From the NCBI GenBank assembly GCA_963668695.2, contig CAXXLQ010000004.1, positions 2,240,001 through 2,304,000 of the forward strand: a stretch of 64,000 bases of DNA. Direction: 5' to 3'. Source of the stretch: Vicinamibacteria bacterium (GTDB lineage: Bacteria; Acidobacteriota; Vicinamibacteria; Marinacidobacterales; Marinacidobacteraceae). The notes below the pieces were generated by a model. The model was not told where the DNA came from. It made no database searches and worked only from the letters and a program-made list of their open reading frames with translations. The translations under genes and the position numbers were made by a program. Shown piece after piece: positions 1-64,000 of this stretch; position 1 is the stretch's first letter; each line of letters opens with the position of its first letter.

Positions 1-234
1 GCGGCGTGCCCAGAAGTGCTCCTTGAAGCGGTCCCGCTCGCCGCGCGGGAGCGACTCGAACGCCTGCTGCTCCTGAGCGGTCATGATCGGCTCGATCTCT
101 TCGAGCCAACGCCGGTCGCCCCGGCTCAGGTTGTCCTGGGCAAGGGCGGGGAGGACGAGCGCGAGTATCGCAATCGCGGCGGAACCTGCCGTAACGAGGG
201 AAAGGCGGGGGGCAACCCGCGTCTGCTCAGGCAT
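1..234 (-). CDS. GWxTD-domain secreted protein, 5' part (runs off window)
   Basis: Manual translation MPEQTRVAPRLSLVTAGSAAIAILALVLPALAQDNLSRGDRRWLEEIEPIMTAQEQQAFESLPRGERDRFKEHFWARR: signal peptide plus the WL.E...I.T..E...F......R..F...FW.RR pattern; AGGAGG RBS. Not in the ORF track. Confidence 0.75.
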   Translation of the reverse strand, partial: MPEQTRVAPRLSLVTAGSAAIAILALVLPALAQDNLSRGDRRWLEEIEPIMTAQEQQAFESLPRGERDRFKEHFWARR

Positions 235-375
235 GAGGCCTCCTGATGCTGGAGCGCCCACCAGGCCGAGGATCCACCCCGGACCGGACGCGCAAAAGCC
301 GTGGAATTTCCGTGAAAGAATACGTCCGCAGAGGGTTCCCTGCAAGCCTCGAAAGCCACGCTATACTCGATTTCG

Positions 376-1611
376 ATGTCGTCTTCAATACCCCTGTCAC
401 CGCGCTGGTTTGGCTTGGCCGCTGGCGGGCTCCTGCTCACCGGGCTGGTGCTCGGACCCCTGGGCTGCGGAACGGTGCCCAAGCGCACCTGGACGGTGGA
501 AGAGATCCGGGCGGACCTGAATCACCGGATCACTCCCGACGTGCTGGCCCAGGTCGAGATTCCCTTCGAGATCGACGACGAAATCCGTGAACTCGCAGTT
601 CGGGTCACCGAGAACCTCCGGGGCGACAAGGAAAAGATGCGGGCCATCGTCCGGGCGATTCGGCAGCACACCGGCGGGACCATTTCCTACGACTGGCTTT
701 CCAACAAGACGGCGAAGAGCGTCTTCGAGGAAGGACGCGGTAACTGTCTGGCGTACACGAACCTCTTCGTCGGGATGTCCCGGGCGGTGGGGGTGGATGC
801 CGTTTATGTGGATGTCACCACCATCGAGAAGGTCACCAGGGAAGCCGAGGTCATCGTCAACAGTGGTCACATCACCGGCGGCATCAAGGACGGGCCCGAC
901 CTGATCTTCGTGGACTTCACCGCGAACCCCGAGCGCGAATACGCGGGGGCGAAGATCATCGATGACTTCGAGGCCATTTCGAACTTCTACAACAACCAGG
1001 GCTTCCTCTACGGCTATTTCGCCGAAGCGCTGGTGGACCAGGGAGGCTTCGACCCCATGGCCCGGGAAATCGAGATGTATGAGTTGGCGCTCTCGATACG
1101 GCCCAACTTCAACCGTGCCCGGAACAACCTCGGGGTCGCTTACAAGCGGCGCGGCCGGGTCGACGCTGCGATCGAGCAGTATCAATTGGCCCTCGACATC
1201 GAACCGGACTTCACCGAAGCCCGCGCCAACCTGGCGAGCGCCTACTACTCTCAGGGGCACATCGAAAAGGCGGTCCAGGAGTTCCAGCTTGCGGCGCGGA
1301 CCGACGGACGCAACGCGTACGTGGTGTATCACCTCGGGGTCCTGCACTACCACCAGGGCAAATACCGTCAGGCGGCCGACTATTTCCGTAAGGCGATTTC
1401 GCGGGACCGCCAGATGGCCGACGCCCGGTTCTTCCTCGGCGAGACGCTCATGAAACTCGGCGACGAGGACAAGGCCATGCGCGAATACGAGCGGGCGATC
1501 GAGATCGATCCGAACTACATCTCGGCGCGCGCCAAGCTCGATCTGCTGCGGGACGCGCAGCGGGCGCGTTCCCGAAGTGGGAAATCCGGGCCCGACGCTC
1601 CTCACCGCTGA
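376..1611 (+). CDS. Lipoprotein with transglutaminase-like domain and C-terminal TPR repeats
   Basis: Lipobox PLGC; GNCLAYT Cys motif with downstream H and D; several TPR repeats (ARNNLGVAY, ARANLASAY, YHLGVLHY). Confidence 0.8.
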   Translation: MSSSIPLSPRWFGLAAGGLLLTGLVLGPLGCGTVPKRTWTVEEIRADLNHRITPDVLAQVEIPFEIDDEIRELAVRVTENLRGDKEKMRAIVRAIRQHTGGTISYDWLSNKTAKSVFEEGRGNCLAYTNLFVGMSRAVGVDAVYVDVTTIEKVTREAEVIVNSGHITGGIKDGPDLIFVDFTANPEREYAGAKIIDDFEAISNFYNNQGFLYGYFAEALVDQGGFDPMAREIEMYELALSIRPNFNRARNNLGVAYKRRGRVDAAIEQYQLALDIEPDFTEARANLASAYYSQGHIEKAVQEFQLAARTDGRNAYVVYHLGVLHYHQGKYRQAADYFRKAISRDRQMADARFFLGETLMKLGDEDKAMREYERAIEIDPNYISARAKLDLLRDAQRARSRSGKSGPDAPHR

Positions 1612-1635
1612 CGGCGCCCCGCACACCCCTTTTCC

Positions 1636-3411
1636 TTGCGCGTCGAAGGAAACACGGCGGGGCTCAAGTCCCGCGACCGGAAGGTATTGGAGCGCCTCAG
1701 CCGGCGGAGTTTGCCGCCGGCCGCGCTTCTGACCCGGGAGTTTGCCCGGCAGCTCGCGGGGATCTCCCACACGATTCGGCGTCAGGTGGGAGCTCTCGTG
1801 GACCGGCGCGGCACGATCACCTGGGTAGGAGTGGGGGACGCCCGCCGCATCGAACTGCCGGACCTGAAACGGCAGCGCGCGGCGGGCCGGCGGTTGCGGG
1901 GGTTGCGGTTTGTCCATACCCATCTGGCGGGAGAACCGCTGACGCGTGATGACCTCGCGGACCTCGTCCTCCTCCGGTTGGATCTGATGGCGGCCGTCAC
2001 GGTCGGCGAGGACGGACTGCCCGGCGTCGTCCATGTCGCCCACCTGAAGCCTCCCGGACGTCAAGGGAACGCCGCCAGCCCTCCCGGTGGGGGCCTTCAG
2101 ACCGGCACCGCCGCCCGGGGGGCGGCGAAAGCGAAAGAAGAAGATGAAACACCGTGGGAACTGCTGCCGCCCGTCGCCCCGAGTCAGTTGGACCTCGACT
2201 GCACCTCGCTCCTCGCCGACCTGGAGCGGGCCTTCGCGCGATTTGCGCCGGAGCGCCCGGGTCGGAAGTTCTCGGGACGCGCGATTCTGGTCGGGGTGGG
2301 GGAGAGATCGCTCCCGCTCGAGAACGTGATGGAGGAACTGGGTGAACTGGCCCGGGATGCGGGTCTCGAAGTTGTCGACTCTCTCGTGCAGCGCCGGCCT
2401 CGCCTCGACCCCCGTACCCTGGTCGGTCGAGGCAAGCTCGAAGCGCTCGTGATCCGGGCTCTCGACCGGGGCGCCGACCTGATCCTGTTCGCGTGCGACC
2501 TGAGTCCCTCTCAGACGCGCAACATTTCCCAGGCCACCGATCTCAAGGTCCTCGACCGCACCCAGTTGATCCTGGACATCTTTGCGCGGCGCGCGACGAG
2601 CCGGGAGGGGAAGCTGCAGGTCGAACTCGCCCAACTGCGTTACCGATTGCCGCGGCTGGTCCAGCGGGATACGTCGCTGTCTCGTCTGGCTGGCGGCATC
2701 GGGGGCCGGGGTCCGGGCGAGACCCGCCTCGAGGTGGACCGGCGGCGCACGCGCGAGAGGATCGCCCGCCTGCAGCGCGATCTGGCCCAGGTCGCGGTGA
2801 CGCGCGACGTGCGCCGGAAGCGGCGCGATGTCCGCGGCCTTCCGGTGGTCTCCCTGGTCGGTTACACGAACGCCGGGAAATCAACGCTGCTCAATCGGTT
2901 GACCCGAAGTCATGTGGCTGCCGGCAATCGGATGTTCGAGACCCTCGATCCCACGAACCGGCGGCTCCGGGTGCCCGTGGAGCGGGAAGTGCTGCTCGCT
3001 GACACGGTTGGCTTCATCCACGACCTGCCCGAAGACCTCATCGAGTCGTTTCGCGGCACGCTCGAAGAAATCTCGGCGGCATCCCTGCTGCTGCAGGTGG
3101 TTGATGCCTCGAGTTCCCGCCTCGACTCTCGCGCTGCTGCCGTCGAGAGCCTGCTCGGCGATCTTGGATTCCTCGAGATGCCCCGGATCGTACTGTTCAA
3201 CAAGGTGGACCGGCTCGATGAGGCGGCCCGGGCGGCTCTCCCGCACCGTCTCGCGGGGGCGGAAACCTGGCACGTTTCCGGGACTACCGGCGAGGGGCTT
3301 CAGGAGCTGGTCGGCGAGATCGCACGGCTCATTCCGATGAAGCCGGCGGGTATTGCCCCGGCGTTTCCGCCTCGAACGGTTCCGGAGAGGAATCCGCTAC
3401 TCCTTCGCTAA
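1636..3411 (+). CDS. hflX: GTPase HflX
   Basis: GYTNAGKS, FETLDPT, DTVGFI, NKVD; DRTQLILDIFARRA and GKLQVELAQL motifs. Confidence 0.95.
   Translation: MRVEGNTAGLKSRDRKVLERLSRRSLPPAALLTREFARQLAGISHTIRRQVGALVDRRGTITWVGVGDARRIELPDLKRQRAAGRRLRGLRFVHTHLAGEPLTRDDLADLVLLRLDLMAAVTVGEDGLPGVVHVAHLKPPGRQGNAASPPGGGLQTGTAARGAAKAKEEDETPWELLPPVAPSQLDLDCTSLLADLERAFARFAPERPGRKFSGRAILVGVGERSLPLENVMEELGELARDAGLEVVDSLVQRRPRLDPRTLVGRGKLEALVIRALDRGADLILFACDLSPSQTRNISQATDLKVLDRTQLILDIFARRATSREGKLQVELAQLRYRLPRLVQRDTSLSRLAGGIGGRGPGETRLEVDRRRTRERIARLQRDLAQVAVTRDVRRKRRDVRGLPVVSLVGYTNAGKSTLLNRLTRSHVAAGNRMFETLDPTNRRLRVPVEREVLLADTVGFIHDLPEDLIESFRGTLEEISAASLLLQVVDASSSRLDSRAAAVESLLGDLGFLEMPRIVLFNKVDRLDEAARAALPHRLAGAETWHVSGTTGEGLQELVGEIARLIPMKPAGIAPAFPPRTVPERNPLLLR
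2065..2133 (+). repeat. REP-derived sequence carrying an 18-bp module, in frame inside hflX
   Basis: Matches 5235-5285 (gggaacgccg/gtcttcagaccggcaccgcggcccggagggccgcgaaaccg) except for ccagccctcccggtgggg at 2075-2092. Confidence 0.8.
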
Positions 3412-3594
3412 CAGCCTGTGGTGGAACCCGGGTGAGCGCCGAGGCCGGTGAGGCGCCCGGCTGACAAGGCGCGTGAGGGAGGAATACCTAGTGTATTTCG
3501 ACCGAAACGCAACGATGAGCGGCGCGAAGCGACGCGGTTCAGCCGGGATGGATCGCCGGCCGAACGCCGCCTGGGTTTCACCACAGGCTGTTAA
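3408..3594. mobile_element. MITE-like element family A, copy 1
   Basis: Terminal inverted repeats CAGCCTGTGGTGGAACCC / GGGTTTCACCACAGGCTG flanked by CTAA and TTAA; core shared with 11 other loci. Confidence 0.85.
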
Positions 3595-4561
3595 GGCCGC
3601 CTGCCTCCCGGGAGAGGCGAATCAGGCTCTCGTAGCGGGCCGGGTCGGCCTTTCCGGCGGTGACCGCCGCCCGGACCGCGCAATCGGGTTCGGTCCGATG
3701 GGAACAGTCGGGGAAGCGGCAGTCGTCGGCGTAGGGGGCCAGATCGGGATGGGCGGTCCGGATGCGCGTCGCTGTCAGCCCGTCGAGGCCGAGCGCGCGG
3801 ATGCCCGGGGTGTCCACCAGCTCGCCTCCACCCGGAAGCGGGATCAGTTCGGCTGCCGTCGTGGTGTGGCGGCCCCTACCTCTGCGATCGAGTCCGCCGC
3901 TCCGCCGGCCGGGCACCCCGAGCGCCGCGAGCAGTTCGGTTTTCCCGACTCCCGAGTGGCCGAAGAGCACAGCCCGGCCGCGCGCCACACCGCTCCGGAA
4001 GGCCTCGATCCCCTCTCCGCTGCGCGTGCTCGTCCGATGGACTTCGAGTTCCAGCCGGCGATAGGGAACGAGATCGTGGGCAAGTCTGACGATTTCGTGT
4101 TCGCCTGCGAGATCGAGCTTGTTGAAGACGAGGACCGGGGTGACGCCCGCATCGAACGCGACCACCAGGGACCGGTCGAGGAAACCCGTCCGGTACGGCG
4201 GTTCCAAAAAAGCCGAGACGATGTAGCAGCGATCGAGATTGGCCGCGAACACGTGCATTTCCCGGCGTTCGGGTGGTCCGACAGCTCGGCGGAGCGCGTT
4301 GTGCCGGGGACGCACCGCGGTGATGCGCCCACTGGAGGTTCCCGTTCGGGAGGCGTGCGGTCGGCCCGGTTCGATCTCCTCGACGAGGACTTCATCCCCC
4401 ACCACGGCGGCGGCCCCGTCCGGGCGGGTATCTCCCCGGCTGAAGAGGCGCCCCCCGAGGGAGCAGCGCCAAAGGGATTCCGGCTCGCCGTGCGCGCCGG
4501 GCGGGAGCCGGACCATCGCTCCCTTTCGGCTCACCCGGATCACGGTCCCGGAGCGCTCCAT
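3578..4561 (-). CDS. rsgA: Ribosome small subunit-dependent GTPase A
   Basis: Circularly permuted GTPase: NKLD, GHSGVGKT, GRHTTT, DTPG; Zn motif CRFPDCSHRTEPDC. Confidence 0.93.
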   Translation of the reverse strand: MERSGTVIRVSRKGAMVRLPPGAHGEPESLWRCSLGGRLFSRGDTRPDGAAAVVGDEVLVEEIEPGRPHASRTGTSSGRITAVRPRHNALRRAVGPPERREMHVFAANLDRCYIVSAFLEPPYRTGFLDRSLVVAFDAGVTPVLVFNKLDLAGEHEIVRLAHDLVPYRRLELEVHRTSTRSGEGIEAFRSGVARGRAVLFGHSGVGKTELLAALGVPGRRSGGLDRRGRGRHTTTAAELIPLPGGGELVDTPGIRALGLDGLTATRIRTAHPDLAPYADDCRFPDCSHRTEPDCAVRAAVTAGKADPARYESLIRLSREAGGLNSLW

Positions 4562-4574
4562 CGGTAGGATGCTA

Positions 4575-6110
4575 ACTTCCGTCGAGCGGTCCGGAAGGGG
4601 GGCGCCTGTTCTGTTTGAGGGTTCGTGGCGGAGCTTGATTGGAGCTGCGCCCCCTTCGTGTCGAGCGGTCCGGGAGGGGGGCGTCCGTTCCGTTGGGGGT
4701 TCGTGGCGGAGCTTGATTGCAGCTGCGCCCCCCTCCCGAACCGCCCGGCGCTTCGCGCCGGGTTTCCGGAGTGCGGCGAGAGCCGCACGGAGACCCCGGA
4801 GCAGGAGGGGTTGGGGTCGGGGGACCCGACTCCCAGCCGCTCCTGGCTCGGGAATCGCAACTCCCTCGTGCGCCGGAGGCGCACTTCGGCGAGTTCCGAT
4901 TCGTAGTTGCGTTTTTGTGAACGGGGGGCGGTAGCCCCCCTTTCACGCTTTCCCCCCGGTCAGGCGGGCAGCGAACGGAGTTCGCTGCCATTGTTTTTGC
5001 TCGTTCAGGGCATCGACATCGACTGTGTGTCAATGGGCTTCGAAAATGTCCCACTTTCTTGGAGTGATTGTGTGCCGACGGAGGGGAGGGTTGACGGGAT
5101 CCGGAGGGGTTTCGGCCGGATAGGCGGCGGGGGATGAGTTCGGGGATGGGCGCGTCGGGCGCGGACGGAGTTCGCTGCCGTTGTTTTTTGCGCGCTCGCC
5201 TAAGCGCCGCCAACAGCAGATGGCGCGCAGGCCCGGGAACGCCGGTCTTCAGACCGGCACCGCGGCCCGGAGGGCCGCGAAACCGCGTGTAGCCGTTCCT
5301 CCGGATGGCGCGCTGACCCCGGAACGCCCGGCGCTCCGCGCCGCGCTTCCGGAGTGCGGCGAGAGTCGCACGGAGACCCCGGAGCAGGAGGGGTTGGGGT
5401 CGGGGAACCCGACTCCTGGCCGCTCCGTAGCTCGGGCTTCCGAAGTGGGGCGCGAGCCGCACGGAGACCCCGGAGCAGGAGGGGTTGGGGTCGGGGAACC
5501 CGACTCCTGGCCGCTCCTGGCTCGGGAATCGAAACTTCCTTGCGCGCCTCCGGCGCGCGGTGGCGAGTTCCGATTGGTCGTTTCCTTCTTGTGAAAGGGG
5601 GGCGATGGCCCCCCTTTCGCACCTTCCCCCCTCGTGTCGAGCGGTCCGGAACCGGGGCCCATAGACGGGATCGGTGGACTGGTGCCTTCTGAGCTGGAAC
5701 GAGGGGCCCCGTTCCCGAACCGCCCGGCGCTTCGCGCCGGCAATCGCAACTCCCTTGCGCGCCTCCGGCGCGCGGTGGCGAGTTCCGATTGGTCGTTGTC
5801 AATTTGTGAACGGGGGGCAGTGGCCCCCCTTTCACACTTTCCCCCCTCGTGTCGAGCGGTCCGGAACCGGGGCCCATAGACGGGATCGGTGGACTGGTGC
5901 CTTCTGAGCTGGAACGAGGGGCCCCGTTCCCGAACCGCCCGGCGCTTCGCGCCGGCAATCGCAACTCCCTTGCGCGCCTCCGGCGCGCGGTGGCGAGTTC
6001 CGATTGGTCGTTGTCAATTTGTGAACGGGGGGCAGTGGCCCCCCTTTCACACTTTCCCCCCGGTCATGCGGGCAGCGAACCGGAGGTTCGCTGCCGTCAG
6101 TTTCTTGCTT
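4575..6110. repeat. Mosaic array of hairpin-rich repeat modules including a 215-bp tandem duplication
   Basis: gtcgagcggtccgg at 4581, 4660, 5636 and 5851; cggagaccccggagcaggaggggttggggtcgggga x3; gtgaacggggggc..gcccccctttc hairpin x4; 5634 and 5849 start near-identical 215-bp units. Confidence 0.85.
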
Positions 6111-6355
6111 GCTCCGCGCCGCGCCGCGCACGGCGTGGACGCCGAGTGGCGTTATGGCTCACGTCTCGGCAATGACTCCATCGGGCATAGTGGCGTGCAG
6201 CCACCGGAACCCCGAACTCCGCCCGTTCTTCCCGTCCGTCCGGCCATTTATGGGCGCCGCGTGGCAGCCAGGTAAGTTCAAGTGGTCACTGCTGCTTTCG
6301 CTGCTCCGTGCGGGCAGTTGCGGCTGGTCGGTAGACCGTTCTTCGGAGTCCGCGT

Positions 6356-6991
6356 TTGGATTCTCGTACGTGCTACCTTTCCAAAGTTGTGCCAGAAGCG
6401 TCGGGGAATCTTGTATCCGTATCCACGATAACGGCCCTGCCCGCCGTACGCCGAGGGGTCTTGGCCGTGTTGCTCCTCGTTGCGGGTGGGCTTGAAGCAT
6501 CAACCGTCCGGCATCTGCCAATCGACCAGATGGCCCGCCGGGCCGACCAGATCTTCACGGGTGAGGTCGTAGGAATCACGAGTCAGATGAATGCCCGGCG
6601 CACCGGCATCCACACCTTCGTCACCGTTGCCGTCGACGAGTATCTGAAGGGGGGGCGCCGCGATTTGCTGACGCTGAGGATCCTGGGCGGAGAGGCCGAG
6701 GGTTACCGGCTGGTAGTGCCGGGATCCCCGGTATTCCGTCTTGGCGAGGAGGTCCTCGTCTTCAGCGACGGCGGCGCCGGCCGGATCCCGACGGTGCTGG
6801 GGATGGCGGCCGGGAAATTCACGATGGAGCGCGACCCGGCGACCGGAGAACAGCTCCTCGCGCGGTCCCTCGCCGGCCTGACGCTCAAGGATCCCGGCGG
6901 AGTTCCGGTGGACGCCCGTGCGGCCCGATCCGAGGGGCCTGCCTCGCTCGACGACGTGCGGCGCATCGTGCGTGACGCCTTGGCCCAGTGA
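6356..6991 (+). CDS. Secreted hypothetical protein resembling the N-terminal domain of matrixin-associated proteins (start uncertain)
   Basis: Hydrophobic signal then ADQIFTGEVV..IHTFVTVAVDEYLKG..PVFRLGEEVLVF..GMAAGKF; GTGA overlap with the matrixin gene. Confidence 0.65.
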   Translation: MDSRTCYLSKVVPEASGNLVSVSTITALPAVRRGVLAVLLLVAGGLEASTVRHLPIDQMARRADQIFTGEVVGITSQMNARRTGIHTFVTVAVDEYLKGGRRDLLTLRILGGEAEGYRLVVPGSPVFRLGEEVLVFSDGGAGRIPTVLGMAAGKFTMERDPATGEQLLARSLAGLTLKDPGGVPVDARAARSEGPASLDDVRRIVRDALAQ

Positions 6992-7998
6992 CGAAGTCCC
7001 TTTCTGCCGCGCGCCTGCCCCGGTGGCTCACCGGAACGCTGGTTGTCGCACTTGCCGCGTCCGGCGGGATCCCGATTGCTTCCGGATACCAGTTGATCCG
7101 GGGGCCGAGTTTCGTCTGGGCCTCTGGCCTGCGTCCGGTGGGGTACTGGGTGGCCAACGTGCCCGACAACTGGATGACCGTGGACGAGGTGGTGGCCGAG
7201 ACGAGGGCCGCATTCGACACCTGGGCTGCCCCCGAAGAGGTCGGTTTCTCGTTTTCCTACCGTGGCAAGACCAACCAGCGCCCCTTCGAGTTCTTCGACA
7301 GGACGAACACGGTCGGCTTCACGACCCGGGAACACATGGCCGAGCTGGGTCTCTCCGACATCACGCTGTCCGTGACGAGCTGGCTCACTGTCATCGAGAC
7401 GGGTGCCATCGCCGAGTCCGACATCATCGTGAACCCGGCCTACAACTGGACGGATACGCCGGAACGCGGAGGTTGGGACTACCAATCCACGATGGTTCAC
7501 GAAGCTGGCCACTTCCTGGGGCTGGGCCATTCCGGCGTCGGGCGCCGATCCGAAGGCGCGTTGCTCACCGGCTCGTCCGTAATGTGGCCGTACGGTTTCG
7601 GAAGCGGCACCTCGCTTGGGCGAACCCTCACTGCCGATGACATCACCGGGGCGTCGCTCCTTTATCCCGGTTTGGCCGCGAAGACCGGAAGTATTCGGGG
7701 TGTAATCCGCCGCCCTTCGGGAGAGGCCGTCCGCTACGCCCACGTCGTCGCTTACGAGCCCCTGCTCGACCACACGGTGGGCGGTTGGGGCGACGAAGCG
7801 GGGAACTACGAAATCGCCGGCCTGCCGAACGGGAACTACGTGCTGCGAGCGAACCCGATACCCGTAAGTCACGGCGCCCGCGCCTACTTCTTCCCTTTCG
7901 GCGCCGCCGATCACGATTTCAGCGTCACCGTCCATCCGCATCTGGTGAGGGTTGCCGACGGGACGGCCACCGAGATCAACCTCGAGGTCGGTCAGTGA
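6988..7998 (+). CDS. Matrixin-family (M10-like) metalloprotease with C-terminal carboxypeptidase-regulatory-like domain
   Basis: HEAGHFLGLGH zinc motif, SVMWP Met-turn, LTADDITG, GNYEIAGLPNGNY. Confidence 0.85.
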   Translation: MTKSLSAARLPRWLTGTLVVALAASGGIPIASGYQLIRGPSFVWASGLRPVGYWVANVPDNWMTVDEVVAETRAAFDTWAAPEEVGFSFSYRGKTNQRPFEFFDRTNTVGFTTREHMAELGLSDITLSVTSWLTVIETGAIAESDIIVNPAYNWTDTPERGGWDYQSTMVHEAGHFLGLGHSGVGRRSEGALLTGSSVMWPYGFGSGTSLGRTLTADDITGASLLYPGLAAKTGSIRGVIRRPSGEAVRYAHVVAYEPLLDHTVGGWGDEAGNYEIAGLPNGNYVLRANPIPVSHGARAYFFPFGAADHDFSVTVHPHLVRVADGTATEINLEVGQ

Positions 7999-8813
7999 AT
8001 CTGCGGCGACTGAGGTCTGCCGCGCCATTGGTTGTACTGACGGCGGTCCCATTCGCCGCGTTCCCCTCGGAGAAGAGCGCGGGACGCCACTCCGAAGAGT
8101 CCGTGGCCCATGACCCCGAATCCGGCCGGCTCCGGGACATTCTCCAGAGCCTCCGGGAGGCATCCGAAACAGCTTCCGGCGTCGCCCAGACCGGACCTGC
8201 CCGTCAGGGTCCGGTTTTCTCGCAACCAGGCGACTGGACGCATGCTGAAGCGGCCATCGTGATCGGGAGCCAACTGGTGGACCAGGATCTGGGATTTTCC
8301 AGGAACATTTTTCAGACGGTTTCGGGTGAGGCTTCCGATGTCGGGTTCGGCCAGCACCTTGGCGCCCGCGGCGCCTTCTTCGTGAACCGCTATCTCGGAG
8401 CGGAAGCCGGTTTTACTCGAACGACGACCGAGTTCGAGTTCTCTGTCACGGATGAGGAAGCCGGAGTCATCTTCTTTCGAGAGCCCCTTGAGCAGGTAAG
8501 TCAGGAGGCTTCGGTATCGGCCGTGGCGCAGTGGCCGCGCGCCGCTGTCACTCCCTACGCGGTGGTGGGTTACGCGTGGCGAACCTCGGAGATCGAAGGA
8601 GGGGAGGCCATGGAGTCGGGAGCCGTCGTTTTCGGATTCGGGATCAAGGTGCCCTTCCCGCGGATTCCGGTTTCGCTTGCCTTCGACTACCGATACATCG
8701 AGTACCGGGATGAAGAGGGTGATGTGTTGCGGCTCGCCGAAGGGGGGATGGGAAGCCCCACTGTTTCCGCGCTGACCCTCGGCGTGGTCGTCCGCCTCAA
8801 CGTGAACCGATAG
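7995..8813 (+). CDS. Outer-membrane beta-barrel domain protein
   Basis: Signal peptide, amphipathic strands (VTPYAVVGYAW, VVFGFGIKV, LAFDYRY, LTLGVVVRL); GTG overlaps the upstream stop. Confidence 0.65.
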   Translation: MNLRRLRSAAPLVVLTAVPFAAFPSEKSAGRHSEESVAHDPESGRLRDILQSLREASETASGVAQTGPARQGPVFSQPGDWTHAEAAIVIGSQLVDQDLGFSRNIFQTVSGEASDVGFGQHLGARGAFFVNRYLGAEAGFTRTTTEFEFSVTDEEAGVIFFREPLEQVSQEASVSAVAQWPRAAVTPYAVVGYAWRTSEIEGGEAMESGAVVFGFGIKVPFPRIPVSLAFDYRYIEYRDEEGDVLRLAEGGMGSPTVSALTLGVVVRLNVNR

Positions 8814-8859
8814 CCCGGTCGGATCGGATCGGCTTCGGCCCCGCTGCCGGGAGACGGCG

Positions 8860-9909
8860 TCAGCGGACCGGCGGCGTGTCGGGAAGGCCGCGGGTGAGCA
8901 GTTTGAAGAGGAGCCCCAACGCGAAGTTCGAACGCGCGAAGATGTTGCTGACGACGACGACCGCGCCGACGCTGCGTCGAGACACCTTCACCTCCCGTCC
9001 GGTCGTAAACGCGGGTGTTCGCCGTATTCGCTGCAGGGTGAGGACCGCGATGCCCAGGGGCCACAGACAGGACCGCCGAATCCCGGTTTCCCCGGCAGGA
9101 AGGATCAGGATGTAACGGAGCGCATTGGCGAGATGCCGCCGCGTGATCGCCACCAGTTCCATCAACCCCGCTACGAAGCCGGGGTCCGCTCGCCCGGGAG
9201 AAAGAGAGCGGAGTTCCACTCCGGCCGCACCGAAGACGTCACGCGGCAGCCAGCAGACTCCGCGGCGGTGGTCTTCCCAGATGTCCTTCAGGATGTTGAT
9301 CAGCTGCAGTCCCTGTCCGAAGGACACCGACAGGGCCAGAAGCTCGCGCCGCCGCTTCGCGATCTCGGCGGAGTAGTCGCAGAACAACGCGGTGAGGGTT
9401 TCCCCGACCACGCCGGCGACGTGATAGCAGTAACGCTCCAGTTGGGCAACGTCCCGCAGCCCCTCGGCGGTGGCGCTCCGCTGAAACTCCACCATGCCGA
9501 GCGTCATGATGCGGACACAGCGCTGGATTGCCGACTGCTGTGGCGCGCTGAACCGGGCGGTGACCCTCAGGACTCGCGGGGTATTGGCCACCAGGTCCCG
9601 CTCGCTCTCGGTGGTGGCCGAAGAAAGCAGCGCCCCCAGCTCGTCGGCAAAGACGGTCGGGTCGCCCTCCCCGGCCACCAGTTCGACGTAGCGGTTCGAG
9701 AAGGCCGCCTTTTGGTCCGGAGAGAGGGCGGGCTCGTCCTCGATGGTGTCGGCGATCCGGCAGAGGAGGTACAGGTTGCCCACGGCGTCGTACAGCTTTC
9801 CCGGTAGCGCCTTGATGGTGAATGCGAAGCTGCGCGCGACCCCATCCAGACTTCGCTGCTGGTAGGCGAGATCGCGGTCTTCCGGACGCGGCGCAGAGTG
9901 CAGGGTCAT
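8860..9909 (-). CDS. Squalene/phytoene synthase family protein
   Basis: [45 protein letters not shown]. Confidence 0.9.
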
Positions 9910-10015
9910 CGGGCAGGGGGCTTCACGATCTCATGCCCAGCCATCCTGCCGCACAACGTCGCCGTACTGTACCAACGGCTGGAGCCCCCGCCGGGATCCG
10001 GCGGGGAAAGATCGC

Positions 10016-10202
10016 CTAGCAGCCTGTGGTGAAACTCACGTGAGCGCCGAGGTCGGTGAGGCGCCCGTCCGACGAGGCGCGTGAGGGAGGAATACCGGGT
10101 GTATTTCGACCGAAACGCAACGAAGAACGGAGCGAAGCGGAGTGGTTCGGGCGGGATGCATCGCCGGCCGAACGCCGCGTGGGTTTTGCCACAGGCTGCT
10201 AG
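10016..10202. mobile_element. MITE-like element family A, copy 2
   Basis: CTAG-CAGCCTGTGG...CCACAGGCTG-CTAG; the right CTAG holds the stop codon of the minus-strand gene. Confidence 0.85.
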
Positions 10203-11827
10203 GGCTCGAGCTGCTCCAGCGCCGCGAGGAAGTCGCTCCAAGGCACCGGCTCCCCGTGCACCGGGGCCAGCGTCTCCACGTCCAGGTGCATGCGCTCCAC
10301 CTGCGTATGCAGGGCGCGCATCGACGGCAGCTGCGCCTCCTTCGGCGGTTCGTGGGTGTCGAACAGGTCGGCCTGGAACGCGATGCGCTCGGCCGGCAGG
10401 TACGCCATCAGCATCCCGGCGACGTGTCGTAGCGGCTGCACGTAGTAGACGCGCAGGATCCGGGAGTCGTCGGTGATGACGTAGTTCTCCTGGATCGCCT
10501 CGTAGTTGTAGCCCTCGGCCAGCTCGGTCGGCGGCCACCTGGAGACGATGTCCGGCCTGATCGTTCTCGGCTCGTAGGTCAGCACATCGCGGTTCAGGAA
10601 CTCCAGGTTGAGGATGTGGGTGACGATGGTCGATCCGATGTGCAGGTACGTGCGCAGCCCCCCGATGTGGTCGAAGTGCGGGTGGGACGCGATCACCCAG
10701 CGGATCGGCTTGTCCGGGGCCAGCTGCGTAATCCGGTCGATGACCTTCAGGCTCCGCTCCTCGTCGCCGGGGGCTTCGAAGACCGCCACGAAGTCGCTGA
10801 ACTCCACCAGGTAGCTGTTGGCGGGACCACCGCCGAGCCGATACACGCCGTCGGCGATCTCGTCGACCGTTACCTCGGTGGACCAGTCCGCCTCGGCCAC
10901 CGACTCCGGCACCGGCACCGCGTCGCCGCACTCGTTGGGCCGGATGTCCGCGAACGTGCCGCCGTAGGCGTTATGCCCGGTGCTCTGTCGGTAGAACTGC
11001 CAGTTGTCGTCCCAGCCCTGGTGCGAGTGCCAGTCGGTCGGCCACTTGATGTTGCCGAACGAGACGTGATTCGTGGACTCGTGCTCGATGTTGAAGTCGC
11101 CCAGGACGGGGATGTTCACCGTCGTCTTGAGCCGTTGAATCTGATTCCGGGAGTTGATCGTGGCGTCCACCCGGTACTTGCCGAACATGGTGATCGCGAC
11201 GACGTGCATCTTCTTGGGGCTCACGACGTTGCCGTCGCGGCCCTTCTCGATCTGTTCCCAGCGCCAGAATGCCACCGGATTCGCGCCCGGCAGGCGGGAC
11301 GCCTTGACGAACCCGTGCGGGTTGAGCCACATGTCGAGCTGGTACACCTCGGCGATTTCGGGCGGCACCGCGACCGGCGGGCCGTCGCCGTCCAGGTGCC
11401 ACGAGAACTCGCCGGCGGTGACGTGCGTCTGCCGCGTCTCCTTCTGGGTTGGCGTGCCGCCGCGCCAGCCGAGACCGTACTTCCAGGACGCCGGCGCCAT
11501 GCCCGGTTGCCGGTCGAACGTCTCCACACTCGTGCCGGCTTCCCAGTTGATGACGCGCGTGTAGTTCGCCAGCGCGTCGATGCGCGGCCAGTCGATGTTG
11601 ACGGCGTTCTCGAATGTCTGGCCCACCGCGCCGGCGTAGCCGCTGCCGGAGAACGTGATGCAGCGCAGGTCGGCCTCGCCGATCTCCTCGGCGACGGCGG
11701 CGAGAAGGGGAGCCGGATCGACGTAGCCCGGCGGAAACTCCTGGGCCGCCAGTGGATTCACCCCCAGCATGAGCAGCGCGAGGTTGCCGGCAAGACGCCT
11801 CGCCATGGTTCTCGGGCTCTGGAGCAT
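10199..11827 (-). CDS. Secreted MBL-fold metallo-hydrolase (start 11827 or 11806)
   Basis: Signal peptide ending LAAQ; SHPHFDHIGG motif, QADLF, APVHG. Confidence 0.8.
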   Translation of the reverse strand: MLQSPRTMARRLAGNLALLMLGVNPLAAQEFPPGYVDPAPLLAAVAEEIGEADLRCITFSGSGYAGAVGQTFENAVNIDWPRIDALANYTRVINWEAGTSVETFDRQPGMAPASWKYGLGWRGGTPTQKETRQTHVTAGEFSWHLDGDGPPVAVPPEIAEVYQLDMWLNPHGFVKASRLPGANPVAFWRWEQIEKGRDGNVVSPKKMHVVAITMFGKYRVDATINSRNQIQRLKTTVNIPVLGDFNIEHESTNHVSFGNIKWPTDWHSHQGWDDNWQFYRQSTGHNAYGGTFADIRPNECGDAVPVPESVAEADWSTEVTVDEIADGVYRLGGGPANSYLVEFSDFVAVFEAPGDEERSLKVIDRITQLAPDKPIRWVIASHPHFDHIGGLRTYLHIGSTIVTHILNLEFLNRDVLTYEPRTIRPDIVSRWPPTELAEGYNYEAIQENYVITDDSRILRVYYVQPLRHVAGMLMAYLPAERIAFQADLFDTHEPPKEAQLPSMRALHTQVERMHLDVETLAPVHGEPVPWSDFLAALEQLEP

Positions 11828-11988
11828 GTCTCTACGTGTGTCCAGAGGATCTACGCGGTGCCGACGCTCAACCTTGGCAGCGCGCTGCAATCCGCCGGCT
11901 GCATGTCGTGGCCGACCGGCGAGGGCGAGGTCCTCGCGGGTGGCGTACCGGACATCGAGAACGGCCTACAATTAGATTCCAAGGGCTA

Positions 11989-12060
11989 GCCGGTGTAGCT
12001 CAGGGGTAGAGCAGCTGATTCGTAATCAGCAGGTCGGTGGTTCAAATCCACTCGCCGGCT
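11989..12060 (+). tRNA. tRNA-Thr(CGT)
   Basis: Cloverleaf: acceptor GCCGGTG/CGCCGGC, anticodon arm ctgat-tCGTa-atcag, T-arm GGTTCAAATCC; CCA not encoded. Confidence 0.95.
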
Positions 12061-12473
12061 CAGCCGCCCGTCTCTCCCGGGCGGAATCTCGTCCAGACCG
12101 CCTGGACGACGAACGCCAGACCGAGCGCGGCCAGGATGGGCGTCCCGCCCAGCAGCAGGATGCCGGGTGGGCCGAGCAGGCCCCCGAACACGCTGCCGAG
12201 AGCCGAAAAGGGAACGGCAACAAACCAGAGCGCGATCGGAACCCTGGCGTTCATCCGGAAGCGACGCAGGGTCCAGATCAGCGGTAGGGCGAAGACGCAA
12301 CCGGCCGCATAGGCGAAGAACAACCCCGAGATCAGCGCGGCGGCATCCATCCGGGACACCGACCTGTCTTCCACGAGCAGGAGGCGGCCCAGAGCAACCA
12401 CCACGAACACGCTGGTGTAGGCCGCGCCGTACCCGAGGCAGGCGCGGTAACGGGGTAGCTGCGGGGGGGGCAT
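12060..12473 (-). CDS. Hypothetical membrane protein (about 4 TM)
   Basis: Four hydrophobic stretches; GGAGG-like RBS (cgaggt) before ATG 12473. Confidence 0.6.
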   Translation of the reverse strand: MPPPQLPRYRACLGYGAAYTSVFVVVALGRLLLVEDRSVSRMDAAALISGLFFAYAAGCVFALPLIWTLRRFRMNARVPIALWFVAVPFSALGSVFGGLLGPPGILLLGGTPILAALGLAFVVQAVWTRFRPGETGG

Positions 12474-12618
12474 CAGAACCTCGGGGGGACTTTCCCGTCG
12501 AGAATACTGCGCGGCGCGGGTCCGGGTTCCGCCGCGAGCCGCGGGGAGCCGGGCGGCACGTGCGTTCCCACCGAGAAGGTTGAATCGCGCTAGGACGGCC
12601 CTGCGTCTCCCGCGCTCC

Positions 12619-13642
12619 TCAGAGCGGTTCCACGGCGAGCTTTTCGAGTCTGGCGCCCAGGCTTCGGAGGTCGTCGACATCTCCCATGACGATCAGGGTG
12701 TCTCCGCTCTCGAGCCGTTGGTTCCCGCGCGGGGCGATCGTCATTTCCTCCCCGTCCCTTTCGATGCCCAGGACGAGGACGATGCGGTCTTTGCCCAACG
12801 GGGACTCGGCGATTGTTTTTCCCGCGAAGCCGGATTCGGGGGTCACCAGAATTTCTCCGGCTCCGAAGCCCCGGTGGGTCATCTCGGTGATTCCGTGCAA
12901 CAGGCGATGGGTGCCTGAGCTGCAAAGGTTCCGGACCACAACCCGGCTGGCGGTGGTGTGCGGGGAAATCACGTCTTCGGCGGCGGCCCCGGCCCGTTCC
13001 AGATTCGCGCGGGAGCGGTCTTCCTCGGATCGGGCGATCACCCGGATTTCGGGACGCAGCGCCTTGGCGGTCATGGTGATCGACAGGTTGTCCCCGTCGT
13101 TGGGCAGCAGGGTCACGATCGCCGACGCCCGTCCTACCCCGGCCTGTTCGAGTGTCGCTTCGACCGTGGCGTCCCCCTCGATTGCCCCCACTCCCTGGCG
13201 GGTCGCCAACTGAACGCCAGCCGTCGTCGTTTCGATGACGCATACCGGGTTGTCATGCTGCCTGAGGCCGGCAACCCCGCTGCCCCATTCTTCCGAAACC
13301 GCAGACGATGATGTGATTCTTCATGCGCCGGATTCTCCTTTCCTGCCGCCGCTTCGGCGCCTCCATGATGCGTTCTCCGAGAGCCCCGAGCGCGTAGCCC
13401 AGGGTCGCCACCCCACCGAGGATAAGACCGATGGCGAACAGCCGCCCGGCATCCGACAGCGGCCGGACCTCCTCGAACCCCACGGTGGAGAGGGTGATCA
13501 CCGTCATGTAGAAGGCGTCGAGGGTGTCCCACTCTTCGATCCACATGAATCCGATCGTGCCGGCGACGAGCACGCCGACGGCGGCGCCGGTGGCGGCGCC
13601 AAAGGGCCAGCGGGCGCGCAGCCAGTGCCGGAGAACCGTCAT
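12619..13642 (-). pseudogene. Potassium channel protein (ion channel + TrkA-N + TrkA-C), frameshifted
   Basis: TLSTVGFEE pore filter and HIIVCGFGRMG in ORF 13253-13642; EGDAT, NLSITMTAK and TrkA-C in ORF 12619-13209; removing one base from the C4 run at 13275-13278 joins them. Confidence 0.8.
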
Positions 13643-13742
13643 GGATCGCTCCTGCTGGATGGTGTCCGGCAAACGCAGCCTGGAGGTGAGCCCGTGTGCG
13701 GTGCGCTCACCGGGGTTTCCCCACGGAGACAAAGGTTCATGG

Positions 13743-13786
13743 AACCGGACGTCAAACCGGACATCAAACCAGACATCAAACCAGAC
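13743..13786. repeat. 12-bp tandem repeat, about 3.7 copies
   Basis: aaccggacgtc aaaccggacatc aaaccagacatc aaaccagac. Confidence 0.8.
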
Positions 13787-13868
13787 TGGGGGCTGGGCGC
13801 AGTGGCGTCGCTCCTGGGCGAGTACCCAAGCCTTCCGACCCGGGGAGCAACCCGGGTCCGGAATCCGG

Positions 13869-13943
<75 letters not shown>

Positions 13944-13960
13944 TCCGGATTGGGTCGGCG

Positions 13961-13990
13961 ACTTTACATTCTGGGATAGGGATCTGTCAA
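13961..13990 (-). promoter_or_regulatory. Sigma-70 promoter for tRNA-fMet
   Basis: TTGACA - 18 nt - TAAAGT on the minus strand, 17 nt upstream of the tRNA. Confidence 0.7.
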
Positions 13991-14157
13991 AGCCTCGTAT
14001 CCGAACACGGTCCCGGTCCCGGCCCTGCGCACGATGAAGAGACTCAACTTCGGTTTCATCGAATCAACGACTTCCTGGCGTCGCGCCGGTCGACAGCCGT
14101 CGATGGCCCTGGCTCGCGCCCTGATCACACAGCGTTTCCGGAGCCCGTGGAGCCCGG

Positions 14158-15261
14158 ATGGCGAGTTACTATGAAAAAGAGATCCGGCGTGAGACTGGCC
14201 GCGCGCTCGGCGCTCCTTCCGCCCACCCACCTGCCGGTTTCCCGAGTGCGTTCGTGACTGTCCCCGATCCGGAGTCCCTGCTTTCCGAGGCGGAAGTCTC
14301 GGAAGCGGTCGGGGCGTTATTCCGCCTCGACCAGGAGCGGGACGTTGAGGCATGGCGAACCGAGCACCTCGGACGAAAGTCGCGACTCGTTCTTTCGCTT
14401 CGCGCCCTCGGACGTCTCGATCCCTCCCGCCGGGCCGCCGTCGGTCGGTTGTTGAACGATGCGAAGACCCGCCTCGGAGAGGCCCTGCAGGCGAAACAGG
14501 CCGAACTGAAGGCCCGTCGGACACAGGATCTGGCATCGCTCGACGTGAGTCTTCCCGGGCGCCCGCTTCCTTCCGGCGGACTCCATCCCATCACGAGGAC
14601 GGAGCGCGCCATCGTGGCCGCCTTCGCTTCGATGGGGTTCCACGTGATCGAGGGACCTGAGGTCGAACTCGAGTACTACAACTTCGACGCTCTCCGGATC
14701 CCGGCGGACCACCCCGCGCGGGACGCGATGGACACGTTTTACCTCGAAAGCCCCGACGGCGGGACGCCGCTCCTGCTACGCACCCATACCTCACCGAACC
14801 AGATCCGCTATATGGAGCAGCACGAGCCACCAATCCGTCTCATCGCTCCCGGACGCACGTACCGGAACGAGGCCACCGACGCAACCCACGAGTGGATGAT
14901 CACGCAGACGGAGGTCCTGGCAGTGGACCGGGGCCTCACCCTCGCGCACCTCAAGGGCACGCTGTACGAGTTCGCCCGGCATCTGTTCGGTGAGGACCGG
15001 GAGATCCGTTTCCGCTGTGACTACTTTCCTTTCGTGGAGCCCGGAGTCGAGGTCTCGATCAGTAGCCCCGACGGTTGGATCGAAATCCTCGGAGCCGGCA
15101 TGGTGCATCCCGAGATCCTCGCCAACATGGGGTACGACCCGGAGATTTACACCGGATTCGCCGCAGGTCTCGGCGTGGAGCGGATCGCGATGCTCCGGCA
15201 CGGGATCCGGGACATCCGACGCTTTTACGAAAACGATCTTCGTTTCCTTCGCCAGTTTTAG
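14158..15261 (+). CDS. pheS: Phenylalanine-tRNA ligase alpha subunit (true start may be further downstream)
   Basis: GGLHPI, YNFDALRIPADHPARD..DTFY, LLRTHTSP, YFPFVEP, WIEILGAGMVHP, GLGVERIAML. Confidence 0.96.
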   Translation: MASYYEKEIRRETGRALGAPSAHPPAGFPSAFVTVPDPESLLSEAEVSEAVGALFRLDQERDVEAWRTEHLGRKSRLVLSLRALGRLDPSRRAAVGRLLNDAKTRLGEALQAKQAELKARRTQDLASLDVSLPGRPLPSGGLHPITRTERAIVAAFASMGFHVIEGPEVELEYYNFDALRIPADHPARDAMDTFYLESPDGGTPLLLRTHTSPNQIRYMEQHEPPIRLIAPGRTYRNEATDATHEWMITQTEVLAVDRGLTLAHLKGTLYEFARHLFGEDREIRFRCDYFPFVEPGVEVSISSPDGWIEILGAGMVHPEILANMGYDPEIYTGFAAGLGVERIAMLRHGIRDIRRFYENDLRFLRQF

Positions 15262-15516
15262 CAGCCTGTGGTGAAACCCAAGCGGCCCAGTTCTCCCGGT
15301 GGGGGCTCGAGCGGCGATCCATCCCGTCTGAACCATGTCGCTTCGCGCCGCTCATCGTTGCGTTTCGGTCGGAATACACCCGGGCCAGTTCTCCCGGTGG
15401 GGGCTCCTCCCTCACGCGCCTTGTCAGCCGGGCCCCCACCGGGAGAACTGGCCCCACCGGGAGAACTGGGCCTCGCCGCTCTCGGCGCTCACCCGGGTTC
15501 CACCACAGGCTGCTAG
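15258..15516. mobile_element. MITE-like element family A, copy 3 (four 18-bp modules)
   Basis: Begins at the pheS TAG (TTAG) and ends with CTAG 3 nt before the pheT ATG. Confidence 0.85.
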
Positions 15517-15519
15517 GTT

Positions 15520-17955
15520 ATGCGCGTCCCGCTCCGGTGGCTGGAAACCATGGTTTCCCTGCCGGAAGACGTCGAGGCTCTCGCCCATCGGTTGACCCTG
15601 GCGGGTCTCGAAGTCACGGACATCGAACAACTCGGCGGCGACTGGGACCTGGTGGTGGTCGGGCGGGTTCTGGAGGTGCGTCCCCATCCCGATGCCGACC
15701 GCCTCCGCCTGGTGACCGTGGACAAGGGAGGGGAGCATCAGACGGTCGTCTGCGGGGCGCCGAACGTCGCCCCCGGACAGGACATCGCCTTTGCGTCCGA
15801 GGGGGCGATGCTCACCGACCCCCGGACCGGCAGCGCGCGCAAACTGAAGAAATCGCGCATTCGCGGCGTGGTGTCCGGAGGGATGGTGTGTTCGGAAGCG
15901 GAACTGGGGCTGTCCGTCGAACATGAGGGGATCCTGGTACTCGACACCTCCCGCCCGCCGGGCACTCCGCTCGGTGAGGTCCTCGGAGACCGGGTCTTCG
16001 TATTCGACCTCACGCCGAACCGCGCAGATGCCCTTTGTGTTCTGGGGGTGGCCCGCGAGGTCTCAGCGCTTACCGGTGCCTCCTTGACGCCACCGGACGT
16101 CTCGACGCCGCGGCCGGGGCCCGCCATCGCTGGGCGCGCCTCGGTCGAGATTGCCGCCCCGGATCTTTGCCGCCGCTTCACCCTGGCGCTGATCGAGGAT
16201 GTCGAGATCGCCCCTTCTCCTCCGTGGATGCAGGAACGGCTCACCGCTGCGGGCATGCGTCCGATCAACAACCTGGTGGACATCACCAACTACGTGATGC
16301 TCGAACTGGGTCAGCCGGTCCATGCCTTCGACTACGACACTGTCCGCGACCATCACATCATCGTTCGGCGGGCCGCGGCGGGGGAAACCTTGACCACCCT
16401 GGACGGCAAGACGCGGCAACTGGAGCCCGACCGGCTGGTCATCGCGGATCCTGGCGGAGCCATCGCACTCGCTGGCGTGATGGGGGGTCTCGAGACCGAG
16501 ATTACGGATTCCACCCGGAATGTCCTCCTTGAAGTCGCGAACTTCGAGCAGGCGAACGTGCGCCGAACGGCCCGCGCCTTCGACCTGTTTTCGGACGCCG
16601 CGCGGCGCTTCGCGTGGGGACTTCCTCCGGAACTGCCGGCCATCGCTTCCGCGCGGGTGTGCCGGCTGCTCACGGAACACGCTGGGGGACGCGTTGCGGC
16701 GGGCATGGTGGATGCGTGGCCCGCGCCCGAGCCTCGCGTCCACGTCCAGCTGCGCCGGTCACGGATCGCGCAGGTTCTGGGGATGGAGATTTCCCGGGAG
16801 GCGGTGCGTTCCGCTCTGGACGACCTCGGGTTCGAAGTGGAAGAGCAGGGGGAATCGCTTTCGGTCGGGGTGCCCTATTGGCGCCGCGACGTACGGGTTC
16901 CCGACGACCTGGTGGAAGAAGTGGCGCGCATCGCGGGGTACGACGACCTGCCCGCCGCTCCGCTCGCCGGCGCAATTCCCCATCATCCGCCGCTTCCCGC
17001 CCGCGAGCTTCGTGAGCGGGCGCGGGACCTCGCCTCGGAAGCCGCGCTCTTTGAAGTGCAGACGTACTCGCTCATATCGGATGCAGATCTCGCCGCGGTG
17101 ACGCCGCCCGAGATGCGCCAGGTTCCCCTCCTCAAGGTTCAGAACCCGCTGGGAGAGGCCCGGGACACGCTGCGGACGTCGCTTCGACCCGGGATTTTGC
17201 GCGCCGGTGCTCGCAACCTGGCCCGGGGAGCCAAGGCGGTACGCTTCTTCGAAGTCGGAAGGTCCTATCACTCCACGGTGGCGAACGGTGACGGCCGGCC
17301 GGAGGAGCGGGAACAGGCGGTGGCGCTCGTCGTCGGGGTCCGAATGGATCGCTTCGGAAATCCGACAGACGAGGCGTTGGACTTCTTCGACGCCAAGGCA
17401 ACGCTCGAGCATGTCCTCGCCGGCCTGCGAACCTCGCCCAGCTTCCGGCCGTCATCCGCGTTCGGTTTCCTCGGCGGGCGGACCGCGGAGGTCACGGTGG
17501 AAGGAAGCGTGGTCGGGGTGCTCGGCCAGGTCGACCCCGAAGTTGCCGCCGTTTTTGGAGTCGAACAGGACGCCTTCCTCTGGGAACTGGACCTTGCGAC
17601 GCTGCTGGCGGCCGTTCCGGACATGACCAAGCCGACAATTGCGACTCCGCTGCCACGTCACCCGTCCGCCGTCGAAGATTTCGCTTTGCTTGTCGGCCCG
17701 GAAGTGCTGGCCGAGGATCTCGTGCGGGAGGCGCTCGGGCATCCGCTGGTCGTGGACGCTCGGGTCTTCGACGACTATCTGCTTGACGAGCCGGCCGCCG
17801 TGGGCGGGGAAGTGCGGAGAAGATCCCTCGGCATCTCCGTCCGATACCAGGCGCGAAACCGGACGCTGAACGACAGCGACATTGCCAAGGTGCGGCGCAC
17901 CATCCTCAAGCGACTGAAGGTGAACCACGGTGCGGTCGTCCGCGAACGCGGCTGA
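15520..17955 (+). CDS. pheT: Phenylalanine-tRNA ligase beta subunit
   Basis: HPDADRL, VVCGAPNV, TPNRAD, VDITNYVMLELGQP.HAFD, DLVEEVARI.GY, C-terminal FDX-ACB domain. Confidence 0.96.
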   Translation: MRVPLRWLETMVSLPEDVEALAHRLTLAGLEVTDIEQLGGDWDLVVVGRVLEVRPHPDADRLRLVTVDKGGEHQTVVCGAPNVAPGQDIAFASEGAMLTDPRTGSARKLKKSRIRGVVSGGMVCSEAELGLSVEHEGILVLDTSRPPGTPLGEVLGDRVFVFDLTPNRADALCVLGVAREVSALTGASLTPPDVSTPRPGPAIAGRASVEIAAPDLCRRFTLALIEDVEIAPSPPWMQERLTAAGMRPINNLVDITNYVMLELGQPVHAFDYDTVRDHHIIVRRAAAGETLTTLDGKTRQLEPDRLVIADPGGAIALAGVMGGLETEITDSTRNVLLEVANFEQANVRRTARAFDLFSDAARRFAWGLPPELPAIASARVCRLLTEHAGGRVAAGMVDAWPAPEPRVHVQLRRSRIAQVLGMEISREAVRSALDDLGFEVEEQGESLSVGVPYWRRDVRVPDDLVEEVARIAGYDDLPAAPLAGAIPHHPPLPARELRERARDLASEAALFEVQTYSLISDADLAAVTPPEMRQVPLLKVQNPLGEARDTLRTSLRPGILRAGARNLARGAKAVRFFEVGRSYHSTVANGDGRPEEREQAVALVVGVRMDRFGNPTDEALDFFDAKATLEHVLAGLRTSPSFRPSSAFGFLGGRTAEVTVEGSVVGVLGQVDPEVAAVFGVEQDAFLWELDLATLLAAVPDMTKPTIATPLPRHPSAVEDFALLVGPEVLAEDLVREALGHPLVVDARVFDDYLLDEPAAVGGEVRRRSLGISVRYQARNRTLNDSDIAKVRRTILKRLKVNHGAVVRERG

Positions 17956-18931
17956 CGGGAAACAGTCTCCCGCGGAACTGATCGCCGCTTCGCCCGCCAT
18001 GCGGGCATTGCTCACCGAAGCCGGGCGGATTGCCCACTTTGACGTACCGGTACTCATCGAGGGGGAAACGGGCTCCGGGAAGGAACTGCTCGCCCGCTAT
18101 CTGCACGCCCGCAGTCGACGGCGTCGGCAGCCCCTCGTTGCCGTGAATTGCGGGGCGCTTCCCGACGAATTGCTGGAGGCCGAGTTCTTCGGACATGCCC
18201 GGGGAGCGTTCACCGGCGCGGATTCCGCCCGCCCGGGGCTTCTGGAAGCCGCGGACGGTGGCACCCTGTTTCTGGACGAGGTCGGAGACCTGTCTCCGCG
18301 GGGGCAGGGGCTCCTGCTGCGGGCGCTCCAGGAGCGAGAGTTCCGGCGGGTGGGCGAAATCCGGTTGCGACGATCCGACTTCCGCCTGGTCGCAGCGACG
18401 CACCGACCCCTCGCCGAACTGGCGGCCGCGGGTCGTTTTCGCTCCGATTTGTTCTATCGGCTGAGCGTCGTCCGTCTCCGGCTGCCGCCGCTCCGTGAGA
18501 GGAAAGGCGAGTTTCCCGAGCTTGCCGCCGCACTCCTGTTGCGGCTGGCCGAGCGGCACGGGCTCCCGTTGCCCCGGCTTTCCGACGAGGCTCTCGAGGT
18601 ACTCACCCGCCGCGATTGGCCGGGGAACGTCCGCGAGCTGGAATCGGTCCTTGCCGGCGCGCTCTTGCGGCAGCCCGAAGTCACGGCGATTCGTCCGGAG
18701 ATGGTGGCGGGGCCGCCGACGCTCCCTAACGATCCCGTTGAGACTCCCCCGGAGCCCCTCCTTTCGGTCCTGGAAATCCGCAGACTGGTTGTCGCGCGAG
18801 CGGCCTTCGAGCGGATTGTGTTGTTGCGCGCGCTTCGCCGCGCCGCCGGAAGCCGCGCTCGCGCCGCGCGGGAACTGGGCATCTCGCGCCAGGGGTTGTG
18901 GCAGAAGCTTCGCCGACACGGGATCGGGTAG
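17930..18931 (+). CDS. Sigma-54-interacting activator (AAA+ and Fis HTH) with no N-terminal sensory domain
   Basis: GETGSGKE, GAFTGA, LFLDEVG, FRSDLFYRL, WPGNVREL, ARELGISRQGLWQKL. Confidence 0.9.
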   Translation: MRSSANAADGKQSPAELIAASPAMRALLTEAGRIAHFDVPVLIEGETGSGKELLARYLHARSRRRRQPLVAVNCGALPDELLEAEFFGHARGAFTGADSARPGLLEAADGGTLFLDEVGDLSPRGQGLLLRALQEREFRRVGEIRLRRSDFRLVAATHRPLAELAAAGRFRSDLFYRLSVVRLRLPPLRERKGEFPELAAALLLRLAERHGLPLPRLSDEALEVLTRRDWPGNVRELESVLAGALLRQPEVTAIRPEMVAGPPTLPNDPVETPPEPLLSVLEIRRLVVARAAFERIVLLRALRRAAGSRARAARELGISRQGLWQKLRRHGIG

Positions 18932-18938
18932 GGGGCTG

Positions 18939-19156
18939 GGAGCGCCGGTCTTCAGACCGGCATCGCGGCCGAAGGCCGCGAGACGCCCACCGCTCGGTTC
19001 GCCGACTAAACCGGGCCTATCCGGGGACGGCGAAACGTCGTGCGGACGCGTGGGTGGCACTGCGCCATCCTCGTTGCCTGCTGCGCCATGCGGGGATTGG
19101 CGACGGGAGTTTCACTCCCCTGCGGGGAGCGATGCCGGTCTGAAGACCGGCGCTCC
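18939..19156. repeat. REPIN-like doublet of inverted REP elements
   Basis: GGAGCGCCGGTCTTCAGACCGGCATC at 18939 and its reverse complement ending at 19156; GGAG tetranucleotide plus palindrome. Confidence 0.8.
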
Positions 19157-19311
19157 AATTGGGGACGGGTGGCAGTCTGAGGCCGGTGCGTGCCGGAGGG
19201 GTGATTGGAGAGCGCACGGCGGGAGGCGCGTCGCGCAGGGAGGTGGGAGTTGGAGAGGGGGCGTGGGTGTTCACATACCCTATTCGGCTCATATCCATCC
19301 GGAGAAACCGC

Positions 19312-22269
19312 ATGATCCACCGCGCCCTTCTGCTCCTCGCTCTCAGCCTCGTTCTCCTGCCTGCTGCTCCCGCAGCCGCGCAGCCGGCGGGCGACCCGGA
19401 GCCGTTCCCCGTCATGGACGACCTGCCGCTCCGCTCGATCGGACCGGCGGTGATGGCGGGCCGGGTATCCGACCTCGCCGTGGTCCCGGGCCGGCCGCAC
19501 GAGTTCTACGTCGCTACCGCGTCCGGCGGTCTGTTCCGGACCCGGAATAACGGCGCGACGTGGGATGCGCTGTTCGATCGCTTCGGGACGACCTCGATCG
19601 GGGCGGTAGCGCTCTCCCCATCCGATCCGGCGACGGTCTGGGTAGGAACCGGCGAGCCGGCGAACCGGCAGAGTTCCTCGTTCGGCGACGGGGTGTACGT
19701 GTCCTTCGATGGGGGGGACTCCTTCCGCCACGCCGGCCTCGAGGAAACCGAACACATCGGGCGGATCGTTCCTGATCCGGATCAGCCGCGCCGCGCGTTC
19801 GTGGCCGCGCTCGGGCCGCTCTGGCGCTCCGGTGGTCAGCGAGGCGTCTTCCGGACCGAGGATGGCGGCGCTACCTGGGAGCAGGTTCTCGAGATCTCCG
19901 CTGACACCGGGGTGGTGGATCTCGAGATGGACCCCCGGAATCCGGCCATCCTCTACGCTGGCGCCTACACCCGGCGCCGGACTCCCTGGGGGTTCAACGG
20001 CGGGGGATCGGAAGGTGGCATCTTCCGGACCACGGACGGCGGAGACACCTGGGAGCGCCTCACGGAAGGGCTCCCGGAGGGCCCCGTCGGCCGCATCGGC
20101 CTGGAGATCGCCGGCTCCGATCCACTGAGCGTGTTTGCTCTCGTCGAGCACGCCACCGATTCGGGTCTCTACCTGTCGCGCGACCGTGGTGCCTCCTGGG
20201 AAAAGATCTCGGACCTGAACCCGCGCCCGATGTACTACTCGCACGTCGAGGTGGACCCGACGGACATCCGCCGGGTCTACGTGCTCGGCTCGCAGGTCCA
20301 CCTCTCGGACGATGGCGGGCGTACGTTCCGGACGAACCGGGACATGACCCCGACCTATGACATCGGGGTCCACGGCGACCACCACGCCCTCTGGATCGAT
20401 CCGGACGAGCCCGCGCACCTGATTCTCGGGAACGACGGCGGGATCTACGAGTCGTGGGACCGGGCGGTCACCTGGAGAAAGATCAACAACATCCCGCTCA
20501 CCCAGTTCTATGCGATCTCGCTCGACATGGAGACGCCGTACAACATCTACGGGGGAGCCCAGGACACCCATTCCTGGGTCGGACCCTCCGCTACCCGCAA
20601 CCAGGCCGGCATCCTCAACAGCGATTGGCGCCAGACGAACTTCGGTGACGGGATGGACCAGGAAGCCGTTCCGCGGGAATCGGGCATCGCGCTGGTGTCT
20701 TCCCAAAACGGCAACATCGTCCGGTTCGACACGGCCACCGGAAACCGGACCACCGTCCGTCCGTTTCCGGAAGAGGACGCGGACCGCTACCGCTTCCACT
20801 GGCTCTCCCCGATGGCGAGTTCTCCGCACACCGCGGGGAGGGTGTATTTCGGCGGCAACCGCCTGTTCCTGTCGGATGATCTCGGCAGCGAGTGGCGCGC
20901 CACCGACGATCTGACGCTGCGCGAGGACCGCAGCGAGCTTCCCATCCTCGGTGTGCTGCCCGCCGAGGGGATGCTCTCGATGCACGACGGGGTCAGCGAC
21001 TGGGGCACCCTGACGACCCTGGCGGAATCACCGCTGGTGCCTGGTCTGCTCTACGTCGGATCGGACGACGGGCGCCTCGCCCGTTCGGACGACGACGGCC
21101 ACAACTGGGAGTTTCTGGAGGCCAGTCTCCCGCTCGAGGCGCTTCGCGCGACCATCAGCCGCGTTACGCCTTCGGCGCACCAGGAGGACCGGGTCTACGT
21201 GGGTGTGGATCGCCACCACCTTGGAGACTTCGCGCCGTACATCTTCGTTTCCGAAGATCGAGGAGCGAGTTTCGCTCCCATTGGTGGCGGGCTGCCGCGG
21301 GGATGGGTGAACGACGTCGTGGAGCACCCGCTGAGGGAGAACCTCCTGGTGGCGGGGACCGAGGTCGGGGCTTTCCTGTCCTTCGATCGGGGAGCCTCGT
21401 GGATGAGAGTGGGCGGAGGCCTTCCGCATGTTCCCGTGGATGACATCGAGATCCATCCCCGGGATCGCGATCTGGTCCTTGGAACCCACGGGCGTTCGAT
21501 CTACATCCTCGACGACAGTGCGCCCCTCGCCTGGCACGATCCGACCGCCGGCGAAGCGGAGTTGTTCGAGCCCCGCCCAGCCCTGGTGTTCCTGCCCTGG
21601 AAGCACGAAAGCTACGAGGCGCAGGCCCGCTATGCCGGGGAGAACCCACCAACCGGAGCCCTTCTCACCGTGTTTCTCCCCGACGCTGACGAATCATCTC
21701 CGGCCCTTGAAATCCGGGATTCCTCCGGAGAAGTGGTCGCGCGACCGGGGGTCACGGCGCGGGCCGGCTTCCAGCGGATCGTCTGGGATCTGCGCGCCGG
21801 GGAGGCCCAAGAAGACGCACCCGGCATTTGCGGCGAACCGCCGCCCCGGGTTCCTGCCGGGATCTATGAAGTTCGCCTGAACGGGGTGGGAGATGTTTCC
21901 CCGGTTCCGCTCGAAGTAAGGCTCGACCCTTCGGTTACGGTGAGCGAGACCGCCTATGCCCAGCGCGCGGCGTTCCTGGCGGAAATCCACGGCGCCATCC
22001 GGGAAGCCTGCCGGGTGGGCGCGTCGGCCGGAGACCCGGACGCTCTTCCCGACGCGGCGCGGGAAGCGCTCCGCGAGCTTCGCCCCGACGGCGGCTTCCG
22101 GAACCCCTCGACCCTCTCACGCCTGGGTCGGCTCTACGGCGAGTTCACCGGGGACGGAGTCCGACAAGGGACGCTGGATGCGCCTACGGTCATCCACCAC
22201 CGCCGCTTCGAGGCCTTGCGGGCGCGTCTCGAGGAGGCCATCCGAACGGTCAGTAGCCTGTCGCGGTGA
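19312..22269 (+). CDS. Secreted VPS10/BNR (Asp-box) beta-propeller glycosyl-hydrolase-like protein
   Basis: Signal peptide; RSIGPAVMAGRV; many S/T-x-D-x-G-x-T-W Asp boxes; THGRSIYILDD. Confidence 0.88.
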   Translation: MIHRALLLLALSLVLLPAAPAAAQPAGDPEPFPVMDDLPLRSIGPAVMAGRVSDLAVVPGRPHEFYVATASGGLFRTRNNGATWDALFDRFGTTSIGAVALSPSDPATVWVGTGEPANRQSSSFGDGVYVSFDGGDSFRHAGLEETEHIGRIVPDPDQPRRAFVAALGPLWRSGGQRGVFRTEDGGATWEQVLEISADTGVVDLEMDPRNPAILYAGAYTRRRTPWGFNGGGSEGGIFRTTDGGDTWERLTEGLPEGPVGRIGLEIAGSDPLSVFALVEHATDSGLYLSRDRGASWEKISDLNPRPMYYSHVEVDPTDIRRVYVLGSQVHLSDDGGRTFRTNRDMTPTYDIGVHGDHHALWIDPDEPAHLILGNDGGIYESWDRAVTWRKINNIPLTQFYAISLDMETPYNIYGGAQDTHSWVGPSATRNQAGILNSDWRQTNFGDGMDQEAVPRESGIALVSSQNGNIVRFDTATGNRTTVRPFPEEDADRYRFHWLSPMASSPHTAGRVYFGGNRLFLSDDLGSEWRATDDLTLREDRSELPILGVLPAEGMLSMHDGVSDWGTLTTLAESPLVPGLLYVGSDDGRLARSDDDGHNWEFLEASLPLEALRATISRVTPSAHQEDRVYVGVDRHHLGDFAPYIFVSEDRGASFAPIGGGLPRGWVNDVVEHPLRENLLVAGTEVGAFLSFDRGASWMRVGGGLPHVPVDDIEIHPRDRDLVLGTHGRSIYILDDSAPLAWHDPTAGEAELFEPRPALVFLPWKHESYEAQARYAGENPPTGALLTVFLPDADESSPALEIRDSSGEVVARPGVTARAGFQRIVWDLRAGEAQEDAPGICGEPPPRVPAGIYEVRLNGVGDVSPVPLEVRLDPSVTVSETAYAQRAAFLAEIHGAIREACRVGASAGDPDALPDAAREALRELRPDGGFRNPSTLSRLGRLYGEFTGDGVRQGTLDAPTVIHHRRFEALRARLEEAIRTVSSLSR

Positions 22270-22993
22270 GCACTGCCGCTGTGCGGCGGGGGCGCTCATC
22301 CGTGCCCAGGGCCTTTATGGCGGCGCGGAGACGGGCGAGATCCGCGGGGCGATCCACGTCCCAGGAACCGGACAGTTCCCCCAGGCTGATGCCGGCTTCG
22401 GCGGCGGCGGCGCGGGTGGCCTCCCGAACCGCGCCGGTGCCCCAGGGAATCCCGGCGAAGAGGCGGTCGAGGGCGCCTCGCGGAATCCGGTTTGGAGCCA
22501 CGCCGATCAGGACATAGCCGCCGTCTTCGGCTGGGACGAGCACGACGTCCTTGGCCGCCAGGGTGCGGAACCCGGCTTCCACCAGCGAAGCCGCGAGCAG
22601 CGGCGCGTCCGCACCGATGATGACGAGGCGGCGCACGCCGTCCCGCCGGGCGTCCCGAGCCGCGCGGGTGAGCCGTTCACCGAGATCGCCGGACCCTTGG
22701 GGAATCACCGTCCAGGCCGCGGGAATGTCCAACGCGCCGGCTGACGGATCCCCGTCACAGCGCACTTCGAGCGACAGGGCCTCCGGTCGCTCGAGAGCGG
22801 GATCGTCCGTGCCGAAGACCCGAGCGAAACGCTCCAGAACGTCTTCGGTCATCGCTCGCTGGAGCGCCGCCGCCTCGGCCGGGGTAAGAGGAGGGACCAG
22901 GCGGGTCTTGGCTTTGCCGGGCACGGGTACCCGCGTGAAGACCGCCAGGCGGCGGCTGGCGCCGGCGTCGTGGGTTTGCTCCGTCGATGTCAG
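22250..22993 (-). CDS. DUF2064 / TIGR04282-like nucleotide-diphospho-sugar transferase (start uncertain)
   Basis: LAVFTRVPVPGKAKTRL, QGSGDLGERL, IIGADAP, PAEDGGYVLIG, IPWGT, DVDRPADL. Confidence 0.8.
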   Translation of the reverse strand: MTSTEQTHDAGASRRLAVFTRVPVPGKAKTRLVPPLTPAEAAALQRAMTEDVLERFARVFGTDDPALERPEALSLEVRCDGDPSAGALDIPAAWTVIPQGSGDLGERLTRAARDARRDGVRRLVIIGADAPLLAASLVEAGFRTLAAKDVVLVPAEDGGYVLIGVAPNRIPRGALDRLFAGIPWGTGAVREATRAAAAEAGISLGELSGSWDVDRPADLARLRAAIKALGTDERPRRTAAVLTATGY

Positions 22994-23018
22994 AAGCGCT
23001 CCCCGACGCGCGGCGGAA

Positions 23019-25238
23019 TCACCGGCCGACCCGGGCCTCCGCGGCGCCCCAGTTCCCCATGTCGTCCTCCACTTTCACGATCGCCGAACCGGCGCCCTCC
23101 GGGAAATCGTCCAGTCGGGCGTCGTAGTTCTCGCTCGCTGAGTCGGCGATCCCGTCCACCGGACGCACCACCCGCGCGGGGCCGCCGTCCACGGAGACCG
23201 AGGCCCGCCGGATCGGACTTCCGGTATCGCTGGCGCGGAACCGGATCGTGCCGTCAACGCCCACCGTCAGGTCGGAAATGACCGGAGGGGTGTTGTCCAC
23301 CGTGAAGGATCGACTGACCCGGGTCCCCGTCATGGTTTCGCCGGGAGGGTTGTCAGGCGAATCCTCGGCCTCGATCCGGAGTTCATAGCGCCCGTCGGGC
23401 ATCGTGGAGGTGTCCCAGGCGACGATGGTTTCGGAGAGCGCGGACCGGAGGGGTTGCCACGGCACATCTCCCTGGCGCCGGTACGAGATCCGGTAGCGAA
23501 GCCGATCCCCATTGGGATCCTCCGCCCGGAAAGTGGCGGTGCGCACTCCGGGCAGATAAAGCTGGCGTCCGCTCCCGGCCGGCAGCGCCGAACCCGACTG
23601 CCCCCGCCGGGCGGCATCGGTCACCTCCGGCCGGTTCTCCATTCCCTGAAGGCGTGGTGCCGAACTGTTCAGCATTTCTTCGAATGCGAGTCCGGGAGGA
23701 TGGAGGGTGATTCCGGTCACCCGCGGAGCCAGGTTGACGGGGAGATACGCCGCTTCGAGTGAGGCCAGCTCCGGCGAAGAGCTGCCGTCCGAGCGCAGGA
23801 TCGCGCGCCACTGCAGAAAACGCGCGGCGGGGCTCGCAATGGCGGCGTCCGCCGCGGCCGGCACCCAGTCGCTCCAGGTGTCGTCGGGTTCCTCCGAGTT
23901 CCCCGTCCGGGTCTCGACGTTCACGGCGGAGCCGGGGGGAGTCCGGACATCCCAGGAGATACGGCCGAAACTGGCCGCGCCGCCGGCGTCCAGAACCCGC
24001 GAGAGGTATCGGCCCTCGGTGCGCGGGGACGCCGAAAGTTCGAGCACCCTTCCAGGATTCGACGCGCCGAGCAGCGTTACTCCCCCCTCGGACACTGCTG
24101 CGGTGACCTGCTCCGAATCGGCCCGGAACAGGAGGGTGACGTCGCCGTCACGCGTGACGCGATACACCCGCCCGCGGTCGCCGGTTCCCAGCAGGAGACG
24201 TTCGTCGCGGAGCATCGCGAGGGATAGCGGCCGGTCGGTGGTGGACTCCCAGATCGTCTGGGCTGCCCCGCTGGGCGCGATGCGGTAGAGCGCGCCCGCC
24301 GGTCCATTCGTCGATGCTGCAGGTTGTCCGAGCGTCGCGCCCCCGCTCGCTGTCGCGAGCATCGGGAAGGAAGTCGCGGCCACCACCCCCGCGCTGGGGG
24401 AAGAAACATCGGACGGCATCGGCGCCGCTACCGCGCCCGCACCCGCGCCTCCACCGGAATCCGCCACCGCGGCGGCGAAGACTTCGCCGGCGGCATTCAG
24501 CGCCAGAGCCCGGATCTCCGCGAAGGGACTGTCGTAGAGCGCCATGGCTCCCGATGCGCTGTCGATCCGAAAGACGATGCCGGATGGTTCCGTTCCGAGG
24601 TGGATCGTGCCGTCGGGCGCGCGATGGAGCGCCGTTACGTTTTCGTCGCTCGTGGTGAAGATCGTCTCCGCACCTCCCGAGGGTTGCACCCGGATCACGG
24701 AAGCCGGCATTCCGGTCGCGACCAGGACGCTGCCTCCGGGTTCGGGGACGATCGCCCAGATGTAGCGAGCTTCCGGCTGGTAGAAAACCCCTCGCTCCCC
24801 CCCGGGCAGGATGCGCTGCACACTCCCCCCTGGTGCGGTAGCGAAATAGACGGTGCCGTCGGCGGCTACCGCTACTGCGTGGATTCCGACTTCGCCGGTG
24901 TCGGCAAGTACCTCGGATGCTCCTTCCCGAATCCGGATCAGCGTTCCCTGCGCTCCCCCGCCGGCGATCACCCCGCCCGAGCCGTCCGGGGCCACCGACC
25001 ACACGAAGGGCTCTTCGGACTCGTGAAGGTTCCGCAGCGCCGGAGCCAGCCGGACCTGACCCTCCGGGCCGATACTCACTCCGTCGCTCTCCCCGGCAAG
25101 GAAATCTCCCGAGGTCTCGAAGCGCCAGAAGTCCCGGCTCCCCGCGAGGCTCAACCCCGCCGCCGTGGCTACGAGCAGCGCTGCGAGAGCGCGGCGCCGC
25201 CAGGCATTCGAACTTCGAGGGTTGAGACTGGCCTTCAT
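23019..25238 (-). CDS. Secreted beta-propeller protein with C-terminal Ig/FN3-like domains
   Basis: Signal peptide, repeated propeller strands (YIWAI, GTVYFAT, GIVFRI), TRTGNS..PD..WSDW, WDTSTMPDGRY, VDNTPP. Confidence 0.75.
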   Translation of the reverse strand: MKASLNPRSSNAWRRRALAALLVATAAGLSLAGSRDFWRFETSGDFLAGESDGVSIGPEGQVRLAPALRNLHESEEPFVWSVAPDGSGGVIAGGGAQGTLIRIREGASEVLADTGEVGIHAVAVAADGTVYFATAPGGSVQRILPGGERGVFYQPEARYIWAIVPEPGGSVLVATGMPASVIRVQPSGGAETIFTTSDENVTALHRAPDGTIHLGTEPSGIVFRIDSASGAMALYDSPFAEIRALALNAAGEVFAAAVADSGGGAGAGAVAAPMPSDVSSPSAGVVAATSFPMLATASGGATLGQPAASTNGPAGALYRIAPSGAAQTIWESTTDRPLSLAMLRDERLLLGTGDRGRVYRVTRDGDVTLLFRADSEQVTAAVSEGGVTLLGASNPGRVLELSASPRTEGRYLSRVLDAGGAASFGRISWDVRTPPGSAVNVETRTGNSEEPDDTWSDWVPAAADAAIASPAARFLQWRAILRSDGSSSPELASLEAAYLPVNLAPRVTGITLHPPGLAFEEMLNSSAPRLQGMENRPEVTDAARRGQSGSALPAGSGRQLYLPGVRTATFRAEDPNGDRLRYRISYRRQGDVPWQPLRSALSETIVAWDTSTMPDGRYELRIEAEDSPDNPPGETMTGTRVSRSFTVDNTPPVISDLTVGVDGTIRFRASDTGSPIRRASVSVDGGPARVVRPVDGIADSASENYDARLDDFPEGAGSAIVKVEDDMGNWGAAEARVGR

Positions 25239-27049
25239 CGGGATTCCACCTGCAAGGTCAACTGACGGGATCCGGTGACCGTGGCGTCAAAATCGAGGTG
25301 CCCCTCCCAGAGCACCGACGCTGGAAGCTCCCGGGTAAGCCCGCCCGAGGAGTCTCGCGAAAGCACGGATCGGACGCTTGGCGGCAGGGAGGGCAGATAC
25401 TCGCCGCCGACCACCGCCGCACTTCGCCCGGATTCCACGAGTCGCACGTAGAGACGACTCTGCCGGCGGTGGCGGCCGATGGCGCGAAAGATCTGTTCCA
25501 CCCTGGTCGGAGTGCCCGTGACACCCTGGCGCTGGTCTGCAAGCGCCACCGAAAGAGCGTCCGCCACGAGCAGGGTCAGACGACTGCCGGCGGCGCTGCG
25601 GGGGATCGGCACCTCCAACTCACGGATCGCTTCGGCCCCCCGGAAATCCTTTACGGCAACCCGGAGGGTGGCGGTGTCCCCGGGGCGGACCCGTGACGAT
25701 CGCAGCCAGGCGCGGGTCACGGTTGCGGCGTGGGCCTCTTCACTGGCGGAGATCTCCACCTCGATGTCCCGAACCGGAATGCGTTCGACCGGGTTCCCGA
25801 GGAGCAGGGCGAGTGGCGCGGCAACGAGGGAGGCGGCGCTGGTGAGGACCCCCGCACCCCCGGAGCCGAAGACGTCCTCGACGGTAAGCGTTCGCCCGCC
25901 GGCAATGCCGATGCGGGCGGCGAGCCGGATGGTCTGAGTCCCCGCGGGCCGTTCTTCCTGGGAAAGGATGGACACCAGGCCGGAGAAGGCCAACAGCGGA
26001 CTGAACAGGTCGTGATCGACGAGCTCCAGGTTGTAGTCGCGCCGGCCGCCGCGGCTGCCCTGGACCTGGACGCGCATCGGGATGGTCCGGGCGCGAGCCC
26101 CGAGCTTTCCCCGAACTCCGGTGGCCCGGTCTTGCTGCCAGACGCCGATCGTCGCCCCGGCGCTCGCCAGCCGGAACGAGTTGGAGAGCGAGGCTACGCT
26201 CGCTTCCACCCGGGCCTGCTGCATCGGGATGGAGATGGTGCCGAGACCGGTGAACGGATGGCCGAAGGCGAAGACCTCCCCGGTGGCCTCGTCCACATGG
26301 GTCACCGTTCCGCTCGCCATCAGCACCATGTCGCCCCCGATGAGCGTGGCGCCTACCGGGCTCCCGGGACTCAATTTCGGAACGGCGGTTTGTTGCGAGG
26401 CGCCGGCGCCCGCCGTTCCGGTCAGCCCCCCCGGAGCCAGCTCCATTCCGAGCTGCCGGAATAGCGGGGCCAGGACCCGATGGGCGGCGGGGCTGAGGCC
26501 GCTCGCGGTCACTGGCGCCCGAATGGGGAGCAACTGCCTGCCGTCGTTCTCGATGCCAACTTCCGGGACGGGAATCGGATCGAAGGACGGTTCCCCGGCG
26601 GACGAAAAGCGCAGTGTCGGGGCGGGAGCGACACCGGACGAGGTCCCCGCCCCGAGGGGCATTTCGGTGAAGCGAACCATCTCCTCGAAGGGAGTGATCC
26701 CGCAGATGGCGTCCTTCGCGAAGGGGAAGGCGTACGCCACGGCGCCGAGCAGCCGCCCGTCCACATAGACCGGGCTCCCGCTCATCCCCTGAATGACCCC
26801 GGTGTGGGCGAGCGGACCGCCCGACAGGTTCGCGAGCACGATACTGCGACCCGGCATCGCGCCCCTCAGCACTCCGACGATCTCCACCCCGAAGGTCTCC
26901 ACCTCCTCGCCCGAAAAGACGGTGCGGCCTTCCCCCACCATCCCCGGCCGCACTTCGTCGAGCGGCAGGATGGCGGGCTGGGCGGTGGCGTCCGGTGCGA
27001 GCCCGGCCAATACGGCGAGAAGGCACGCCCCGCGAAGATGGGCTCTCAA
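25235..27049 (-). CDS. SpoIVB peptidase S55 domain protein
   Basis: GMVGEGRTVFSG, GVIQGMSGSPVYVDGRLLGAVAY, FAFGHPF. Confidence 0.88.
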   Translation of the reverse strand: MRAHLRGACLLAVLAGLAPDATAQPAILPLDEVRPGMVGEGRTVFSGEEVETFGVEIVGVLRGAMPGRSIVLANLSGGPLAHTGVIQGMSGSPVYVDGRLLGAVAYAFPFAKDAICGITPFEEMVRFTEMPLGAGTSSGVAPAPTLRFSSAGEPSFDPIPVPEVGIENDGRQLLPIRAPVTASGLSPAAHRVLAPLFRQLGMELAPGGLTGTAGAGASQQTAVPKLSPGSPVGATLIGGDMVLMASGTVTHVDEATGEVFAFGHPFTGLGTISIPMQQARVEASVASLSNSFRLASAGATIGVWQQDRATGVRGKLGARARTIPMRVQVQGSRGGRRDYNLELVDHDLFSPLLAFSGLVSILSQEERPAGTQTIRLAARIGIAGGRTLTVEDVFGSGGAGVLTSAASLVAAPLALLLGNPVERIPVRDIEVEISASEEAHAATVTRAWLRSSRVRPGDTATLRVAVKDFRGAEAIRELEVPIPRSAAGSRLTLLVADALSVALADQRQGVTGTPTRVEQIFRAIGRHRRQSRLYVRLVESGRSAAVVGGEYLPSLPPSVRSVLSRDSSGGLTRELPASVLWEGHLDFDATVTGSRQLTLQVESR

Positions 27050-27193
27050 GGTCGGATCCTGGAAAGGCGGAATGCTACCGCCCGTGTCCGGAGTTTCCGG
27101 CGCATCCGAGGAGGAACGGGCTCCCGGCCAACGAGAGACCGGGTACCGGACCGGTCTTCGGGGAGCCGCGGCGCTCGGCGACGCCGGACCGCG

Positions 27194-27442
27194 TTAACAG
27201 CCGGTGGTGAAACCCACGCGGGTTCCACCACCGGCTGCTAACAGCCTGTGGCAAGACCCACGCGGCGTTCGACGGGCGATGCATCCCGTCTGATCCGCCC
27301 CGCTTTGCGGGGCTCTGCGTTGCGCTTCGGTCGAAATACACCCGGTATTCCTCCCTCACGCGCCTTGTCAGCCGGACCCCCACCGGGAGAACTGGGCCTC
27401 GCCCGTCTCGGCGCTCACGTGGGTTTCACCACAGGCTGTTAA
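27194..27442. mobile_element. MITE-like element family A, copy 4 (about 40-bp TIR-only mini-element plus full element)
   Basis: TTAA-cagccggtggtgaaacccacgcgggttccaccaccggctg-CTAA-cagcctgtgg...caggctg-TTAA. Confidence 0.85.
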
Positions 27443-27954
27443 GGCGCCTGGGCGGCTGACAGTGGGCGCAGAACCCGATAGCAATTGTCCATCCAGCCGT
27501 CGTATTGGGCGCTCGTGTTCGCGCCTGCGAGTGCGGCTTCATATCCCCGGTCGGGATTGCGAAGAAAGCGCCAGGCCCGGAAGTGGTCGTCGCAGGTGTC
27601 CGCCAAATACTGCGACTCGGCTCCGGCAAGCTGGGCCCGGACGGTATCCACGCCGTCCTGGGTGGTGTCGCCGGCGACCATGGCCACCGACACCATGACC
27701 ACGAGGACCTCGATGCACTCCTGGTAGGCGACCAGCGCGACTGATTGGCCGAGCTGGTCCCGATACTGGATGGGGATCTGCTGGGCCGCCGTCTCGGCAA
27801 GCATCAGGCAGGTGTCGCGCAGCGGACCGTCCCCGCCGGGAAGGGTCGTCGGATCGGGGGCCATGTCTTGCGGAAGCATCGTCTGAAGCGTCTGACAGCC
27901 GAGTCCGCCCAGCAGGAGCAGGGAAGCGATGAGTCTCAGGATCCGTTCCTCCAT
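27439..27954 (-). CDS. Hypothetical lipoprotein
   Basis: MEERILRLIASLLLLGGLGC lipobox; four further Cys. Confidence 0.7.
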   Translation of the reverse strand: MEERILRLIASLLLLGGLGCQTLQTMLPQDMAPDPTTLPGGDGPLRDTCLMLAETAAQQIPIQYRDQLGQSVALVAYQECIEVLVVMVSVAMVAGDTTQDGVDTVRAQLAGAESQYLADTCDDHFRAWRFLRNPDRGYEAALAGANTSAQYDGWMDNCYRVLRPLSAAQAP

Positions 27955-27970
27955 CCGCAGGGGAGCCGCA

Positions 27971-27987
27971 CGCATTCGACGTGCCAG
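27971..27987 (-). promoter_or_regulatory. Sigma-54 -24/-12 promoter candidate
   Basis: CTGGCACGTCGAATGCG, 16 nt upstream of ATG 27954. Confidence 0.6.
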
Positions 27988-28056
27988 AACAGTTCCAGCG
28001 CGACGGAAGATAACCGCGAATCTTCCCGAGTCCTACACTTTCCGGTGTCCCGCACC

Positions 28057-29112
28057 ATGTCCGACGATCGCTACTCCCGCCAGACGCTCTTCCCCGGCAT
28101 CGGCCCGGAAGGGCAGCAGCGTCTGGCCCGCAGTCGGGTCCTGGTGGTGGGGGCCGGAGCCCTCGGCTCCGCCTCGCTCGACATGCTGGTGCGGGCTGGA
28201 GTCGGGACCGTGCGGTTCGTCGACCGTGACACAGTCGAGACTTCGAACCTGCAGCGGCAATCGCTCTACGATGAGGAGGACGCCCGGGAAGGGAGGCCCA
28301 AGGCGGAGAGCGCCCGGCGACGGCTCGCGGCGGTCAATTCGGAGGTGAAACTCGAACCGCTGGCGCTCGATCTCCACGCCGGGAACATCCGCGAAGTCAT
28401 GGAAGGGATGGACCTGGTGCTCGACGCCACCGACAACTTCGAGACGCGCTACCTCATCAACGACGCCGCCGTCGCCACCGGAACGCCGTGGATCTACGCC
28501 GCCTGCGTCGGCAGCTACGGGATGACCCTCACTGTGCTTCCGGGCCACACCGGGTGCCTGCGCTGCGTGGTCCCCGATGTCCCGCCACCCGGCGTGTCCC
28601 CGACCTGCGACACCGCGGGGGTGATCGCACCGGCGGTGCAGGCGGTGGCGTCCTACGCGGTGACCGAGGCCCTGAAACTGCTGGCGGGTCGGATGAACGC
28701 GCTGGCGACCGGGATCTGGCACCTCGACGTATGGGAGCGAACCGCCTATCGCATGGAGATCGGGGATCCGGACCCCGATTGCCCGGCCTGCGGACGGCGT
28801 GAGTTCCCTTTCCTCGACGGAGATGCGGGCGGGACCCTGCTGACTCTTTGCGGACGCAACGCCGTCCAGGTGCGCCCGGCCGCTTCGTCGGCTCCCGCCG
28901 GCGCGGCGAACCCGGACTTCCTCGACCGGCTGGGTGGCCGGCTCGGGGAGTTGCCGGAGGTGCGGGACTCGCTGCGGGTCACCGGTCACCTCCTCCAGTT
29001 CGAGGTCGCCGGACGGCGACTGGTGGTCTTCCCCGACGGGCGGGCGATCGTTCACGGCAGCGGCGATCCGGCGGAGGCCCGGACGCTCGTCTCACGCTAC
29101 ATCGGGAATTAA
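28057..29112 (+). CDS. ThiF/MoeB family adenylyltransferase (alternative GTG start at 28045)
   Basis: RYSRQ, VGAGALG, SNLQRQ, DATDNF, CLRC, TCDTAGV, CPAC, LCGRNAVQ. Confidence 0.92.
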   Translation: MSDDRYSRQTLFPGIGPEGQQRLARSRVLVVGAGALGSASLDMLVRAGVGTVRFVDRDTVETSNLQRQSLYDEEDAREGRPKAESARRRLAAVNSEVKLEPLALDLHAGNIREVMEGMDLVLDATDNFETRYLINDAAVATGTPWIYAACVGSYGMTLTVLPGHTGCLRCVVPDVPPPGVSPTCDTAGVIAPAVQAVASYAVTEALKLLAGRMNALATGIWHLDVWERTAYRMEIGDPDPDCPACGRREFPFLDGDAGGTLLTLCGRNAVQVRPAASSAPAGAANPDFLDRLGGRLGELPEVRDSLRVTGHLLQFEVAGRRLVVFPDGRAIVHGSGDPAEARTLVSRYIGN

Positions 29113-29295
29113 CAGCCTGTGGTGAAACTCAGGCGGCGTTCGAGCGGCGACGCATCCCGGCTGAACCGCGCCGCTTTGCGGCGCTCGGCGTTGCGTTTCG
29201 GTCGAAATACACTCGGTATTCCTCCCTCACGCGCCTTGTCAGCCGGGCGCCTCCCCGCTCTCGGCGCTCACCCGGGCTCCACCACAGGCTGTTAA
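29109..29295. mobile_element. MITE-like element family A, copy 5 (basic form, no 18-bp module)
   Basis: TTAA-cagcctgtggtg...caccacaggctg-TTAA, from the moeB stop to 2 nt before the hisZ ATG. Confidence 0.85.
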
Positions 29296-29297
29296 CC

Positions 29298-30398
29298 ATG
29301 AAGCCGACCGATTCGCTGCTTCGCGCTCCCTCCGGGGCGATCACCCATGTGGGGGCGGCCGCGCGCCGCCGCCGGCAGGTCGAAGAGATCGCCGCCGCGG
29401 TATTCCGCGGTTGGGGCTACGAAGAGATCCTCCTGCCGCTCTTCGATCACGCGGAGGTATTCGCTCGTGGCGGTGGGCGCTGGTCCGAGCGCTCCAGCTA
29501 CCGGTTCACCGAAGGAGGGGATCTGCTCGCTCTCCGCGCCGACTTCACGGCGCTCGCGGCGCGGGCCGCGGTGACCCGTCTGCCCCGTGAAGCGGAGCGG
29601 CTCTTCTACCGTGGCGAGGTGGTGCGGCGACCGGGGCGCGGGCTCGGTCCCTCGGCTTTCCGGGAGGTGGGAGTGGAGCATTTCGCTGCCGGCCCGAGGG
29701 CGGATCTGGAGGTTCTGATGGTGGCCCTCGAAGTCCTCGAGCGCCTCGGGATAGACGGGTTCGTCTTCACTCTGGGGCACGCCGGCTACCCGCTGGGTCT
29801 TCTGGATGAGGCGCTCTCCGGGGCCGCCGATCGGGATGAGCGGCGCGCGGAAGCGCTCCGGGGCCTCTGGCGGCGCGACCCGTCCCGGATCCGGTCGGCG
29901 CTCGGAGCCGGCGCCGCGCCGCTCGTTCAGATGCTTGAGCTCTTCGGGGGGAAGGAGGTGCTGGAGGAGGCGGCGCGGAGCCGGCTCCCCGAGCGCGGCC
30001 GACAGGCGGCCAGCGAGCTCGCCAGGATCGCCCGGGTGCTCGAAGAGCTGGGTCTCTCCGACCGGTTCCGGTTCGATCTGGCCGAGCTCCGGGGCTTCGA
30101 CTACTACACCGGACTCATCTTCGAGATCCACGCTCCCGGCGCCGGGCAGGAGATTGGGGGAGGGGGCCGCTACAACGACCTGCTCGCGAACTTCGGCGAT
30201 CCGCGCCCGGCGGTGGGATTCTCCCTGTCGGTGGACCGGCTGGCCGGGATCCTCCCGGAATCCCCGGAACCCGCCCACGGCGGGGTCGAATCGATCGAGC
30301 GGGGACCGGACACGGAGATTGGGCTGGCCGCCCGCTTCCGGGCGGCCCGCGCCGCCCGGACCCGGGGCGCGCACATCCGTTTCAGGCCCGCGGGCTGA
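29298..30398 (+). CDS. hisZ: ATP phosphoribosyltransferase regulatory subunit
   Basis: WGYEEI..P.F, LALRADFT, FDLAELRGFDYYTGLIFE, GGGRYNDL, AVGFS; short-form hisG nearby. Confidence 0.9.
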   Translation: MKPTDSLLRAPSGAITHVGAAARRRRQVEEIAAAVFRGWGYEEILLPLFDHAEVFARGGGRWSERSSYRFTEGGDLLALRADFTALAARAAVTRLPREAERLFYRGEVVRRPGRGLGPSAFREVGVEHFAAGPRADLEVLMVALEVLERLGIDGFVFTLGHAGYPLGLLDEALSGAADRDERRAEALRGLWRRDPSRIRSALGAGAAPLVQMLELFGGKEVLEEAARSRLPERGRQAASELARIARVLEELGLSDRFRFDLAELRGFDYYTGLIFEIHAPGAGQEIGGGGRYNDLLANFGDPRPAVGFSLSVDRLAGILPESPEPAHGGVESIERGPDTEIGLAARFRAARAARTRGAHIRFRPAG

Positions 30399-30414
30399 GC
30401 CCGGCAGCCGGCAA

Positions 30415-30897
30415 CTAGCCGACGGAGCAGTCGACGACGTCGCAGCGAATGGTGACCGCCTCGCAGCCCGGCGTTACTACCGCGAGTTCGAGAGTTCCGA
30501 TCCACTCGATCGTCAACTGCCAACCGGGTCCCGCCCCGGTGGCGGGCCCGAATTTCCGGATGGTCGCCGCGCTCGGCGCGGGGTGCGACCATCCCGGCCG
30601 ATAGGGCGAAAGGACTTCGACGGCAGTCTCCGAACTCAGGTCGTTCAGCTCGAACACACCGCGGGGAATCCCCATCGTGGGGTCGGGGATTCCTCGATGA
30701 TCCGCCGAGATGGACAGATCGCCACATGGATCGGAGGATGGAGGAACCGGTTCCGGCGCGGGGGTTGGGGTGGCCGGGGGTGGAGCGGGGACGGGTCCTC
30801 CCACCGAACCCGACTCCCCGCATCCCGAAAGCGAGCCGCCAAGCAGAAGCACAACCAACACGGACGGCCGGACGGGGCGAGGTCGGGGACTGGTCAA
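30415..30897 (-). CDS. Cys-containing lipoprotein, matrixin partner B
   Basis: Lipobox LSGC, Pro-rich linker; paralogous to 31906-32343 (VEVLSPY, LTIEWIGTLEL, PGC....RC...C). Confidence 0.7.
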   Translation of the reverse strand: MTSPRPRPVRPSVLVVLLLGGSLSGCGESGSVGGPVPAPPPATPTPAPEPVPPSSDPCGDLSISADHRGIPDPTMGIPRGVFELNDLSSETAVEVLSPYRPGWSHPAPSAATIRKFGPATGAGPGWQLTIEWIGTLELAVVTPGCEAVTIRCDVVDCSVG

Positions 30898-31901
30898 GGG
30901 GGGGCTCGCCTTGGTCCGCGGATCGCCGGACCCCGTGTTTCGGTGACTTCGCCCGCTCGAACCTCGACAAAGCGCCAGTGGTCCCGTAGGTCCTGGTCAA
31001 CCGTCTGAAAGAAGTAGTAGTTGCGACTGCGGATCGGACGGATTATCAGCACGTTCCGGCCCGGAGGGACGCCCTCGACGAGGAAGCGGCCCTGTCGGTC
31101 GGAGAACGCCCCAGGACCGTCGCGGGCGCTTCCGCCGGAGACGTTCATTGTCTGGACGTAGGCGTACGCGATCGGAGATCCCTCCTCGTCGGTCAACTCC
31201 CCCCGGACGGCACCGTGCGAAGCGGTGAATCCGGGCGGCGGATACAGCACCGACACGCCCGAAATGTCGTCGGCGGTGAGCTCGTTATCGCGATGTCCGT
31301 CGGACATCACCGGATCGGGAGTCGTCGCCGAGAAGCGTTCGGTGTGCCCCAGGCCCAGGCAGTGGCCGATCTGGTGCAGGATCCACGCCTCCAACCACGG
31401 GGCGCTGTCGTTTTTTTCGAGAGCCATAGGGTTCAGCTCGATGTCGCAGCCGGTGATCACTCCATTGCGAATCGTCGTGGAATTGACCGCCGGCGGCGCG
31501 CGCGACTCCAGCAGCAGCGGGAAGCTGGAGACGCCGATGGTATTGAGTCCGTCGGTAGTGGAAGCCCAATTTCGGTTGACCGTCTCGTCCTCGAGAAACA
31601 ACCGGATCGTTGCGGGGGGGACATGGGTCCAGCGCCAGAGCGCGCGCCGGGCCGTTTCTTGCCACTCCCCGTTTCTCCAGAATCGGAGGCCGTCGTCGTT
31701 CCCGTTCTCGAGCAACCGGAAGGCGACGGACCGGTTGTCCTCAGCCCAGCGCGGGGCCTCGGCGGACGTGACGACTCGCTGCCGGGCGTCCCGGAAGGAG
31801 TAGGCGAGACCGAGGGGCACGGCCAGGGCGAACGCGGCGAGTCCCGCCAACCCGACGCCGGCGGCCCGCAGCACACCGGTTCCGGCTCGCGCGCGCCGCA
31901 T
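30894..31901 (-). CDS. Matrixin-like protein with E-to-Q substitution (HQIGHCLGLGH)
   Basis: DGLNTIG, GCDIELNP, PDPVMS Met-turn, LTADDISGVSVLYP, GRFLVEGVPPG. Confidence 0.8.
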   Translation of the reverse strand: MRRARAGTGVLRAAGVGLAGLAAFALAVPLGLAYSFRDARQRVVTSAEAPRWAEDNRSVAFRLLENGNDDGLRFWRNGEWQETARRALWRWTHVPPATIRLFLEDETVNRNWASTTDGLNTIGVSSFPLLLESRAPPAVNSTTIRNGVITGCDIELNPMALEKNDSAPWLEAWILHQIGHCLGLGHTERFSATTPDPVMSDGHRDNELTADDISGVSVLYPPPGFTASHGAVRGELTDEEGSPIAYAYVQTMNVSGGSARDGPGAFSDRQGRFLVEGVPPGRNVLIIRPIRSRNYYFFQTVDQDLRDHWRFVEVRAGEVTETRGPAIRGPRRAPP

Positions 31902-31905
31902 GTCG

Positions 31906-32343
31906 CTATCCGGCGCAGCCCCGCGGGTTACAGCGCACGACGACCACCGGGCAGCCGGGGGGCACGATCTCCAGCTCCAGATCCCCCAGCCAGTCCAGGG
32001 TCAGTTCCTGAAGGAAGCCGTCGCCGGTTGTTTCGGAGCGGAACCCCTGCAGGAAAACGAGAGGGCGGGGAATCACGCGGATATCGCTGTAGGCGCTGCC
32101 GAAGTAGGGGGAAAGGAGGTTGACCACCGTCCCCGGGTCCCGGTAGCGAATCGAGATCCTGCCCCGCTGCCGCCCGGTGCTCGGGTCCTCGGGACCCACC
32201 AGCGAGCCGAGGACAGATGTTTCGCCGCATTCCGTCTGCGCCGCCGCCTCGCTGCTGTCCTCCATGATCGGAGGGTCTCCCCGTCCGGCGAACGAGGCGA
32301 CAAGGACGATTGCGGCCGCGGCGAGGGCGTTGCGAGGCATCAC
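31906..32343 (-). CDS. Cys-containing secreted protein, matrixin partner A
   Basis: Signal-like N-terminus; VNLLSPY, LTLDWLGDLEL, PGC....RC...C; ATGA overlap with the upstream gene. Confidence 0.7.
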   Translation of the reverse strand: MMPRNALAAAAIVLVASFAGRGDPPIMEDSSEAAAQTECGETSVLGSLVGPEDPSTGRQRGRISIRYRDPGTVVNLLSPYFGSAYSDIRVIPRPLVFLQGFRSETTGDGFLQELTLDWLGDLELEIVPPGCPVVVVRCNPRGCAG

Positions 32344-33404
32344 TCGATGGTTGCCCGTCCGCGCCGGAGCGCGATGGCCGGAACCTCCGTCGTCTCACCC
32401 GCGGTGACTTCCGCGAACAACCACTGATCCTGGAACCAGAACGCAAATTCGCCGACGAACTGGTGGGCGCCGGGAATGACGCTCGGGTGGAACCAGAGCA
32501 TGACCGGGCCGGGCCGTAGCCCTTCGATAAGGAAACGGCCATCTTCGTCGGTGAACATTCCAGGACCGGCGCGGGGGCGCGTACTCCCGATCTCGACCGC
32601 CTGTGCGTAGATGTACCGAACCGGCGCCCCGTCGTCGAACCGGACGGTGCCCGTGAGACCACCGGTGGAATCACGGAATTCGGGCGCCGGATACAGGAGC
32701 GAGGCGGCCACCATGTCGTCCACGGTGAGCGACTCCCGAAAGTTCCCGTAGGACATCGCGGGGTCGGGCGAAAAGCCCGTGAGGTTCACTCCCGGCAGTT
32801 CAACGTGGATCGGCATCGGCATCGGATCCGAGTGGAGCAGGGGAAGGCAGTGCCCAATTTCGTGCAGCACGAGTCCGGTCAACTTCTCCAGTCGATCCTC
32901 TTCCGGGAGGGTGGCGGGGTAGGCGGGGTTCACCATCACGTCGCAGCCCACGAGCCGGTCGCCCTCGAGCACCCACGAGACCCGCCCGTTGATCCGGCCG
33001 CCTGTCGCCTCGAGGTCGGCGGAAAAGCCGATGGTGTTGATCCCGTCCCCGTCCGACCCATCCCGCTGCATGACGGGTTCCCCTTCCAGCCGGATGTCCA
33101 CTTCCGCGGTCGGGATGTCGTTCCACTGCTGGAAGGCGGCGCCGAGGAACTCGCGCCACGCGTCGTGGTCCGCGAACACATCCACGGGGAGGAGGTCGTT
33201 CTCGAGCAGCCGATAACGGAGCGGCCAGGCGTCGTCCGGCCAGCGGAAGGCCCCCGACTCCCCTCCGAGGATGGCGCCCTCCCGATCATGCATGAGCCGA
33301 TACGCCGGCGCCTCCGGCGCCGCGACCAGTGTTCCCCCGACAACAAGTCCCGCTCCCAGCCGAACCAGACGCGGGGCCACTCGATCCCTCCGAACGGAGT
33401 TCAT
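32340..33404 (-). CDS. Matrixin-family metalloprotease
   Basis: HEIGHCLPLLH, DGINTIG, GCDVMVNP, PDPAMS; GGAGG RBS before ATG 33404. Confidence 0.82.
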   Translation of the reverse strand: MNSVRRDRVAPRLVRLGAGLVVGGTLVAAPEAPAYRLMHDREGAILGGESGAFRWPDDAWPLRYRLLENDLLPVDVFADHDAWREFLGAAFQQWNDIPTAEVDIRLEGEPVMQRDGSDGDGINTIGFSADLEATGGRINGRVSWVLEGDRLVGCDVMVNPAYPATLPEEDRLEKLTGLVLHEIGHCLPLLHSDPMPMPIHVELPGVNLTGFSPDPAMSYGNFRESLTVDDMVAASLLYPAPEFRDSTGGLTGTVRFDDGAPVRYIYAQAVEIGSTRPRAGPGMFTDEDGRFLIEGLRPGPVMLWFHPSVIPGAHQFVGEFAFWFQDQWLFAEVTAGETTEVPAIALRRGRATIE

Positions 33405-33496
33405 GCCTCCCGGAGCGCGCCCCTCACGACGTGCATCGTACGCAAGATGCGCGCCGCGTAGCACGGCCGGCTCCTACAATCCCGGGTTTTCCTGCC

Positions 33497-34120
33497 ATGG
33501 ATCCTCCGCTCGTTGCCGCCCTCCCCACCGGGCGGCTGCTACGGGCGGTGACGGGCTTGCTGCGCCGCGCCGGGATTCCCTTGCCCGAGGGACATACCGA
33601 CCGCCGGCTGCGTCTTCAGGGGAACGGGATGGAGGTGTTGTTCGCCAAGGATCGCGATGTCCCCATCTACGTCGAGCACGGGGTGGCTGATTTCGGTGTG
33701 GTCGGCCGGGACATCCTGGAGGAACGGCCGGTCCACATCTACGAGCCGCTCAACCTCGGAGTTGGCCGCTGCCGGATGGTTCTTGCCCGGCTCGAGGGGC
33801 GTCGGTTACCCGAGCCGCCGCTCCGCATCGCGACGAAGTACCCCGCGGTGGCGAGGCGGCATTTTGGCGCCCAGGGGATTCCCGTCGAGCTGATCCGGCT
33901 CGCCGGCGCCATCGAACTGGCGCCGACGATGGATCTCGCCGATGCCATTGTGGACCTTGTCGAGACCGGGGCGACGCTCCGGGACAACGGGCTGATCGAG
34001 GAGGAAACCCTCTTCGAGAGCTCCGCGCGGGTCGTGGTGAACCGTGCCTCTTTCCGTCTCCGTGGATCGGCCCTCCAGGCGCTGCTTCGGCGGCTGGAGA
34101 CCGCGATGGGGAAAACATGA
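33497..34120 (+). CDS. hisG: ATP phosphoribosyltransferase, short form
   Basis: ALPTGRL, DVPIYVEHGVADFGVVGRD, RIATKYP, ADAIVDLVETGATLRDNGL. Confidence 0.95.
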   Translation: MDPPLVAALPTGRLLRAVTGLLRRAGIPLPEGHTDRRLRLQGNGMEVLFAKDRDVPIYVEHGVADFGVVGRDILEERPVHIYEPLNLGVGRCRMVLARLEGRRLPEPPLRIATKYPAVARRHFGAQGIPVELIRLAGAIELAPTMDLADAIVDLVETGATLRDNGLIEEETLFESSARVVVNRASFRLRGSALQALLRRLETAMGKT

Positions 34121-35496
34121 GCGGGGCGGCGCGCGGACTCCCGGGCCGCTTTGCGGTACCCATTTTCGAAGGCGCTGACGCCTATCGGGCCGACCCGCGG
34201 CGGACCAGTCTCGAAGGAACCGGTTCCGGCCAGATTGTCCGGGAGCGAACCGCGGCCATCCTGGAGCGGGTGCGACGGGAGGGGGACGACGCTCTCGTCG
34301 AGTTGGCGCGCCGGTTCGATTCCGCGGCCTTTGAATCGTCACACCTGCGGGTATTCCCGGGGGAACTCGCTCGCCTCGCTGCGGACGCCGGTCCGGAGGA
34401 GCGGGGTTTGCTCCGGCGGACCCGGGAACGCATCGCGGCGTACCACGAGCGCCAGCGCGAAACGTCGTTCCGGATGGATCTCGGGGAGGGATCGCGCCTC
34501 GAATGGCGATCCGCGCCGATCGCGTCAGTGGGGGTCTATGTGCCCGGCGGAGCGGCGGTGTACCCGTCCACCGTGCTCATGAACACGGTTCCGGCCGCGG
34601 TGGCCGGGGTTCCGCGGATTGCGCTCACGACGCCTCCGGGCGCGCTCGAACGCAGTCCGGTGCTGGCGGCGGCGATCCTCGCGGCCGGCGTCCACGAGGT
34701 CTACCGAATCGGCGGAGCCCAGGCCATCGCGGCCTTGGCCTTCGGAACGGCGACCGTTCCGCCGGTCGACAAGGTGGTGGGACCGGGGAACGCCTACGTA
34801 GCGGAGGCAAAGCGTCAACTCGGCCACCGTATCGGGACCGACGCATTCGCCGGACCCTCCGAAGTCGTGGTGCTGGCCGACGAAACGGCCCGGCCGGACT
34901 GGGTTGCCGCGGATCTCCTGGCCCAGGCCGAACATGGTTCCGGAGAGGAGCGGGCCATTCTCATCACCACCTCGCGCGACCTTGCGGAGGCAACGGTCGC
35001 CGAACTCGGGCGTCAGGCCGAAGGCCAGCCGAACGCCGAGACCATCGCCCGCGCCCTTGCCCGCCACGGAGCCGTGGTGCATGTCGAGCACCTCGAAGAC
35101 GCGGTGCGGCTTGCGGAGGAAATCGCGCCCGAACATCTCGAAGTGATGACGCGGGATCCCGAGGCCCTTGCCGACCGGTTCCCAAGTTCGGGCGCCGTGC
35201 TGCTGGGCCACCATTCGCCGGTTGCGATCGGAGACTACGGAGCGGGCCCGAACCACGTTCTCCCGACCGGCGGCACGGCCCGCTTCGCCTCGCCGCTCTC
35301 GGTCGGCGATTTTGTGAAACGGCAAAGCGTTCTCCGCTTCCGGAAAGCGACCCTCGAGTCGCTCCGGGATGACTTCGAGCGCTTTGCCCGCATCGAGGGA
35401 TTCGAGGCGCACGCCCGCTCCGTTGCGATCCGTTTCGAGGATGATCACCCGCAGGGAACCCCGGCCACCGGTAGCCCGGCGCCGAGCCGGCCTTAA
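34117..35496 (+). CDS. hisD: Histidinol dehydrogenase
   Basis: VGVYVPGG.A.YPSTVLM, GGAQAIAALAFG, GPGNAYV, AGPSE, DLLAQAEH, APEHLE, GPNHVLPT. Confidence 0.96.
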   Translation: MSGAARGLPGRFAVPIFEGADAYRADPRRTSLEGTGSGQIVRERTAAILERVRREGDDALVELARRFDSAAFESSHLRVFPGELARLAADAGPEERGLLRRTRERIAAYHERQRETSFRMDLGEGSRLEWRSAPIASVGVYVPGGAAVYPSTVLMNTVPAAVAGVPRIALTTPPGALERSPVLAAAILAAGVHEVYRIGGAQAIAALAFGTATVPPVDKVVGPGNAYVAEAKRQLGHRIGTDAFAGPSEVVVLADETARPDWVAADLLAQAEHGSGEERAILITTSRDLAEATVAELGRQAEGQPNAETIARALARHGAVVHVEHLEDAVRLAEEIAPEHLEVMTRDPEALADRFPSSGAVLLGHHSPVAIGDYGAGPNHVLPTGGTARFASPLSVGDFVKRQSVLRFRKATLESLRDDFERFARIEGFEAHARSVAIRFEDDHPQGTPATGSPAPSRP

Positions 35497-35715
35497 CAGC
35501 CTGTGGCAAAACCCACGCGGCCCAGTTCTCCCGGTGGGGGCTCGGCCGGCGATCCATCCCGTCTGAACCACGCCGCTTTGCGCCGCTCTGCGTTGCGTTT
35601 CGGTCGAAATACACCCGGGCCAGTTCTCCCGGTGGGGGCTCCTCCCTCACGCGCCTCGTCGGACGGGCGCCTCGCCGGTCTCGGCGCTCACACCACTTTA
35701 TCCACCGGCTGCTAG
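35493..35715. mobile_element. MITE-like element family A, copy 6
   Basis: TTAA (hisD stop) cagcctgtgg...ccaccggctg CTAG; two 18-bp modules. Confidence 0.85.
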
Positions 35716-35747
35716 GACAAACTGGCGGGTTCGCTACATTTGACGCC

Positions 35748-36875
35748 ATGAAGTCTGTTCCGCTCGACGCGATCCGTTCCGAGGTTTTCGAACTTGCCCC
35801 CGATGTGGGGTCCCGGCCGGATGTACCCATCTACCTGGACTGGAACGAGAGTCGCTGGCCGCTTCCCGAAGGCGTCCTTACCGCGATGGCGGAGGCGGTT
35901 GCGGGTACGGACGCCCGGCCGTATCCGGACCGGGGTTATCCGGAAGTCCGGGAGGCCATTGCCCGTCTCGCCGATTGGGATCCCGAGGGGGTCGCATTCG
36001 GAAACGGCGGAGACGACATGCTCGGCCTGATCGCGCTCGCCACGACAGGCGCCGGGCGTCGCGCCCTGTATCCGTCCCCGGGTTTTTCCATGTACCCCTG
36101 GGCGGTCCGGCTGGCCGGCGGGGAGCCCTCTCCGGTGGCCCTCCTCGACGACCTCTCCTACGACGTTCACGAGTTCGTCCGGCGAATCGAATCCGAGAAA
36201 CCCTCTCTCGTCTTCGTTACGAATCCGCACAACCCGACGGGGCAACTGCTTCCTCTGGATGCTCTCCGCGAGCTGGCCTCGGTGGCGCCCGGCTTCCTGT
36301 TGGTGGACGAGGCGTACCACGAGTTCAGCGGACAGACCGCCCGGCCGCTTCTCGACGAGTTCGGGAACGTCATCCTGCTGCGGACCTTCTCGAAGGCCAT
36401 GGCGATGGCGGGAGCCCGTCTCGGCTATCTGCTCGGCGCCCCCGATGCGATCTTCAATATCCGCCGGGCCCAGCCGCCGTTCCCGGTTGGGGTCTACACC
36501 TGCCGGGCGGCGTCCGCCGTCATGAGGCAGCGGGACGCCCTCCTCGAAATGACCGCCAAGATCACGGCGGAACGGGAATCGTTGGCCGACCGGCTCGCCG
36601 CGGTGCCCGGAGTCACGGTCTGGCCATCGCACACGAACTTCCTCCTCTTCAAGACCAAGGTGGAGAGCACCGTGCTGGCCCGCCGGTTCCTCGATCAGGG
36701 GGTAGCGCTGCGGGACTTCTCGCGCCATCCGCTGCTCCAGGGAACGCTCCGCGTCACCGTCGGGACTCCGGAAGAGAACGTGGTCTTCTTGGAGGCACTC
36801 GCCGACTCGCTGTCCCGGGCCGTTCTTGACTCAGAAGTTCAGGCGGCCGGGGTGCCGGAGTCCCCTGTCGCGTGA
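35748..36875 (+). CDS. hisC: Histidinol-phosphate aminotransferase
   Basis: LDWNES, YPD, GNGGDD, NPHNPTG, VDEAYHEF, RTFSKA..MAGARLGY. Confidence 0.93.
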   Translation: MKSVPLDAIRSEVFELAPDVGSRPDVPIYLDWNESRWPLPEGVLTAMAEAVAGTDARPYPDRGYPEVREAIARLADWDPEGVAFGNGGDDMLGLIALATTGAGRRALYPSPGFSMYPWAVRLAGGEPSPVALLDDLSYDVHEFVRRIESEKPSLVFVTNPHNPTGQLLPLDALRELASVAPGFLLVDEAYHEFSGQTARPLLDEFGNVILLRTFSKAMAMAGARLGYLLGAPDAIFNIRRAQPPFPVGVYTCRAASAVMRQRDALLEMTAKITAERESLADRLAAVPGVTVWPSHTNFLLFKTKVESTVLARRFLDQGVALRDFSRHPLLQGTLRVTVGTPEENVVFLEALADSLSRAVLDSEVQAAGVPESPVA

Positions 36876-37495
36876 GCGTTTCCGTCCCATCCAACCTCAC
36901 CGCGCCGCGCCGGACGGCGGTCCGGCTGCGCGAGACGCGCGAGACGCGCGTCCGGATCGAGCTCGACCTCGATCCGGCCGTGCCTTCAGTCGAAATCTCC
37001 ACCGGTATCGGCTTCTTCGATCACATGCTGGAGGCGTTGGCGCGGCATTCGGGGATGGCGCTGACGGTGGAGGCCGAAGGGGACCTCCACGTGGACGCCC
37101 ACCACACCATGGAGGACGTGGGGCTGACCCTCGGCGATTGCCTGGCCGAGGCGCTCGGCGATCTGAAGGGGGTGCGCAGGTTCGGGACGGCGCACGTTCC
37201 GCTCGACGAGGCGCTCTCGCGCGTGGTGGTGGATCTGTGCGGGCGGCCATTTCTGGCGTGGCGGGTTGTTTTCCCGGCCGAACGCGTGGGCGAGACACCC
37301 ACGGAGTTGTTCGAGGATTTCTTCCGGGCCCTGACCGACCGGGGCCGGCTCACGGTGCACGTGGACGGGCTCATCGGCCGCAACAGCCACCACATCGCCG
37401 AGACGGTCTTCAAGGCGTTCGCCCGAGCCTTCGCCGAGGCGAAGGAAGTGGTCGGGGGCGCCGTTCCCTCAACCAAGGGCACGCTTTCCGACTGA
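36872..37495 (+). CDS. hisB: Imidazoleglycerol-phosphate dehydratase
   Basis: RETRET, TGIGFFDHML, GDLHVDAHHTMED, PLDEAL, NSHHIAE, PSTKG. Confidence 0.96.
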   Translation: MSVSVPSNLTAPRRTAVRLRETRETRVRIELDLDPAVPSVEISTGIGFFDHMLEALARHSGMALTVEAEGDLHVDAHHTMEDVGLTLGDCLAEALGDLKGVRRFGTAHVPLDEALSRVVVDLCGRPFLAWRVVFPAERVGETPTELFEDFFRALTDRGRLTVHVDGLIGRNSHHIAETVFKAFARAFAEAKEVVGGAVPSTKGTLSD

Positions 37496-37685
37496 CAGGC
37501 CGTGGGAAAAGCGCCCCGCATGCCCTTCGGGAAAGGAAAACGCACGGACTGTCCAGCGCTTCGGATGCGGGGCACTTTGCCCACGGGTCGGCGGGGAGAA
37601 TCGCTTGGCGATTCTCCCCGCCGTCTTTCCTGTGGGGAGGGGAAACCCCTCCCCACACCCCTCCCCCGCGGCGCTGCGCGCCGCG
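37492..37685. repeat. Hairpin repeat family B, copy 1
   Basis: Reverse-complement match to 44985-45177; several stem-loops; begins at the hisB TGA. Confidence 0.8.
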
Positions 37686-37734
37686 GGTCCACACGAGTCG
37701 CCTCTTGCCACTTGCTTCTGGGCTAGAGGGAGAG

Positions 37735-38430
37735 GTGCTCTCGGATTCAAGAGCCGAGGAACGGGAGGTGGCCCCCCCACCTGCCGCCTTTGCCAGCAGC
37801 CGCGCGGATACCGTGGTCTTGGACCACGGCGCCGGGAATCTGGGCAGCGTTGTCCGGGCACTCGGGCGCCAGGGGGCCGATGTGCACCTCTCGTCCGATC
37901 CCGAACGCATCGCGAACGCGAAACGGCTCGTTCTGCCGGGGGACGGGCATTTCGGTGAAGCGATGCGCGCCCTTCGCGAACGCGGCCTCGAGGCGCCGCT
38001 CCGTCAAGCCGTTGAAACCGGAGCCTGGTTGCTCGGCATTTGTGTCGGTCTCCAGATGCTCTTTCCCGACAGCGATGAAGCGCCCGGCGTTTCAGGACTC
38101 GGCCTGTTGCCGGGGCGCGTCCGCCGCTTCGCGGGCGGTCTGCCGGTACCGCACATCGGCTGGAATCAGCTCGAGGAGATCGACGGGAGCCCCCTGTTTC
38201 GGGGTATCCCCGAAGGCGGGTACGCCTACTTCCTCCATTCGTTCTACGCGGATCCCTCCGCCTCCCGGCACCACCTCGCGGCCACCGAGTACGGGGTCCG
38301 TTTCGCTTCGGCGGCCGGGGAAGGCCGGGTGTTCGGAATCCAGTTCCATCCCGAAAAGAGCGGCCGTCTCGGTGCGGCGGTGCTTGCGAACTTTCTGACG
38401 CTCGGCGAGCCGCTGACCGGCCTGGAATGA
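37735..38430 (+). CDS. hisH: Imidazole glycerol phosphate synthase glutamine amidotransferase subunit (start approximate)
   Basis: DHGAGNLGSV, LPGDG.F, LGICVGLQML, PHIGWN, YFLHSF, QFHPEKS. Confidence 0.94.
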   Translation: MLSDSRAEEREVAPPPAAFASSRADTVVLDHGAGNLGSVVRALGRQGADVHLSSDPERIANAKRLVLPGDGHFGEAMRALRERGLEAPLRQAVETGAWLLGICVGLQMLFPDSDEAPGVSGLGLLPGRVRRFAGGLPVPHIGWNQLEEIDGSPLFRGIPEGGYAYFLHSFYADPSASRHHLAATEYGVRFASAAGEGRVFGIQFHPEKSGRLGAAVLANFLTLGEPLTGLE

Positions 38431-39218
38431 CCGAAACCGGCATCGAACCGATCCCGGCGGTAGATCTCTCGGGAGGGCGTGTCGTCCGTCTCCTGCGCGG
38501 GATTCGCGACCGCGAGACCGTGTACGGCGACGATCCCCTTGAGGTAGCGGTGGACTTCGCCGCCGCGGGCGCCCGTTGGCTCCACGTCGTGGATCTCGAC
38601 GCCGCCTTCGGCGACGGGGGGAACCGCGAGGCCGTGCGGCGGCTGCTCAGGGAGTGTCCCCTTCAGGTCCAGGTAGCGGGAGGCGTCCGGACGGCGCGGT
38701 CCTATGCGGAACTCCGTGAGGAGGGAGCTGCTCGGGTGGTGTTTGGGACCGTCGCCGTCGAAGCTCCGGAGGTCGTGGAAGAAGCCATCCGGATGGACGG
38801 CGCCGGGGTCGCGGTGGCGCTCGACGTGCGCGGAGGCCGCTTGCAGACCCGAGGATGGGTAAAGCCGGATCCGGGAGGCACGGCTACCGGGGGAGCGGGA
38901 CCCGAGGCAGCGGCCCGCCATTGGGGAGAGGTTGGCGCGGCCGCCCTGGTCTACACGAGCGTCGAGCGGGACGGCACGATGGAAGGGCCGGATGCGGAGG
39001 CGGCGCTGCGGGTGGCTGCCGCCTCCGGACTTCCGACCATCCTGGCCGGAGGGGTGGGGGCGCTGTCGCACCTCGAGGCGGTGCGCCTGGTCACCCGGAA
39101 CGCCGGGTTGTCGCCCGGGAATGGTCCGGCCCGGGGCCGGCTGAGCGGGGTCATCCTCGGGCGTGCGCTCTACGAAAAACGGTTCACCCTCCCCGAGGCC
39201 CGATTGGCGCTCACGTAA
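38427..39218 (+). CDS. hisA: ProFAR isomerase
   Basis: IPAVDLSGGRVVRL, WLHVVDLDAA, QVAGGVR, YTSVERDGTMEG, GRALYE. Confidence 0.93.
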   Translation: MTETGIEPIPAVDLSGGRVVRLLRGIRDRETVYGDDPLEVAVDFAAAGARWLHVVDLDAAFGDGGNREAVRRLLRECPLQVQVAGGVRTARSYAELREEGAARVVFGTVAVEAPEVVEEAIRMDGAGVAVALDVRGGRLQTRGWVKPDPGGTATGGAGPEAAARHWGEVGAAALVYTSVERDGTMEGPDAEAALRVAAASGLPTILAGGVGALSHLEAVRLVTRNAGLSPGNGPARGRLSGVILGRALYEKRFTLPEARLALT

Positions 39219-39234
39219 CAGGGTCCGCTCTTGG

Positions 39235-39875
39235 TCAGCGGTCTTGCGAGGGGAACCGGCGGGTGATTTCCGCCGCCACGTTCCGGCCGTCGATTCCGAG
39301 ATCCTCGAGCAGCACGAGCAGGTGGTAGAGAAGGTCTACCGACTCGTTCACGACTTCCGCGGTGGATCCGGCCGCGGCAGCCAGCGCCACCTCGACGCCT
39401 TCCTCCCCCACCTTCTGGGCGATGCGCCGGGTGCCGGCCTGCAGGAGGGCTGCGGTATAGGAGCCTTCCGGACGGCTCGCCGCCCGCTCCCTGACGATTT
39501 CGGTGAGCGCGCTCAGCGCGGGCCCGAGTTCCGCAGCGCGGCCATCGTCCGAAGTACTCCTACCCTCCGCGAGAGGCTCGAAGAAGCATGACGTCTGGCC
39601 CGTGTGACAGGTGGGGCCGGCGGGATCGGCATGAACCAGGAGGGCGTCGCCGTCGCAGTCAACGGTCAGCGAGCGGAGGTGGAGTTCGTTGCCCGAGGTC
39701 TCGCCCTTCTTCCACAGCGTCTGGCGGCTCCGCGACCAGAAGTGGACGCGGCCGCTCTCGATGGTCCGGGTGAGGGCCTCGTCGTTCATCCAGCCGAGCA
39801 TGAGGACCCGGCCGCCCACCGCATCCTGGATGACGGCGGGAACCAGACCGCCCTCGTTCCAGTGGATTTTCGGGG

Positions 39876-39879
<4 letters not shown>
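39235..39879 (-). CDS. hisIE: Bifunctional PR-AMP cyclohydrolase / PR-ATP pyrophosphatase
   Basis: [59 protein letters not shown]. Confidence 0.95.
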
Positions 39880-40679
<800 letters not shown>

Positions 40680-40738
40680 CGAGCGATTCTAGGCCGCTGG
40701 GACTTTGCGCTGGGCGGCGTTGGTGTGACGCCTAGAAT

Positions 40739-41047
40739 CCAGCAGCCTGTGGACAAAGTCACGCGGCCCAGTTTTCCCGGTGGGGGCTCGACCGGCGATG
40801 CATCCCGGCTGAACCGCGCCACATCGTGGCGCTCTGCGTTGCGCTTCGGTCGAAACACGCTCGGGCCAGTTCTCCCGGTGGGGGCTTCTCTCTCGCGCGC
40901 CTTGTCAGCCGGGCCCCCACCGGGAGAACTGGCCCCACCGGGAGAACTGGCCCCACCGGGAGAACTGGCCCCACCGGGAGAACTGGCCCCACCGGGAGAA
41001 CTGGGCCTCACCGCTCTCGGCACTCACGCCACTTTATCCACAGGCCG
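40739..41047. mobile_element. MITE-like element family A, copy 7, with 5x tandem 18-bp module
   Basis: cagcctgtggacaaagt...actttatccacaggccg; (ccccaccgggagaactgg)x5 at 40915-41004. Confidence 0.85.
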
Positions 41048-41053
41048 CCGGGC

Positions 41054-41794
41054 ATGAGCGAGACGCTGCCGCTTCACCCGGGTGCCGGAGCGCCGCGTAA
41101 GCCGGGGTCAGGACAGGAAGTCCGCGCCCGCCGCGACCGGGTCCGGGAGCAGGTAGGGAGCGAGCGGTGGCGCGCGGGCTGCGAGGCGCTGGTGGTGGAG
41201 GCCGCTCTCGCGACGCTCCAACTGACCGGCGCCGCCCTCTCGGAGGAGGAGATTCGCGCCCTCCGCGAGGGGGCTCCTACCCCCACATTCGGGCCTTCTC
41301 TCGGAGCCCTCGGCCTTCTCGGGCGCGCTGCTCGAGATCGGGATCCGAGCGAGGAGCTGATTTCCGAGGTTCATGCGGTCGCCAGCGGGCTGACCGGAGC
41401 AAGCTCTTTTCGCACCCATCAGATCGAACCACAGTTTCAGGCGGCGAGCCTCTCCCCGCCACAGACCGTTTCGCTACGGCTCGGCGAGCTCCTTGACTGG
41501 ATTTCCGGCGCCAGCGCAAAGGATCTCGAGACCGCGCCGCGCGCGGCGCTCTTCTTTGCCCGGTTCCTGGAGATCTCGCCCTTTGAACGCGCGAACTTCC
41601 GGGTGGCGCACCTGATGCTCACCTTCTTTGCTCTCGCTGACGACCAGCCGCCCATTTGGTTCGAGGTGGAGGACGCACCGGGGATCCGGGAAGATGTCTC
41701 CCGCGCCTTCCGTTTCGATACCGGGTCGCTGACGGAACGGATCGACCGATCCCTCCACCGTTCGCTGGATCGGGTCGAAAATGCCGGCCGCTAA
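41054..41794 (+). CDS. Fic-domain-like protein with degenerate motif
   Basis: AALFFARFLEISPFERANFRVAHLM aligns with HPFxxGNGRxxR; upstream ATLQLTG..LS.EE and EVH...FRT segments. Confidence 0.65.
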   Translation: MSETLPLHPGAGAPRKPGSGQEVRARRDRVREQVGSERWRAGCEALVVEAALATLQLTGAALSEEEIRALREGAPTPTFGPSLGALGLLGRAARDRDPSEELISEVHAVASGLTGASSFRTHQIEPQFQAASLSPPQTVSLRLGELLDWISGASAKDLETAPRAALFFARFLEISPFERANFRVAHLMLTFFALADDQPPIWFEVEDAPGIREDVSRAFRFDTGSLTERIDRSLHRSLDRVENAGR

Positions 41795-42288
41795 CAGCCT
41801 GTAGTGAAACCCCCGCGGCCCAGTTCTCCCGGTGGGGGCTCGGCCGGCGATCCATCCCGGCCGAACAGCCGGTGATGAAACCCCCGCGGCCCAGTTCTCC
41901 CGGTGGGGGCTCGGCCGGCGATCCATCCCGGCTGTTCACCGCGTCGCTTCGCGCCGCTCATCGTTGCGTTTCGGTCGGAATACACCCGGGCCAGTTCTCC
42001 CGGTGGGGGCTCCTCCCTCACGCGCCTTGTCAGCCGGGCGCCTCGCCCCCACCGGGAGAACTGGCCGGCCTCGGCGCTCACGCGGGTTCCACCACCGGCT
42101 GCTAACAGCCTGTGGCAAAACCCACGCGGCGTTCGACCGGCGATCCATCCCGGCTGAACCACTCCGCTTCGCTGCGTTCTGCGTTGCGTTTCGGTCGAAA
42201 TACACCCGGTATTCCTCCCTCACGCGCCTTGTCAGCCGGGCGCCTCACCGGCCTCGGCGCTCACCCGGGTTTCACCACAGGCTGTTAA
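41791..42288. mobile_element. MITE-like element family A, composite copy 8
   Basis: Two elements joined at CTAA 42102-42105; 71-bp internal duplication; ends TTAA. Confidence 0.85.
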
Positions 42289-42358
42289 GGGCCCGCTACA
42301 ATCCGAAGCATCGGGTGATGCGGGGCGCCTTTTGACCGGCGCCGGCCCGGTATCCGGA

Positions 42359-42634
42359 ATGTTCCAGCGGTTCGGCCCCCTCGGCTCTCTCGTTTCGTGG
42401 GCGATGCTCCAGCAACGGCAGACGGTCGAGTTCGTGACCCTCCCGCAGACGGAACCCCCCCGCGGGATCCTGACCCTGATCCTTGAGTCCTTCGCCCTCG
42501 CCGGGACGCTGGTCCTGGCAACCGTGCTTGTCGGCCTCGGCTTCGGAATCTTCCGCATCTGGCTCATCCGCCGCTACCCGGACAACCGTTTCAACGGCAG
42601 CGGACGGGATACCCCCCGGCTCGACCTCAGTTGA
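42359..42634 (+). CDS. Small membrane protein (start uncertain)
   Basis: One long hydrophobic helix ILTLILESFALAGTLVLATVLVGLGFGIF; TTGA overlap with the next gene. Confidence 0.6.
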   Translation: MFQRFGPLGSLVSWAMLQQRQTVEFVTLPQTEPPRGILTLILESFALAGTLVLATVLVGLGFGIFRIWLIRRYPDNRFNGSGRDTPRLDLS

Positions 42635-43044
42635 CCGCGGCGGCACATACCCGGACCCCCGATCGCGTTCCGCTCGTCATCTACGACGGCGGCTGAGGCT
42701 TTTGCACCCGCGCCGCGGTCGCGGCGGCCCGATTTGCCGGCGAGCGGCCGATTCGCTTTGCTGCCTCTCAGGAGCTGACCGACGACCAATTGGTCGGGCT
42801 CGGCATCTCGCGAACTGCATGTGAAGAGCGCGTCCGCTTCAGGGACCTGAAGGGGCGGTTCCACGGTGGGGCCTTCGCGGTGAACCGGTTCCTCCTCTAT
42901 GCCGCTCCCCCGGGCCCGCGGGGACTTCCCGCGCGCATCCTGGCGGTGCTCGCCTACGCGTTTCCGCCACTCCTGCTCGCCGAACTCGCCGCCTACGAAA
43001 TCGTCGCCCGGAACCGTGGCTGTCGCCTGCTCAATCCGTCTTGA
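42631..43044 (+). CDS. DCC1-like (DUF393) thiol-disulfide oxidoreductase with in-frame TGA; candidate selenoprotein (UxxC)
   Basis: Reads LVIYDGG*GFCTR with TGA at 42694-42696, continuing in frame to FHGGAFAV...YEIVARNR; hairpin CGCCGC-GGTC-GCGGCG just downstream. Confidence 0.75.
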
Positions 43045-43597
43045 GCAGCCCGTGGACAAGGTGAACCGGCATTCGACCGGCGATGCATCCCGGCCAAACA
43101 ACCGGTGATGAAACCCACGCGGCCCAGTTCTCCCGGTGGGGGCTCGGCCGGCGATCCATCCCGGCTGAACTGCCGGTGATGAAACCCACGCGGCCCAGTT
43201 CTCCCGGTGGGGGCTCGGCCGGCGATCCATCCCGGCCAAACAGCCGGTGATGAAACCCACGCGGCCCAGTTCTCCCGGTGGGGGCTCGGCCGGCGATCCA
43301 TCCCGGCTGAACCGCGTCGCTGCGCGCCGCTCATCGTTGCGTTTCGGTCGGAATACATCCGGGCCAGTTCTCCCGGTGGGGGCTCCTCCCTCACGCGCCT
43401 TGTCAGCCGGGCGCCTCGCCCCCACCGGGAGAACTGGCCGGCCTCGGCGCTCATGCGGGTTCCACCACCGGCTGTTCACCGCGTCGCTTCGCGCCGCTCA
43501 TCGTTGCGTTTCGGTCGGAATACATCCGGGCCAGTTCTCCCGGTGGGGGCGCCTCCCCGCTCTCGGTGCTCGCCCCACTTTGTCCAAGGACTGCTAA
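43042..43597. mobile_element. MITE-like element family A, composite copy 9
   Basis: Starts at the DUF393 stop; 71-bp unit x3 (modules at 43124, 43195, 43266); ends ggactg-CTAA. Confidence 0.85.
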
Positions 43598-43640
43598 ACG
43601 ACGGTATCCTGCGCTACCGGCCCATCCGAGGAGGTCTCTC

Positions 43641-44519
43641 GTGCTTCGATTCCGTTCTTCAACACTCGTCTCCACCCCGCTGCTGCTCGTTCTTGGCTGC
43701 GGAGCTCCCCCTATGGAAGAGCCGATGGAACCGGCTGCGGTCGCCGTTGATGATCAGCCGGCCGGGGAGTACGTTCGGTTCGAGAGCGATTCGGGCGCAG
43801 CGACATGGGGCCGCGTCGACGGCGACGAGATCGTGGCCCTCCACGCGGCGCCCTGGGCGGGCGGAGCCCCGACCGGGGAGCGGGTTGCCCGCTCCGGAGC
43901 GCGTCTCCTCGCCCCCGCCGATCCGGGCAAGGTAATCGCGATCGGACTCAACTATGGCTCCCACCTGGGCGACCGGGAGCCGGCTCCCTATCCGGGGGTG
44001 TTCGCCAAGCTGCCCACGAGCATTGTTGGGCCCGGTGACGCTATCGAGATGACCGAGGACGCCGGGAACGTCCATTACGAGGGCGAATTGGTCCTGATCA
44101 TCGGCAAGGAGGCCAGTGACGTTCCGGTGGACCAGGCTCAGGATTACATTTTTGGGGTGACCGCCGGCAACGACGTGAGCGAACGCGATTGGCAGGGCGC
44201 CGATCTCCAGTGGTTCCGGGCGAAGGCCTCGGATACCTATGGACCGATCGGGCCGGTGATTTCACGCGGAGTCAACTATGACGACCTCGAACTCACGACC
44301 CGGCTGAACGGCGAAATCGTCCAGCAGCAGCGGACCAGCGACCTGATCTTCGACTCGAGCGACATCGTGAGCTACGTGAGCCGCTACGTGACCCTGATGC
44401 CTGGCGATGTCATCTTTACCGGGACCCCGGGGAGCACCCAGGCGATGAACGAGGGCGACACGGTCTCCGTCGAGGTCGAAACGGTCGGCGTCCTCGAAAA
44501 CCCGGTCGCTCGCCGTTAG
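43641..44519 (+). CDS. Fumarylacetoacetate hydrolase family protein with lipoprotein signal
   Basis: KVIAIGLNY, HYEGEL, GNDVSERD, RAKASDT, PGDVIFTGTP; lipobox LVLGC; GAGGAGG RBS. Confidence 0.9.
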   Translation: MLRFRSSTLVSTPLLLVLGCGAPPMEEPMEPAAVAVDDQPAGEYVRFESDSGAATWGRVDGDEIVALHAAPWAGGAPTGERVARSGARLLAPADPGKVIAIGLNYGSHLGDREPAPYPGVFAKLPTSIVGPGDAIEMTEDAGNVHYEGELVLIIGKEASDVPVDQAQDYIFGVTAGNDVSERDWQGADLQWFRAKASDTYGPIGPVISRGVNYDDLELTTRLNGEIVQQQRTSDLIFDSSDIVSYVSRYVTLMPGDVIFTGTPGSTQAMNEGDTVSVEVETVGVLENPVARR

Positions 44520-44613
44520 CCCGGATATCGTCAGGAATTCGCCCGCGGACGCTTCCGTGCCCGCGGGCGCCCGCGGACGGCGGGACTAGCCGGCTGCGTA
44601 ACCGCAGACGCCT

Positions 44614-44916
44614 TCAGATAGCGGCGGCGGCTTTCTGCAGCCTCCGTCCGAGGTGGTCCCCAATCGCGGAGCAGGGGACGAACATGGGCTTTTCGTCCAC
44701 GCTGATCCGGAAGGCGCACCCGCCGGTGGCGTTATCGGTCACCTCGAAGGTTCCCGAAAAGTTCCCGAGCGGCGTCGGGAGCGAAAACTCGCCGAACCCC
44801 GCAGGACCCTCGCCCCCGCTGACCGCGCCACCGAAGCGGGCAAAATCGGTCCGGAGGGATTCGAGGAGTTTTGCAGCCTCGACCGACAGGCTGAAATCAA
44901 ACTGACAGGCAGACAT
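44614..44916 (-). CDS. Hypothetical protein (100 aa)
   Basis: Protein-like composition (GEFSLPTPLGNFSGTF..KPMFVPCSAI) filling an otherwise empty gap. Confidence 0.6.
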   Translation of the reverse strand: MSACQFDFSLSVEAAKLLESLRTDFARFGGAVSGGEGPAGFGEFSLPTPLGNFSGTFEVTDNATGGCAFRISVDEKPMFVPCSAIGDHLGRRLQKAAAAI

Positions 44917-44984
44917 AGAGGCTACCGGCTGGGAGTTGAGCGTTCGTTGGTCTGAGTGGTGATCAAACTCTGAAGGAATCCATT

Positions 44985-45177
44985 CGCGGCGCGCAGCGCC
45001 GCGGGGGTGGGGTGTGGGGAGGGGTTGCCCCTCCCCACGAAAGACGGTGGTGCGAATCGCGGAGCGATTCGCACCACCAACCCGTGGGGAAAGCGCCCCG
45101 CATGCGTACAACCCGCCAGATTCGGCGCGCGGGACGCCTTGGGGCTCGTGCGGGGTGCTTTCTCCATGGGGTGTCAG
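44985..45177. repeat. Hairpin repeat family B, copy 2
   Basis: Reverse complement of 37492-37685; abuts the TGA of the peptidase gene. Confidence 0.8.
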
Positions 45178-46484
45178 TTGGCGGCTGCGAGGCCGGCCTC
45201 GGCCAGTACGAGCAGCAGCGCCTTCTGGATGCCCAAATGGCCGTCACGGTTGGCCCACCACTCGTGGAGGGAGTGAGCGCCGAAGCCCTCCCCGCCGCTG
45301 CCGATCGTGGTGGCCGGGATTCCGCGGGCGATGGGGACGTTCGAGTCCGTGGAACCCATGCTGAGTTCCGGCTCCGCCCCAACGGCCCGGGTTGCGGCGA
45401 GAGCCCGCTGAATGAGCGGGGTGTCGATCGCAACCATCCCGGACGGGCGATCTCCGATCAACTCGATGTCCACCGTCAGCTCCTCGCCGTCCCGCCGCAT
45501 TTTGTTCTGCCCGGCGAGCGCGTCGGTCATCGCCGCCTGGAAGATGGCGTCGATCTCCTCGAGCCGTCCGGGTTCCATGGACCGCATGTCCACTTCCATC
45601 CAATTCTCGAACGGGATCGAATTGATGGAGGTGCCGCCTCCGATCCGGCCGATGTTGTAGGTGGTCTTGGCCCCTGCCGTGACGTACTCGCCCGCCCGGT
45701 CGTCGAACAGTTTGATGGCCCGGGCCATGGCGTGGGCCGGGTTCCCGAGGCCAAAGGCGCCCCACGAGTGCCCGCCGGGTCCAAGGAAACGGACCCGATA
45801 GCGATGGGAGCCGATCGCGTGGTTCAGCACCCGGGTGTTACTCGTGCCGTCAATGGCGATGAACGCGTCGATCTCCGGTCCCCCGTCCCGGAAGAGGTGC
45901 TTGACTCCCCGCAGGTCTCCGATCCCCTCTTCGCCGACCGATCCGACGAACAGCACGTCGTCGCGCATGTCGAGCCCGTGGCGATCCATGAGTTTGACGA
46001 TGGTCAGCATGGTCACCAGCCCGCGGGTGTCGTCGGCGATCCCGGGAGCCATCAACTTGTCCCCGTCTTTCCGGACGGTGACGTCGGTTCCTGCGGGAAA
46101 CACGGTGTCGAGGTGGGCCACCACCGCGATGGTCCGGCCTCCGGTTCGGCCCTTCCGGCGCGCGACGACGTTCCCGATCTCATCGAGTTCGGCTTCGAGC
46201 CCCGCTTCGCGCACGAGTCCCTGGTAGTGGGCAGCGCGCACTTCCTCCGTGAAGGGTGGCGCCGGGATCTCGGTCAACTCGATGAGCAGGCGCTCGTTTT
46301 CCTCATCCATCGTGAGGACTTCCTCGAGCGCCGCCGAAACCCGGCCGTCGGCCGTGATACCTGCCAACTCGGCCTCGTACTCGGGGAGCACCTCGAGTTC
46401 CTGGGCCCGAACTCCGAGCGCCGGAAGGAGCAGGCCCACGGTCAGGGCGGCAAGCAATTGCGATCTGGAATGCGATAGCGGCAT
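45174..46484 (-). CDS. Secreted M20/M25/M40 family metallopeptidase
   Basis: AHLDTVF, PGIADD, VGEEGIG, GPGGHSW, STDSN, AHSLHEW; signal peptide. Confidence 0.9.
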   Translation of the reverse strand: MPLSHSRSQLLAALTVGLLLPALGVRAQELEVLPEYEAELAGITADGRVSAALEEVLTMDEENERLLIELTEIPAPPFTEEVRAAHYQGLVREAGLEAELDEIGNVVARRKGRTGGRTIAVVAHLDTVFPAGTDVTVRKDGDKLMAPGIADDTRGLVTMLTIVKLMDRHGLDMRDDVLFVGSVGEEGIGDLRGVKHLFRDGGPEIDAFIAIDGTSNTRVLNHAIGSHRYRVRFLGPGGHSWGAFGLGNPAHAMARAIKLFDDRAGEYVTAGAKTTYNIGRIGGGTSINSIPFENWMEVDMRSMEPGRLEEIDAIFQAAMTDALAGQNKMRRDGEELTVDIELIGDRPSGMVAIDTPLIQRALAATRAVGAEPELSMGSTDSNVPIARGIPATTIGSGGEGFGAHSLHEWWANRDGHLGIQKALLLVLAEAGLAAAN

Positions 46485-46590
46485 AACCGCCCAATCCTAC
46501 CGGACTCAGAACCCCGAACGGCCGTCGCTGTTGTGAGGAGGCGGTGCCCCGCGAAACCGCCGCTTCGCCGCTGTAACCTCTCGACGCCCC

Positions 46591-48783
46591 ATGTCGTTTC
46601 GCACCTTCCCGACTCGGTGGAGGCCCGGCCTCGGGTGTCTCGGCTCGCGCCGCGCAGCCTTTGTCGCCGCTGCCTGTCTGCTCCCGGTCGGGGGAGCGGC
46701 AACTCACGCGCAGCCGCCCGAACGCGTCCCCGAAAGAGTGGTGGTCCTTGGATTCGATGGAGCGGACCCGGACACCATCGCAGCGATGATCGCGGAGGGC
46801 GACCTTCCGAATCTTGCGAGTCTGGCCCGGCAGGGGACCTTCGCTCCGCTGGCCACTACCAAGCCCGCGGAGTCTCCGGTGGCTTGGGCAACCTTCGCCA
46901 CCGGAATGAATCCGGGGCGCACCCGGATCTTCGACTTTCTCGAGAAGCGGGAGGACACCTACGTCCCGCAGATCGCGCTGGTGCGGCAGGCATCGACCCA
47001 ACTGCCCGGAGTGCCGATGCGGGTAGGTCTCGTGCTGCTGGTGGCGCTCGGTGCGGGAATCGCGGCGAGCTGGCTGCTTCAACGCACTTCGGCAGGTCCC
47101 CGGATTCGCTGGATGTTCGTGGTGGTGTTGACGACCGTGCCCGGGGTGGCGGTGGCCCTCGTGGCGGTGTGGCTGCCCGCCGCAGTTCCGCGGGCGATCC
47201 GGGCCCGGCACGGAGACGCCTTCTGGAAGATCGCGGGTGGCGCCGGGGTTCCCACGGTCGCGCTTCAGGCCCCCATGGAGTTCCCGGTCGAGGAGTCACC
47301 CGGCACCCGCATCCTCGCCGGTTTTGGAGTTCCGGACGTTCGGAAGTCGTTCGGCCTCTGGTCGGTGTACACGACCGATCTCATCGAGGAGGAATCGACC
47401 GAAACCGGGGGCACCCGTTTCCCGCTCCGTTTCGATGCCGGGGTGGCGCGGAGCGTGATCCGCGGGCCCCGTGATTTCACGGCGGCGGTGCGAGAGGTGG
47501 ATCAGCCCGAGGTCGAGATTCCCGTCACGTTCCGGCGAAGCGAAGATGGGCTCGAGATCGAGACGTCCGGCACCGCGGTCAGCCTCGCTGCCGGGGAGTG
47601 GTCCGATTTCGTTTCGGTGCGTTTTCCGCTGAACCCGCTGATCCGGCTGGCAGGGTTGGTGCGTTTTCGAGTGCTGTCGCTCGAGCCGAATGTCTCGGTC
47701 TACATGGAGCCGATCAACTTCGACCCGGAGCGTCTGCCGCCGATCGTCGACCTTTCCTTCCCCCGGGACTTCGCCGGGGACCTGGCCCGGCGCGTCGGTC
47801 CCTACGAGACCATTGGCTGGAAGATCATCACGAACCCATTGCGCGACGAGGCGGTGGACTTCGACGCCCTGCTCGAGGATGCCCGGTTTGCTCGGGAGTC
47901 GAACGAGCGGCTGCTGATGGAGACGCTCCGCGAGGACTCCTGGCGGCTGCTGACGGCCGTCTTCCTGTTCCCGGACCGTATTCAACACATGCTCTACCGC
48001 TTCGCCGATCCCGATCATCCGAACCACGATCCGGAGTTGGGCCGGCGCTATGGCGGGGGGATCGCCCAGACCTATCGGGACCTCGACCGAATTGTCGGGG
48101 ACGCCGTGGCGGCGGCGCCTCCCGGCACCCGGTTCCTGGTGGTCTCCGACCACGGCTTCCATTCCTTCCGGAAGCAGTTCAACGTGAACACCTGGCTCGG
48201 TGAGAATGGCTACTTGCGGGCGGTTGGGGATTCGGGAGAGCGTCGACTGGAGGACCTGTTCGATCCCGAGGCGCTGTTCTTCCCGGGGGTGGACTGGAGC
48301 CGGACGAGTGCGTTCGCCCTGGGCCTTTCAGGGATCTATCTGAATCAGCAGGGCCGAGAGCCCGAAGGCACCGTCGCACCGGGAGCGGAGCGCGAGCAGC
48401 TCCTCGAGCGGCTCATCAGCGACCTCAAGGCGTTTCGCGATCCGGAGACCGGAGACCCCGTGGTCCGTGCGGTGCACCGGCGCGACGAGATCTACCAGGG
48501 CCCATTTGTGGAGGAGGCGCCCGATCTGATCCTCGGCCTGGAGCCCGGCTACCGAATCGGGTGGCAGAGCACCCTCGGCGGAATGCCGCCGTCTTCCATC
48601 ACACCGAATCTGGACAACTGGAGCGGTGACCACTGTTCCATGGAGGACACCGCCGGAGTGCTGCTGTCCAGCGTGTCGCTGCGGAAGCCGGCATCGCTCC
48701 GGGATGTCGCCCCCACGGTCCTCGACCTGCTGGGAGTCAGCGCGCCGGAGGACATGGACGGAACCTCGCTGCTGCCGCGCTGA
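46591..48783 (+). CDS. Alkaline phosphatase superfamily (nucleotide pyrophosphatase/phosphodiesterase-like) protein
   Basis: VLGFDGAD, ESPVAW.T..TG.NPG, DRIQHM, VVSDHGF, WSGDH, DVAPTVL. Confidence 0.87.
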   Translation: MSFRTFPTRWRPGLGCLGSRRAAFVAAACLLPVGGAATHAQPPERVPERVVVLGFDGADPDTIAAMIAEGDLPNLASLARQGTFAPLATTKPAESPVAWATFATGMNPGRTRIFDFLEKREDTYVPQIALVRQASTQLPGVPMRVGLVLLVALGAGIAASWLLQRTSAGPRIRWMFVVVLTTVPGVAVALVAVWLPAAVPRAIRARHGDAFWKIAGGAGVPTVALQAPMEFPVEESPGTRILAGFGVPDVRKSFGLWSVYTTDLIEEESTETGGTRFPLRFDAGVARSVIRGPRDFTAAVREVDQPEVEIPVTFRRSEDGLEIETSGTAVSLAAGEWSDFVSVRFPLNPLIRLAGLVRFRVLSLEPNVSVYMEPINFDPERLPPIVDLSFPRDFAGDLARRVGPYETIGWKIITNPLRDEAVDFDALLEDARFARESNERLLMETLREDSWRLLTAVFLFPDRIQHMLYRFADPDHPNHDPELGRRYGGGIAQTYRDLDRIVGDAVAAAPPGTRFLVVSDHGFHSFRKQFNVNTWLGENGYLRAVGDSGERRLEDLFDPEALFFPGVDWSRTSAFALGLSGIYLNQQGREPEGTVAPGAEREQLLERLISDLKAFRDPETGDPVVRAVHRRDEIYQGPFVEEAPDLILGLEPGYRIGWQSTLGGMPPSSITPNLDNWSGDHCSMEDTAGVLLSSVSLRKPASLRDVAPTVLDLLGVSAPEDMDGTSLLPR

Positions 48784-48813
48784 GCCCGGCGCCGGAGTCG
48801 GGTCCCGGGGTGT

Positions 48814-49329
48814 TTAACAGCCTGTGGTGAAACCCACGTGAGCGCCGAGACCGGCCAGTTCTCCCGGTGGGGGCGAGGCCCAGTTCTCCCGGTGGGGCCA
48901 GTCCTCCCGGTGGGGGCCCGGCTGACAAGGCGCGTGAGGGAGGAATACCTGGTGTATTTCGACCGAAACGCAACGATGAGCGGCGCGAAGCGACGCGGTG
49001 AACAGCCTGTGGTGGAACCCGCGCGAGTGCCGAGGCCGGCCAGTTCTCCCGGTGGGGGCGAGGCCCAGTTCTCCCGGTGGGGCCAGTCCTCCCGGTGGGG
49101 GCCCGGCTGACAAGGCGCGTGAGAGAGGAGCCCCCACCGGGAGAACTGGCCCGGGCGTATTTCGACCGAAACGCAACGATGAGCGGCGCGAAGCGACGCG
49201 GTTCGGCCGGGATGGATCGCCGGCCGAGCCCCCACCGGGAGAACTGGGCCGCGCGGGTTTCATCACCGGCTGTTTGGCCGGGAGGGATCGCCGGTCGAAC
49301 GCCGTGTGGGTTTTGCCACGGGTTGTCAG
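48814..49329. mobile_element. MITE-like element family A, composite copy 10
   Basis: TTAA-cagcctgtgg...ccacgggttg abutting the lctP stop; internal duplication; several 18-bp modules. Confidence 0.85.
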
Positions 49330-51095
49330 TTGGCGCGGTTGCGGAAGATCCACACCGCGGCCGCGACCGCGATACCGGCAACGACCAGGGAACCGGCATT
49401 GACCGGTCCCAGCGTGCCCGACCACAGGATCGCATAACCGAGGGCTCCCGGGAGCAGGGCGTAGTAGACGAACGGAACCAGCGTGCGCCGGATCACGGCG
49501 CCTTCACGGCCGACCAGTCCGACGACCGCCGAGGCGGCCACCACGTTGTGGACGCAGATCATGTTCCCGGCCGCTCCCCCGACCGCCTGGAGCGCGACCA
49601 CCCATCCGGGATCCACCGAGAGACGCTCGCCGACTCCGAACTGGAACAAGGAGAACATCATGTTGCTCACGGTGTTGCTGCCGGCGACGAAGGCCCCGAG
49701 GCCGCCGATGAAGGGTGCGAAGAACGGCCAAGCCGACCCCGCGATCTGTGCGGCGCCCTCGGCGAGGGCGATGGGCATCGAGGCGAGCCCTGCCGCACCG
49801 CCGCCGGTATTCAGGAACACCTGCACCATGGGCACGGTGAACACCAGCGCCACCGAAGCGAGAGCGGTGCTCCGGAGCGAGGCAGAAACCGCGCGTCCGA
49901 TCTGATCCCGGTCCATCCGGTGGATCAGGACCGCAAACAGCGAGGCGGCGATGAAGACGGCGCCCGGAAGGAACAATGGTGCGGCGCTCGCGCTGATGTC
50001 GCTGCCGAAGATCTCCGGCCAGCGAATCACCACCCCCGAGAGGAACTCCTTGAAGGGTAGCCACGGCAGGCGGGTGAGCACCAGGAGGCCGCCGACAACC
50101 GCGTAGGGAGCCCACGCGGACACGGCTCCGATCGTCCGGCCCTTTGCAGGTTGGATATCGGAGATCAGCTTCCCGCCGACCCAGTCTGCGTCCCAGGCGG
50201 AGCGCGCCGGGAACTCGAAGTGCTGCCCGACGGGGGGCATGAAGAGGCCCCGCCGGGCGGCGGTAACGACGATCCCGAGCCCGACCAGGCCGCCGAGCAG
50301 CGCCGGGAATTCCGGGCCGAGCAGCCAAGCGGTCAGCAGGTAGGGGACGATCATCGCCACCGCGGCGAAGAGGGCGAATTTCCAGACCGCGAGTCCCTCC
50401 CGGAAACTCCGGCGCTCGCCGAAGAACCGGGTCATGGTGGCGACCACGATGAGCGGGACCAGGGTGCCGGCGACGGCATGCAGGATCGCAACCCGAAGTC
50501 CGATGAAGGCCAGGAACTCGGTCCATTCCGGGAATCCGAGCCCGGCGGCGTAGGCGGCGACCGCTTCCGATCCCGAGAGACCGGTGGAGACCCCGACCAG
50601 GATCGGGGTTCCCGCGGCGCCAAAGGAGACGGGAGTGCTCTGGATGATCATTCCCGCCACCACGGCGGCGAGCGGCGGGAACCCGAGGCCCACCAGCAAC
50701 GGCACGGCAACCGCCGCCGGAGTCCCAAATCCGGCAGACCCCTCGATGAACGACCCGAACAGCCAGGCGATCAGGATGACCTGGATGCGCCGGTCGGGAG
50801 TGATGCCGACGAATCCCCGCCGGATTACCGAGAGAGCCCCGCTCTCCTGCATGGTGTGCAGGAGCAGAAGCGCGCCGAAGATGATGTACAGCAGCGTCCC
50901 TGCGACCACCAGGCCGTTGACCGAGGCGGCGGCGATCCGGACGCCGGAAATGCCCCAGACACCCCAAGCGAGTCCCGCCGCAGCGAGCCAGCTCAGCGGC
51001 ATGGCGCGCGACGCCGGCCAGCGCAAGCCGACCAGAAAGAGTGCGACCACCCCGATCGGGATGAGCGCGATCGCGGCAAGACCAAGAGTTCCCAT
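49326..51095 (-). CDS. lctP: L-lactate permease
   Basis: [47 protein letters not shown]; many TM helices. Confidence 0.92.
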
Positions 51096-51161
51096 GAGAG
51101 TTATCGGCTAACCGCCTTCCTGGCCCCCGCGGCCTGCGGAGGGCTGACTAGAATCCCGGCC

Positions 51162-52469
51162 GTGCCACGGGCATCGTTTACGTCGCTGGGCTGTCGTCTC
51201 AACCACACAGAGGCAGCGAACTGGGCGGGGCAGTTCGCGGGCAAAGGCTACACGATCGTTCCCTGGGGGGAGCCGACCGACCTCGTGGTCATCAACACCT
51301 GTTCGGTGACCCATCGAGCGGAGGCGCACTGCCGCAACACCGTGCGGCGGACGCTTCGTCACTCACCCGAGGCCTTCGTGGTGGTGGCGGGGTGCTATGC
51401 GCAATCCGGCCTCGACGCCCTTCGGGAAATCGCCGGAGTGGACATGATCGTCGGGACCGAATTCAAGGAGAGCTTCCCGGACTACCTGGATCGGCCCCGA
51501 AAACTACCCGAACCGGTCGTTCTCCACTCGGCGCGGATTTCACGCCATGAATTCGAGGTTCCGTCGACTGGGCGCTACGACACCACCCGCGCCAATCTCA
51601 AGGTGCAGGACGGCTGCGACTTCTTTTGTTCGTTCTGCATCATCCCCTACACGCGGGGCCGGGAGCGCAGCCGGCGATTTGACGACCTGGTCCGGGAGGC
51701 CCGGGAACTCGCCGAAGCCGGGTATCAGGAACTCGTGCTCACGGGGGTGAACATCGGGCGCTACCAAAGCGGAGGCCGCACACTGACTGATGTCGCGGAC
51801 CGGCTCGAGGAGGTCCCTGGCGTACGGAGAATCCGCATCACTTCGATCGAGCCCACTACCGTGGAAGAACGCTTGCTCGAGCGAATGGCCGAGCGCGGGG
51901 CGCTCTGCCGCTATCTGCATCTCCCGGTACAGAGCGGAGACGATGAAGTGCTGGCCCGGATGGGCCGCCGCTACCGCATGCGCGATTACCGCGAGTTTGC
52001 GGATCGGGCCGTCGAAATGGTGCCCGGTCTCGGTCTCGGAACCGACGTAATTGTCGGATTTCCGGGCGAAACGGATGACGCGTTTCGGCGCACCTGCGAC
52101 AACCTGCAAGAAATGCCGTTCGCCTACTACCACGTATTCAGCTACTCGTCCCGCGCCGGAACCCGGGCCGCGGGCCTTGCCGGGCACCTCCCGCCCGATT
52201 TGGTCGCGGAGCGCAGCCGCACCCTCAGGGAACTCTCGGACCAGCGCCGGGACGCGTTCGCTAGGCGCCACCTGGGCCAGCGCGTGGAAGTTCTGTTCGA
52301 ACAGCGGGATCGTACCGGCCGCTGGACCGGTTTGACCGATTCCTACCTTCGAGTCGGGGTGGTCTCGGCGGAGCCGCTCGAAAACTGCATCCGCGAGGTG
52401 CGGATCACCCGGATCGCGAGTGAAACCCCCGGTCTTGCCGTTGGAACCCTGGTTCCAGCAGCCGGTTAG
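51162..52469 (+). CDS. mtaB: tRNA t6A37 methylthiotransferase MtaB
   Basis: LGCRLN, INTCSVT, GCYAQ, KVQDGCDFFCSFCIIP, LTGVNIG, TSIEP, TDVIVGFPGET. Confidence 0.9.
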   Translation: MPRASFTSLGCRLNHTEAANWAGQFAGKGYTIVPWGEPTDLVVINTCSVTHRAEAHCRNTVRRTLRHSPEAFVVVAGCYAQSGLDALREIAGVDMIVGTEFKESFPDYLDRPRKLPEPVVLHSARISRHEFEVPSTGRYDTTRANLKVQDGCDFFCSFCIIPYTRGRERSRRFDDLVREARELAEAGYQELVLTGVNIGRYQSGGRTLTDVADRLEEVPGVRRIRITSIEPTTVEERLLERMAERGALCRYLHLPVQSGDDEVLARMGRRYRMRDYREFADRAVEMVPGLGLGTDVIVGFPGETDDAFRRTCDNLQEMPFAYYHVFSYSSRAGTRAAGLAGHLPPDLVAERSRTLRELSDQRRDAFARRHLGQRVEVLFEQRDRTGRWTGLTDSYLRVGVVSAEPLENCIREVRITRIASETPGLAVGTLVPAAG

Positions 52470-52474
52470 GACAA

Positions 52475-52543
52475 GGAGCGCCGGTAATCACACCGGCATC
52501 GCGGCCAAGGGAGAAGGAACACACCTAGGAGCGCCGGTCTGAA
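52475..52543 (+). repeat. Two REP-like copies, the second truncated
   Basis: ggagcgccggtaatcacaccggcatcgcggcc at 52475; ggagcgccggtctgaa at 52528 cut off mid-palindrome. Confidence 0.65.
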
Positions 52544-52991
52544 CCCGACTTCGCCAAGACGGTATGTCGTGGGTCTGTAACTCGTTGACAATACGTGCCT
52601 TGGAAAATCGGGTGCCGGCAGCTTGGCACTACGTTTGTGTATTTGGGTCCGGTTTCCGGCGGGTGCGCCGGCGGTGATGGTGGGGCTCGACGCCTGCTGC
52701 CCGCGCGATCTGGGCCACCTGCGCCGGGGGGCGGACGTCCTGCCGATTCACGATCAGCCGTCCGTTCGTCTCCCGGATCGTGGTGGTCATCCGCACCCAC
52801 GGCCGCAGCCGGGTACGGATCGAGTCCCACGACAGGCGGATGCCTCGAGCCTTCAGCCGGGTGCGGATCAGGTGCACCGCGTGATAGGCGAGCACCGCCA
52901 GGAAGAGGTGCGCCGCGATCCGGCTGTGCTTCACATGCCAGATCGGCCGCAGCCCCAGCTCCGTCTTCAGCGCCCGGAACGTCGCCTCTCT
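52544..52991 (-). pseudogene. IS1634-family transposase C-terminal remnant with probable right end
   Basis: EATFRALKTELGLRPIWH...RIAAHLFLAVLAY (stop at 52629); the 5' part is replaced by a MITE composite. Confidence 0.8.
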
Positions 52992-53659
52992 TGAGCAGCC
53001 GGTGGACAAAGTCACGCGGCGTTCGGCTGGCGATGCATCCCGGCCAGACAGCCTGTGATGAAACCCACGCGGCCCAGTTCTCCCGGTGGGGGCTCGGCCG
53101 GCGATCCATCCCGGCCAAACAACCGGTGATGAAACCCACGCGGCCCAGTTCTCCCGGTGGGGGCTCGGCCGGCGATCCATCCCGGCTGAACCGCGTCGCT
53201 GCGCGCCGCTCATCGTTGCGTTTCGGTCGAAATACACCCGGGCCAGTTCTCCCGGTGGGGGCTCCTCCCTCACGCGCCTTGTCAGCCGGACCCACCGGGA
53301 GAACTGGGCCTCGCCGGCCTCGGCGCTCACGTGGGTTCCACCACCGGCTGTTCACCGCGCCGCTGCGCGCCGCTCATCGTTGCGTTTCGGTCGAAATACA
53401 CCCGGGCCAGTTCTCCCGGTGGGGGCTCCTCCCTCACGCGCCTTGTCAGACCCCCACCGGGAGCGCCTCACCGGCCTCGGCGCTCACGTGGGTTCCACCA
53501 CCGGCTGTTCACCGCGCCGCTGCGAGGCGCTCATCGTTGCGCTTCGGTCGAAATACACTTGGGCCAGTTCTCCCGGTGAGGGCTCCTCCCTTGCGCGCCT
53601 TGTCAGCCGGGCACCTCGCCAGCCTCGGCGCTCCCGCCACTTTGTCCACCGGCTACTAG
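52992..53659. mobile_element. MITE-like element family A, composite copy 11
   Basis: cagccggtggacaaagt...actttgtccaccggcta-CTAG (nrdJ stop); 71-bp unit x2 and core x3. Confidence 0.85.
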
Positions 53660-56397
53660 GAGCAGCCCGAGGTGGCGCCGCAGTTCAGGCACTTGAAGCA
53701 GGTGCCGCTCCTCACCATCAAGGCTCCGCAGGTGGAACAGGGAGGGGCATCGGCGAAGACGGCCACCGGTTCCAGCACCGTGCCACGACGGGGGTGACGA
53801 CGGGCTTTCGCCCGGGACGCCGTGGGTCGGCGTGACGCGCTGTCTTCGACGCCCATTTCGTCGGGAACCGTCAGAAAACGGTGTCCCAGCCAGCGGAAGA
53901 TGTAGTCGGTGATCGAGTCGGCGTGCGGAATGTCCGGATTGCCGGTGTATCCCGATGGTTCGAAACGGGTGTGGGAGAACTTGTCCACCAGAACCTTGAG
54001 CGGAACCCGGTACTGGAGGTTGTAGGAGACCGCCCGCGCGAAGGCGTCCATCAGTCCGGAGACGAAGGAGCCTTCCTTGGCCATTCGCAGGAAGATCTCG
54101 CACGGGGAGCCGTCCTCACGGAGCCCGACGGTGAGGTAGCCCTTGTGCCCCCCGATATCGAACTTGTGGATGATGGCGTCGCGCTCCGGCGGCAAGTGCT
54201 CCTTTTCGGCTGTGTTGGCGGCGGTCGGCCCCTCGGTCGTGGATTCGCCACGATTCAAAGGCTGAGATTTCTTGCTGCCGTCCCGATAGATGGCAACCGC
54301 CTTCAGGCCGAGCTTCCAGGAGGCGAGATAGGTCTCCTCGATGTCCTCAACCGTGCTTTCCTCGGGCATGTTGACCGTCTTGGAAATGGCGCCCGACAGG
54401 AAGGGCTGGACCGCGTGCATCATCTTGACGTGGCCCATGTAGTGGATGGAGCGCTTGCCGCCGAACGGCTCGAGGGCGCAATCGAATACCGGGAGGTGTT
54501 CCTCCTTCAAGTCGAGCGCCCCCTCGACATGGCCGTGCTCGTCCACGTAGTCCAAGATCCGCTGAATGGCCGCGTCGTCGTAGCCCAGGCGCTCCAGAGC
54601 CGAGCGCACGGTCTGATTGACGATGCGGATGATGCCGCCGCCGCTGAGCTTCTTGTGCTTGATGAGAGAAAGATCAGGCTCCACGCCGGTCGTGTCGCAA
54701 TCCATCATGAGTCCGATGGTGCCGGTGGGAGCGAGCACCGAAGCCTGGCCGTTCCGGTAGCCGTGTTCCTCTCCGAGCCCGATGGCCTCGTTCCAGACCT
54801 GGTGAGCCCGGGAGAGGATTTCCGTCGGGACTCCCGCCGTATCAATCTCCCGCGCCGCATCCCGATGCATACCCATCACCCTGAGGAACGGCGCTTCGTT
54901 CTCCGGATAGCCCTGGAACGGTCCCGTGACCTCGGCGATGCGAGCCGACTGGCGGTAGGCCCGTCCGGTCATCAGTGACGTCAGCGAAGCGGCGATCGAT
55001 CGACCGAGGTCACTGTCGTACGGGACGCCCCGGTGCATCAGGAGCGCCCCGAGGTTCGCGTAGCCGAGCCCGAGGGGCCGGAATGCGTGCGAGTTCTTCT
55101 CGATCCGCGCCGTTGGATAGCTCGCATTCCCGACGATGATTTCCATGCCGGTCAAGACCACGTCCACCGCGTGCTCAAAGCCCCCGGTGTCGAAGTCGCG
55201 TTCCTCGCTGACGAACTTCATGAGGTTCAGGGATGCGAGGTTGCAGGCGCTGTCGTCGAGGTACATGTACTCGGAACACGGATTCGAGGCGTTGATCCGC
55301 GCGGTGTTCTTGGAGGTGTGCCAGCGGTTGATGGTGTCGTCGAACTGCATGCCCGGATCGCCGCAACGGTGTGCCGATTCCGCGATCTGCCGGAACAGTT
55401 CCCGGGCTCGCATGGTGTCCATCGGCTCACCCGTGGTAATCGCGCGAGTGGACCAGTATTCGTCGTTTTCGACGGCGCGCATGAACGCATCACTCACCCG
55501 AACGCTGTGGTTGGCGTTTTGGTACTGGATGGACGCATAGGCCTCGCCGTTCAGGGAGCCGTCATAGCCCGCGTCGATGAGTGCGTGGGCCTTTTGCTCC
55601 TCGCGAGACTTGCAGTCAATGAAGTCGAGGATGTCCGGGTGATCCACGTTGAGGATCACCATCTTGGCGGCTCGGCGGGTCTTGCCGCCGCTTCGGATGA
55701 CGCCGGCGAAAGAGTCGTACCCCTTCATGAAGGAAACCGGCCCGGACGCTGTCCCGCCGCTGGACAACGGTTCCCGTGAGCTGCGGATTGTGGAAAGGTT
55801 GGTCCCGGTGCCGGACCCCCACTTGAAGAGCATCCCCTCGGTCTTGGCGAGCGTCAGGATGGAATCCATGGTGTCCTCGACCGAGTTGATGAAACAGGCC
55901 GAGCACTGGGGATGCTTCTCGACCCCGCAGTTGAACCAGACGGGTGAGTTGAACGCCGCGTACTGGTTGAGCAGCAGGAAGGTGAGTTCCTCGCGGAACG
56001 TATCCGCGGCCTCCTGGTCGGCGAAGTACCGATCCTTCACACCCCAGGCAGCGATCTGGTCGACGACCCGTCCAACGAGTTGCCGGACGCTCGATTCGCG
56101 CTCTCCCTTCTCCTGCGATCCGTGGAAGTACTTCGACGCCACGATGGTGGTGGCCATCATGGACCATGACTTCGGGAACTCCACGCCGTGCTGGGCGAAG
56201 ATCGTCTCGCCGTGCTCGTCGGTGATGATGGCGTCGCGATTTTCCCACTCCACCTGGTCATAGGGTGAGACGCCAGGTTCCGTATGGCGGCGCCGGAATT
56301 CGAGCCCGCCGGCGCGACGGGTTTTTCGCTCCTGCCGGGTTTCTTGATCCTTCCTGGAGCGAGGCGCAACGGTGGTGGGTTCTACGGCTACGTGCAT
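53656..56397 (-). CDS. nrdJ: Vitamin B12-dependent (class II) ribonucleotide reductase
   Basis: FNSPVWFN, QCSACFI, GGKTRRAAKM, NPCSE, ACNLAS, APTGTI, SGAISKTVN, YRDGSK, C-terminal CSTC..CLNCG...GCS. Confidence 0.95.
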   Translation of the reverse strand: MHVAVEPTTVAPRSRKDQETRQERKTRRAGGLEFRRRHTEPGVSPYDQVEWENRDAIITDEHGETIFAQHGVEFPKSWSMMATTIVASKYFHGSQEKGERESSVRQLVGRVVDQIAAWGVKDRYFADQEAADTFREELTFLLLNQYAAFNSPVWFNCGVEKHPQCSACFINSVEDTMDSILTLAKTEGMLFKWGSGTGTNLSTIRSSREPLSSGGTASGPVSFMKGYDSFAGVIRSGGKTRRAAKMVILNVDHPDILDFIDCKSREEQKAHALIDAGYDGSLNGEAYASIQYQNANHSVRVSDAFMRAVENDEYWSTRAITTGEPMDTMRARELFRQIAESAHRCGDPGMQFDDTINRWHTSKNTARINASNPCSEYMYLDDSACNLASLNLMKFVSEERDFDTGGFEHAVDVVLTGMEIIVGNASYPTARIEKNSHAFRPLGLGYANLGALLMHRGVPYDSDLGRSIAASLTSLMTGRAYRQSARIAEVTGPFQGYPENEAPFLRVMGMHRDAAREIDTAGVPTEILSRAHQVWNEAIGLGEEHGYRNGQASVLAPTGTIGLMMDCDTTGVEPDLSLIKHKKLSGGGIIRIVNQTVRSALERLGYDDAAIQRILDYVDEHGHVEGALDLKEEHLPVFDCALEPFGGKRSIHYMGHVKMMHAVQPFLSGAISKTVNMPEESTVEDIEETYLASWKLGLKAVAIYRDGSKKSQPLNRGESTTEGPTAANTAEKEHLPPERDAIIHKFDIGGHKGYLTVGLREDGSPCEIFLRMAKEGSFVSGLMDAFARAVSYNLQYRVPLKVLVDKFSHTRFEPSGYTGNPDIPHADSITDYIFRWLGHRFLTVPDEMGVEDSASRRPTASRAKARRHPRRGTVLEPVAVFADAPPCSTCGALMVRSGTCFKCLNCGATSGCS

Positions 56398-56485
56398 GTC
56401 GAACAGATGTCCCTCTGGAGGAGGCGGGGGAGTGGCGTGAAGACACTCCTCCGAGCGTGACAAAAGAGCATTGGATGGAACTAAA

Positions 56486-56533
56486 CCACAACATGTTGCG
56501 GTATGCAACCTCCGGCACCACAACCGGTTGTGG
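56486..56533. promoter_or_regulatory. Tandem NrdR boxes
   Basis: Palindromes ccacaacatgttgcgg (56486) and ccacaaccggttgtgg (56518), 32 bp apart, upstream of nrdJ. Confidence 0.85.
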
Positions 56534-56646
56534 GTAAGGCGCCTGCCGAGGAAAAGGGGAGTTCAGCCGGAACCGGGTCTCCGCCGGCCCTGTGCGGCCG
56601 TCAGTGCCGGGAGAACGCGGCGTCCGGGCAGTTCCTCTCCGCCACC

Positions 56647-56679
56647 AAAAAATCCCCCGGCGGCGCGGCCGCCGGGGGA
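56647..56679 (-). terminator. Rho-independent terminator
   Basis: TCCCCCGGCGGC-3 nt-GCCGCCGGGGGA stem followed by T6 on the minus strand. Confidence 0.85.
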
Positions 56680-56706
56680 CTCTTCCTGGTAAGACGGGAA
56701 GAACCT

Positions 56707-59013
56707 TCAGTTGTTGTTCGGGCGCCGGCGGCCGCTTGAACTGCTGCCACCCCGGCTCACCGCGGTGCTGCCACCGCCGCCGCCTGCGGCGCTGCTGCCG
56801 CCACCGCTGGCGCTGCTGCTGCCGCCACCGCTGGTGCTGCCGCCACCGCCGCCACCCCGGCTCGCGCCGCTCTGTCCGCTCCCCGCGAAGCGGGAGAATC
56901 CACCGGGACGACCCCGCGAGGCGCTGCTTGGCCGGCTACGCGAAGCCGCGCTCGGGCGGCTGCGCGAAGCTCCGCTCGGACGACTCCTCACGGCTCCGCT
57001 GCTCGGGCGGCTGCGGCTGGCCCCACTGCTGGGCTGGCTGCGGGAAGCTCCACTCGGGCGGCTCCGGCTGGCCCCACTGCTGGGTTGGCTGCGGGAGGCG
57101 CCACTTGGGCGGCTGCGGCTGGCCCCACTGCTGGGTTGGCTACGAGAGGCTCCGCTCGGACGATTCCGGACGGCCCCGCTGTTTGGGCGGCTACGGGGAG
57201 TGCCCGACGAGCCGGCGGAAGCAGCGCCGCTTCGCGGAGATGCGGGCCGGACCGCTGACGGTCTTCTCGTTCCTGTCTCACCCGTCCGTCCGGCCGCGCG
57301 CGGCCTGGGAGATGTCGCCGGCCGGTTACCGGCGGAGCCTTCCCGGCCGCGGGCAGCCTCTGGGCGCCCCGTCCGGCGTCCGGCTGTCGAGGGGCCGGCT
57401 GTCCCCCGGCCTTGAGCAGTGGCCCGGGACCGGTTCGCCTCGGCGCCGCGAGCGCTCCCGCTCCGTCCTGCCGCTTCGCGGGCCAGGGTGGCGCGGTCCC
57501 TTTCCGCTGCGTACGTCGACCGTGCGCTGCGCGCCCGCGCTGCGCTTGAGGGGATCGCCACGCGCTGCCCGCGCAGGGTGCTGCGATCGGCTCCCACCGC
57601 GGCGCGACCGGCGGCGGCCGCTGCTCGGGTGGTGGCGCCCCGCGAATTCGAGAGCCTGCGGTTCGTGGACTTGGCGGAGCGGATCATCGCAGTGACCCCC
57701 ACCGCGCGCTGCCGGAAACCCCTGTCCAGGATGGCTCCCCGGGACAGAACCTGAGCGTCTTCCAGGTTCCGCAGACTGGAGGCGGACAACCGGTTGCGGG
57801 AGGCCGGCTGGCCGATCACCTCCCGAGCGGTGAAACTCCAGGAACCCCGATCGGCGACGGACCCGCGGGGCACCGCCTTCCCAAGGATCGTTCCCCGCCG
57901 GACCCCGCGGCCGCCGTATTCCCGCTCGGGCCCTTCGTATCCAGAGTAGCCATACCCGGAGTAGCCATACCCGGAGTAGCCATACCCGTAGTAGTCGTAC
58001 ACGGGGTAGCCGTAGTAGTTCAGCGGAGACCAGCCGACCCAGTTGTAGCCATAGCTCCAGGAAACCCAGCCCGGACCCCATACCGAGCCCGGCAGCCAGT
58101 ACCAGCCGAGGGGACCGTGCCCCCACCTGCCGTAGTGATAAGGAGCCCATCCCCAGGGGTCGTAGGAGACCCAGGTCAGGCCGAACGGCGTGTGCGCCCA
58201 GCGTCCCTGCCGGTAGGGGGCCCAACCGGCGGAAACGGTCGGATACCAGAGCCATCCCAGATGGCCATCCTGCTGCCAGCGGCCGTGCCCGTCGAGGTCG
58301 TGGGCGTATTCCCGTACTTCCTCGGGAAGTTCGTCATAGTGAGTTTCCGCGGTGGTGACGAACCGCCGCTGGCGGTCCTCGGTCCAGGCGAAGAAGTTGT
58401 CGTTGCCCAGGTATTCCTCCGGGGAAGCCGGCGCGGCGCCTTCGAAAGCGATGGTCCGCTGACCGGCTCCGACCAGCACGGAGCCCCATTCGGTGGACAC
58501 TGTCGCAATGCCCGAGTACACGACGAACTGGACCGTCCGGCCATCTTCAAGCAGGTCCGTCCGGTACTCCCCCTCTCCCTGGGGGGAGAAGGTGCCGCCG
58601 GGGGTTTCCACAACGACCTCGGTGTCGCTGGCCATCCACACGATGAGGCTTCCGGTCCAGAATCCGAGCCGGTGCGGACTATCTCCTTCCACGTAGTCCA
58701 GCTTGGTTCCCTCGTCCATCCAGGCAGTGACCCCGCCCGCGAAGCGCAGTTCGACCTGGCCGGGTTCGCGCGTCCAGATGCGGTCTCCGGGAAGGAAGGG
58801 ACTGCCCCGCTCGGCCTCGTGAGCGCCGAAGTCGTCAGCCCGCTGATGCCAGACGTCGCCGTCGACGACGCTGAGATTCCCGTAGGCGTAGGAACGTCCG
58901 GTTTCCTCGTTGGCCTGCGCGAGCGCCGCCGAGGGCTGGCCCAGAGCAAGCAGCAGGCTCAGGGCGCCTGCGTGCCGGAGGATCTTGTTGCGCCTGTTCG
59001 CTCTTTCGTGCAT
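56707..59013 (-). CDS. FecR-domain / DUF6600-like secreted protein with low-complexity tail
   Basis: Signal peptide; GDRIWT..GQVELRF; WAPYRQGRW..WVSYDPWGWAPYHYGRW..WGPGWVSW; Arg/Ser/Gly repeats; AGGAGG RBS. Confidence 0.82.
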   Translation of the reverse strand: MHERANRRNKILRHAGALSLLLALGQPSAALAQANEETGRSYAYGNLSVVDGDVWHQRADDFGAHEAERGSPFLPGDRIWTREPGQVELRFAGGVTAWMDEGTKLDYVEGDSPHRLGFWTGSLIVWMASDTEVVVETPGGTFSPQGEGEYRTDLLEDGRTVQFVVYSGIATVSTEWGSVLVGAGQRTIAFEGAAPASPEEYLGNDNFFAWTEDRQRRFVTTAETHYDELPEEVREYAHDLDGHGRWQQDGHLGWLWYPTVSAGWAPYRQGRWAHTPFGLTWVSYDPWGWAPYHYGRWGHGPLGWYWLPGSVWGPGWVSWSYGYNWVGWSPLNYYGYPVYDYYGYGYSGYGYSGYGYSGYEGPEREYGGRGVRRGTILGKAVPRGSVADRGSWSFTAREVIGQPASRNRLSASSLRNLEDAQVLSRGAILDRGFRQRAVGVTAMIRSAKSTNRRLSNSRGATTRAAAAAGRAAVGADRSTLRGQRVAIPSSAARARSARSTYAAERDRATLAREAAGRSGSARGAEANRSRATAQGRGTAGPSTAGRRTGRPEAARGREGSAGNRPATSPRPRAAGRTGETGTRRPSAVRPASPRSGAASAGSSGTPRSRPNSGAVRNRPSGASRSQPSSGASRSRPSGASRSQPSSGASRSRPSGASRSQPSSGASRSRPSSGAVRSRPSGASRSRPSAASRSRPSSASRGRPGGFSRFAGSGQSGASRGGGGGGSTSGGGSSSASGGGSSAAGGGGGSTAVSRGGSSSSGRRRPNNN

Positions 59014-59047
59014 GGGCCACCTCCTGGAAGGCTGGCGTCTCAGGTGT

Positions 59048-59064
59048 CGCAATCCCTATGCCAG
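59048..59064 (-). promoter_or_regulatory. Sigma-54 -24/-12 promoter candidate
   Basis: CTGGCATAGGGATTGCG, 34 nt upstream of ATG 59013. Confidence 0.7.
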
Positions 59065-59157
59065 ACGACGGCCGAGTCAACGCCTGAACCGGTCGGAACC
59101 CCATTTCGGCTCATCAGGACCGGCCTGACGGTGTGTCGTGACACCGGCGCCGGCCCA

Positions 59158-59574
59158 TCAACCGAGGCGGTTCAGGAATTCCGACGCCTGGATGCGTGCC
59201 CGGGCCGCCCGGAACTTGCGCCAGGCCGGCCGGACATCGCGGTCGCGGTTCACGAGTTGCGCGAGCTTGCTCCCGTCGGAGTCAATCTCGAGAAGGGCTT
59301 CGAGACGCGCCCGCATCTCGCCTGCCGGAAGTGATTCGACGAACGCGTCCTGTTCATTCAGGGTGTCTTCAAGCCGGGGTTTCGGAACGGCGACGAAGCG
59401 ACCCCGAATATCTGATTCCAACTGCCAGACGATCTCCTGAGTGGAAGGATCCTCGTGGTCTTCCGCCACGCTCACCATGCGGGCGGTATCCCGGTCGTAG
59501 TAGTAGGTGCGTTCCAAGCCGTCGTCCACGAAAGCGGCGACCAGCGCCTCAAGCAGAGAAGGATCGGTCTCCAC
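59158..59574 (-). CDS. UPF0158 family protein
   Basis: L..AF.D....TYYYDRDT...RFVAVP....DAFVESL...RL...W.KFR pattern. Confidence 0.7.
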   Translation of the reverse strand: METDPSLLEALVAAFVDDGLERTYYYDRDTARMVSVAEDHEDPSTQEIVWQLESDIRGRFVAVPKPRLEDTLNEQDAFVESLPAGEMRARLEALLEIDSDGSKLAQLVNRDRDVRPAWRKFRAARARIQASEFLNRLG

Positions 59575-59692
59575 GGACTCGCCACCGTTGCAATCGGGAA
59601 CTAGGGGAGGCGGAAGGCCCCCGCGAGAGAGACTAATCGAGAGACCCCGGTCACGCCAATTGCTTGTTCGCGGTAGCGGGACGGCCGCATCC

Positions 59693-59879
59693 TTAACAGC
59701 CTGTGGTGGAACCCGGGTGAGCGCCGAGAGCGGTGAGGCGCCCGGCTGACAAGGCGCGTGAGGGAGGAATACCAGGTGTATCGCGACCGAAACGCAACGC
59801 AGAACGGAGCGAAGCGGAGTGGTTCAGCCGGGATGCATCGCCGCTCGAACGCCGCCTGGGTTCCACCACAGGCTGTTTA
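59693..59879. mobile_element. MITE-like element family A, copy 12
   Basis: TTAA-cagcctgtggtggaaccc...gggttccaccacaggctg-TTTA, 5 nt from the glpX stop. Confidence 0.85.
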
Positions 59880-59880
59880 C

Positions 59881-60864
59881 TCAGGCGCGCCGGCGCCGCG
59901 TGATCCTGGACAACTCGGGAGGGTCATTCGTGATCTGCAGCGTCTGGGTTTCGATTCCGTCCGCGTCAAGCCGGACGCCCGCGACCAGGGGGCCGTCGGT
60001 GACCCCGGCGGCGCAAAAGATCAGGCTCCTGCCAGGCGCCAGTTCCGTGGTGGTGAGTACGCGGCCCGGTTCCTCGACTCCCGTTTCTCGAAGTCGCTGC
60101 CTCTCGGCTTCGTTTCTGACGAGCAGCCTCCCCAGCATCCCGCCGCCGAGGCAGCGCAGGGCGGCGGCCGCGATCACCCCCTCCGGAGCGCCTCCGGACC
60201 CCATGGCCGCCTGGATTCCTGAACCCGGCGTCGCGCTCAGGATGCCGGCTGAGAGATCGCCGTCCCCGATGAGGCGGACACGGGCGCCGCTACGCCGCAG
60301 TCCGGCGATCAGGCCTTCGTGCCGGGACCGGTCGAGGACAACGACCGTGATCTCGCTCGCTGAACAGCCCTCGGCTTCGGCGATCGCCTGGACGTTCCGC
60401 TCTGGCGGGTGTTCGAGCCGGATCTCGCTGCCGAGCAGGTTCCGACTGGCCGCGCCCACCATGATCTTCTCCATGTAGATGTCGGGCGCGGTAAGCAGTC
60501 CGCCGCGCTCGGACCCGGCCAGCACCGAAATTGCCCCAGGCCCCCCGGTGGCGCACAGGTTCGTGCCCTCGAGCGGATCCACCGCAATGTCCAACTGCGG
60601 GGTGTCCTCGTCGCCGGCGCCGAACTCCTCTCCGCTCCACAGCATGGGAGCCTTGTCGCGTTCCCCTTCGCCGATGACCACCCGTCCGCGCACCGGGGCG
60701 GTATCCAGAATCCGGCGCATGGCGGAAACTGCCACCTGGTCCGAGTGGTGACGGTCTCCCTGTCCGATCGTGCGTGCGCAGGCGATGGCCGCCTCCTCGA
60801 CGGTGCGGATGAGGTAGGGGGCTACACCCCGGATTGGGATCTCGCCCGCTGCCTTCGTGCTCAA
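59881..60864 (-). CDS. glpX: Class II fructose-1,6-bisphosphatase
   Basis: VVIGEGERDKAPML, DIAVDPLEGT, APDIYMEK, LDRSRH, GGAPEGVIAAAA, GVTDG. Confidence 0.94.
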   Translation of the reverse strand: MSTKAAGEIPIRGVAPYLIRTVEEAAIACARTIGQGDRHHSDQVAVSAMRRILDTAPVRGRVVIGEGERDKAPMLWSGEEFGAGDEDTPQLDIAVDPLEGTNLCATGGPGAISVLAGSERGGLLTAPDIYMEKIMVGAASRNLLGSEIRLEHPPERNVQAIAEAEGCSASEITVVVLDRSRHEGLIAGLRRSGARVRLIGDGDLSAGILSATPGSGIQAAMGSGGAPEGVIAAAALRCLGGGMLGRLLVRNEAERQRLRETGVEEPGRVLTTTELAPGRSLIFCAAGVTDGPLVAGVRLDADGIETQTLQITNDPPELSRITRRRRA

Positions 60865-62105
60865 CGCTCGTCGGGTGCCGGGAGGGTGACCCGGATGGGA
60901 CGATCCCGCCGGTATCCCAGCGCGTAGTCGGCCTGCATCAGGGTGTGGATTTCCCGGGTTCCCTCGTAGATCACGGCGCCCTTGGAGTTCCGCCAGAAGC
61001 GCCCCACGGGGTACTCGTCCGAATAGCCGTAGGCACCGTGGATCTGAATGGCGTCCGATGCCGCCCTTTCGGAGGCGACGGTGGACACCCACTTGGCAAG
61101 TGAGGTCTCGCGGGTGTTTCGGCGTGCCCGGTTCTTCAGCTCTCCAGCGCGAAACCACAGTAGCCGGCTGACCTCGTAGTCGCGTTCCATGTTGGCGATC
61201 ATCTGCTTGACGAGCTGATATCGGCCGATCTCCTGACCGAAGGTTGTGCGGGAACGAGCCCACCGAACGCTCTCATCCCTGCAGGCCCGGATGAGTCCCG
61301 TCGCGCCGGCCGCCACGGTATAGCGACCCTGATCCAGAGCGAACATGGCGATCTTGAAACCCTCGCCCTCTTCGCCGAGCCGGTTCGCTGCCGGCACCCG
61401 GACATCATGCATGCGGAACCAGCCCGTGTTTCCTGCCCGAATCCCCCACTTGTGAGTCATGTTGCCCGACTCGAATCCGGGAAAGGAGCGCTGCACGATG
61501 AAAGCTGACAGGCCCGAGTGATCCCGCCGGGCCCTCTTGTCGGGATCCGTCCAGGCGATCACGAGGAAGTTGTCGGCGACCTCGGCCAGGGAGATCCAGT
61601 GCTTTTCGCCCGACAGCACGTAGTCTGACCCGTCGCGTCGGGCCGTCGCGCGGATGCCCACCGCGTCGCTCCCGGCGTCGGGTTCGGTCAGTCCGTAGGT
61701 TGCGATCTCGGTCCCTTCGGCTTGTGGCCGCAGGTAGCGCTCCTTCTGTGCCTCGCTGCCCCAGGCCAACAGCGACAGGGAGTTCAGTCCGGCGTGCACC
61801 GACATGATGACGCGCACCGAGGTGTCCACATATTCGAGTTCTTCGCAGGCCAGCCCGAGCGAGATGTAGTCCAGTCCCGCTCCCCCGTAGCGCTCGGGAA
61901 CCGAGATTCCCAGGATGCCGAGCTCTCCCAGTCCCTTGAGGATGCCGCGATCGAAGACCTTCGCGGCATCGTTTTCGCGGATGTGCGGCGCCACCTCGCG
62001 GGCAGCGAACTCGCGAACCAGAGACTCCGTCGCGCGGTGTTCTTCACTCAGATCGAAGTTCAGACGCTCAGCCAAATTCCTCTCGCCTTTCCCGGTTCTT
62101 TCCAT
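60861..62105 (-). CDS. Acyl-CoA dehydrogenase
   Basis: YGLTEPDAGSD, GEKHWIS, GEGFKIAM, IQIHGAYGY, IYEGTREIH. Confidence 0.93.
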   Translation of the reverse strand: MERTGKGERNLAERLNFDLSEEHRATESLVREFAAREVAPHIRENDAAKVFDRGILKGLGELGILGISVPERYGGAGLDYISLGLACEELEYVDTSVRVIMSVHAGLNSLSLLAWGSEAQKERYLRPQAEGTEIATYGLTEPDAGSDAVGIRATARRDGSDYVLSGEKHWISLAEVADNFLVIAWTDPDKRARRDHSGLSAFIVQRSFPGFESGNMTHKWGIRAGNTGWFRMHDVRVPAANRLGEEGEGFKIAMFALDQGRYTVAAGATGLIRACRDESVRWARSRTTFGQEIGRYQLVKQMIANMERDYEVSRLLWFRAGELKNRARRNTRETSLAKWVSTVASERAASDAIQIHGAYGYSDEYPVGRFWRNSKGAVIYEGTREIHTLMQADYALGYRRDRPIRVTLPAPDER

Positions 62106-62186
62106 CCCGCCCGCATCGCGCGGGCGGCGCGGAGCGCGGAGTATACGGGGATGTTCCAGGCTCGTCGTGCAGCTAGAGATGGGCGA

Positions 62187-63812
62187 TCAGATCCCGTTGG
62201 CGAGGGCGGCGGTCGCCGCTTCCGCCTCCGCCTTGCGTTTGCTGCCGCCGACTCCTCTGCCCAGCGCGCGCTGGCCGGCCAGGACTTCCATCACGTACGT
62301 CTTGTCGTGCTCCGGGCCACTCTCAGAGATGAGCCGGTAGACGGGTAGGCGTCCCTCCCTCTTCACGAGTGCCTCCTGGAGTGCCCCCTTCGGGTTGTCC
62401 GACGAGGCGGAGATCGGGGCTGCCTGTTTCTCGCTGATTTCGCGCTCGGAGCCGGAAGCCGATCCACTCCTCGTTCGGCTGCGCCTTCGATTGGCCTGCG
62501 TTTCGAGGTGTGCGAGCACCAGGCGCGCCGCATCCTTTTCGGCCTCCTTGAGACCGCTGCCGACTCCGGTTTCGACCAGTCCGTCGGCCAGCCGCAGGGT
62601 CACCGAGACCCTCCCGTCGCCCCCCGCGCTCCTGGGCCCGCGTTTCACTTCGTACCGAGGAGCTTCCTTGCCGGCCTGCGCGAGACGATTCTGGAGAAGC
62701 GTCTTCGGGTCCAGCAGTTCCAGGTCGGGGTTCTGAAGCTCTTCCAGGGCCTCTGCGAATGGCCGGCCGAGGGCTCGCCGGGCCGCTTTCAGGCTGCCGT
62801 CCACATAGAGCGCCCCCATGACCGCTTCTGCGGTCGCGACGGCTTCATCGCCGCCTCCGAGCGACCAGTGCCGACTCAATGTCCGGGTGAAGTCGGGGCT
62901 TTGGAACCTCATTCTGGCGAGGGTCATACGCCCTTCGTCCCACTCGGGGAAGTCGCTGTGGAGGACTTCCGCGAGCACCAGATGCATGACGTCGCGCCCC
63001 AGAAAGCGCAGCGCCTGCCGATTCGGAGTTCCGGCGGCAACCCCTCGGCCGCGTGAGCGCGGGGCCGGGCTGCGGCGTCTTCTCATTCGCCGCCTCTTGC
63101 CACGGCGACCCGCGGATTCGATGGCCCGGTTCGGGCCGTCTGCGTCGAGCGCCGCCAGCAGGATTCCGGGACGGGAAAAGGTGTACCCGAGCGCGCGCTC
63201 GACTCCCGTGCGAAGAAAGGCAGTGCGGCGGACGATCCGGACGCTGATCCGCCCCAGGGAGCGGAACGCTCCAGCCCCTCGACGCATCCATCCCGGAACA
63301 CCTTCCGGAGGCCTCAGCCGAAGCCTCTCCAGCTTTGTCCTGAACGCGGCGGCCAAGACACCTCGGGCGGCGGGCATGCCGCCGTCGAGATAAGCAGCCC
63401 CCAAAACGGCTTCAAAGACATTCGCCAGGATGCGATCCGAAGATCGCACCTCCTCGCCGGCGCTCCGCCCGCGGCCGACGCGAATTCCCTCGTCCAGCGA
63501 GAGGGTTCGGGCCGCCGAGGCGAGCGAGTGGTTGCTCACCAGCTCGGATTTGGTCTCCTGACGCCGTTGCCCGTCCCAATTCGGGCGCTGAAAGTGCATC
63601 GCCTCCGTGACGACGAGTCCAAGCGCGGCGTCTCCGACGAACTCCAGCCGTTCGTAGTCGGGCACCTCGTGATCATTTCGGTAGGAGCCGTGGGTCAGGG
63701 CCTCCTCCAGAAGGTCGATGTTCCGGAAGCGGTACCCGAGACCCCGGGCGAACTCCAGCACCGGACGATGGTCTGATGCCGGAGAGCGTCTTCGTCGTCT
63801 GCTTCGGGCCAT
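62187..63812 (-). CDS. rnc: Ribonuclease III with duplicated RNase III domain and two dsRBDs
   Basis: ALTHGS..YERLEFVGDA..EAVLGAAYLDGG; second LGYTF..QALRFLGRD..DEGRMT..EAVMGALYVDG; DPKTLLQ and NPKGALQE dsRBDs. Confidence 0.88.
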   Translation of the reverse strand: MARSRRRRRSPASDHRPVLEFARGLGYRFRNIDLLEEALTHGSYRNDHEVPDYERLEFVGDAALGLVVTEAMHFQRPNWDGQRRQETKSELVSNHSLASAARTLSLDEGIRVGRGRSAGEEVRSSDRILANVFEAVLGAAYLDGGMPAARGVLAAAFRTKLERLRLRPPEGVPGWMRRGAGAFRSLGRISVRIVRRTAFLRTGVERALGYTFSRPGILLAALDADGPNRAIESAGRRGKRRRMRRRRSPAPRSRGRGVAAGTPNRQALRFLGRDVMHLVLAEVLHSDFPEWDEGRMTLARMRFQSPDFTRTLSRHWSLGGGDEAVATAEAVMGALYVDGSLKAARRALGRPFAEALEELQNPDLELLDPKTLLQNRLAQAGKEAPRYEVKRGPRSAGGDGRVSVTLRLADGLVETGVGSGLKEAEKDAARLVLAHLETQANRRRSRTRSGSASGSEREISEKQAAPISASSDNPKGALQEALVKREGRLPVYRLISESGPEHDKTYVMEVLAGQRALGRGVGGSKRKAEAEAATAALANGI

Positions 63813-63813
63813 C

Positions 63814-64000
63814 TCAGTCCACCCGTATGAGAACCATCGTCAGATCGTCCGTGTGGGCCTCGGCCCCGGTGAAGTGCTGGACCGCGTCTTCCACGTTCCG
63901 TTGCAGGGCCGCCGGTGGCAGTGCTGCACCGTCTTCCAGGAGCCGCATGAGCCTTTCCTCCCCAAACATGTCGGATTCGGCGTTCATCGCTTCGGAGACG
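63814..64000 (-). CDS. SpoIIE/PP2C-type phosphatase, 3' end (partial)
   Basis: Manual translation VSEAMNAESDMFGEERL...FTGAEAHTDDLTMVLIRVD. Confidence 0.85.
   Translation of the reverse strand, partial: VSEAMNAESDMFGEERLMRLLEDGAALPPAALQRNVEDAVQHFTGAEAHTDDLTMVLIRVD

Follow-up and report, generated by a model that had tools for sequence, protein, structure and literature searches.

A short repeat module gained and lost at fixed positions inside hairpin repeats of marine Acidobacteria

In the small hairpin repeats of marine Acidobacteria, we found an 18-base word, M (CCAGTTCTCCCGGTGGGG), that comes and goes independently at set positions. A sequence-only reading of the window, by which we mean the whole 64-kb stretch of DNA analysed, had put M at about 40 copies by eye; our search of both strands returned 33 exact copies (0 expected from 100 shuffles) and 39 at ≤3 mismatches (0.15 expected). 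Extended to the whole of G000, the genome analysed (assembly 91.7% complete, 9.34% estimated contamination), the count which that reading had proposed came to 1288 exact copies and 1631 at ≤2 mismatches. In agreement with the same reading, (i) M occurs in both orientations, doubled (15434/15452 and 48880/48898) or as five head-to-tail copies (40915-41004), with tandem arrays running from 1 to 5 units; (ii) it is not palindromic, no inverted repeat within the 18-mer being longer than CCGG; (iii) it has no terminal repeats, its ends CCAGTT and GGTGGGG(GC) not being inverted repeats; and (iv) a constant GC trails it (after 962 of 1287 exact genome copies) and overwrites target sequence, 1-3 bases of which are replaced. 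In practice, the unit is the 20-nt M+GC.

Two unrelated repeats host M: a ~185-bp TA-inserting MITE, at four main sites, and REP2, a hairpin repeat of ~50 bp, in both of its arms. The four internal MITE sites described earlier were all recovered, namely, B (gcggc/gttcg), A (cccgg/tattcc), C (gggc/gcctc), and D (cgcctc(gc)/ccgg), as were the module-free MITE copies, and the 39 window copies of M are distributed over B (11), A (9), C or tandem arrays (12), D (4), REP2 (1), and other contexts (2). The exchange between empty and filled states follows a rule that is constant for each site: GT for M+GC at B (164 empty, 237 filled); TATT for G+M+GCT at A (217 and 235); GC for M+GT or M+m+GC at C, where m is a module variant (191, 60, and 93); T, C, or G (76, 47, and 29) for M+GC at D; and T for M+GC on both REP2 arms. 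Modules stand singly at site B and in most REP2 copies, and M is followed by GT at site C and by GG at the E-type site instead of GC. The replaced target bases differ by site, which fits sloppy templated repair better than clean cut-and-join.

Altogether, M, whose boundaries are fixed, lies between 48 dissimilar 12+12-nt flanks, nearly always 3' of GG or GGC. On the left, these flanks finish with CCGG, CGGG, or GGC, position -1 being G (33/48) or C (13/48) in 46 of the 48 contexts; +1 is G in 37/48 and +2 is C in 36/48, and past these three positions the composition equals background. A duplicated flank, that is, a target-site duplication, was found in none of the 48. The host MITE does carry TIRs and a TA duplication, unlike M, and we rejected M itself as a MITE (a DDE transposon derivative) on the grounds that its ends are not inverted repeats and its flanks are not duplicated. 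The copies in the window are as follows.

2063..2122, plus strand: REP2 with a degenerate module (2075-2092, CCAGCCCT...), 60 nt in frame, in the N-terminal extension of the HflX ORF.
15287..15469, unstranded: one MITE with B (15287, plus), A (15385, plus), and a double at C (15434-15469, minus); exact match and orthologs.
27378..27395, minus strand: MITE with a single module at C and with B, A, and D empty; exact match and ortholog comparison.
29100..29300, plus strand: module-free MITE copy, every site empty; MITE comparison.
35522..35637, plus strand: MITE filled at B (35522) and at A (35620); exact match and orthologs.
40768..41004, unstranded: MITE filled at B (40768, 1 mismatch) and A (40866), with an inverted tandem array of five units at C (40915-41004); matches at ≤3 mismatches.
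41820..42064, unstranded: MITE with B modules at 41820 and 41891 in a 71-bp tandem sub-repeat, A at 41991 (plus), and D at 42047 (minus); exact match and folding.
42100..42285, plus strand: module-free MITE copy adjoining the previous one, all four sites empty; MITE comparison.
43124..43548, unstranded: MITE array with B at 43124, 43195, and 43266, A at 43364 (plus), D at 43420 (minus), and an A-type module followed by a deletion at 43531; exact match.
48855..49247, unstranded: two reverse-oriented MITEs with D at 48855 and 49040 and C doubles M+m at 48880-48915 and 49065-49100; matches at ≤3 mismatches.
Within 48855..49247, minus strand: A at 49132 and B at 49230 of the same MITE pair; matches at ≤3 mismatches.
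53074..53581, unstranded: MITE array with B at 53074 and 53145, A at 53243, 53407, and 53564, and C at 53290 (minus, 1 mismatch); matches at ≤3 mismatches.
59690..59870, minus strand: module-free MITE copy in reverse orientation; the G004 ortholog is likewise module-free.

The first of these is an in-frame insertion of M in a coding region. As noted earlier from the sequence, a module (here a 2-mismatch copy at 2075) sits inside the unrelated REP in hflX: in the long ORF 1636-3411, HflX domains begin at residue 230 and the module lies near residue 147. The REP2 with its module is present in G000, G004, and G008, where it holds the canonical 18-mer, and absent from G001.

Evidence for local gain and loss of M comes from syntenic MITE copies (synteny within 2.5 kb) in three sister genomes of 88-94% identity, placed on the species tree ((G000,G001),G004),G008; orthology is synteny based, and independent insertions at the same TA may be included. 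The filled/empty comparison suggested by the sequence-only reading showed that module content differs in 38 of 95 G000-G001/G004 site comparisons: 21 sites differ and 26 are the same between G000 and G001 (~4 of the 21 being misalignments or small within-module changes), and 17 differ and 31 are the same between G000 and G004 (about 2 of the 17 being such cases). The MITE at 15287..15469 has the same layout in G004, while in G001 its C is empty and its D filled; at 41820..42064, both B sites are filled and A and D empty in G001; the intergenic region of the five-copy array holds three tandem copies in G001; the array at 43124..43548 has three B units in G000 versus one in G004; and one MITE with 3 modules in G000 has none in G004, with otherwise ~4 base differences. 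Of 14 G000 arrays that were scored against both G001 and G004, five carry modules in G000 alone. Three arrays carry them in G001 alone, and at one of these the three other genomes are all empty; loss in the sister lineage fits one G000 array and one G001 array. At 4 to 35 bp from the module, substitution divergence of state-differing and same-state orthologs is 7.2 versus 6.6% (Mann-Whitney P = 0.67) and 7.1 versus 7.3% (P = 0.59), that is, neighbouring bases show no extra divergence that would indicate co-conversion of flanks. Within each of at least four MITE subfamilies, site B is found both empty and filled. The module/MITE-core ratio ranges from 15/90 (G010) to 87/22 (G014), so module load is decoupled from MITE load across genomes. 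The many unrelated flanks, the local gain and loss without co-conversion, and this decoupling bear out the earlier proposal that M is a unit independent of its host repeats. The statement in that reading that M is not explained by slippage alone is supported as well.

One module variant, CCAGTCCT... (156 copies), is common to sites C, D, A, and REP2, which points to copying from existing copies. We tentatively favour, at a little short of an even chance, the reading that M is a REP-like, separately evolving "nano-repeat" that enters hairpin arms as a copy of modules already present elsewhere. The M+GC cassette would be placed at a few G-rich junctions, directly 3' of CCGG, CGGG, or GGC, on the arms of hairpin-forming intergenic repeats (the MITE and REP2), replacing 1-3 target bases. 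Copy number could then grow as the host MITE or REP2 transposes, by slippage into tandem arrays of 2-5 copies, and by acquisition of an inverted partner on the opposite arm, which would turn a weak hairpin into a 22-bp perfect stem. In the MITE at 41820..42064, the A and D modules form such a stem: folding energy is -11.6 kcal/mol (z -1.2) for the A-D region when empty and -35.7 (z -4.8) when filled. Of 321 MITE cores bearing a site-A module, 217 also have an inverted module in the right arm (odds ratio 2.4, with a P value that overstates, since copies in one genome share ancestry). Contexts with one module are no more stably folded than their shuffles (z +0.8 and +1.0), so M alone lacks the structure used by known single-stranded DNA transposases.

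For the copying step, we infer quite possibly a trans-acting, sequence-specific nicking/joining on hairpin or single-stranded DNA, with RAYT-like logic and outside the Pfam families tested; enzyme-free short-patch template switching between copies at stalled hairpins is a possible but less probable route. The enzymes put forward earlier fared poorly. Against an HUH/RAYT-type nuclease, the Y1/IS200-type (RAYT) domain PF01797 had 0 matches in G000, G004, G018, and G019, G000 has no homolog of the Y1-like protein of G001, and the Y1-like genes of relatives are nearly without modules (one module, in 1 of 6 loci examined). A reverse transcriptase with a short template finds no candidate for RVT_1 in G000, G004, or G008. 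As for an unusual recombinase, the single IS110-family recombinase of G000 lends no support, sitting in a REP2 loop and having unrelated ends. The best TnpB domain match in G000 was below the cut-off, and Vsr and C5-methylase genes were not found in this 91.7% complete assembly.

New here is the observation of E, a non-coding element of ~148-510 bp bounded by the two halves of M: its copies begin with the first 6 nt of M (CCAGTT/GCTGTGAAAATGCAG...) and finish with its last 12 nt plus GC (...GATCATGGGGGTTT/CTCCCGGTGGGGGC), and G000 holds 15 left and 29-30 right ends. E is found at the junctions that M uses and bears identical scars there (site A, REP2, and, at C4:2157838-2158064, site B), and REP2-borne E and REP2-borne modules share an end variant (GCAGTT...GGGGCC). 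Judged from these sequences, M may be either the specific target of E or E's fused ends. In the latter case, which the shared ends, junctions, scars, and variant favour but which we consider unlikely, M would be a minimal deletion derivative moved by a putative transposase of E, or an E excision footprint, and its ~1600 copies would record E activity. However, a size series from 148 bp to 18 bp is absent, searches found no autonomous E, orthologs that cleanly contrast the E, M, and empty states were not recovered, a 20-bp hairpin-free unit is no known transposase substrate, and a 323-nt query from E matched nothing in G018 (0 of 40 scored candidates), a genome with 259 modules. Given the abundance of intact M, the simpler reading is that E is an insert, E', lying between two half-M sequences, and that M is its target. 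E' interrupts M at a constant point, CCAGTT^CTCCC, and no recognised transposase gene was found in it. On this reading, M would also be the specific target of another element. A bolder reading, in which M is the smallest mobile DNA unit yet seen in bacteria, is inserted 3' of CCGG/GGC on hairpin (single-stranded) DNA by a sequence-specific activity, and is the landing site of E', is rather doubtful.

M is also far more uniform than its surroundings. Among site-B modules found via a flanking anchor, 318/341 are exact, and per-site divergence at site B is 0.7% in the module versus 13.9% in the 18 nt upstream. Differences in module versus 14-nt flank in orthologous same-state pairs are 5/396 versus 29/616, 4/432 versus 29/672, and 1/144 versus 13/224, with module divergence slightly capped in that both partners needed an M match at ≤2 mismatches. 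This roughly four-fold slower divergence of shared modules would fit either selection or homogenisation. Together with the recurrence of the exact 18-mer in 5 of 16 related genera searched and the apparent sequence-specific recognition of M by E', it argues for the selected binding site that the sequence-only reading gave as an alternative, with M recognised by a protein or RNA of the host or by MITE machinery, kept and recruited by selection, and spread by ordinary recombination. We regard this as improbable, although it is compatible with the nano-repeat reading: sites are created by whole-word insertion and not by point mutation, 15 to 1566 copies per genome within one genus would be odd for a host function, no replichore strand bias was seen, and there is no known binding protein.

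Very unlikely, and largely refuted, is descent from one ancestral composite MITE with every module, in which empty sites arose by deletion and shuffling by inter-copy gene conversion. Scars are constant per site, the two arrays that fit loss in a sister lineage indicate that losses do occur, and modules co-occur within the same MITE copies above chance (odds ratios 2-4, with P values that overstate, since genome copies share ancestry). Yet the 5 + 3 polarised gains mean that deletion from a single composite does not account for every copy of M, M sits in both arms of the unrelated REP2 as well as in the 48 dissimilar flanks, state-differing orthologs lack excess flank divergence, and M is placed at other sites in other genera. 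Just as remote is a DNA-uptake-type sequence, built up by biased uptake and recombination as DUS/USS are: the ~1300-1600 copies in 4.1 Mb are strand-equal, evenly spread, family-specific, and frequently in inverted pairs, but 1317 of 1480 arrays lie in the five largest repeat-context clusters (>90% in a handful of contexts), and M arrives as 18-20-nt whole-word insertions and tandem arrays, not as substitutions in ordinary sequence, for which we rejected it. That the tandem and composite arrangements are assembly artefacts is scarcely credible, for although G000 carries its estimated contamination and contig C1 nearly duplicates parts of C4 (96-97%), the same layouts recur at syntenic loci of independently assembled genomes (the 15434-15469 double also in G004) and array length changes by whole units (5 versus 3, 2 versus 1).

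Among known systems, REP/REPIN sequences mobilised by RAYT (Bertels & Rainey 2011, PMC3116915, PMC3337134) resemble M in that it is ~20 nt long, very abundant, intergenic, lineage-specific, far more uniform than neutral DNA, and persistent across related species; inverted pairs forming a long hairpin, typical of REPINs, are seen for M in part of its copies. Unlike these sequences, M is non-palindromic, does not self-fold, is mostly single, and is nested inside other repeats; a RAYT/Y1 gene was not found in the two richest genomes, G000 and G004, and the Y1-like genes of relatives, bar the one locus, are not M-flanked. M is linked to the mosaic repeats of intergenic DNA (BIMEs in E. coli, pneumococcal BOX, and ERIC, which has internal insertions at constant points) by interchangeable short modules, variable tandem number, and extra sequence at fixed internal positions; among 636 MITE cores, B, A, and the right arm are occupied in all 8 possible combinations, with arrays of 1-5 units. 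What sets M apart is that one identical 18-mer occupies at least four sites, in both orientations, in one element plus an unrelated repeat, with lineage-specific gains documented in orthologous copies. PATEs derived from IS200/IS605 insert 3' of a short fixed motif, have subterminal hairpins, and occur in genomes with TnpA (Y1) and/or TnpB. M resembles them in part, standing directly 3' of one of a few short motifs, in one orientation to it and with no target duplication seen, and it shares a link to hairpin or single-stranded DNA; it differs in lacking subterminal hairpins, being ~10 times shorter, replacing 1-3 target bases, and having no TnpA or TnpB found in G000. IS1397 and the IS621/IS110 family are insertion sequences that target REP-type repeats. 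Likewise, E' enters M at a fixed position and the IS110-family element of G000 lies in a REP2 loop, indicating that small repeats are specific landing sites; the likeness covers what lands in M and REP2, not the spread of M, and E' has no recognised transposase gene. Finally, hairpins are reportedly made or perfected by template-switch mutations (quasipalindrome correction; work of Ripley and of Loytynoja and co-workers), in which, much as for M, short templated patches take the place of a few bases and perfect inverted copies arise on the opposite arm; template switching predicts neither one fixed 20-nt unit at 48 unrelated flanks nor sequence constraint.

M behaves like a mobile unit far smaller than those usually described. 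The spread of REP-like repeats is a long-standing question, and M does not match the established account, in which RAYT works on palindromic REPINs. In this lineage, several complete genomes supply a large number of dated, clean filled/empty pairs for a 20-nt unit whose junctions are defined, which makes the insertion rule directly testable. On one hand, if the process is enzyme driven, a fixed 20-nt word is written at hairpin sites, and the activity would represent a novel type of short-patch DNA writer. On the other hand, if it is enzyme free, it would show with unusual clarity how templated micro-insertion can shape the intergenic DNA of bacteria and make long perfect hairpins beside genes. 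If the bolder reading is true, the picture would be of a three-tier nested ecosystem, in which the MITE and REP2 host M and M hosts E'.

The module M (CCAGTTCTCCCGGTGGGG) occurs as 33 exact copies in the window, against 0 from shuffles, and as 39 copies with ≤3 mismatches (0.15 from shuffles), which agrees with the roughly 40 that a reading of the sequence alone had counted by eye. The arrangements picked out by that sequence-only reading are present as well: M is doubled at 15434/15452 and at 48880/48898, stands five times head to tail at 40915-41004 and has a copy with 2 mismatches at 2075 within the REP of hflX, while the host MITE is module-free at 29100-29300 and 59690-59870. A third module-free MITE copy lies at 42100-42285. 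Across the 4.10-Mb genome (G000; 67.5% G+C), of which the window is C4:2240001-2304000, the count that it had called for gives 1288 exact copies, equal on the two strands and evenly distributed, and 1631 copies with ≤2 mismatches, including 156 of a variant, m (CCAGTCCT...). No replichore strand bias was found for M, and a replication-strand polarity signal (Chi/KOPS-like) was rejected on that ground. Contig C1 holds 43 of the 1288 exact copies; parts of it are 96-97% identical to regions of contig C4, estimated contamination is 9.34%, and DNA from another strain or haplotype may be present in the assembly. Among 41 related genomes, the word with ≤1 mismatch is present in 21, namely in all 15 of the same genus (8 to ~780 copies) and in four more genera of the family, and is carried by 0 of 16 genomes from the two other families of the order; G017, G022 and G024 are module-free. 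The reversed word, used as control, gave 0-1 matches. Carriers in a scan of species-representative genomes were Candidatus Marinacidobacterium and Vicinamibacteria and Acidobacteria MAGs, together with a few single matches in unrelated bacteria that are compatible with chance.

M is hosted mainly by a MITE of ~185 bp, which has inverted ends of the CAGCCTGTGG type and duplicates TA; at the locus of window position 35480, the sister genome G001 shows the empty TA site. The four internal MITE sites with distinct junctions, described from sequence alone, each have an empty/filled pair that is fixed per site across all copies compared.

Module sites, with copy numbers in parentheses, and flank classes of the 39 window copies
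Site B: empty GCGGC[GT]TCG (164), filled GCGGC[M GC]TCG (237); 11 window copies
Site A: empty CCCGG[TATT]CC (217), filled CCCGG[G M GCT]CC (235); 9 window copies
Site C, minus strand: empty GAGGC[GC]CCGG (191), filled [M GT] single (60) or [M m/M GC] double (93); 12 window copies at C or in tandem
Site D, minus strand: empty CCGG[T/C/G]GAGG (76/47/29), filled CCGG[M GC]GAGG (62 canonical, 15 with variant m, other variants fewer); 4 window copies
REP2: 1 window copy
Other: 2 window copies

REP2 is a hairpin repeat of ~50 bp (AGGAGCGCCGGTCTTCAGACCGGCATCGC plus a second hairpin) unrelated to the MITE, in which M follows CCGG on either palindrome arm and a T is swapped for M+GC. Genome-wide, 1480 arrays fall into 76 flank clusters, of which 46 are singletons. 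When 48 flanks with no mutual similarity are compared, the only positions that depart from background are +1 (G, 37/48), +2 (C, 36/48), -1 (G 33, C 13) and -2. The constant GC noted beyond the G-run, which overwrites target bases, directly follows 962 of 1287 exact copies in G000, with M+GC replacing GT at B and T at REP2. Together with the flank positions, this constancy defines the unit as M+GC, placed after GG or GGC. M+GC thus sits at G-rich junctions on the hairpin arms of two unrelated repeat families.

Some local arrangements in the window deserve mention. The left arm of the MITE contains a tandem sub-repeat of 71 bp with a site-B module in each unit (41840-41910 and 43124-43336), with three units in G000 vs one in G004 at the 43030 locus, and one MITE of the 53074-53581 array holds a truncated inverted module at ~53440-53465 (CCCCCACCGGGAG fused directly to cgcctc). 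At 2063-2122, a 60-nt REP2 plus module would read in frame within an N-terminal extension of the HflX ORF, at about residue 147, the Pfam domains beginning at 230, beyond the insertion; it is present in G000, G004 and G008 and lacking in G001. REP2 copies and a MITE array are separated by a stretch of ~450-500 bp (~52560-53040) that G001, G004 and G008 lack at their syntenic loci, and ORFs spanning it gave no Pfam match.

The module behaves independently of its host repeats. Both states of site B occur in each of at least four MITE subfamilies, and occupancy of B, A and the right arm shows all eight of eight combinations among 636 MITE cores, with positive associations (odds ratios 2-4) whose p-values are overstated because the copies are related. 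Across genomes, module load is decoupled from MITE load (90 MITE cores and 15 modules in G010, 22 and 87 in G014, 636 and 1566 in G000), and in other genera M lies elsewhere within related MITEs or in hairpins that resemble REP2.

Comparison with syntenic DNA (0.48-0.88 Mb) of G001, G004 and G008, three genomes of this genus whose identities give the tree ((G000,G001) 93.9%, G004 90.5%), G008 87.5%, shows frequent local gain and loss of M+GC by itself. Among G000 arrays with a synteny-checked, flank-aligned counterpart, module state is the same at 26 and different at 21 relative to G001 (~4 of the differences being misalignment or small within-module change), and the same at 31 and different at 17 relative to G004 (~2 such differences); every true ortholog difference is the exact empty/filled pair of that site. 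Substitution divergence 4-35 bp off the module is 7.2% in differing vs 6.6% in same-state orthologs for G001 (Mann-Whitney p 0.67) and 7.1% vs 7.3% for G004 (p 0.59). Given this equality, the state is not flipped by ordinary gene conversion whose tracts span tens of bases, and long conversion tracts were rejected since flank divergence is not raised where states differ. Of the G000 arrays, 14 were scored in G001 as well as in G004: eight are filled in all three genomes, five are filled in G000 only and one fits loss in G001. On the G001 side, three arrays are filled in G001 only (one of these being empty in G000, G004 and G008) and one fits loss in G000. At C4:2205860-2206200, G000 has a MITE with three modules (B+, A+, D-) whose G004 counterpart has none, the copies being otherwise ~4 bases apart; its B and A are empty in G001 too. 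Descent of all copies by deletion from one ancestral composite, the phylogeny against which the sequence-only reading had set its proposal, is refuted by these polarised, G000-only and G001-only gains. A truncated G001 copy (11 nt of M, then repeated GCGCGGC), considered as an aborted template switch, is left out of the evidence because a CCCG-CCCG microhomology deletion over one 71-bp unit explains it more simply; it was seen at one locus (L159) among the G001 pieces compared, the only other match being L084, a locus from the scan of species-representative genomes. The TA site at window 35480-35720 is occupied by a MITE in G000, by one with another filling in G004 and by one in inverted orientation in G008, and it is vacant in G001, which suggests a hot TA with repeated MITE insertion.

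Shared copies of M are constrained or homogenised. Site-B modules located by a downstream anchor, independently of their own sequence, are exact in 318 of 341 cases, with a per-site divergence of 0.7% vs 13.9% in the upstream 18 nt. In single-module ortholog pairs, differences in M vs 14-nt flanks number 5/396 vs 29/616 (G000-G001), 4/432 vs 29/672 (G000-G004) and 1/144 vs 13/224 (G001-G004), making M ~four-fold less divergent (the rule of detection within 2 mismatches caps the module figure slightly); M is thus selected or continually re-copied. Variant m is seen at C, D, A and REP2, which implies that new copies inherit the sequence of old ones. As had been noted, M is not palindromic and alone forms no hairpin, single-module contexts folding like shuffles (z +0.8 and +1.0). 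Two copies together do form a long stem: the A-D region without modules folds at -11.6 kcal/mol (z -1.2) vs -35.7 kcal/mol (z -4.8) for an A(+)/D(-) pair, with a 22-bp perfect stem, and an inverted partner on the right arm accompanies the A module in 217 of the 321 cores that carry one.

How is M copied? We tentatively favour a putative sequence-specific activity that would work in trans on hairpin or single-stranded DNA, because boundaries are fixed in 48 contexts, M is conserved across genera and bursts differ from genome to genome. The enzymes that the sequence-only reading had proposed found no support in the searches: in G000, whose 91.7% completeness leaves enzyme absence not proven, there is no match to Y1_Tnp (RAYT) and no homolog of a Y1-like protein of G001, the relatives' Y1 genes being unlinked to modules, and RVT_1, for a reverse transcriptase, gives 0 matches. 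TnpB, with only a sub-threshold match in G000, was set aside. As for an unusual recombinase, G000 has a single IS110-family gene, in a REP2 loop and with ends unrelated to M:

L217 (G000:C4:480899-484372), ORF 1477-2724: IS110-family element, DEDD_Tnp_IS110 and Transposase_20

Across the family, the number of IS110 copies does not follow module load (G019 has 0 IS110 and 70 modules), and this recombinase too was rejected as mover. The same kind of IS lies nested in REP2 within a copy of element E (see below) in G004 (L244), indicating that REP2 is a specific IS110 target. A known RNA family was discarded as a basis, the only window matches at Rfam gathering score being two tRNAs:

11989-12060, plus strand: tRNA gene
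13869-13943, minus strand: tRNA gene

The NTS/SRM of the Ssn system are palindromic hairpins (PMC11893778), unlike M, and this nuclease lead was dropped. Beside REP2, CTGG replaces CCGG in 16/18 filled vs 0/34 empty copies; 5-methylcytosine deamination with Vsr short-patch repair at CCGG was rejected, G000 having no Vsr and no C5-methylase, and the copies with CTGG appear to form a single REP2 subfamily.

Enzyme-free short-patch template switching is a possible, somewhat less likely alternative to a trans-acting activity, in keeping with the replacement of bases at insertion, the hairpin context and the absence of a candidate gene. That M is a selected binding site, compatible with the other readings, we hold to be improbable.

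The main further rival, that M derives from the fused termini of E, a non-coding element bounded by the two halves of M, is similarly unlikely. E came to light in a search of G000 for incomplete copies of M. Outside full modules, the 3' part is present at 32 places, where it mostly closes a longer sequence; a lone 5' part is rare, with 11 places that mostly resemble chance matches. Left ends (CCAGTT, then GCTGTGAAAATGCAGTCGCGCC...) number 15 in G000 and right ends (...GACCCGATCATGGGGGTTT, then CTCCCGGTGGGG+GC) 29-30; the distance between paired ends is 148-378 bp in G000 and reaches 510 bp in relatives. This 148-510-bp family has subterminal inverted motifs (TGTGAAAA / TTTTTCATG), nested REP2 units in many copies, no transposase gene found and no Rfam match at E≤1. 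Its copies occupy exactly module positions, with identical scars:

G000:C4:2157838-2158064, outside the window: E copy at site B, same junction and scar as M
C1:7603-7830: further E copy
C4:195799-195947: further E copy
C4:716610-716899: further E copy
L118:10324-10646, in relatives: further E copy

No autonomous parent of E was found in G000, a five-genome query or viral and metagenome scans: orphan ends in G000 have no attached long repeats, the five-genome matches were mostly nested REP2 pieces, and the viral scan gave 1 match and the metagenome scan 4, the one inspected, a metagenome match (L249), lying in unrelated lower-GC sequence. Among E loci mapped by orthology, no clean three-state set emerged. 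G018 has 259 modules, yet 0 matches to the 323-nt E query, which favours M as the target; on the plain reading of the junctions, an inner element (E') would insert specifically into M at CCAGTT^CTCCC, M being the empty target.

Among known repeats, M behaves most like REP/REPIN (also a BIME/BOX-type mosaic module). It does not qualify as a REP/RAYT system, because it is non-palindromic and no RAYT was found in G000; it is not a MITE, because it lacks terminal inverted repeats and target duplication, and not a PATE, because it lacks end hairpins. Literature searches for Marinacidobacterium, which gave no paper, and for sponge-symbiont Acidobacteria with MITEs turned up no earlier description of M. 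We class M as a REP-like mosaic repeat, and there is a real chance that the mechanism of its spread is new.

Follow-up and report, generated by a model that had tools for sequence, protein, structure and literature searches.

Evidence for a DCC1-like selenoprotein with a UxxC site in one genus of Vicinamibacteria

The DCC1-like gene, its product and the upstream partner

The window, i.e., the whole stretch of 64,000 nucleotides that was analyzed, belongs to a Vicinamibacteria genome (G000; 4.1 Mb, 67% G+C), a MAG with 91.7% completeness and 9.3% contamination; every genome compared with it in this work is likewise an uncultured MAG. The forward strand of the window carries a short reading frame, which is opened by a TTG codon, is crossed by one in-frame TGA and stays open through to a second TGA at positions 43042-43044 (Table 1). 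The TTG, the internal TGA and the hairpin located behind it were found exactly where the original prediction had placed them. Among the 69 open codons upstream of the internal TGA, this TTG is the sole in-frame ATG, GTG or TTG, and the only in-frame CTG lies 45 codons upstream. The junction with the preceding gene reads agTTGA in 16 of 16 sequences of the genus, and GTGA, CTGA or ATG was found at this place in other genera. The list of open reading frames contains only an 84-aa tail of the frame (42790-43044), as had been noticed from the beginning, and in the public protein collection the gene with the internal TGA is represented only by unnamed products of 84-98 aa. The scan for promoter- and terminator-like sites gave none of the former and three of the latter (2.7 expected).

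Table 1. Features of the DCC1-like locus (positions in the window) and of three further genes of the same genome with an in-frame TGA (positions in contig C4)
Feature	Position	Strand	Remarks
Upstream partner gene	42332..42634	+	small hydrophobic protein of ~75-100 aa, start uncertain; 4-nt overlap with the DCC1-like gene
Predicted DCC1-like selenoprotein gene	42631..43044	+	137 residues with Sec as residue 22; coordinates include the terminal stop; translated with TGA = U
TTG start codon (inferred)	42631..42633	+	overlaps the TGA stop of the upstream gene (42632-42634) as TTGA
UGA proposed to be read as Sec (U22)	42694..42696	+	replaces the first Cys of DxxCxxC
TGC, Cys25	42703..42705	+	second (putative resolving) Cys of UxxC; invariant in the 107-member alignment
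23-nt invariant block, proposed SECIS core	42709..42731	+	codons +5 to +11 plus 2 nt; +15 to +37
Candidate SECIS apical hairpin	42711..42726	+	6-bp stem CGCCGC (42711-42716)/GCGGCG (42721-42726), loop GGUC (GGTC, 42717-42720)
Prx-like gene, GGWUPFC (L047)	C4:3082821-3083459	-	TGA in Pfam domain, kept in 28/28 family genomes
OsmC-like gene, GGUMVGT (L058)	C4:3081768-3082442	-	adjoins the Prx-like gene; TGA kept in 28/28 family genomes
Peroxiredoxin gene, TGGUT, TxxU (L059)	C4:3587185-3587877	+	TGA kept in 27/27 matching genomes, 28 searched

When TGA is translated as U, the product (...VPLVIYDGGUGFCTRAAVAAARF...YEIVARNRGCRLLNPS) matches the Pfam family PF04134 (DCC1-like, formerly DUF393) across the TGA codon, at residues 16-129 and profile positions 1-107 of 113; the score is modest (37.3 bits at a cut-off of 27.8, E 7.4e-9), and NCBIfam gave no match to the protein at E up to 1. 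The family motif DxxCxxC takes here the form D19-G-G-U22-G-F-C25, so that the TGA occupies the first Cys position, in agreement with what had been proposed initially. In an alignment with 107 diverse members of the family, every one of them also a PF04134 match, D19, the first Cys, C25, Y122 and R129 correspond to invariant columns.

The AlphaFold2 model calculated with this 107-sequence alignment (pLDDT 89.1, pTM 0.80) replaced an earlier, poor one based on 13 sequences (pLDDT 62.6). In the model, strand b1 (residues 15-18) is followed by helix a1 (23-36), strand b2 (42-45), two short helices, strands b3 (69-71) and b4 (77-79), a helix at 81-91 and two C-terminal helices; residue 22 is located just before a1, which is the classic CxxC position. 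Structural matches of the model were weak, with a Foldseek E of 0.026 and a Z of 6.3 at best and no match reaching Z 8, and almost all of them were chains of the thioredoxin superfamily, namely Grx, Trx, PDI, GST and CLIC1; a sequence search found no solved structure of the DCC1-like family.

The upstream partner gene has no Pfam match, the best 19-residue hydropathy window of its product is 2.23, and a protein atlas returned for it only unnamed acidobacterial clusters. The partner stands upstream of the DCC1-like orthologue in all 25 family loci checked, at a distance of 332 nt in one of them (G017), and was not found at the locus of a genome from another family (G032).

The hairpin behind the UGA and the selenocysteine machinery

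The stem of the candidate SECIS hairpin begins 14 nt after the UGA, its 4-nt loop, with G at positions 1 and 2, follows the UGA at 20 nt, and its energy is -10.8 kcal/mol; the stem and loop letters, the 20-nt distance and the initial G of the loop had all been given exactly in the original prediction. The SECIS element of E. coli fdhF has a GGUC loop as well. The hairpin fits the published bSECIS model in every respect, the model requiring, as presented in Fig. 2 of the review PMC13188914, a loop of 3-9 nt, a stem of 4-16 bp, a G at the first two positions of the loop, a distance of 16-37 nt from the UGA and MFE ≤ -7.5 kcal/mol. Taken alone, the hairpin is weak evidence for a SECIS element, since 11.6% of 1500 random TGAs of the genome precede a hairpin that fits the same criteria; a hairpin as stable as the one considered here stands behind 4.1% of them. 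Its stability was discarded as evidence, being unremarkable when compared with shuffled sequences (z +1.81), 198 of 200 of which fold at least as well. The Rfam scan of positions 42550-43350 gave 12 matches, all below the gathering scores and none to a SECIS family. The genome contains the 16-nt hairpin at one other place (C4:2194762, minus strand), behind an out-of-frame TGA; this copy, which encodes GAAVAAE, was rejected as a chance match.

The genome possesses the Sec machinery on which the original prediction depended. The genes selA (499 bits), selB (306 bits) and selD (253 bits) were all detected above curated cut-offs, and tRNA-Sec was recognized both by ARAGORN and by the Rfam model RF01852 (69.7 bits vs 47). 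As selA was detected in every one of the 28 genomes of the family, the genera with Cys forms of the DCC1-like protein also use Sec. Among the Sec users in the examined part of the BSepDB supplement is a Ca. Marinacidobacterium genome. A search of G000 with TIGR01553 gave no FdhA.

Other selenoprotein genes were sought by scoring all 45,402 TGA codons with open flanks using a codon log-odds model, which replaced a screen based on GC3 only that had missed the DCC1-like gene. The threshold was passed by 1,636 codons, among them 414 with a Cys, Ser or Thr partner in the vicinity, and 20 of these 414 were picked by eye for Pfam analysis, so that the resulting list of selenoproteins is a lower bound. 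No Pfam domain extended across the TGA in 17 of the picked candidates; the other three were the Prx-like, OsmC-like and peroxiredoxin genes of Table 1, all of which represent known selenoprotein families. All four genes, including the DCC1-like one, fit the bSECIS criteria, and a common layout, with the stem beginning 13-14 nt after the UGA and a loop of 3-4 nt starting with GG, is shared by the DCC1-like, Prx-like and OsmC-like genes. In the peroxiredoxin gene, the best downstream hairpin has the loop GUUU and, with a spacing of 37 nt, only just falls within the bSECIS range. The Sec trait seems to be maintained in this lineage by small redox selenoproteins.

The residue inserted at the UGA is not readable from sequence alone, and a continuous product could also arise by read-through without Sec, either by near-cognate insertion of Trp, Cys or Arg or by a general reassignment of TGA. 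A reassigned code is excluded by the usage of the codon in the genome, since TGA is the commonest stop, being used by 482 of the 810 long ORFs, and the coding signal is lost behind it: the coding log-odds across ordinary TGA stops change from +0.41 to -0.59, compared with +0.03 before and +0.20 after the TGA at 42694. The only tRNA with the anticodon UCA revealed by ARAGORN is tRNA-Sec, the tRNA-Trp having CCA. Since, moreover, the codon occupies a redox Cys position, is followed by a hairpin fitting the bSECIS model and has counterparts of the same pattern in three other genes of the lineage, we regard decoding of this UGA by anything other than Sec as highly improbable.

Conservation of the TGA and selection on both sides of it

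Related genomes, 41 in number, were searched with stop codons read through. Homologues with a TGA aligned to the Cys codon, which the original prediction had called for, were found in all 15 other species of the genus, at 76-94% protein identity. The first redox codon is thus TGA in 16 of 16 genomes of the genus; it is TGC in the other 12 of 12 genomes of the family (nine from six other genera and three searched later) and in G032 of a neighbouring family, which makes 13 sequences with TGC. Records with two TGA codons merely count the true terminal stop as well. The copy in G015 is split across two contig ends, hence 15 full-length Sec forms were used in the comparisons described below.

In the alignment of these 15 forms, the longest invariant run of the gene is the 23-nt block, which coincides with the hairpin; the next longest run is 6 nt. 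No synonymous change was observed at seven consecutive four- or six-fold degenerate codons, while elsewhere in the gene only 8 of 71 such codons were likewise unchanged. The 105 pairs of Sec forms displayed no differences at the 23 positions of the block and on average 12.1 differences at 73 positions of its flanks, whereas four pairs of closely related Cys forms (three congeneric and one between two genera) differed at 4-5 of the 23 positions. Invariance in the Sec forms and variability in the Cys forms imply that the constraint appeared together with the TGA. A hairpin conserved among the TGA-bearing homologues, also called for originally, is thereby found in all 15 full-length sequences without change. 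As judged from the alignment, this conservation, i.e., the TGA in all 16 genomes combined with the invariant block on the hairpin, goes beyond chance. Of the 17 pairs predicted by RNAalifold, none showed a compensatory change, the stem being identical in all sequences; for the same reason the invariance shows a constraint at the nucleotide level and not base pairing as such.

A stem without covariation, located near a stop codon as are the hairpins of some attenuators, might also belong to a gene with two products, in which the UGA would end a leader of 21 codons, the downstream domain would be re-initiated and the invariant block would serve as an attenuator or protein-binding site instead of a SECIS element. 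The distribution of substitutions in the 15 full-length Sec forms argues against such an arrangement. Codons -8 to -1 before the TGA have a dN/dS value of 0.078; after it, the value is 0.079 at codons +1 to +31, not counting those of the hairpin, and 0.149 over the 84-aa tail, compared with 2.7 and 1.7 when the same DNA is read in the other two frames. There is no ATG, GTG or TTG between the TGA and position 42790, yet codons +1 to +31 are constrained as strongly as the rest; equally constrained are the eight codons before the TGA, which encode the beta-strand and the DGG motif of the family. Low dN/dS on both sides, together with the absence of a start codon before 42790, speaks strongly against a separately initiated tail as well as against a pseudogene. 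Besides, a downstream product would be devoid of the family-invariant D19 and of the first redox residue, and the Cys-form orthologues are one continuous protein. Two separate products are even less probable than read-through without Sec.

Least probable of all is that the TGA arose by nonsense mutation or sequencing error in a dead or mis-assembled gene, to which the truncated gene calls and the contamination of the genome might point, for the same codon recurs in 16 independent assemblies of diverged sequence, purifying selection (dN/dS ~0.08) acts on both of its sides, and a dead gene would not hold the 23-nt block invariant while its flanks diverge. The preference of the original prediction for Sec read-through over a pseudogene is therefore supported by the conservation of the TGA, by the selection on its two sides and by the presence of the machinery.

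Proposed decoding, relation to known proteins, origin and surroundings

Considering the above, the UGA at 42694 is very probably decoded as Sec, and the DCC1-like frame in all likelihood represents a genuine selenoprotein gene. The following course of events is proposed. SelB carrying Sec-tRNA(Sec) would bind the hairpin behind the UGA, which would then be decoded as Sec with no termination; the resulting protein of full length would have its D-G-G-U-G-F-C site just before the first helix of the predicted thioredoxin-like fold. If the protein works like other UxxC selenoproteins, the nucleophilic attack would come from Sec22, and the selenenylsulfide would be resolved by Cys25. A Cys that is replaced by Sec is almost always a catalytic redox residue; the exchange hence supports the view that the first Cys of DxxCxxC has a redox role, providing indirect functional evidence for the poorly characterized DCC1-like family.

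The protein shares with the Cys-type DCC1-like (DUF393) proteins, such as Arabidopsis DCC1, the family assignment, length, predicted fold and the invariant D, C, C, Y and R columns. Arabidopsis DCC1 is described in a review as a member of the DxxCxxC thiol-disulfide oxidoreductase family that reduces a subunit of complex I (PMC7598583). The Cys orthologues of sister genera are positional ones, with 49-68% identity and the same upstream partner gene. What distinguishes the protein under study from all these Cys forms is that its first redox residue is predicted to be UGA-encoded Sec and that the UGA is followed by the invariant hairpin in the codons of helix 1, a stretch which varies in the Cys forms and does not vary in the Sec forms. 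On the other hand, selenoproteins with UxxC in a thioredoxin fold are well represented, comprising Sec forms of Trx, Grx, Prx-like, DsbA-like and other proteins (Table 1 of PMC13188914). They resemble the present case in having Sec in place of the N-terminal Cys of CxxC at the start of helix 1, in having many Cys homologues and in carrying the SECIS element within the coding region, shortly behind the UGA; the UxxC gene of the Prx-like protein in the same genome also has a similar hairpin layout. The DCC1-like protein differs from them in belonging to another protein family.

Whether Sec forms of this family had already been reported was a question left by the original prediction, and none was found in the literature searched, where no selenoprotein was paired with DUF393, PF04134 and Marinacidobacterium being likewise unmentioned. 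Table 1 of the 2026 review PMC13188914, with its 119 families and subfamilies, has no entry for PF04134, DCC or DUF393; a search by term did not find DCC or DUF393 in the main texts of PMC13326102, PMC12013277, PMC5029168 and PMC2398784, nor do they occur in the examined part of the BSepDB supplement. The DCC1-like protein thus represents a selenoprotein family new to the catalogues examined, although of the familiar UxxC thioredoxin-fold kind, for which reason a specialist would find it moderately surprising. The list of bacterial selenoproteins is thereby extended by one protein family, and a cut-short gene call is corrected in at least 16 species.

The 28 orthologues were placed in a maximum-likelihood tree, where the full-length Sec forms, 15 in number, make up one clade (support 95/99) nested among the Cys forms, so that a single change from Cys to Sec is sufficient. 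The outgroup branch is long, and the root and the direction of the change rest mainly on the family-wide invariance of the Cys. The Sec form would accordingly go back to a single change of a Cys ancestor, at the base of one Vicinamibacteria genus, in a family that already used Sec for its peroxiredoxin, Prx-like and OsmC-like proteins. Since the sister genera have the same Sec machinery and keep Cys, they offer a clean before-and-after comparison for the origin of a UGA codon and a SECIS element within a coding sequence.

A survey of PF04134 in 401 genomes of the phylum, which included the unpublished genomes G064 and G192, revealed no TGA and one TAG among the 150 matches listed. Three N-terminally truncated proteins (P0080, P0081 and P0150) were considered as a second Sec lineage and rejected, as the ordinary Cys-type motif DGDCGxC was present in 23 of 23 readable loci; their metagenome loci numbered 26, the remaining ones being L091 and L109 without upstream DNA and L115, a weak partial match. 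The candidates P0006 and P0008 turned out to be start-codon artefacts of Cys forms.

Outside the phylum, a DCC1-like sequence LIFDGG*RFCTRCV with TGA at the same first-Cys codon was found in the genome G515 (locus L123, C1:589850-590500), which belongs to the phylum of a genome titled Microthrixaceae. Among 121 genomes of that phylum, 2 of 29 PF04134 matches had one TGA, the other match being in the unpublished genome G445. The apparent swap of Cys for Sec therefore recurs in the DCC1-like family, in at least one other phylum. The two cases are alike in the position of the codon (FDGG-TGA-RFC in G515) and differ in what follows it: the sequence downstream of the TGA in G515 is unrelated to the Vicinamibacteria hairpin, and no simple hairpin with a perfect stem was found there. 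Judging from this unrelated sequence and from the nesting of the Sec clade within the Cys forms of the same family, the Sec form of Vicinamibacteria seems to have arisen independently.

All these observations can be combined, tentatively, into a picture of a recent and independent birth of a selenoprotein, which we consider a serious possibility, if one somewhat short of being probable. According to it, the catalytic Cys would have been exchanged for Sec in one genus and fixed there together with a new SECIS hairpin, which, lying inside the codons of helix 1, would have frozen the seven codons R-A-A-V-A-A-A, while the sister genera, with the same Sec machinery, would have kept Cys and a freely varying sequence at this place. 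Sec would then mark the first Cys of DxxCxxC as the catalytic nucleophile of the family, and the conserved 4-nt coupling to the gene of the small membrane protein would suggest a membrane-bound selenium redox pair. Taken together with comparable events in other phyla, it would make the DCC family a repeated natural experiment on the joint origin of Sec codons and SECIS elements.

Several features of the surroundings and of the assembly were registered in passing. Identical contexts occur twice in G000 (C4:3850259 and C4:76353; C4:3833039 and C4:59221; C3:17917 and C4:3522840), and a tRNA cluster Gly-Cys-Leu is duplicated at C1:119176-119517 and C4:328171-328512; the doubled contexts, some of which match C1 or C3 to C4, suggest large duplications or redundant contigs, the contamination estimate being 9.3%. 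Upstream of the partner gene, the ORF 40826-41794 encodes a Fic/DOC domain (E 3.7e-7) and, close to the N-terminus, a stretch weakly matching collagen repeats, and a 167-aa ORF at 41832-42335, which is Arg-rich and echoes a dispersed repeat, is probably no gene. Downstream of the DCC1-like gene, a 71-nt unit is present in three tandem copies, 91-96% alike (43073-43315), and its copies also lie upstream of the operon (41781-41910); with 636 blastn matches in 279 clusters genome-wide and nothing above the Rfam threshold, the unit belongs to the abundant, dispersed intergenic repeats of the REP/MITE type. Further on, two 80-nt direct repeats (43311-43390 and 43478-43557), 98% alike and 167 nt apart, are located between the DCC1-like gene and a gene of the fumarylacetoacetate hydrolase family (43566-44519).

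Follow-up and report, generated by a model that had tools for sequence, protein, structure and literature searches.

Canonical bacterial RNase III (Rnc) is a homodimer of chains of about 220–250 aa, each carrying one RNase III domain (RIIID) and one double-stranded RNA-binding domain (dsRBD). The metal ligands of the Aquifex enzyme are E40, D44, D107 and E110, as given in the available passages of PMC3867540, and the same passages describe tandem RIIIDs for Drosha, Dicer and RNC1 only. RNC1, from plant chloroplasts, holds its tandem RIIIDs in one chain and has lost the catalytic residues (PMC3867540). The fusion of a helicase with two RNase III domains in Dicer is treated as unique to eukaryotes in the available part of PMC4571572. 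Pairs of unequal RIIIDs are known from separate chains: in the passages available, the trypanosome proteins KREN1–3 pair with non-catalytic RNase III partners and are thought to cut one strand (PMC9508840, PMC3867540), and dsRNA can be nicked by E. coli RNase III heterodimers engineered to contain a single working subunit (PMC3867540, with reference to Meng & Nicholson 2008 and Conrad et al. 2002). In the literature searched, no published account was found of a bacterial RNase III that is tandem or asymmetric by nature, subscription-only papers and supplements lying outside the scope of that search.

The gene analyzed here lies near one end of a 64,000-nucleotide stretch of Acidobacteriota DNA (the window), in which a first, sequence-only reading had pointed out a bacterial protein with tandem RNase III domains. 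The combined evidence makes it probable that an uncultured Acidobacteriota family has recast its housekeeping RNase III, this protein, into one chain with a single catalytic centre.

Results

Domain architecture of the tandem RNase III

The open reading frame, its length of 541 aa, the tandem RIIIDs, the two dsRBDs and the motifs quoted in the sequence-only reading are all present as described there, and the coordinates of the features are collected in Table 1. The domain order from the N- to the C-terminus is RIIID-A, helix linker, RIIID-B, dsRBD1 and dsRBD2, and the stretches recognized by Pfam and NCBIfam comprise two RIIID and two dsrm matches. The motifs ERLEFVGD, ANVFEA, QALRFLGR and ATAEA start at residues 54, 130, 266 and 326, respectively, and the Arg-rich motifs RSRRRRRS, RRGKRRRMRRRRS and RRRSRTRS start at residues 3, 236 and 442. 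Arginine accounts for 14.6% of the residues. A Pfam search at E values up to 1 returned RIIID and dsRBD families only; PAZ, helicase, platform, Drosha central, zinc-finger and PUF domains were absent from that listing.

Besides its PF14622 match, RIIID-A scores 67.6 bits against PF00636 (cut-off 27). RIIID-B alone reaches 26.4 bits against PF14622, which is under the cut-off of 35, and its PF00636 match covers the first half of the profile only; the remainder of the domain is therefore supported by a stretch of the TIGR02191 alignment, taken together with the structural model. The total TIGR02191 score of 238.1 bits (equivalog cut-off 166.25) is the sum of three stretches, the second of which (63.8 bits, E 1.3e-17) spans model positions 31–217 and corresponds to domain B plus dsRBD1. 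The first dsRBD is without GPxH in its beta1-beta2 loop and has invariant K422 and K426, and dsRBD2 aligns with the dsRBD of the M. tuberculosis and E. coli RNase III enzymes. Three family members have an additional, third dsRBD within the linker at residues 441–471. The N-terminal tail keeps MARxRRRRR in orthologues, with an Arg run in most of the 33 aligned members and 0 invariant columns.

Table 1 Features of the tandem RNase III locus, in window coordinates.
Feature	Position	Strand	Remarks
Tandem RNase III CDS	62187..63812	(-)	ATG start, 541 aa + stop
Arg-rich N-terminal tail, residues 1-14	63771..63812	(-)	predicted disordered
RIIID-A, residues 15-165, catalytic set intact	63318..63770	(-)	PF14622 at residues 32-154, 99 bits (cut-off 35)
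ERLEFVGD signature, domain A (E54, E57, D61)	63630..63653	(-)	invariant in 33 members
N131-V-F-E134, domain A, third and fourth ligand positions	63411..63422	(-)	N131, E134 invariant
Inter-domain linker, residues 166-200	63213..63317	(-)	predicted one long helix, H175-197
RIIID-B, residues 201-362, putative pseudo-nuclease domain	62727..63212	(-)	PF00636 at residues 266-318, 29.3 bits (cut-off 27), E 1.6e-6; TIGR02191 second stretch
Arg/Gly/Pro-rich insert within RIIID-B, residues 226-262	63027..63137	(-)	predicted disordered
Degenerate signature QALRFLGR, domain B (R269, R273)	62994..63017	(-)	alignment and HMMER
A326-T-A-E329, domain B	62826..62837	(-)	third ligand lost, Glu at fourth ligand kept
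dsRBD1, residues 367-440	62493..62714	(-)	PF00035 at about residues 370-437, 34 bits
Arg/Ser-rich disordered linker, residues 441-471	62400..62492	(-)	pLDDT <50
dsRBD2, residues 472-541, canonical	62190..62399	(-)	PF00035 at residues 474-539, 56 bits; GPEH, SKRKAE
Upstream HAMP-SpoIIE (PP2C-type) phosphatase gene, 3' end	63814..64000	(-)	stop 1 nt before rnc ATG

Distribution and genome context

How widely this architecture occurs, and whether a second, canonical rnc accompanies it, were points raised in the sequence-only reading. The architecture proved to be fixed in the whole bacterial family: all 28 genomes searched from its GTDB family, representing 7 genera, carry the tandem gene. No second rnc was detected, since at E ≤0.001 each of these genomes contains exactly one RIIID match, the tandem gene itself, and the genome of origin has one TIGR02191 locus. 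That genome is a metagenome-assembled genome (MAG), 91.7% complete with 9.3% contamination, so a second RNase III could have been left unassembled; yet none occurs in the 28 family genomes, several of which are single-contig.

A domain B query gave a strong match in all 24 family genomes searched. The sister families have kept a canonical rnc, and in them the same query matched weakly in 5 of 16 genomes, in canonical-sized frames of 255–282 aa; five more weak matches were obtained in 400 genomes of the phylum. A protein search restricted to lengths of 297–947 aa returned 72 clusters at E ≤7.4e-128, nearly all (69/72) of 500–674 aa, and the next matches, at E 5.6e-28, were canonical-sized.

By genomic position, the tandem gene is the housekeeping rnc. 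It follows the phosphatase gene listed in Table 1 with the junction TGA-G-ATG, and the phosphatase-then-rnc order is also seen at the canonical rnc of another family of the class. Frames of 739–1208 aa in some relatives were considered as phosphatase-rnc fusions and rejected, the extra residues being an out-of-frame, Arg/Pro/Gly-rich translation. Parts of the gene are covered at a depth of 2–4 by metatranscriptome contigs from four libraries of one study, and two such contigs span the rnc/phosphatase junction; DNA carry-over is possible, and stretches lacking coverage carry no information.

A speculative link between the enzyme and abundant 3' hairpin repeats, offered in the sequence-only reading, fails in its simple form, given that the repeat is confined to a single genus: its core is present in 15/15 genomes of that genus, in one of nine other family genomes (2 copies) and in none of 16 sister-family genomes, whereas the enzyme occurs in all 7 genera. 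Repeats of another kind might exist in the other genera. A MITE-like hairpin lies at 59680–59890 of the window.

Catalytic residues of the two domains

The positions of the Aquifex ligands E40, D44, D107 and E110 are occupied by E57, D61, N131 and E134 in domain A and by R269, R273, A326 and E329 in domain B, with ligand spacings of 4 and 3 residues in all three sets. Across the family alignment (33 members, 50–89% identical to the query), 58 of 151 domain A columns are invariant, among them E54, E57, D61, N131 and E134. The signature Phe is kept as F58, and the residues aligned with E57 and D61 are kept in 132 of 132 canonical enzymes. At the third-ligand column, canonical RNase III enzymes have Asp in 84 and Asn in 31 of 132 cases, and all five canonical sister-family enzymes read ANALEA. 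The Asp-to-Asn change that had been noted in domain A is therefore real, but the suggestion that it is unusual or impairing did not stand, because Asn is carried by nearly a quarter of the canonical enzymes, the sister-family enzymes included. Judged from the alignment, Asn131 is an ancestral and common residue and no defect of domain A.

Over 116 aa, domains A and B share 30% identity (E 5e-11). In domain B, A267, R269, F270, L271, G272, R273, D274, E293 and E329 are invariant in the 33 members. In HMMER alignments, R269 and R273 stand opposite the Glu and Asp of the Drosha RIIIDb signature and likewise of the domain A signature. The A326 column is variable, and E329 is aligned with the Glu of Drosha FEA. 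The earlier impression of a dead second RIIID is thus supported by the loss of its metal ligands. With Arg at two ligand positions and the third ligand lost, domain B is very probably unable to bind Mg2+ or to cut.

At the position of E. coli E65 and Aquifex E64, the acidic residue is kept in domain B (E293) and lost in domain A, which has Gly (G81). In work by Blaszczyk et al. in 2001, this residue is said to act across the subunit interface. Such a cross-subunit role, for which no support was present in the literature passages found, would explain why E293 is kept in B with G81 in A.

Selection on the domains

Purifying selection on domain B equals that on domain A in strength. In sequence pairs with dS ≥0.2, dN/dS was 0.05–0.16 for domain A and 0.06–0.16 for the domain B core, and in the same pairs it was 0.15–0.59 for the RIIID-B insert and 0.48–1.10 for the linker at residues 441–471; dsRBD2 gave 0.02–0.15. 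The insert differs in length and sequence among orthologues and retains its Arg richness, and the inter-domain linker has 0/35 invariant columns.

Predicted structure

An AlphaFold model of the whole chain (mean pLDDT 77.8, pTM 0.61) has single chains of Drosha and Dicer as its closest structures, and in the superposition dsRBD1 falls on the dsRBD of both. A model of the core, residues 13–365, has a pTM of 0.81 and shows A and B as an intramolecular pseudo-dimer. The core superposes on DCL3 (7vg2_A; Z 26.4, 2.6 Å, 272 residues), mouse Dicer (7zpi_A; Z 27.0, 2.9 Å, 282 residues) and Drosha (5b16_A; Z 27.5, 4.1 Å, 306 residues), and on single-RIIID chains over only 136–150 residues with Z ≤20.6. 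Within RIIID-B, pLDDT is 81–95 outside the insert and below 50 inside it. Two expectations of the sequence-only reading, that the second region adopts an RIIID fold and that the two domains form an intramolecular pseudo-dimer as in Drosha and Dicer, are therefore borne out in silico, by model and superposition.

The training data of AlphaFold included RNase III dimers, Dicer and Drosha, so two RIIIDs may be placed together by habit, and the monomer model may also be compatible with domain-swapped or A:A'/B:B' dimers. A two-copy prediction of the core (residues 13–365, alignment A3), performed without controls, scored 0.00 and speaks neither for nor against dimerisation.

Origin of domain B and other tandem proteins

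In an unconstrained tree of RIIIDs, A and B were placed on separate long stems with an unresolved backbone. The tree with A and B constrained to one clade had a log-likelihood 39.5 units higher and could not be rejected (p-AU 0.888), an outcome that favours local duplication. Because two long branches may attract each other, an origin of domain B by such a duplication is considered no more than likely. The origin was probably independent of Drosha and Dicer, as judged from a tree composed without eukaryotic sequences.

Other metagenome proteins likewise carry two RIIIDs per chain, namely P0104, P0111, P0165 and their relatives, P0115, and P0103; their nearest canonical relatives are bacterial. 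One domain of P0104, P0111, P0165 and P0115 has lost ligands, often in exchange for basic residues (ARLKFLGH, or GRLAFLGD with VKAL). All these proteins are products of separate duplications; the two domains of P0104/P0111/P0165 group in one clade (SH-aLRT 97), and the two of P0103 are sisters (SH-aLRT 99). They differ from the present family in having one dsRBD, or one behind each RIIID; P0115 has its dead domain in first position. The P0111/P0165/P0104 family comprised 8 clusters in the protein search, all on metagenome contigs of ≤44 kb. In a protein-atlas search, P0104 and P0001 retrieved only clusters of canonical bacterial RNase III, mostly from Acidobacteriota, and no tandem cluster, and a genome-contig profile scan with the P0111/P0165/P0104 alignment was unspecific, recovering ordinary rnc across bacteria (80/80 kept loci of canonical length).

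Discussion

In the proposed mechanism, domains A and B would pack within one polypeptide and form a dsRNA-binding valley like that of the Rnc homodimer or of Drosha and Dicer, and domain A, with E57, D61, N131 and E134, would be the sole metal-binding catalytic site. A single catalytic site implies that one strand would be cleaved per binding event, giving either a nick or a staggered double cut that is completed only once the enzyme has rebound the other way round. RNA would be gripped and positioned by the dead site together with both dsRBDs and the three disordered, Arg-rich segments, and the pair R269/R273 could clamp a phosphate of the uncut strand. We infer the monomeric state, the cleavage of a single strand, the inactivity of domain B and the Arg clamp; residues and model together suggest that the enzyme probably cuts dsRNA one strand at a time. 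Processing of rRNA precursors normally needs both strands cut, so a sole RNase III with one site would have to process pre-rRNA in two sequential events or rely on other nucleases. A bolder version is put forward only tentatively: a natural, monomeric, strand-selective dsRNA nickase may have replaced canonical RNase III throughout the family, the dead domain being no relic but a selected substrate-orienting module whose two invariant Arg residues would occupy the Mg2+ sites and clamp the phosphate of the spared strand. Two or more other uncultured lineages may have reached the same solution on their own, a tandem RIIID with one disabled domain that often has a basic residue in the former metal site, so that bacteria would have converged on the body plan of Drosha and Dicer. 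Such a nickase could act on asymmetric duplexes, cleaving a given strand of, for instance, an mRNA bound to an antisense or small RNA, or a single arm of a hairpin.

The RIIIDs might instead pair between chains. In a dimer of tandems, A:A' would make an ordinary two-site centre with staggered double cuts, and B or B:B' would serve as a silent dsRNA-binding module widening or altering substrate choice. Such an arrangement would agree with the double cuts in pre-rRNA stems expected of a sole RNase III, and in domain A neither the signature Phe (F58) nor any catalytic residue has been lost. Canonical RIIIDs, moreover, are described as obligate homodimers in the available passages of PMC3867540. 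However, both AlphaFold models confidently seat B, and no second A, on the dimer face of A (core pTM as given above), the invariance of F270, L271 and G272 in B is expected for a domain in the partner position, and the linker between the domains is just ~35 residues long and predicted as one helix. A dimer of tandems is consequently regarded as unlikely, although it deserves more weight than the readings that follow.

Much less probable is a non-catalytic dsRNA-binding protein that would chaperone or protect RNA in the manner of plant RNC1, which is a precedent for silent tandem RIIIDs in the part of PMC3867540 available. Domain B is clearly degenerate and domain A has N131 and G81; yet E54, E57, D61 and E134 are invariant in the 33 members, Asn stands at the third ligand position in 31/132 canonical enzymes and 5/5 of those from the sister families, and with no other RNase III in 28/28 genomes the lineage would be left without the activity. 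The probability of an artefact, whether an assembly chimera or adjacent rnc genes fused by sequencing error, is negligible. The source is a MAG with the contamination estimate given above, but every family genome searched contains an uninterrupted frame of 535–582 aa or longer that is free of internal stops (24/24 with the domain B query, and 28/28 carrying domain A in a long frame, several of them single-contig). The 28 genomes, the 72 independent protein clusters from several sources and the purifying selection on domain B rule out the chimera.

As read here, the only RNase III of a bacterial family is a predicted single-chain pseudo-dimer, an arrangement of tandem RIIIDs that reviews treat as eukaryotic. 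If the enzyme nicks, it would show the Drosha/Dicer body plan arising by duplication inside a bacterial rnc, would offer a natural test of a one-site RNase III in rRNA and mRNA processing in vivo, and would represent a compact, monomeric, strand-specific dsRNA nickase that could serve as a reagent. It would also be a case of a pseudo-enzyme, in which a dead catalytic domain is under strong selection as the partner of an active paralogue.

Comparison with known systems

The tandem enzyme shares with canonical Rnc an ordinary domain A and dsRBD2, at 30–34% identity to the M. tuberculosis, E. coli and T. maritima enzymes, and it occupies the same genomic position as the canonical Rnc of relatives, being the sole RNase III in its genome. 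It differs in having about twice the length, two RIIIDs and two dsRBDs, and in a valley that is predicted to form without a homodimer.

The core of Drosha and Dicer has the same RIIID-RIIID-dsRBD order in one chain, and the predicted pseudo-dimer superposes on it over 272–306 residues at 2.6–4.1 Å; the first signature position is Gln in both Drosha RIIIDb and domain B. Both sites are active in Drosha and Dicer, whereas one appears dead in the tandem bacterial enzyme. The latter also has a second dsRBD and Arg-rich tails, is without PAZ, helicase, platform and Drosha central domains, and is a bacterial protein encoded, by position, by the housekeeping rnc.

The KREN pairs likewise join a competent with a degenerate RIIID, a pairing that in the tandem enzyme is predicted; they are separate polypeptides in a large complex with zinc-finger and PUF domains, in contrast to one chain with two dsRBDs. 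Engineered E. coli heterodimers also have one functional site in an RIIID dimer, but they are two-chain laboratory constructs with Ala or Lys point mutations, whereas the asymmetry of the tandem enzyme is natural and fixed, with Arg in the dead site. In RNC1 both domains are silent, whereas in the tandem enzyme domain A keeps its catalytic set.

Domain architecture of the tandem RNase III

The tandem gene (rnc) is a 541-codon open reading frame with an ATG start, located at 62187..63812 on the minus strand of the window, and arginine makes up 14.6% of the residues that it encodes. Pfam was applied to the whole protein and also segment by segment; the whole protein gave two RIIID and two dsRBD stretches (see table). 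TIGR02191 scored 238 bits spread across three stretches, the second of which (63.8 bits, E 1.3e-17 in the genome search) spans domain B and dsRBD1. Domains A and B share 30% identity over 116 aligned residues (E 5e-11). These results confirmed the reading frame, every motif quoted in the sequence-only reading, and the tandem RIIID/two-dsRBD content that it had proposed.

With its GPEH loop and SKRKAE, the second dsRBD is of the standard kind, and it could be aligned with its counterparts in the E. coli and M. tuberculosis enzymes. In dsRBD1 the helix-1 residues, K422 and K426 are kept, and the beta1-beta2 loop is variable, modelled with low confidence and devoid of GPxH. A third dsRBD, resembling dsRBD2, sits in the linker of three family members, indicating that the C-terminal part is still evolving by duplication. 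In the one genus represented by proteins P0053-P0055 and locus L025 (genome G022), the third dsRBD is a near copy of dsRBD2 and the Arg/Gly-rich inserts are much longer, giving totals of 657-674 aa.

Features of the tandem protein and of the surrounding window. dN/dS was calculated by the Nei-Gojobori method for seven within-genus pairs; ranges cover only pairs with dS >=0.2 (five or six of them).
Feature	Position	Match or description	dN/dS
Domain A	residues 32-154	PF14622, 99 bits	0.05-0.16
Domain B	residues 266-318	PF00636, 29.3 bits (cut-off 27), E 1.6e-6, first half of profile only	
Domain B core	residues 263-362		0.06-0.16
Insert in domain B			0.15-0.59
dsRBD1	residues about 370-437	PF00035, 34 bits	
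Linker	residues 441-471		0.48-1.10
dsRBD2	residues 474-539	PF00035, 56 bits	0.02-0.15
Motifs, domain A	start at residues 54, 130	ERLEFVGD, ANVFEA	
Motifs, domain B	start at residues 266, 326	QALRFLGR, ATAEA	
Arg-rich runs (three)	residues 3, 236, 442		
HAMP-SpoIIE (PP2C) phosphatase gene	window 63814-64000; genomic locus L029, 315-2255 (-)		
DUF6600 protein gene	window 56707-59052 (-)	781 aa; long low-complexity C-terminal tail with SGASRSRP-type repeats, 27/51-nt DNA repeats (family D7) and poly-Gly/Ser end	
REP/MITE-like palindromic repeats	window 3408-59877 (dense), e.g. 27194-27235, 59680-59890	core CAGCCKGTGGTGRAACCC	
Tandem 18-nt units	window 40915-41030, 15427-15483	CCCCACCGGGAGAACTGG; adjoin palindromic repeats	

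Catalytic residues and selection on domain B

PMC3867540 names four metal ligands in Aquifex RNase III (E40, D44, D107 and E110), of which E110, equivalent to E. coli E117, is essential for function and bridges the two Mg2+ ions. The corresponding positions of domain A (E57, D61, N131 and E134) were invariant in all 33 sequences of the family alignment, which comprised the query and 32 of the 72 clusters, picked across the identity range (50-89% to the query). The usual Asp being Asn at residue 131 had raised the possibility of a defect in domain A. An alignment of 132 canonical enzymes, made up of 5 from sister families and 127 representatives of near neighbours (200-300 aa long), has Asp at this column in 84 and Asn in 31, and all five sister-family enzymes carry ANALEA. 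Asn is thus the ancestral state of this column in the order and occurs in single-domain enzymes; Asn131 is probably compatible with activity rather than a sign of damage.

The equivalent positions of domain B are R269, R273, A326 and E329. HMMER paired QALRFLGRD of domain B with QRMEFLGDS of Drosha RIIIDb, and AEAVMGALY with FEALIGAVY; BLASTP of domain B against domain A gave the same register. Within the family alignment R269, R273 and E329 are invariant and A326 varies, so the proposed change of both signature acids to Arg holds at the metal-ligand positions and throughout the family sample. Having exchanged two ligands for cations and lost a third, domain B is very unlikely to bind Mg2+ or to act as a catalyst. 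At the site equivalent to E. coli E65 the two domains differ again: domain A has Gly81, in a column that varies, and domain B keeps an acidic residue, the invariant E293 within WDEGRMTLARMR. In early Aquifex structures the residue at this position reportedly lies near the site of the partner subunit.

Domain B is maintained by selection despite its catalytic degeneracy. Invariant columns numbered 29/100 in its core and 58/151 in domain A, and none were present in the linkers and insert; the dN/dS ranges of the segments are listed in the table. The closest pair (dS about 0.1) gave noisier and higher dN/dS values in every segment.

Predicted structure

Given the family alignment of 33 sequences, AlphaFold produced a full-length model with a mean pLDDT of 77.8 and a pTM of 0.61, in which the three Arg-rich segments (residues 1-12, 226-261 and 443-470) are disordered. 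Its best Foldseek and VIA matches were single Drosha and Dicer chains, covering residues about 4-440. A core model limited to residues 13-365 (19 sequences) reached a pTM of 0.81 and superposed on human Drosha (5b16_A; Z 27.5, 4.1 Å, 306 residues), mouse Dicer in the dicing state (7zpi_A; Z 27.0, 2.9 Å, 282 residues), Arabidopsis DCL3 (7vg2_A; Z 26.4, 2.6 Å, 272 residues) and Giardia Dicer (2ffl_D; Z 21.3, 3.8 Å, 285 residues). Single-RIIID chains gave Z <=20.6 over 136-150 residues. Since the superposition on single Dicer and Drosha chains extends over 272-306 residues, domain B is predicted to adopt an RIIID fold and to sit against domain A where the partner lies in the pseudo-dimers of eukaryotes. 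The intramolecular A:B pseudo-dimer suggested earlier is thus supported at the level of a structural model, and dsRBD1 of the model coincides with the dsRBD of Drosha and Dicer. The prediction, made by a method trained on those eukaryotic structures, is consistent with the protein acting as a monomeric enzyme.

Distribution and integrity of the gene

A protein search restricted to 297-947 aa returned 72 clusters at E <=7.4e-128, 69 of them 500-674 aa long; the few with a source name were labelled Acidobacteria or Acidobacteriota bacterium. The next matches appeared only at E 5.6e-28 and were canonical-sized enzymes of about 300-326 aa. The tandem family is narrow, since P0064 and P0072 were the only near-full-length relatives in an exhaustive 50%-identity library. 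A domain B query matched strongly in 24/24 family genomes from seven genera (E <=3.2e-32), in uninterrupted frames of at least 535 aa. Weak matches in two sister families (5/16 genomes, E 1.4e-6 to 3.8e-4) were ordinary rnc genes with frames of 255-282 aa, and 400 further genomes of the phylum yielded five weak matches (E 1.9e-11 to 9.0e-9). The only one of these five in a long frame, in G116, a genome of another family of the class, turned out when inspected to be a canonical RIIID and dsRBD with an N-terminal extension. Canonical enzymes of related Acidobacteriota (P0077-P0086 and locus L110, G116:C1:2103000-2108000), some named Vicinamibacterales, are about 310-330 aa long; a precomputed Pfam list assigns their N-terminal extension to PF09413, which is absent from the tandem family, where an Arg-rich tail is found instead.

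The tandem protein is the only RNase III of the family. PF14622 matched exactly once in each of 28 family genomes, always in domain A of the tandem gene, and TIGR02191 gave one locus in the genome under study; neither search found a canonical rnc or Mini-III besides the tandem gene, which settles the suggested check for a second rnc. The concern that the frame might be an assembly chimera was likewise dispelled, because several of the 28 family genomes carrying the gene are single contigs.

Genomic setting and expression

The tandem gene lies in a housekeeping run whose minus-strand order is valS, a DivIC/FtsB-like gene, the HAMP-SpoIIE phosphatase, rnc, an acyl-CoA dehydrogenase and glpX, with no sign of a defence island or mobile element in this setting. 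The phosphatase stop and the rnc start are separated by 1 nt (TGA-G-ATG), and co-transcription or regulatory coupling is possible. Since the same type of phosphatase directly precedes the canonical rnc of G116, the tandem gene looks like the positional orthologue of an ordinary rnc. Metatranscriptome contigs from four libraries of one study cover parts of the gene at >=95% identity and a depth of 2-4, and two bridge the phosphatase-rnc junction. They are compatible with transcription, possibly joint with the phosphatase gene, and could also be explained by DNA in the libraries.

Relation to the hairpin repeats

The window holds 38 direct-repeat families of REP/MITE-like character, family D4 having 21 copies; the tandem 18-nt units and the palindromic repeats apparently belong, as modules, to the same composite elements. 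Read on the strand that codes for the gene cluster, the composite copy at 59680-59890 folds (MFE -111.9 kcal/mol, z -7.6) into a long hairpin whose terminal stem measures about 20 bp. Such hairpins are plausible substrates of any RNase III. The speculative link between them and the tandem enzyme in particular found no support. Counted with one mismatch allowed, the 18-nt core of the palindromic repeats occurs 747 times in the genome under study (0 for the reversed-pattern control), in 15/15 genomes of the genus (3 to 464 copies), in 1/9 genomes of other genera of the family (2 copies) and in 0/16 of sister families. All seven genera have the tandem enzyme, which is therefore older than the repeat family and independent of it.

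Origin of domain B

In a quick-search tree of 95 RIIID sequences (141 columns), the domain A sequences of the family form one clade (SH-aLRT 99) and the domain B sequences another (SH-aLRT 100, stem length 1.0), with broadly parallel internal branching, both on an unresolved backbone. When A and B were constrained to a single clade, the log-likelihood exceeded that of the free search by 39.5 units (p-AU 0.888). Duplication within this lineage is therefore the best-fitting history for domain B, on a tree in which two long branches can attract each other.

Metagenomic proteins with two or three RIIIDs per chain were also observed (P0104, P0111, P0165, P0248-P0252, P0115, P0103 and P0105), several having one degenerate domain with a basic residue in place of a metal ligand. 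P0104, P0111 and P0165 (437-439 aa, RIIID-RIIID-dsRBD) have a degenerate second domain reading ARLKFLGH, or GRLAFLGD/GRLAFVGA with Lys for the essential Glu. P0115 (358 aa) has a dead RIIID followed by a live RIIID and a dsRBD, and P0103 (480 aa, RIIID-dsRBD-RIIID-dsRBD) has both domains intact. The tree groups both domains of P0104, P0111 and P0165 in a common clade (SH-aLRT 97) and pairs the two P0103 domains as sisters (SH-aLRT 99), which indicates separate duplications. The P0111 group comprises eight clusters, all on metagenome contigs of <=44 kb without taxon names, and its nearest neighbours are bacterial canonical enzymes; the family studied here is the only one in which a tandem RNase III was tied to genomes. 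Given these separate clades, half-dead tandem RNase III seems to have arisen on more than one occasion in non-eukaryotes.

Proposed mechanism and comparison with known systems

Taken as a whole, a single-chain RNase III with one catalytic centre and single-strand cleavage is a reading that we regard as somewhat probable. The chain would fold into a self-contained RNase III "dimer" and bind dsRNA in the A:B valley, aided by dsRBD1, dsRBD2 and the Arg-rich tails. The domain A site would hydrolyse one strand by the usual two-metal mechanism, while the opposite strand would face R269, R273 and E329 of an inactive domain B, an arginine clamp by which we infer it to be held uncut. A double cut would require release and rebinding in the opposite orientation, and strand specificity would be possible on asymmetric substrates. 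Precedents exist: nicking of dsRNA is described in PMC3867540 for engineered heterodimers of the E. coli enzyme in which one subunit is functional, and PMC3867540 and the abstract of PMC9508840 present the trypanosome editing endonucleases as probable active/inactive RIIID pairs that cut the mRNA strand only.

Among reviews, PMC3867540 describes tandem RIIIDs solely for eukaryotic proteins, PMC4571572 terms the Dicer fusion of a helicase with two RNase III domains unique to eukaryotes, and PMC5303251 credits bacteria and archaea with no Dicer orthologue. Full-text searches of main articles, mostly outside subscription journals, turned up neither a tandem nor a naturally asymmetric RNase III from bacteria. 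A whole bacterial family relying on a single-chain, half-dead RNase III would surprise a specialist. What follows from dsRNA cleavage by a single site can be tested directly with this enzyme, the functional statements being predictions so far.

The tandem protein departs from class 1 Rnc, which is defined by one RIIID and one dsRBD. Drosha and Dicer cores are the closest known systems by fold and domain order, although both of their sites are active and their accessory PAZ, helicase or central domains are absent from the tandem protein. By logic, the closest are the active/inactive RIIID pairs of the trypanosome editosome and the engineered E. coli heterodimers, and by descent and genomic position the gene is itself a bacterial rnc.
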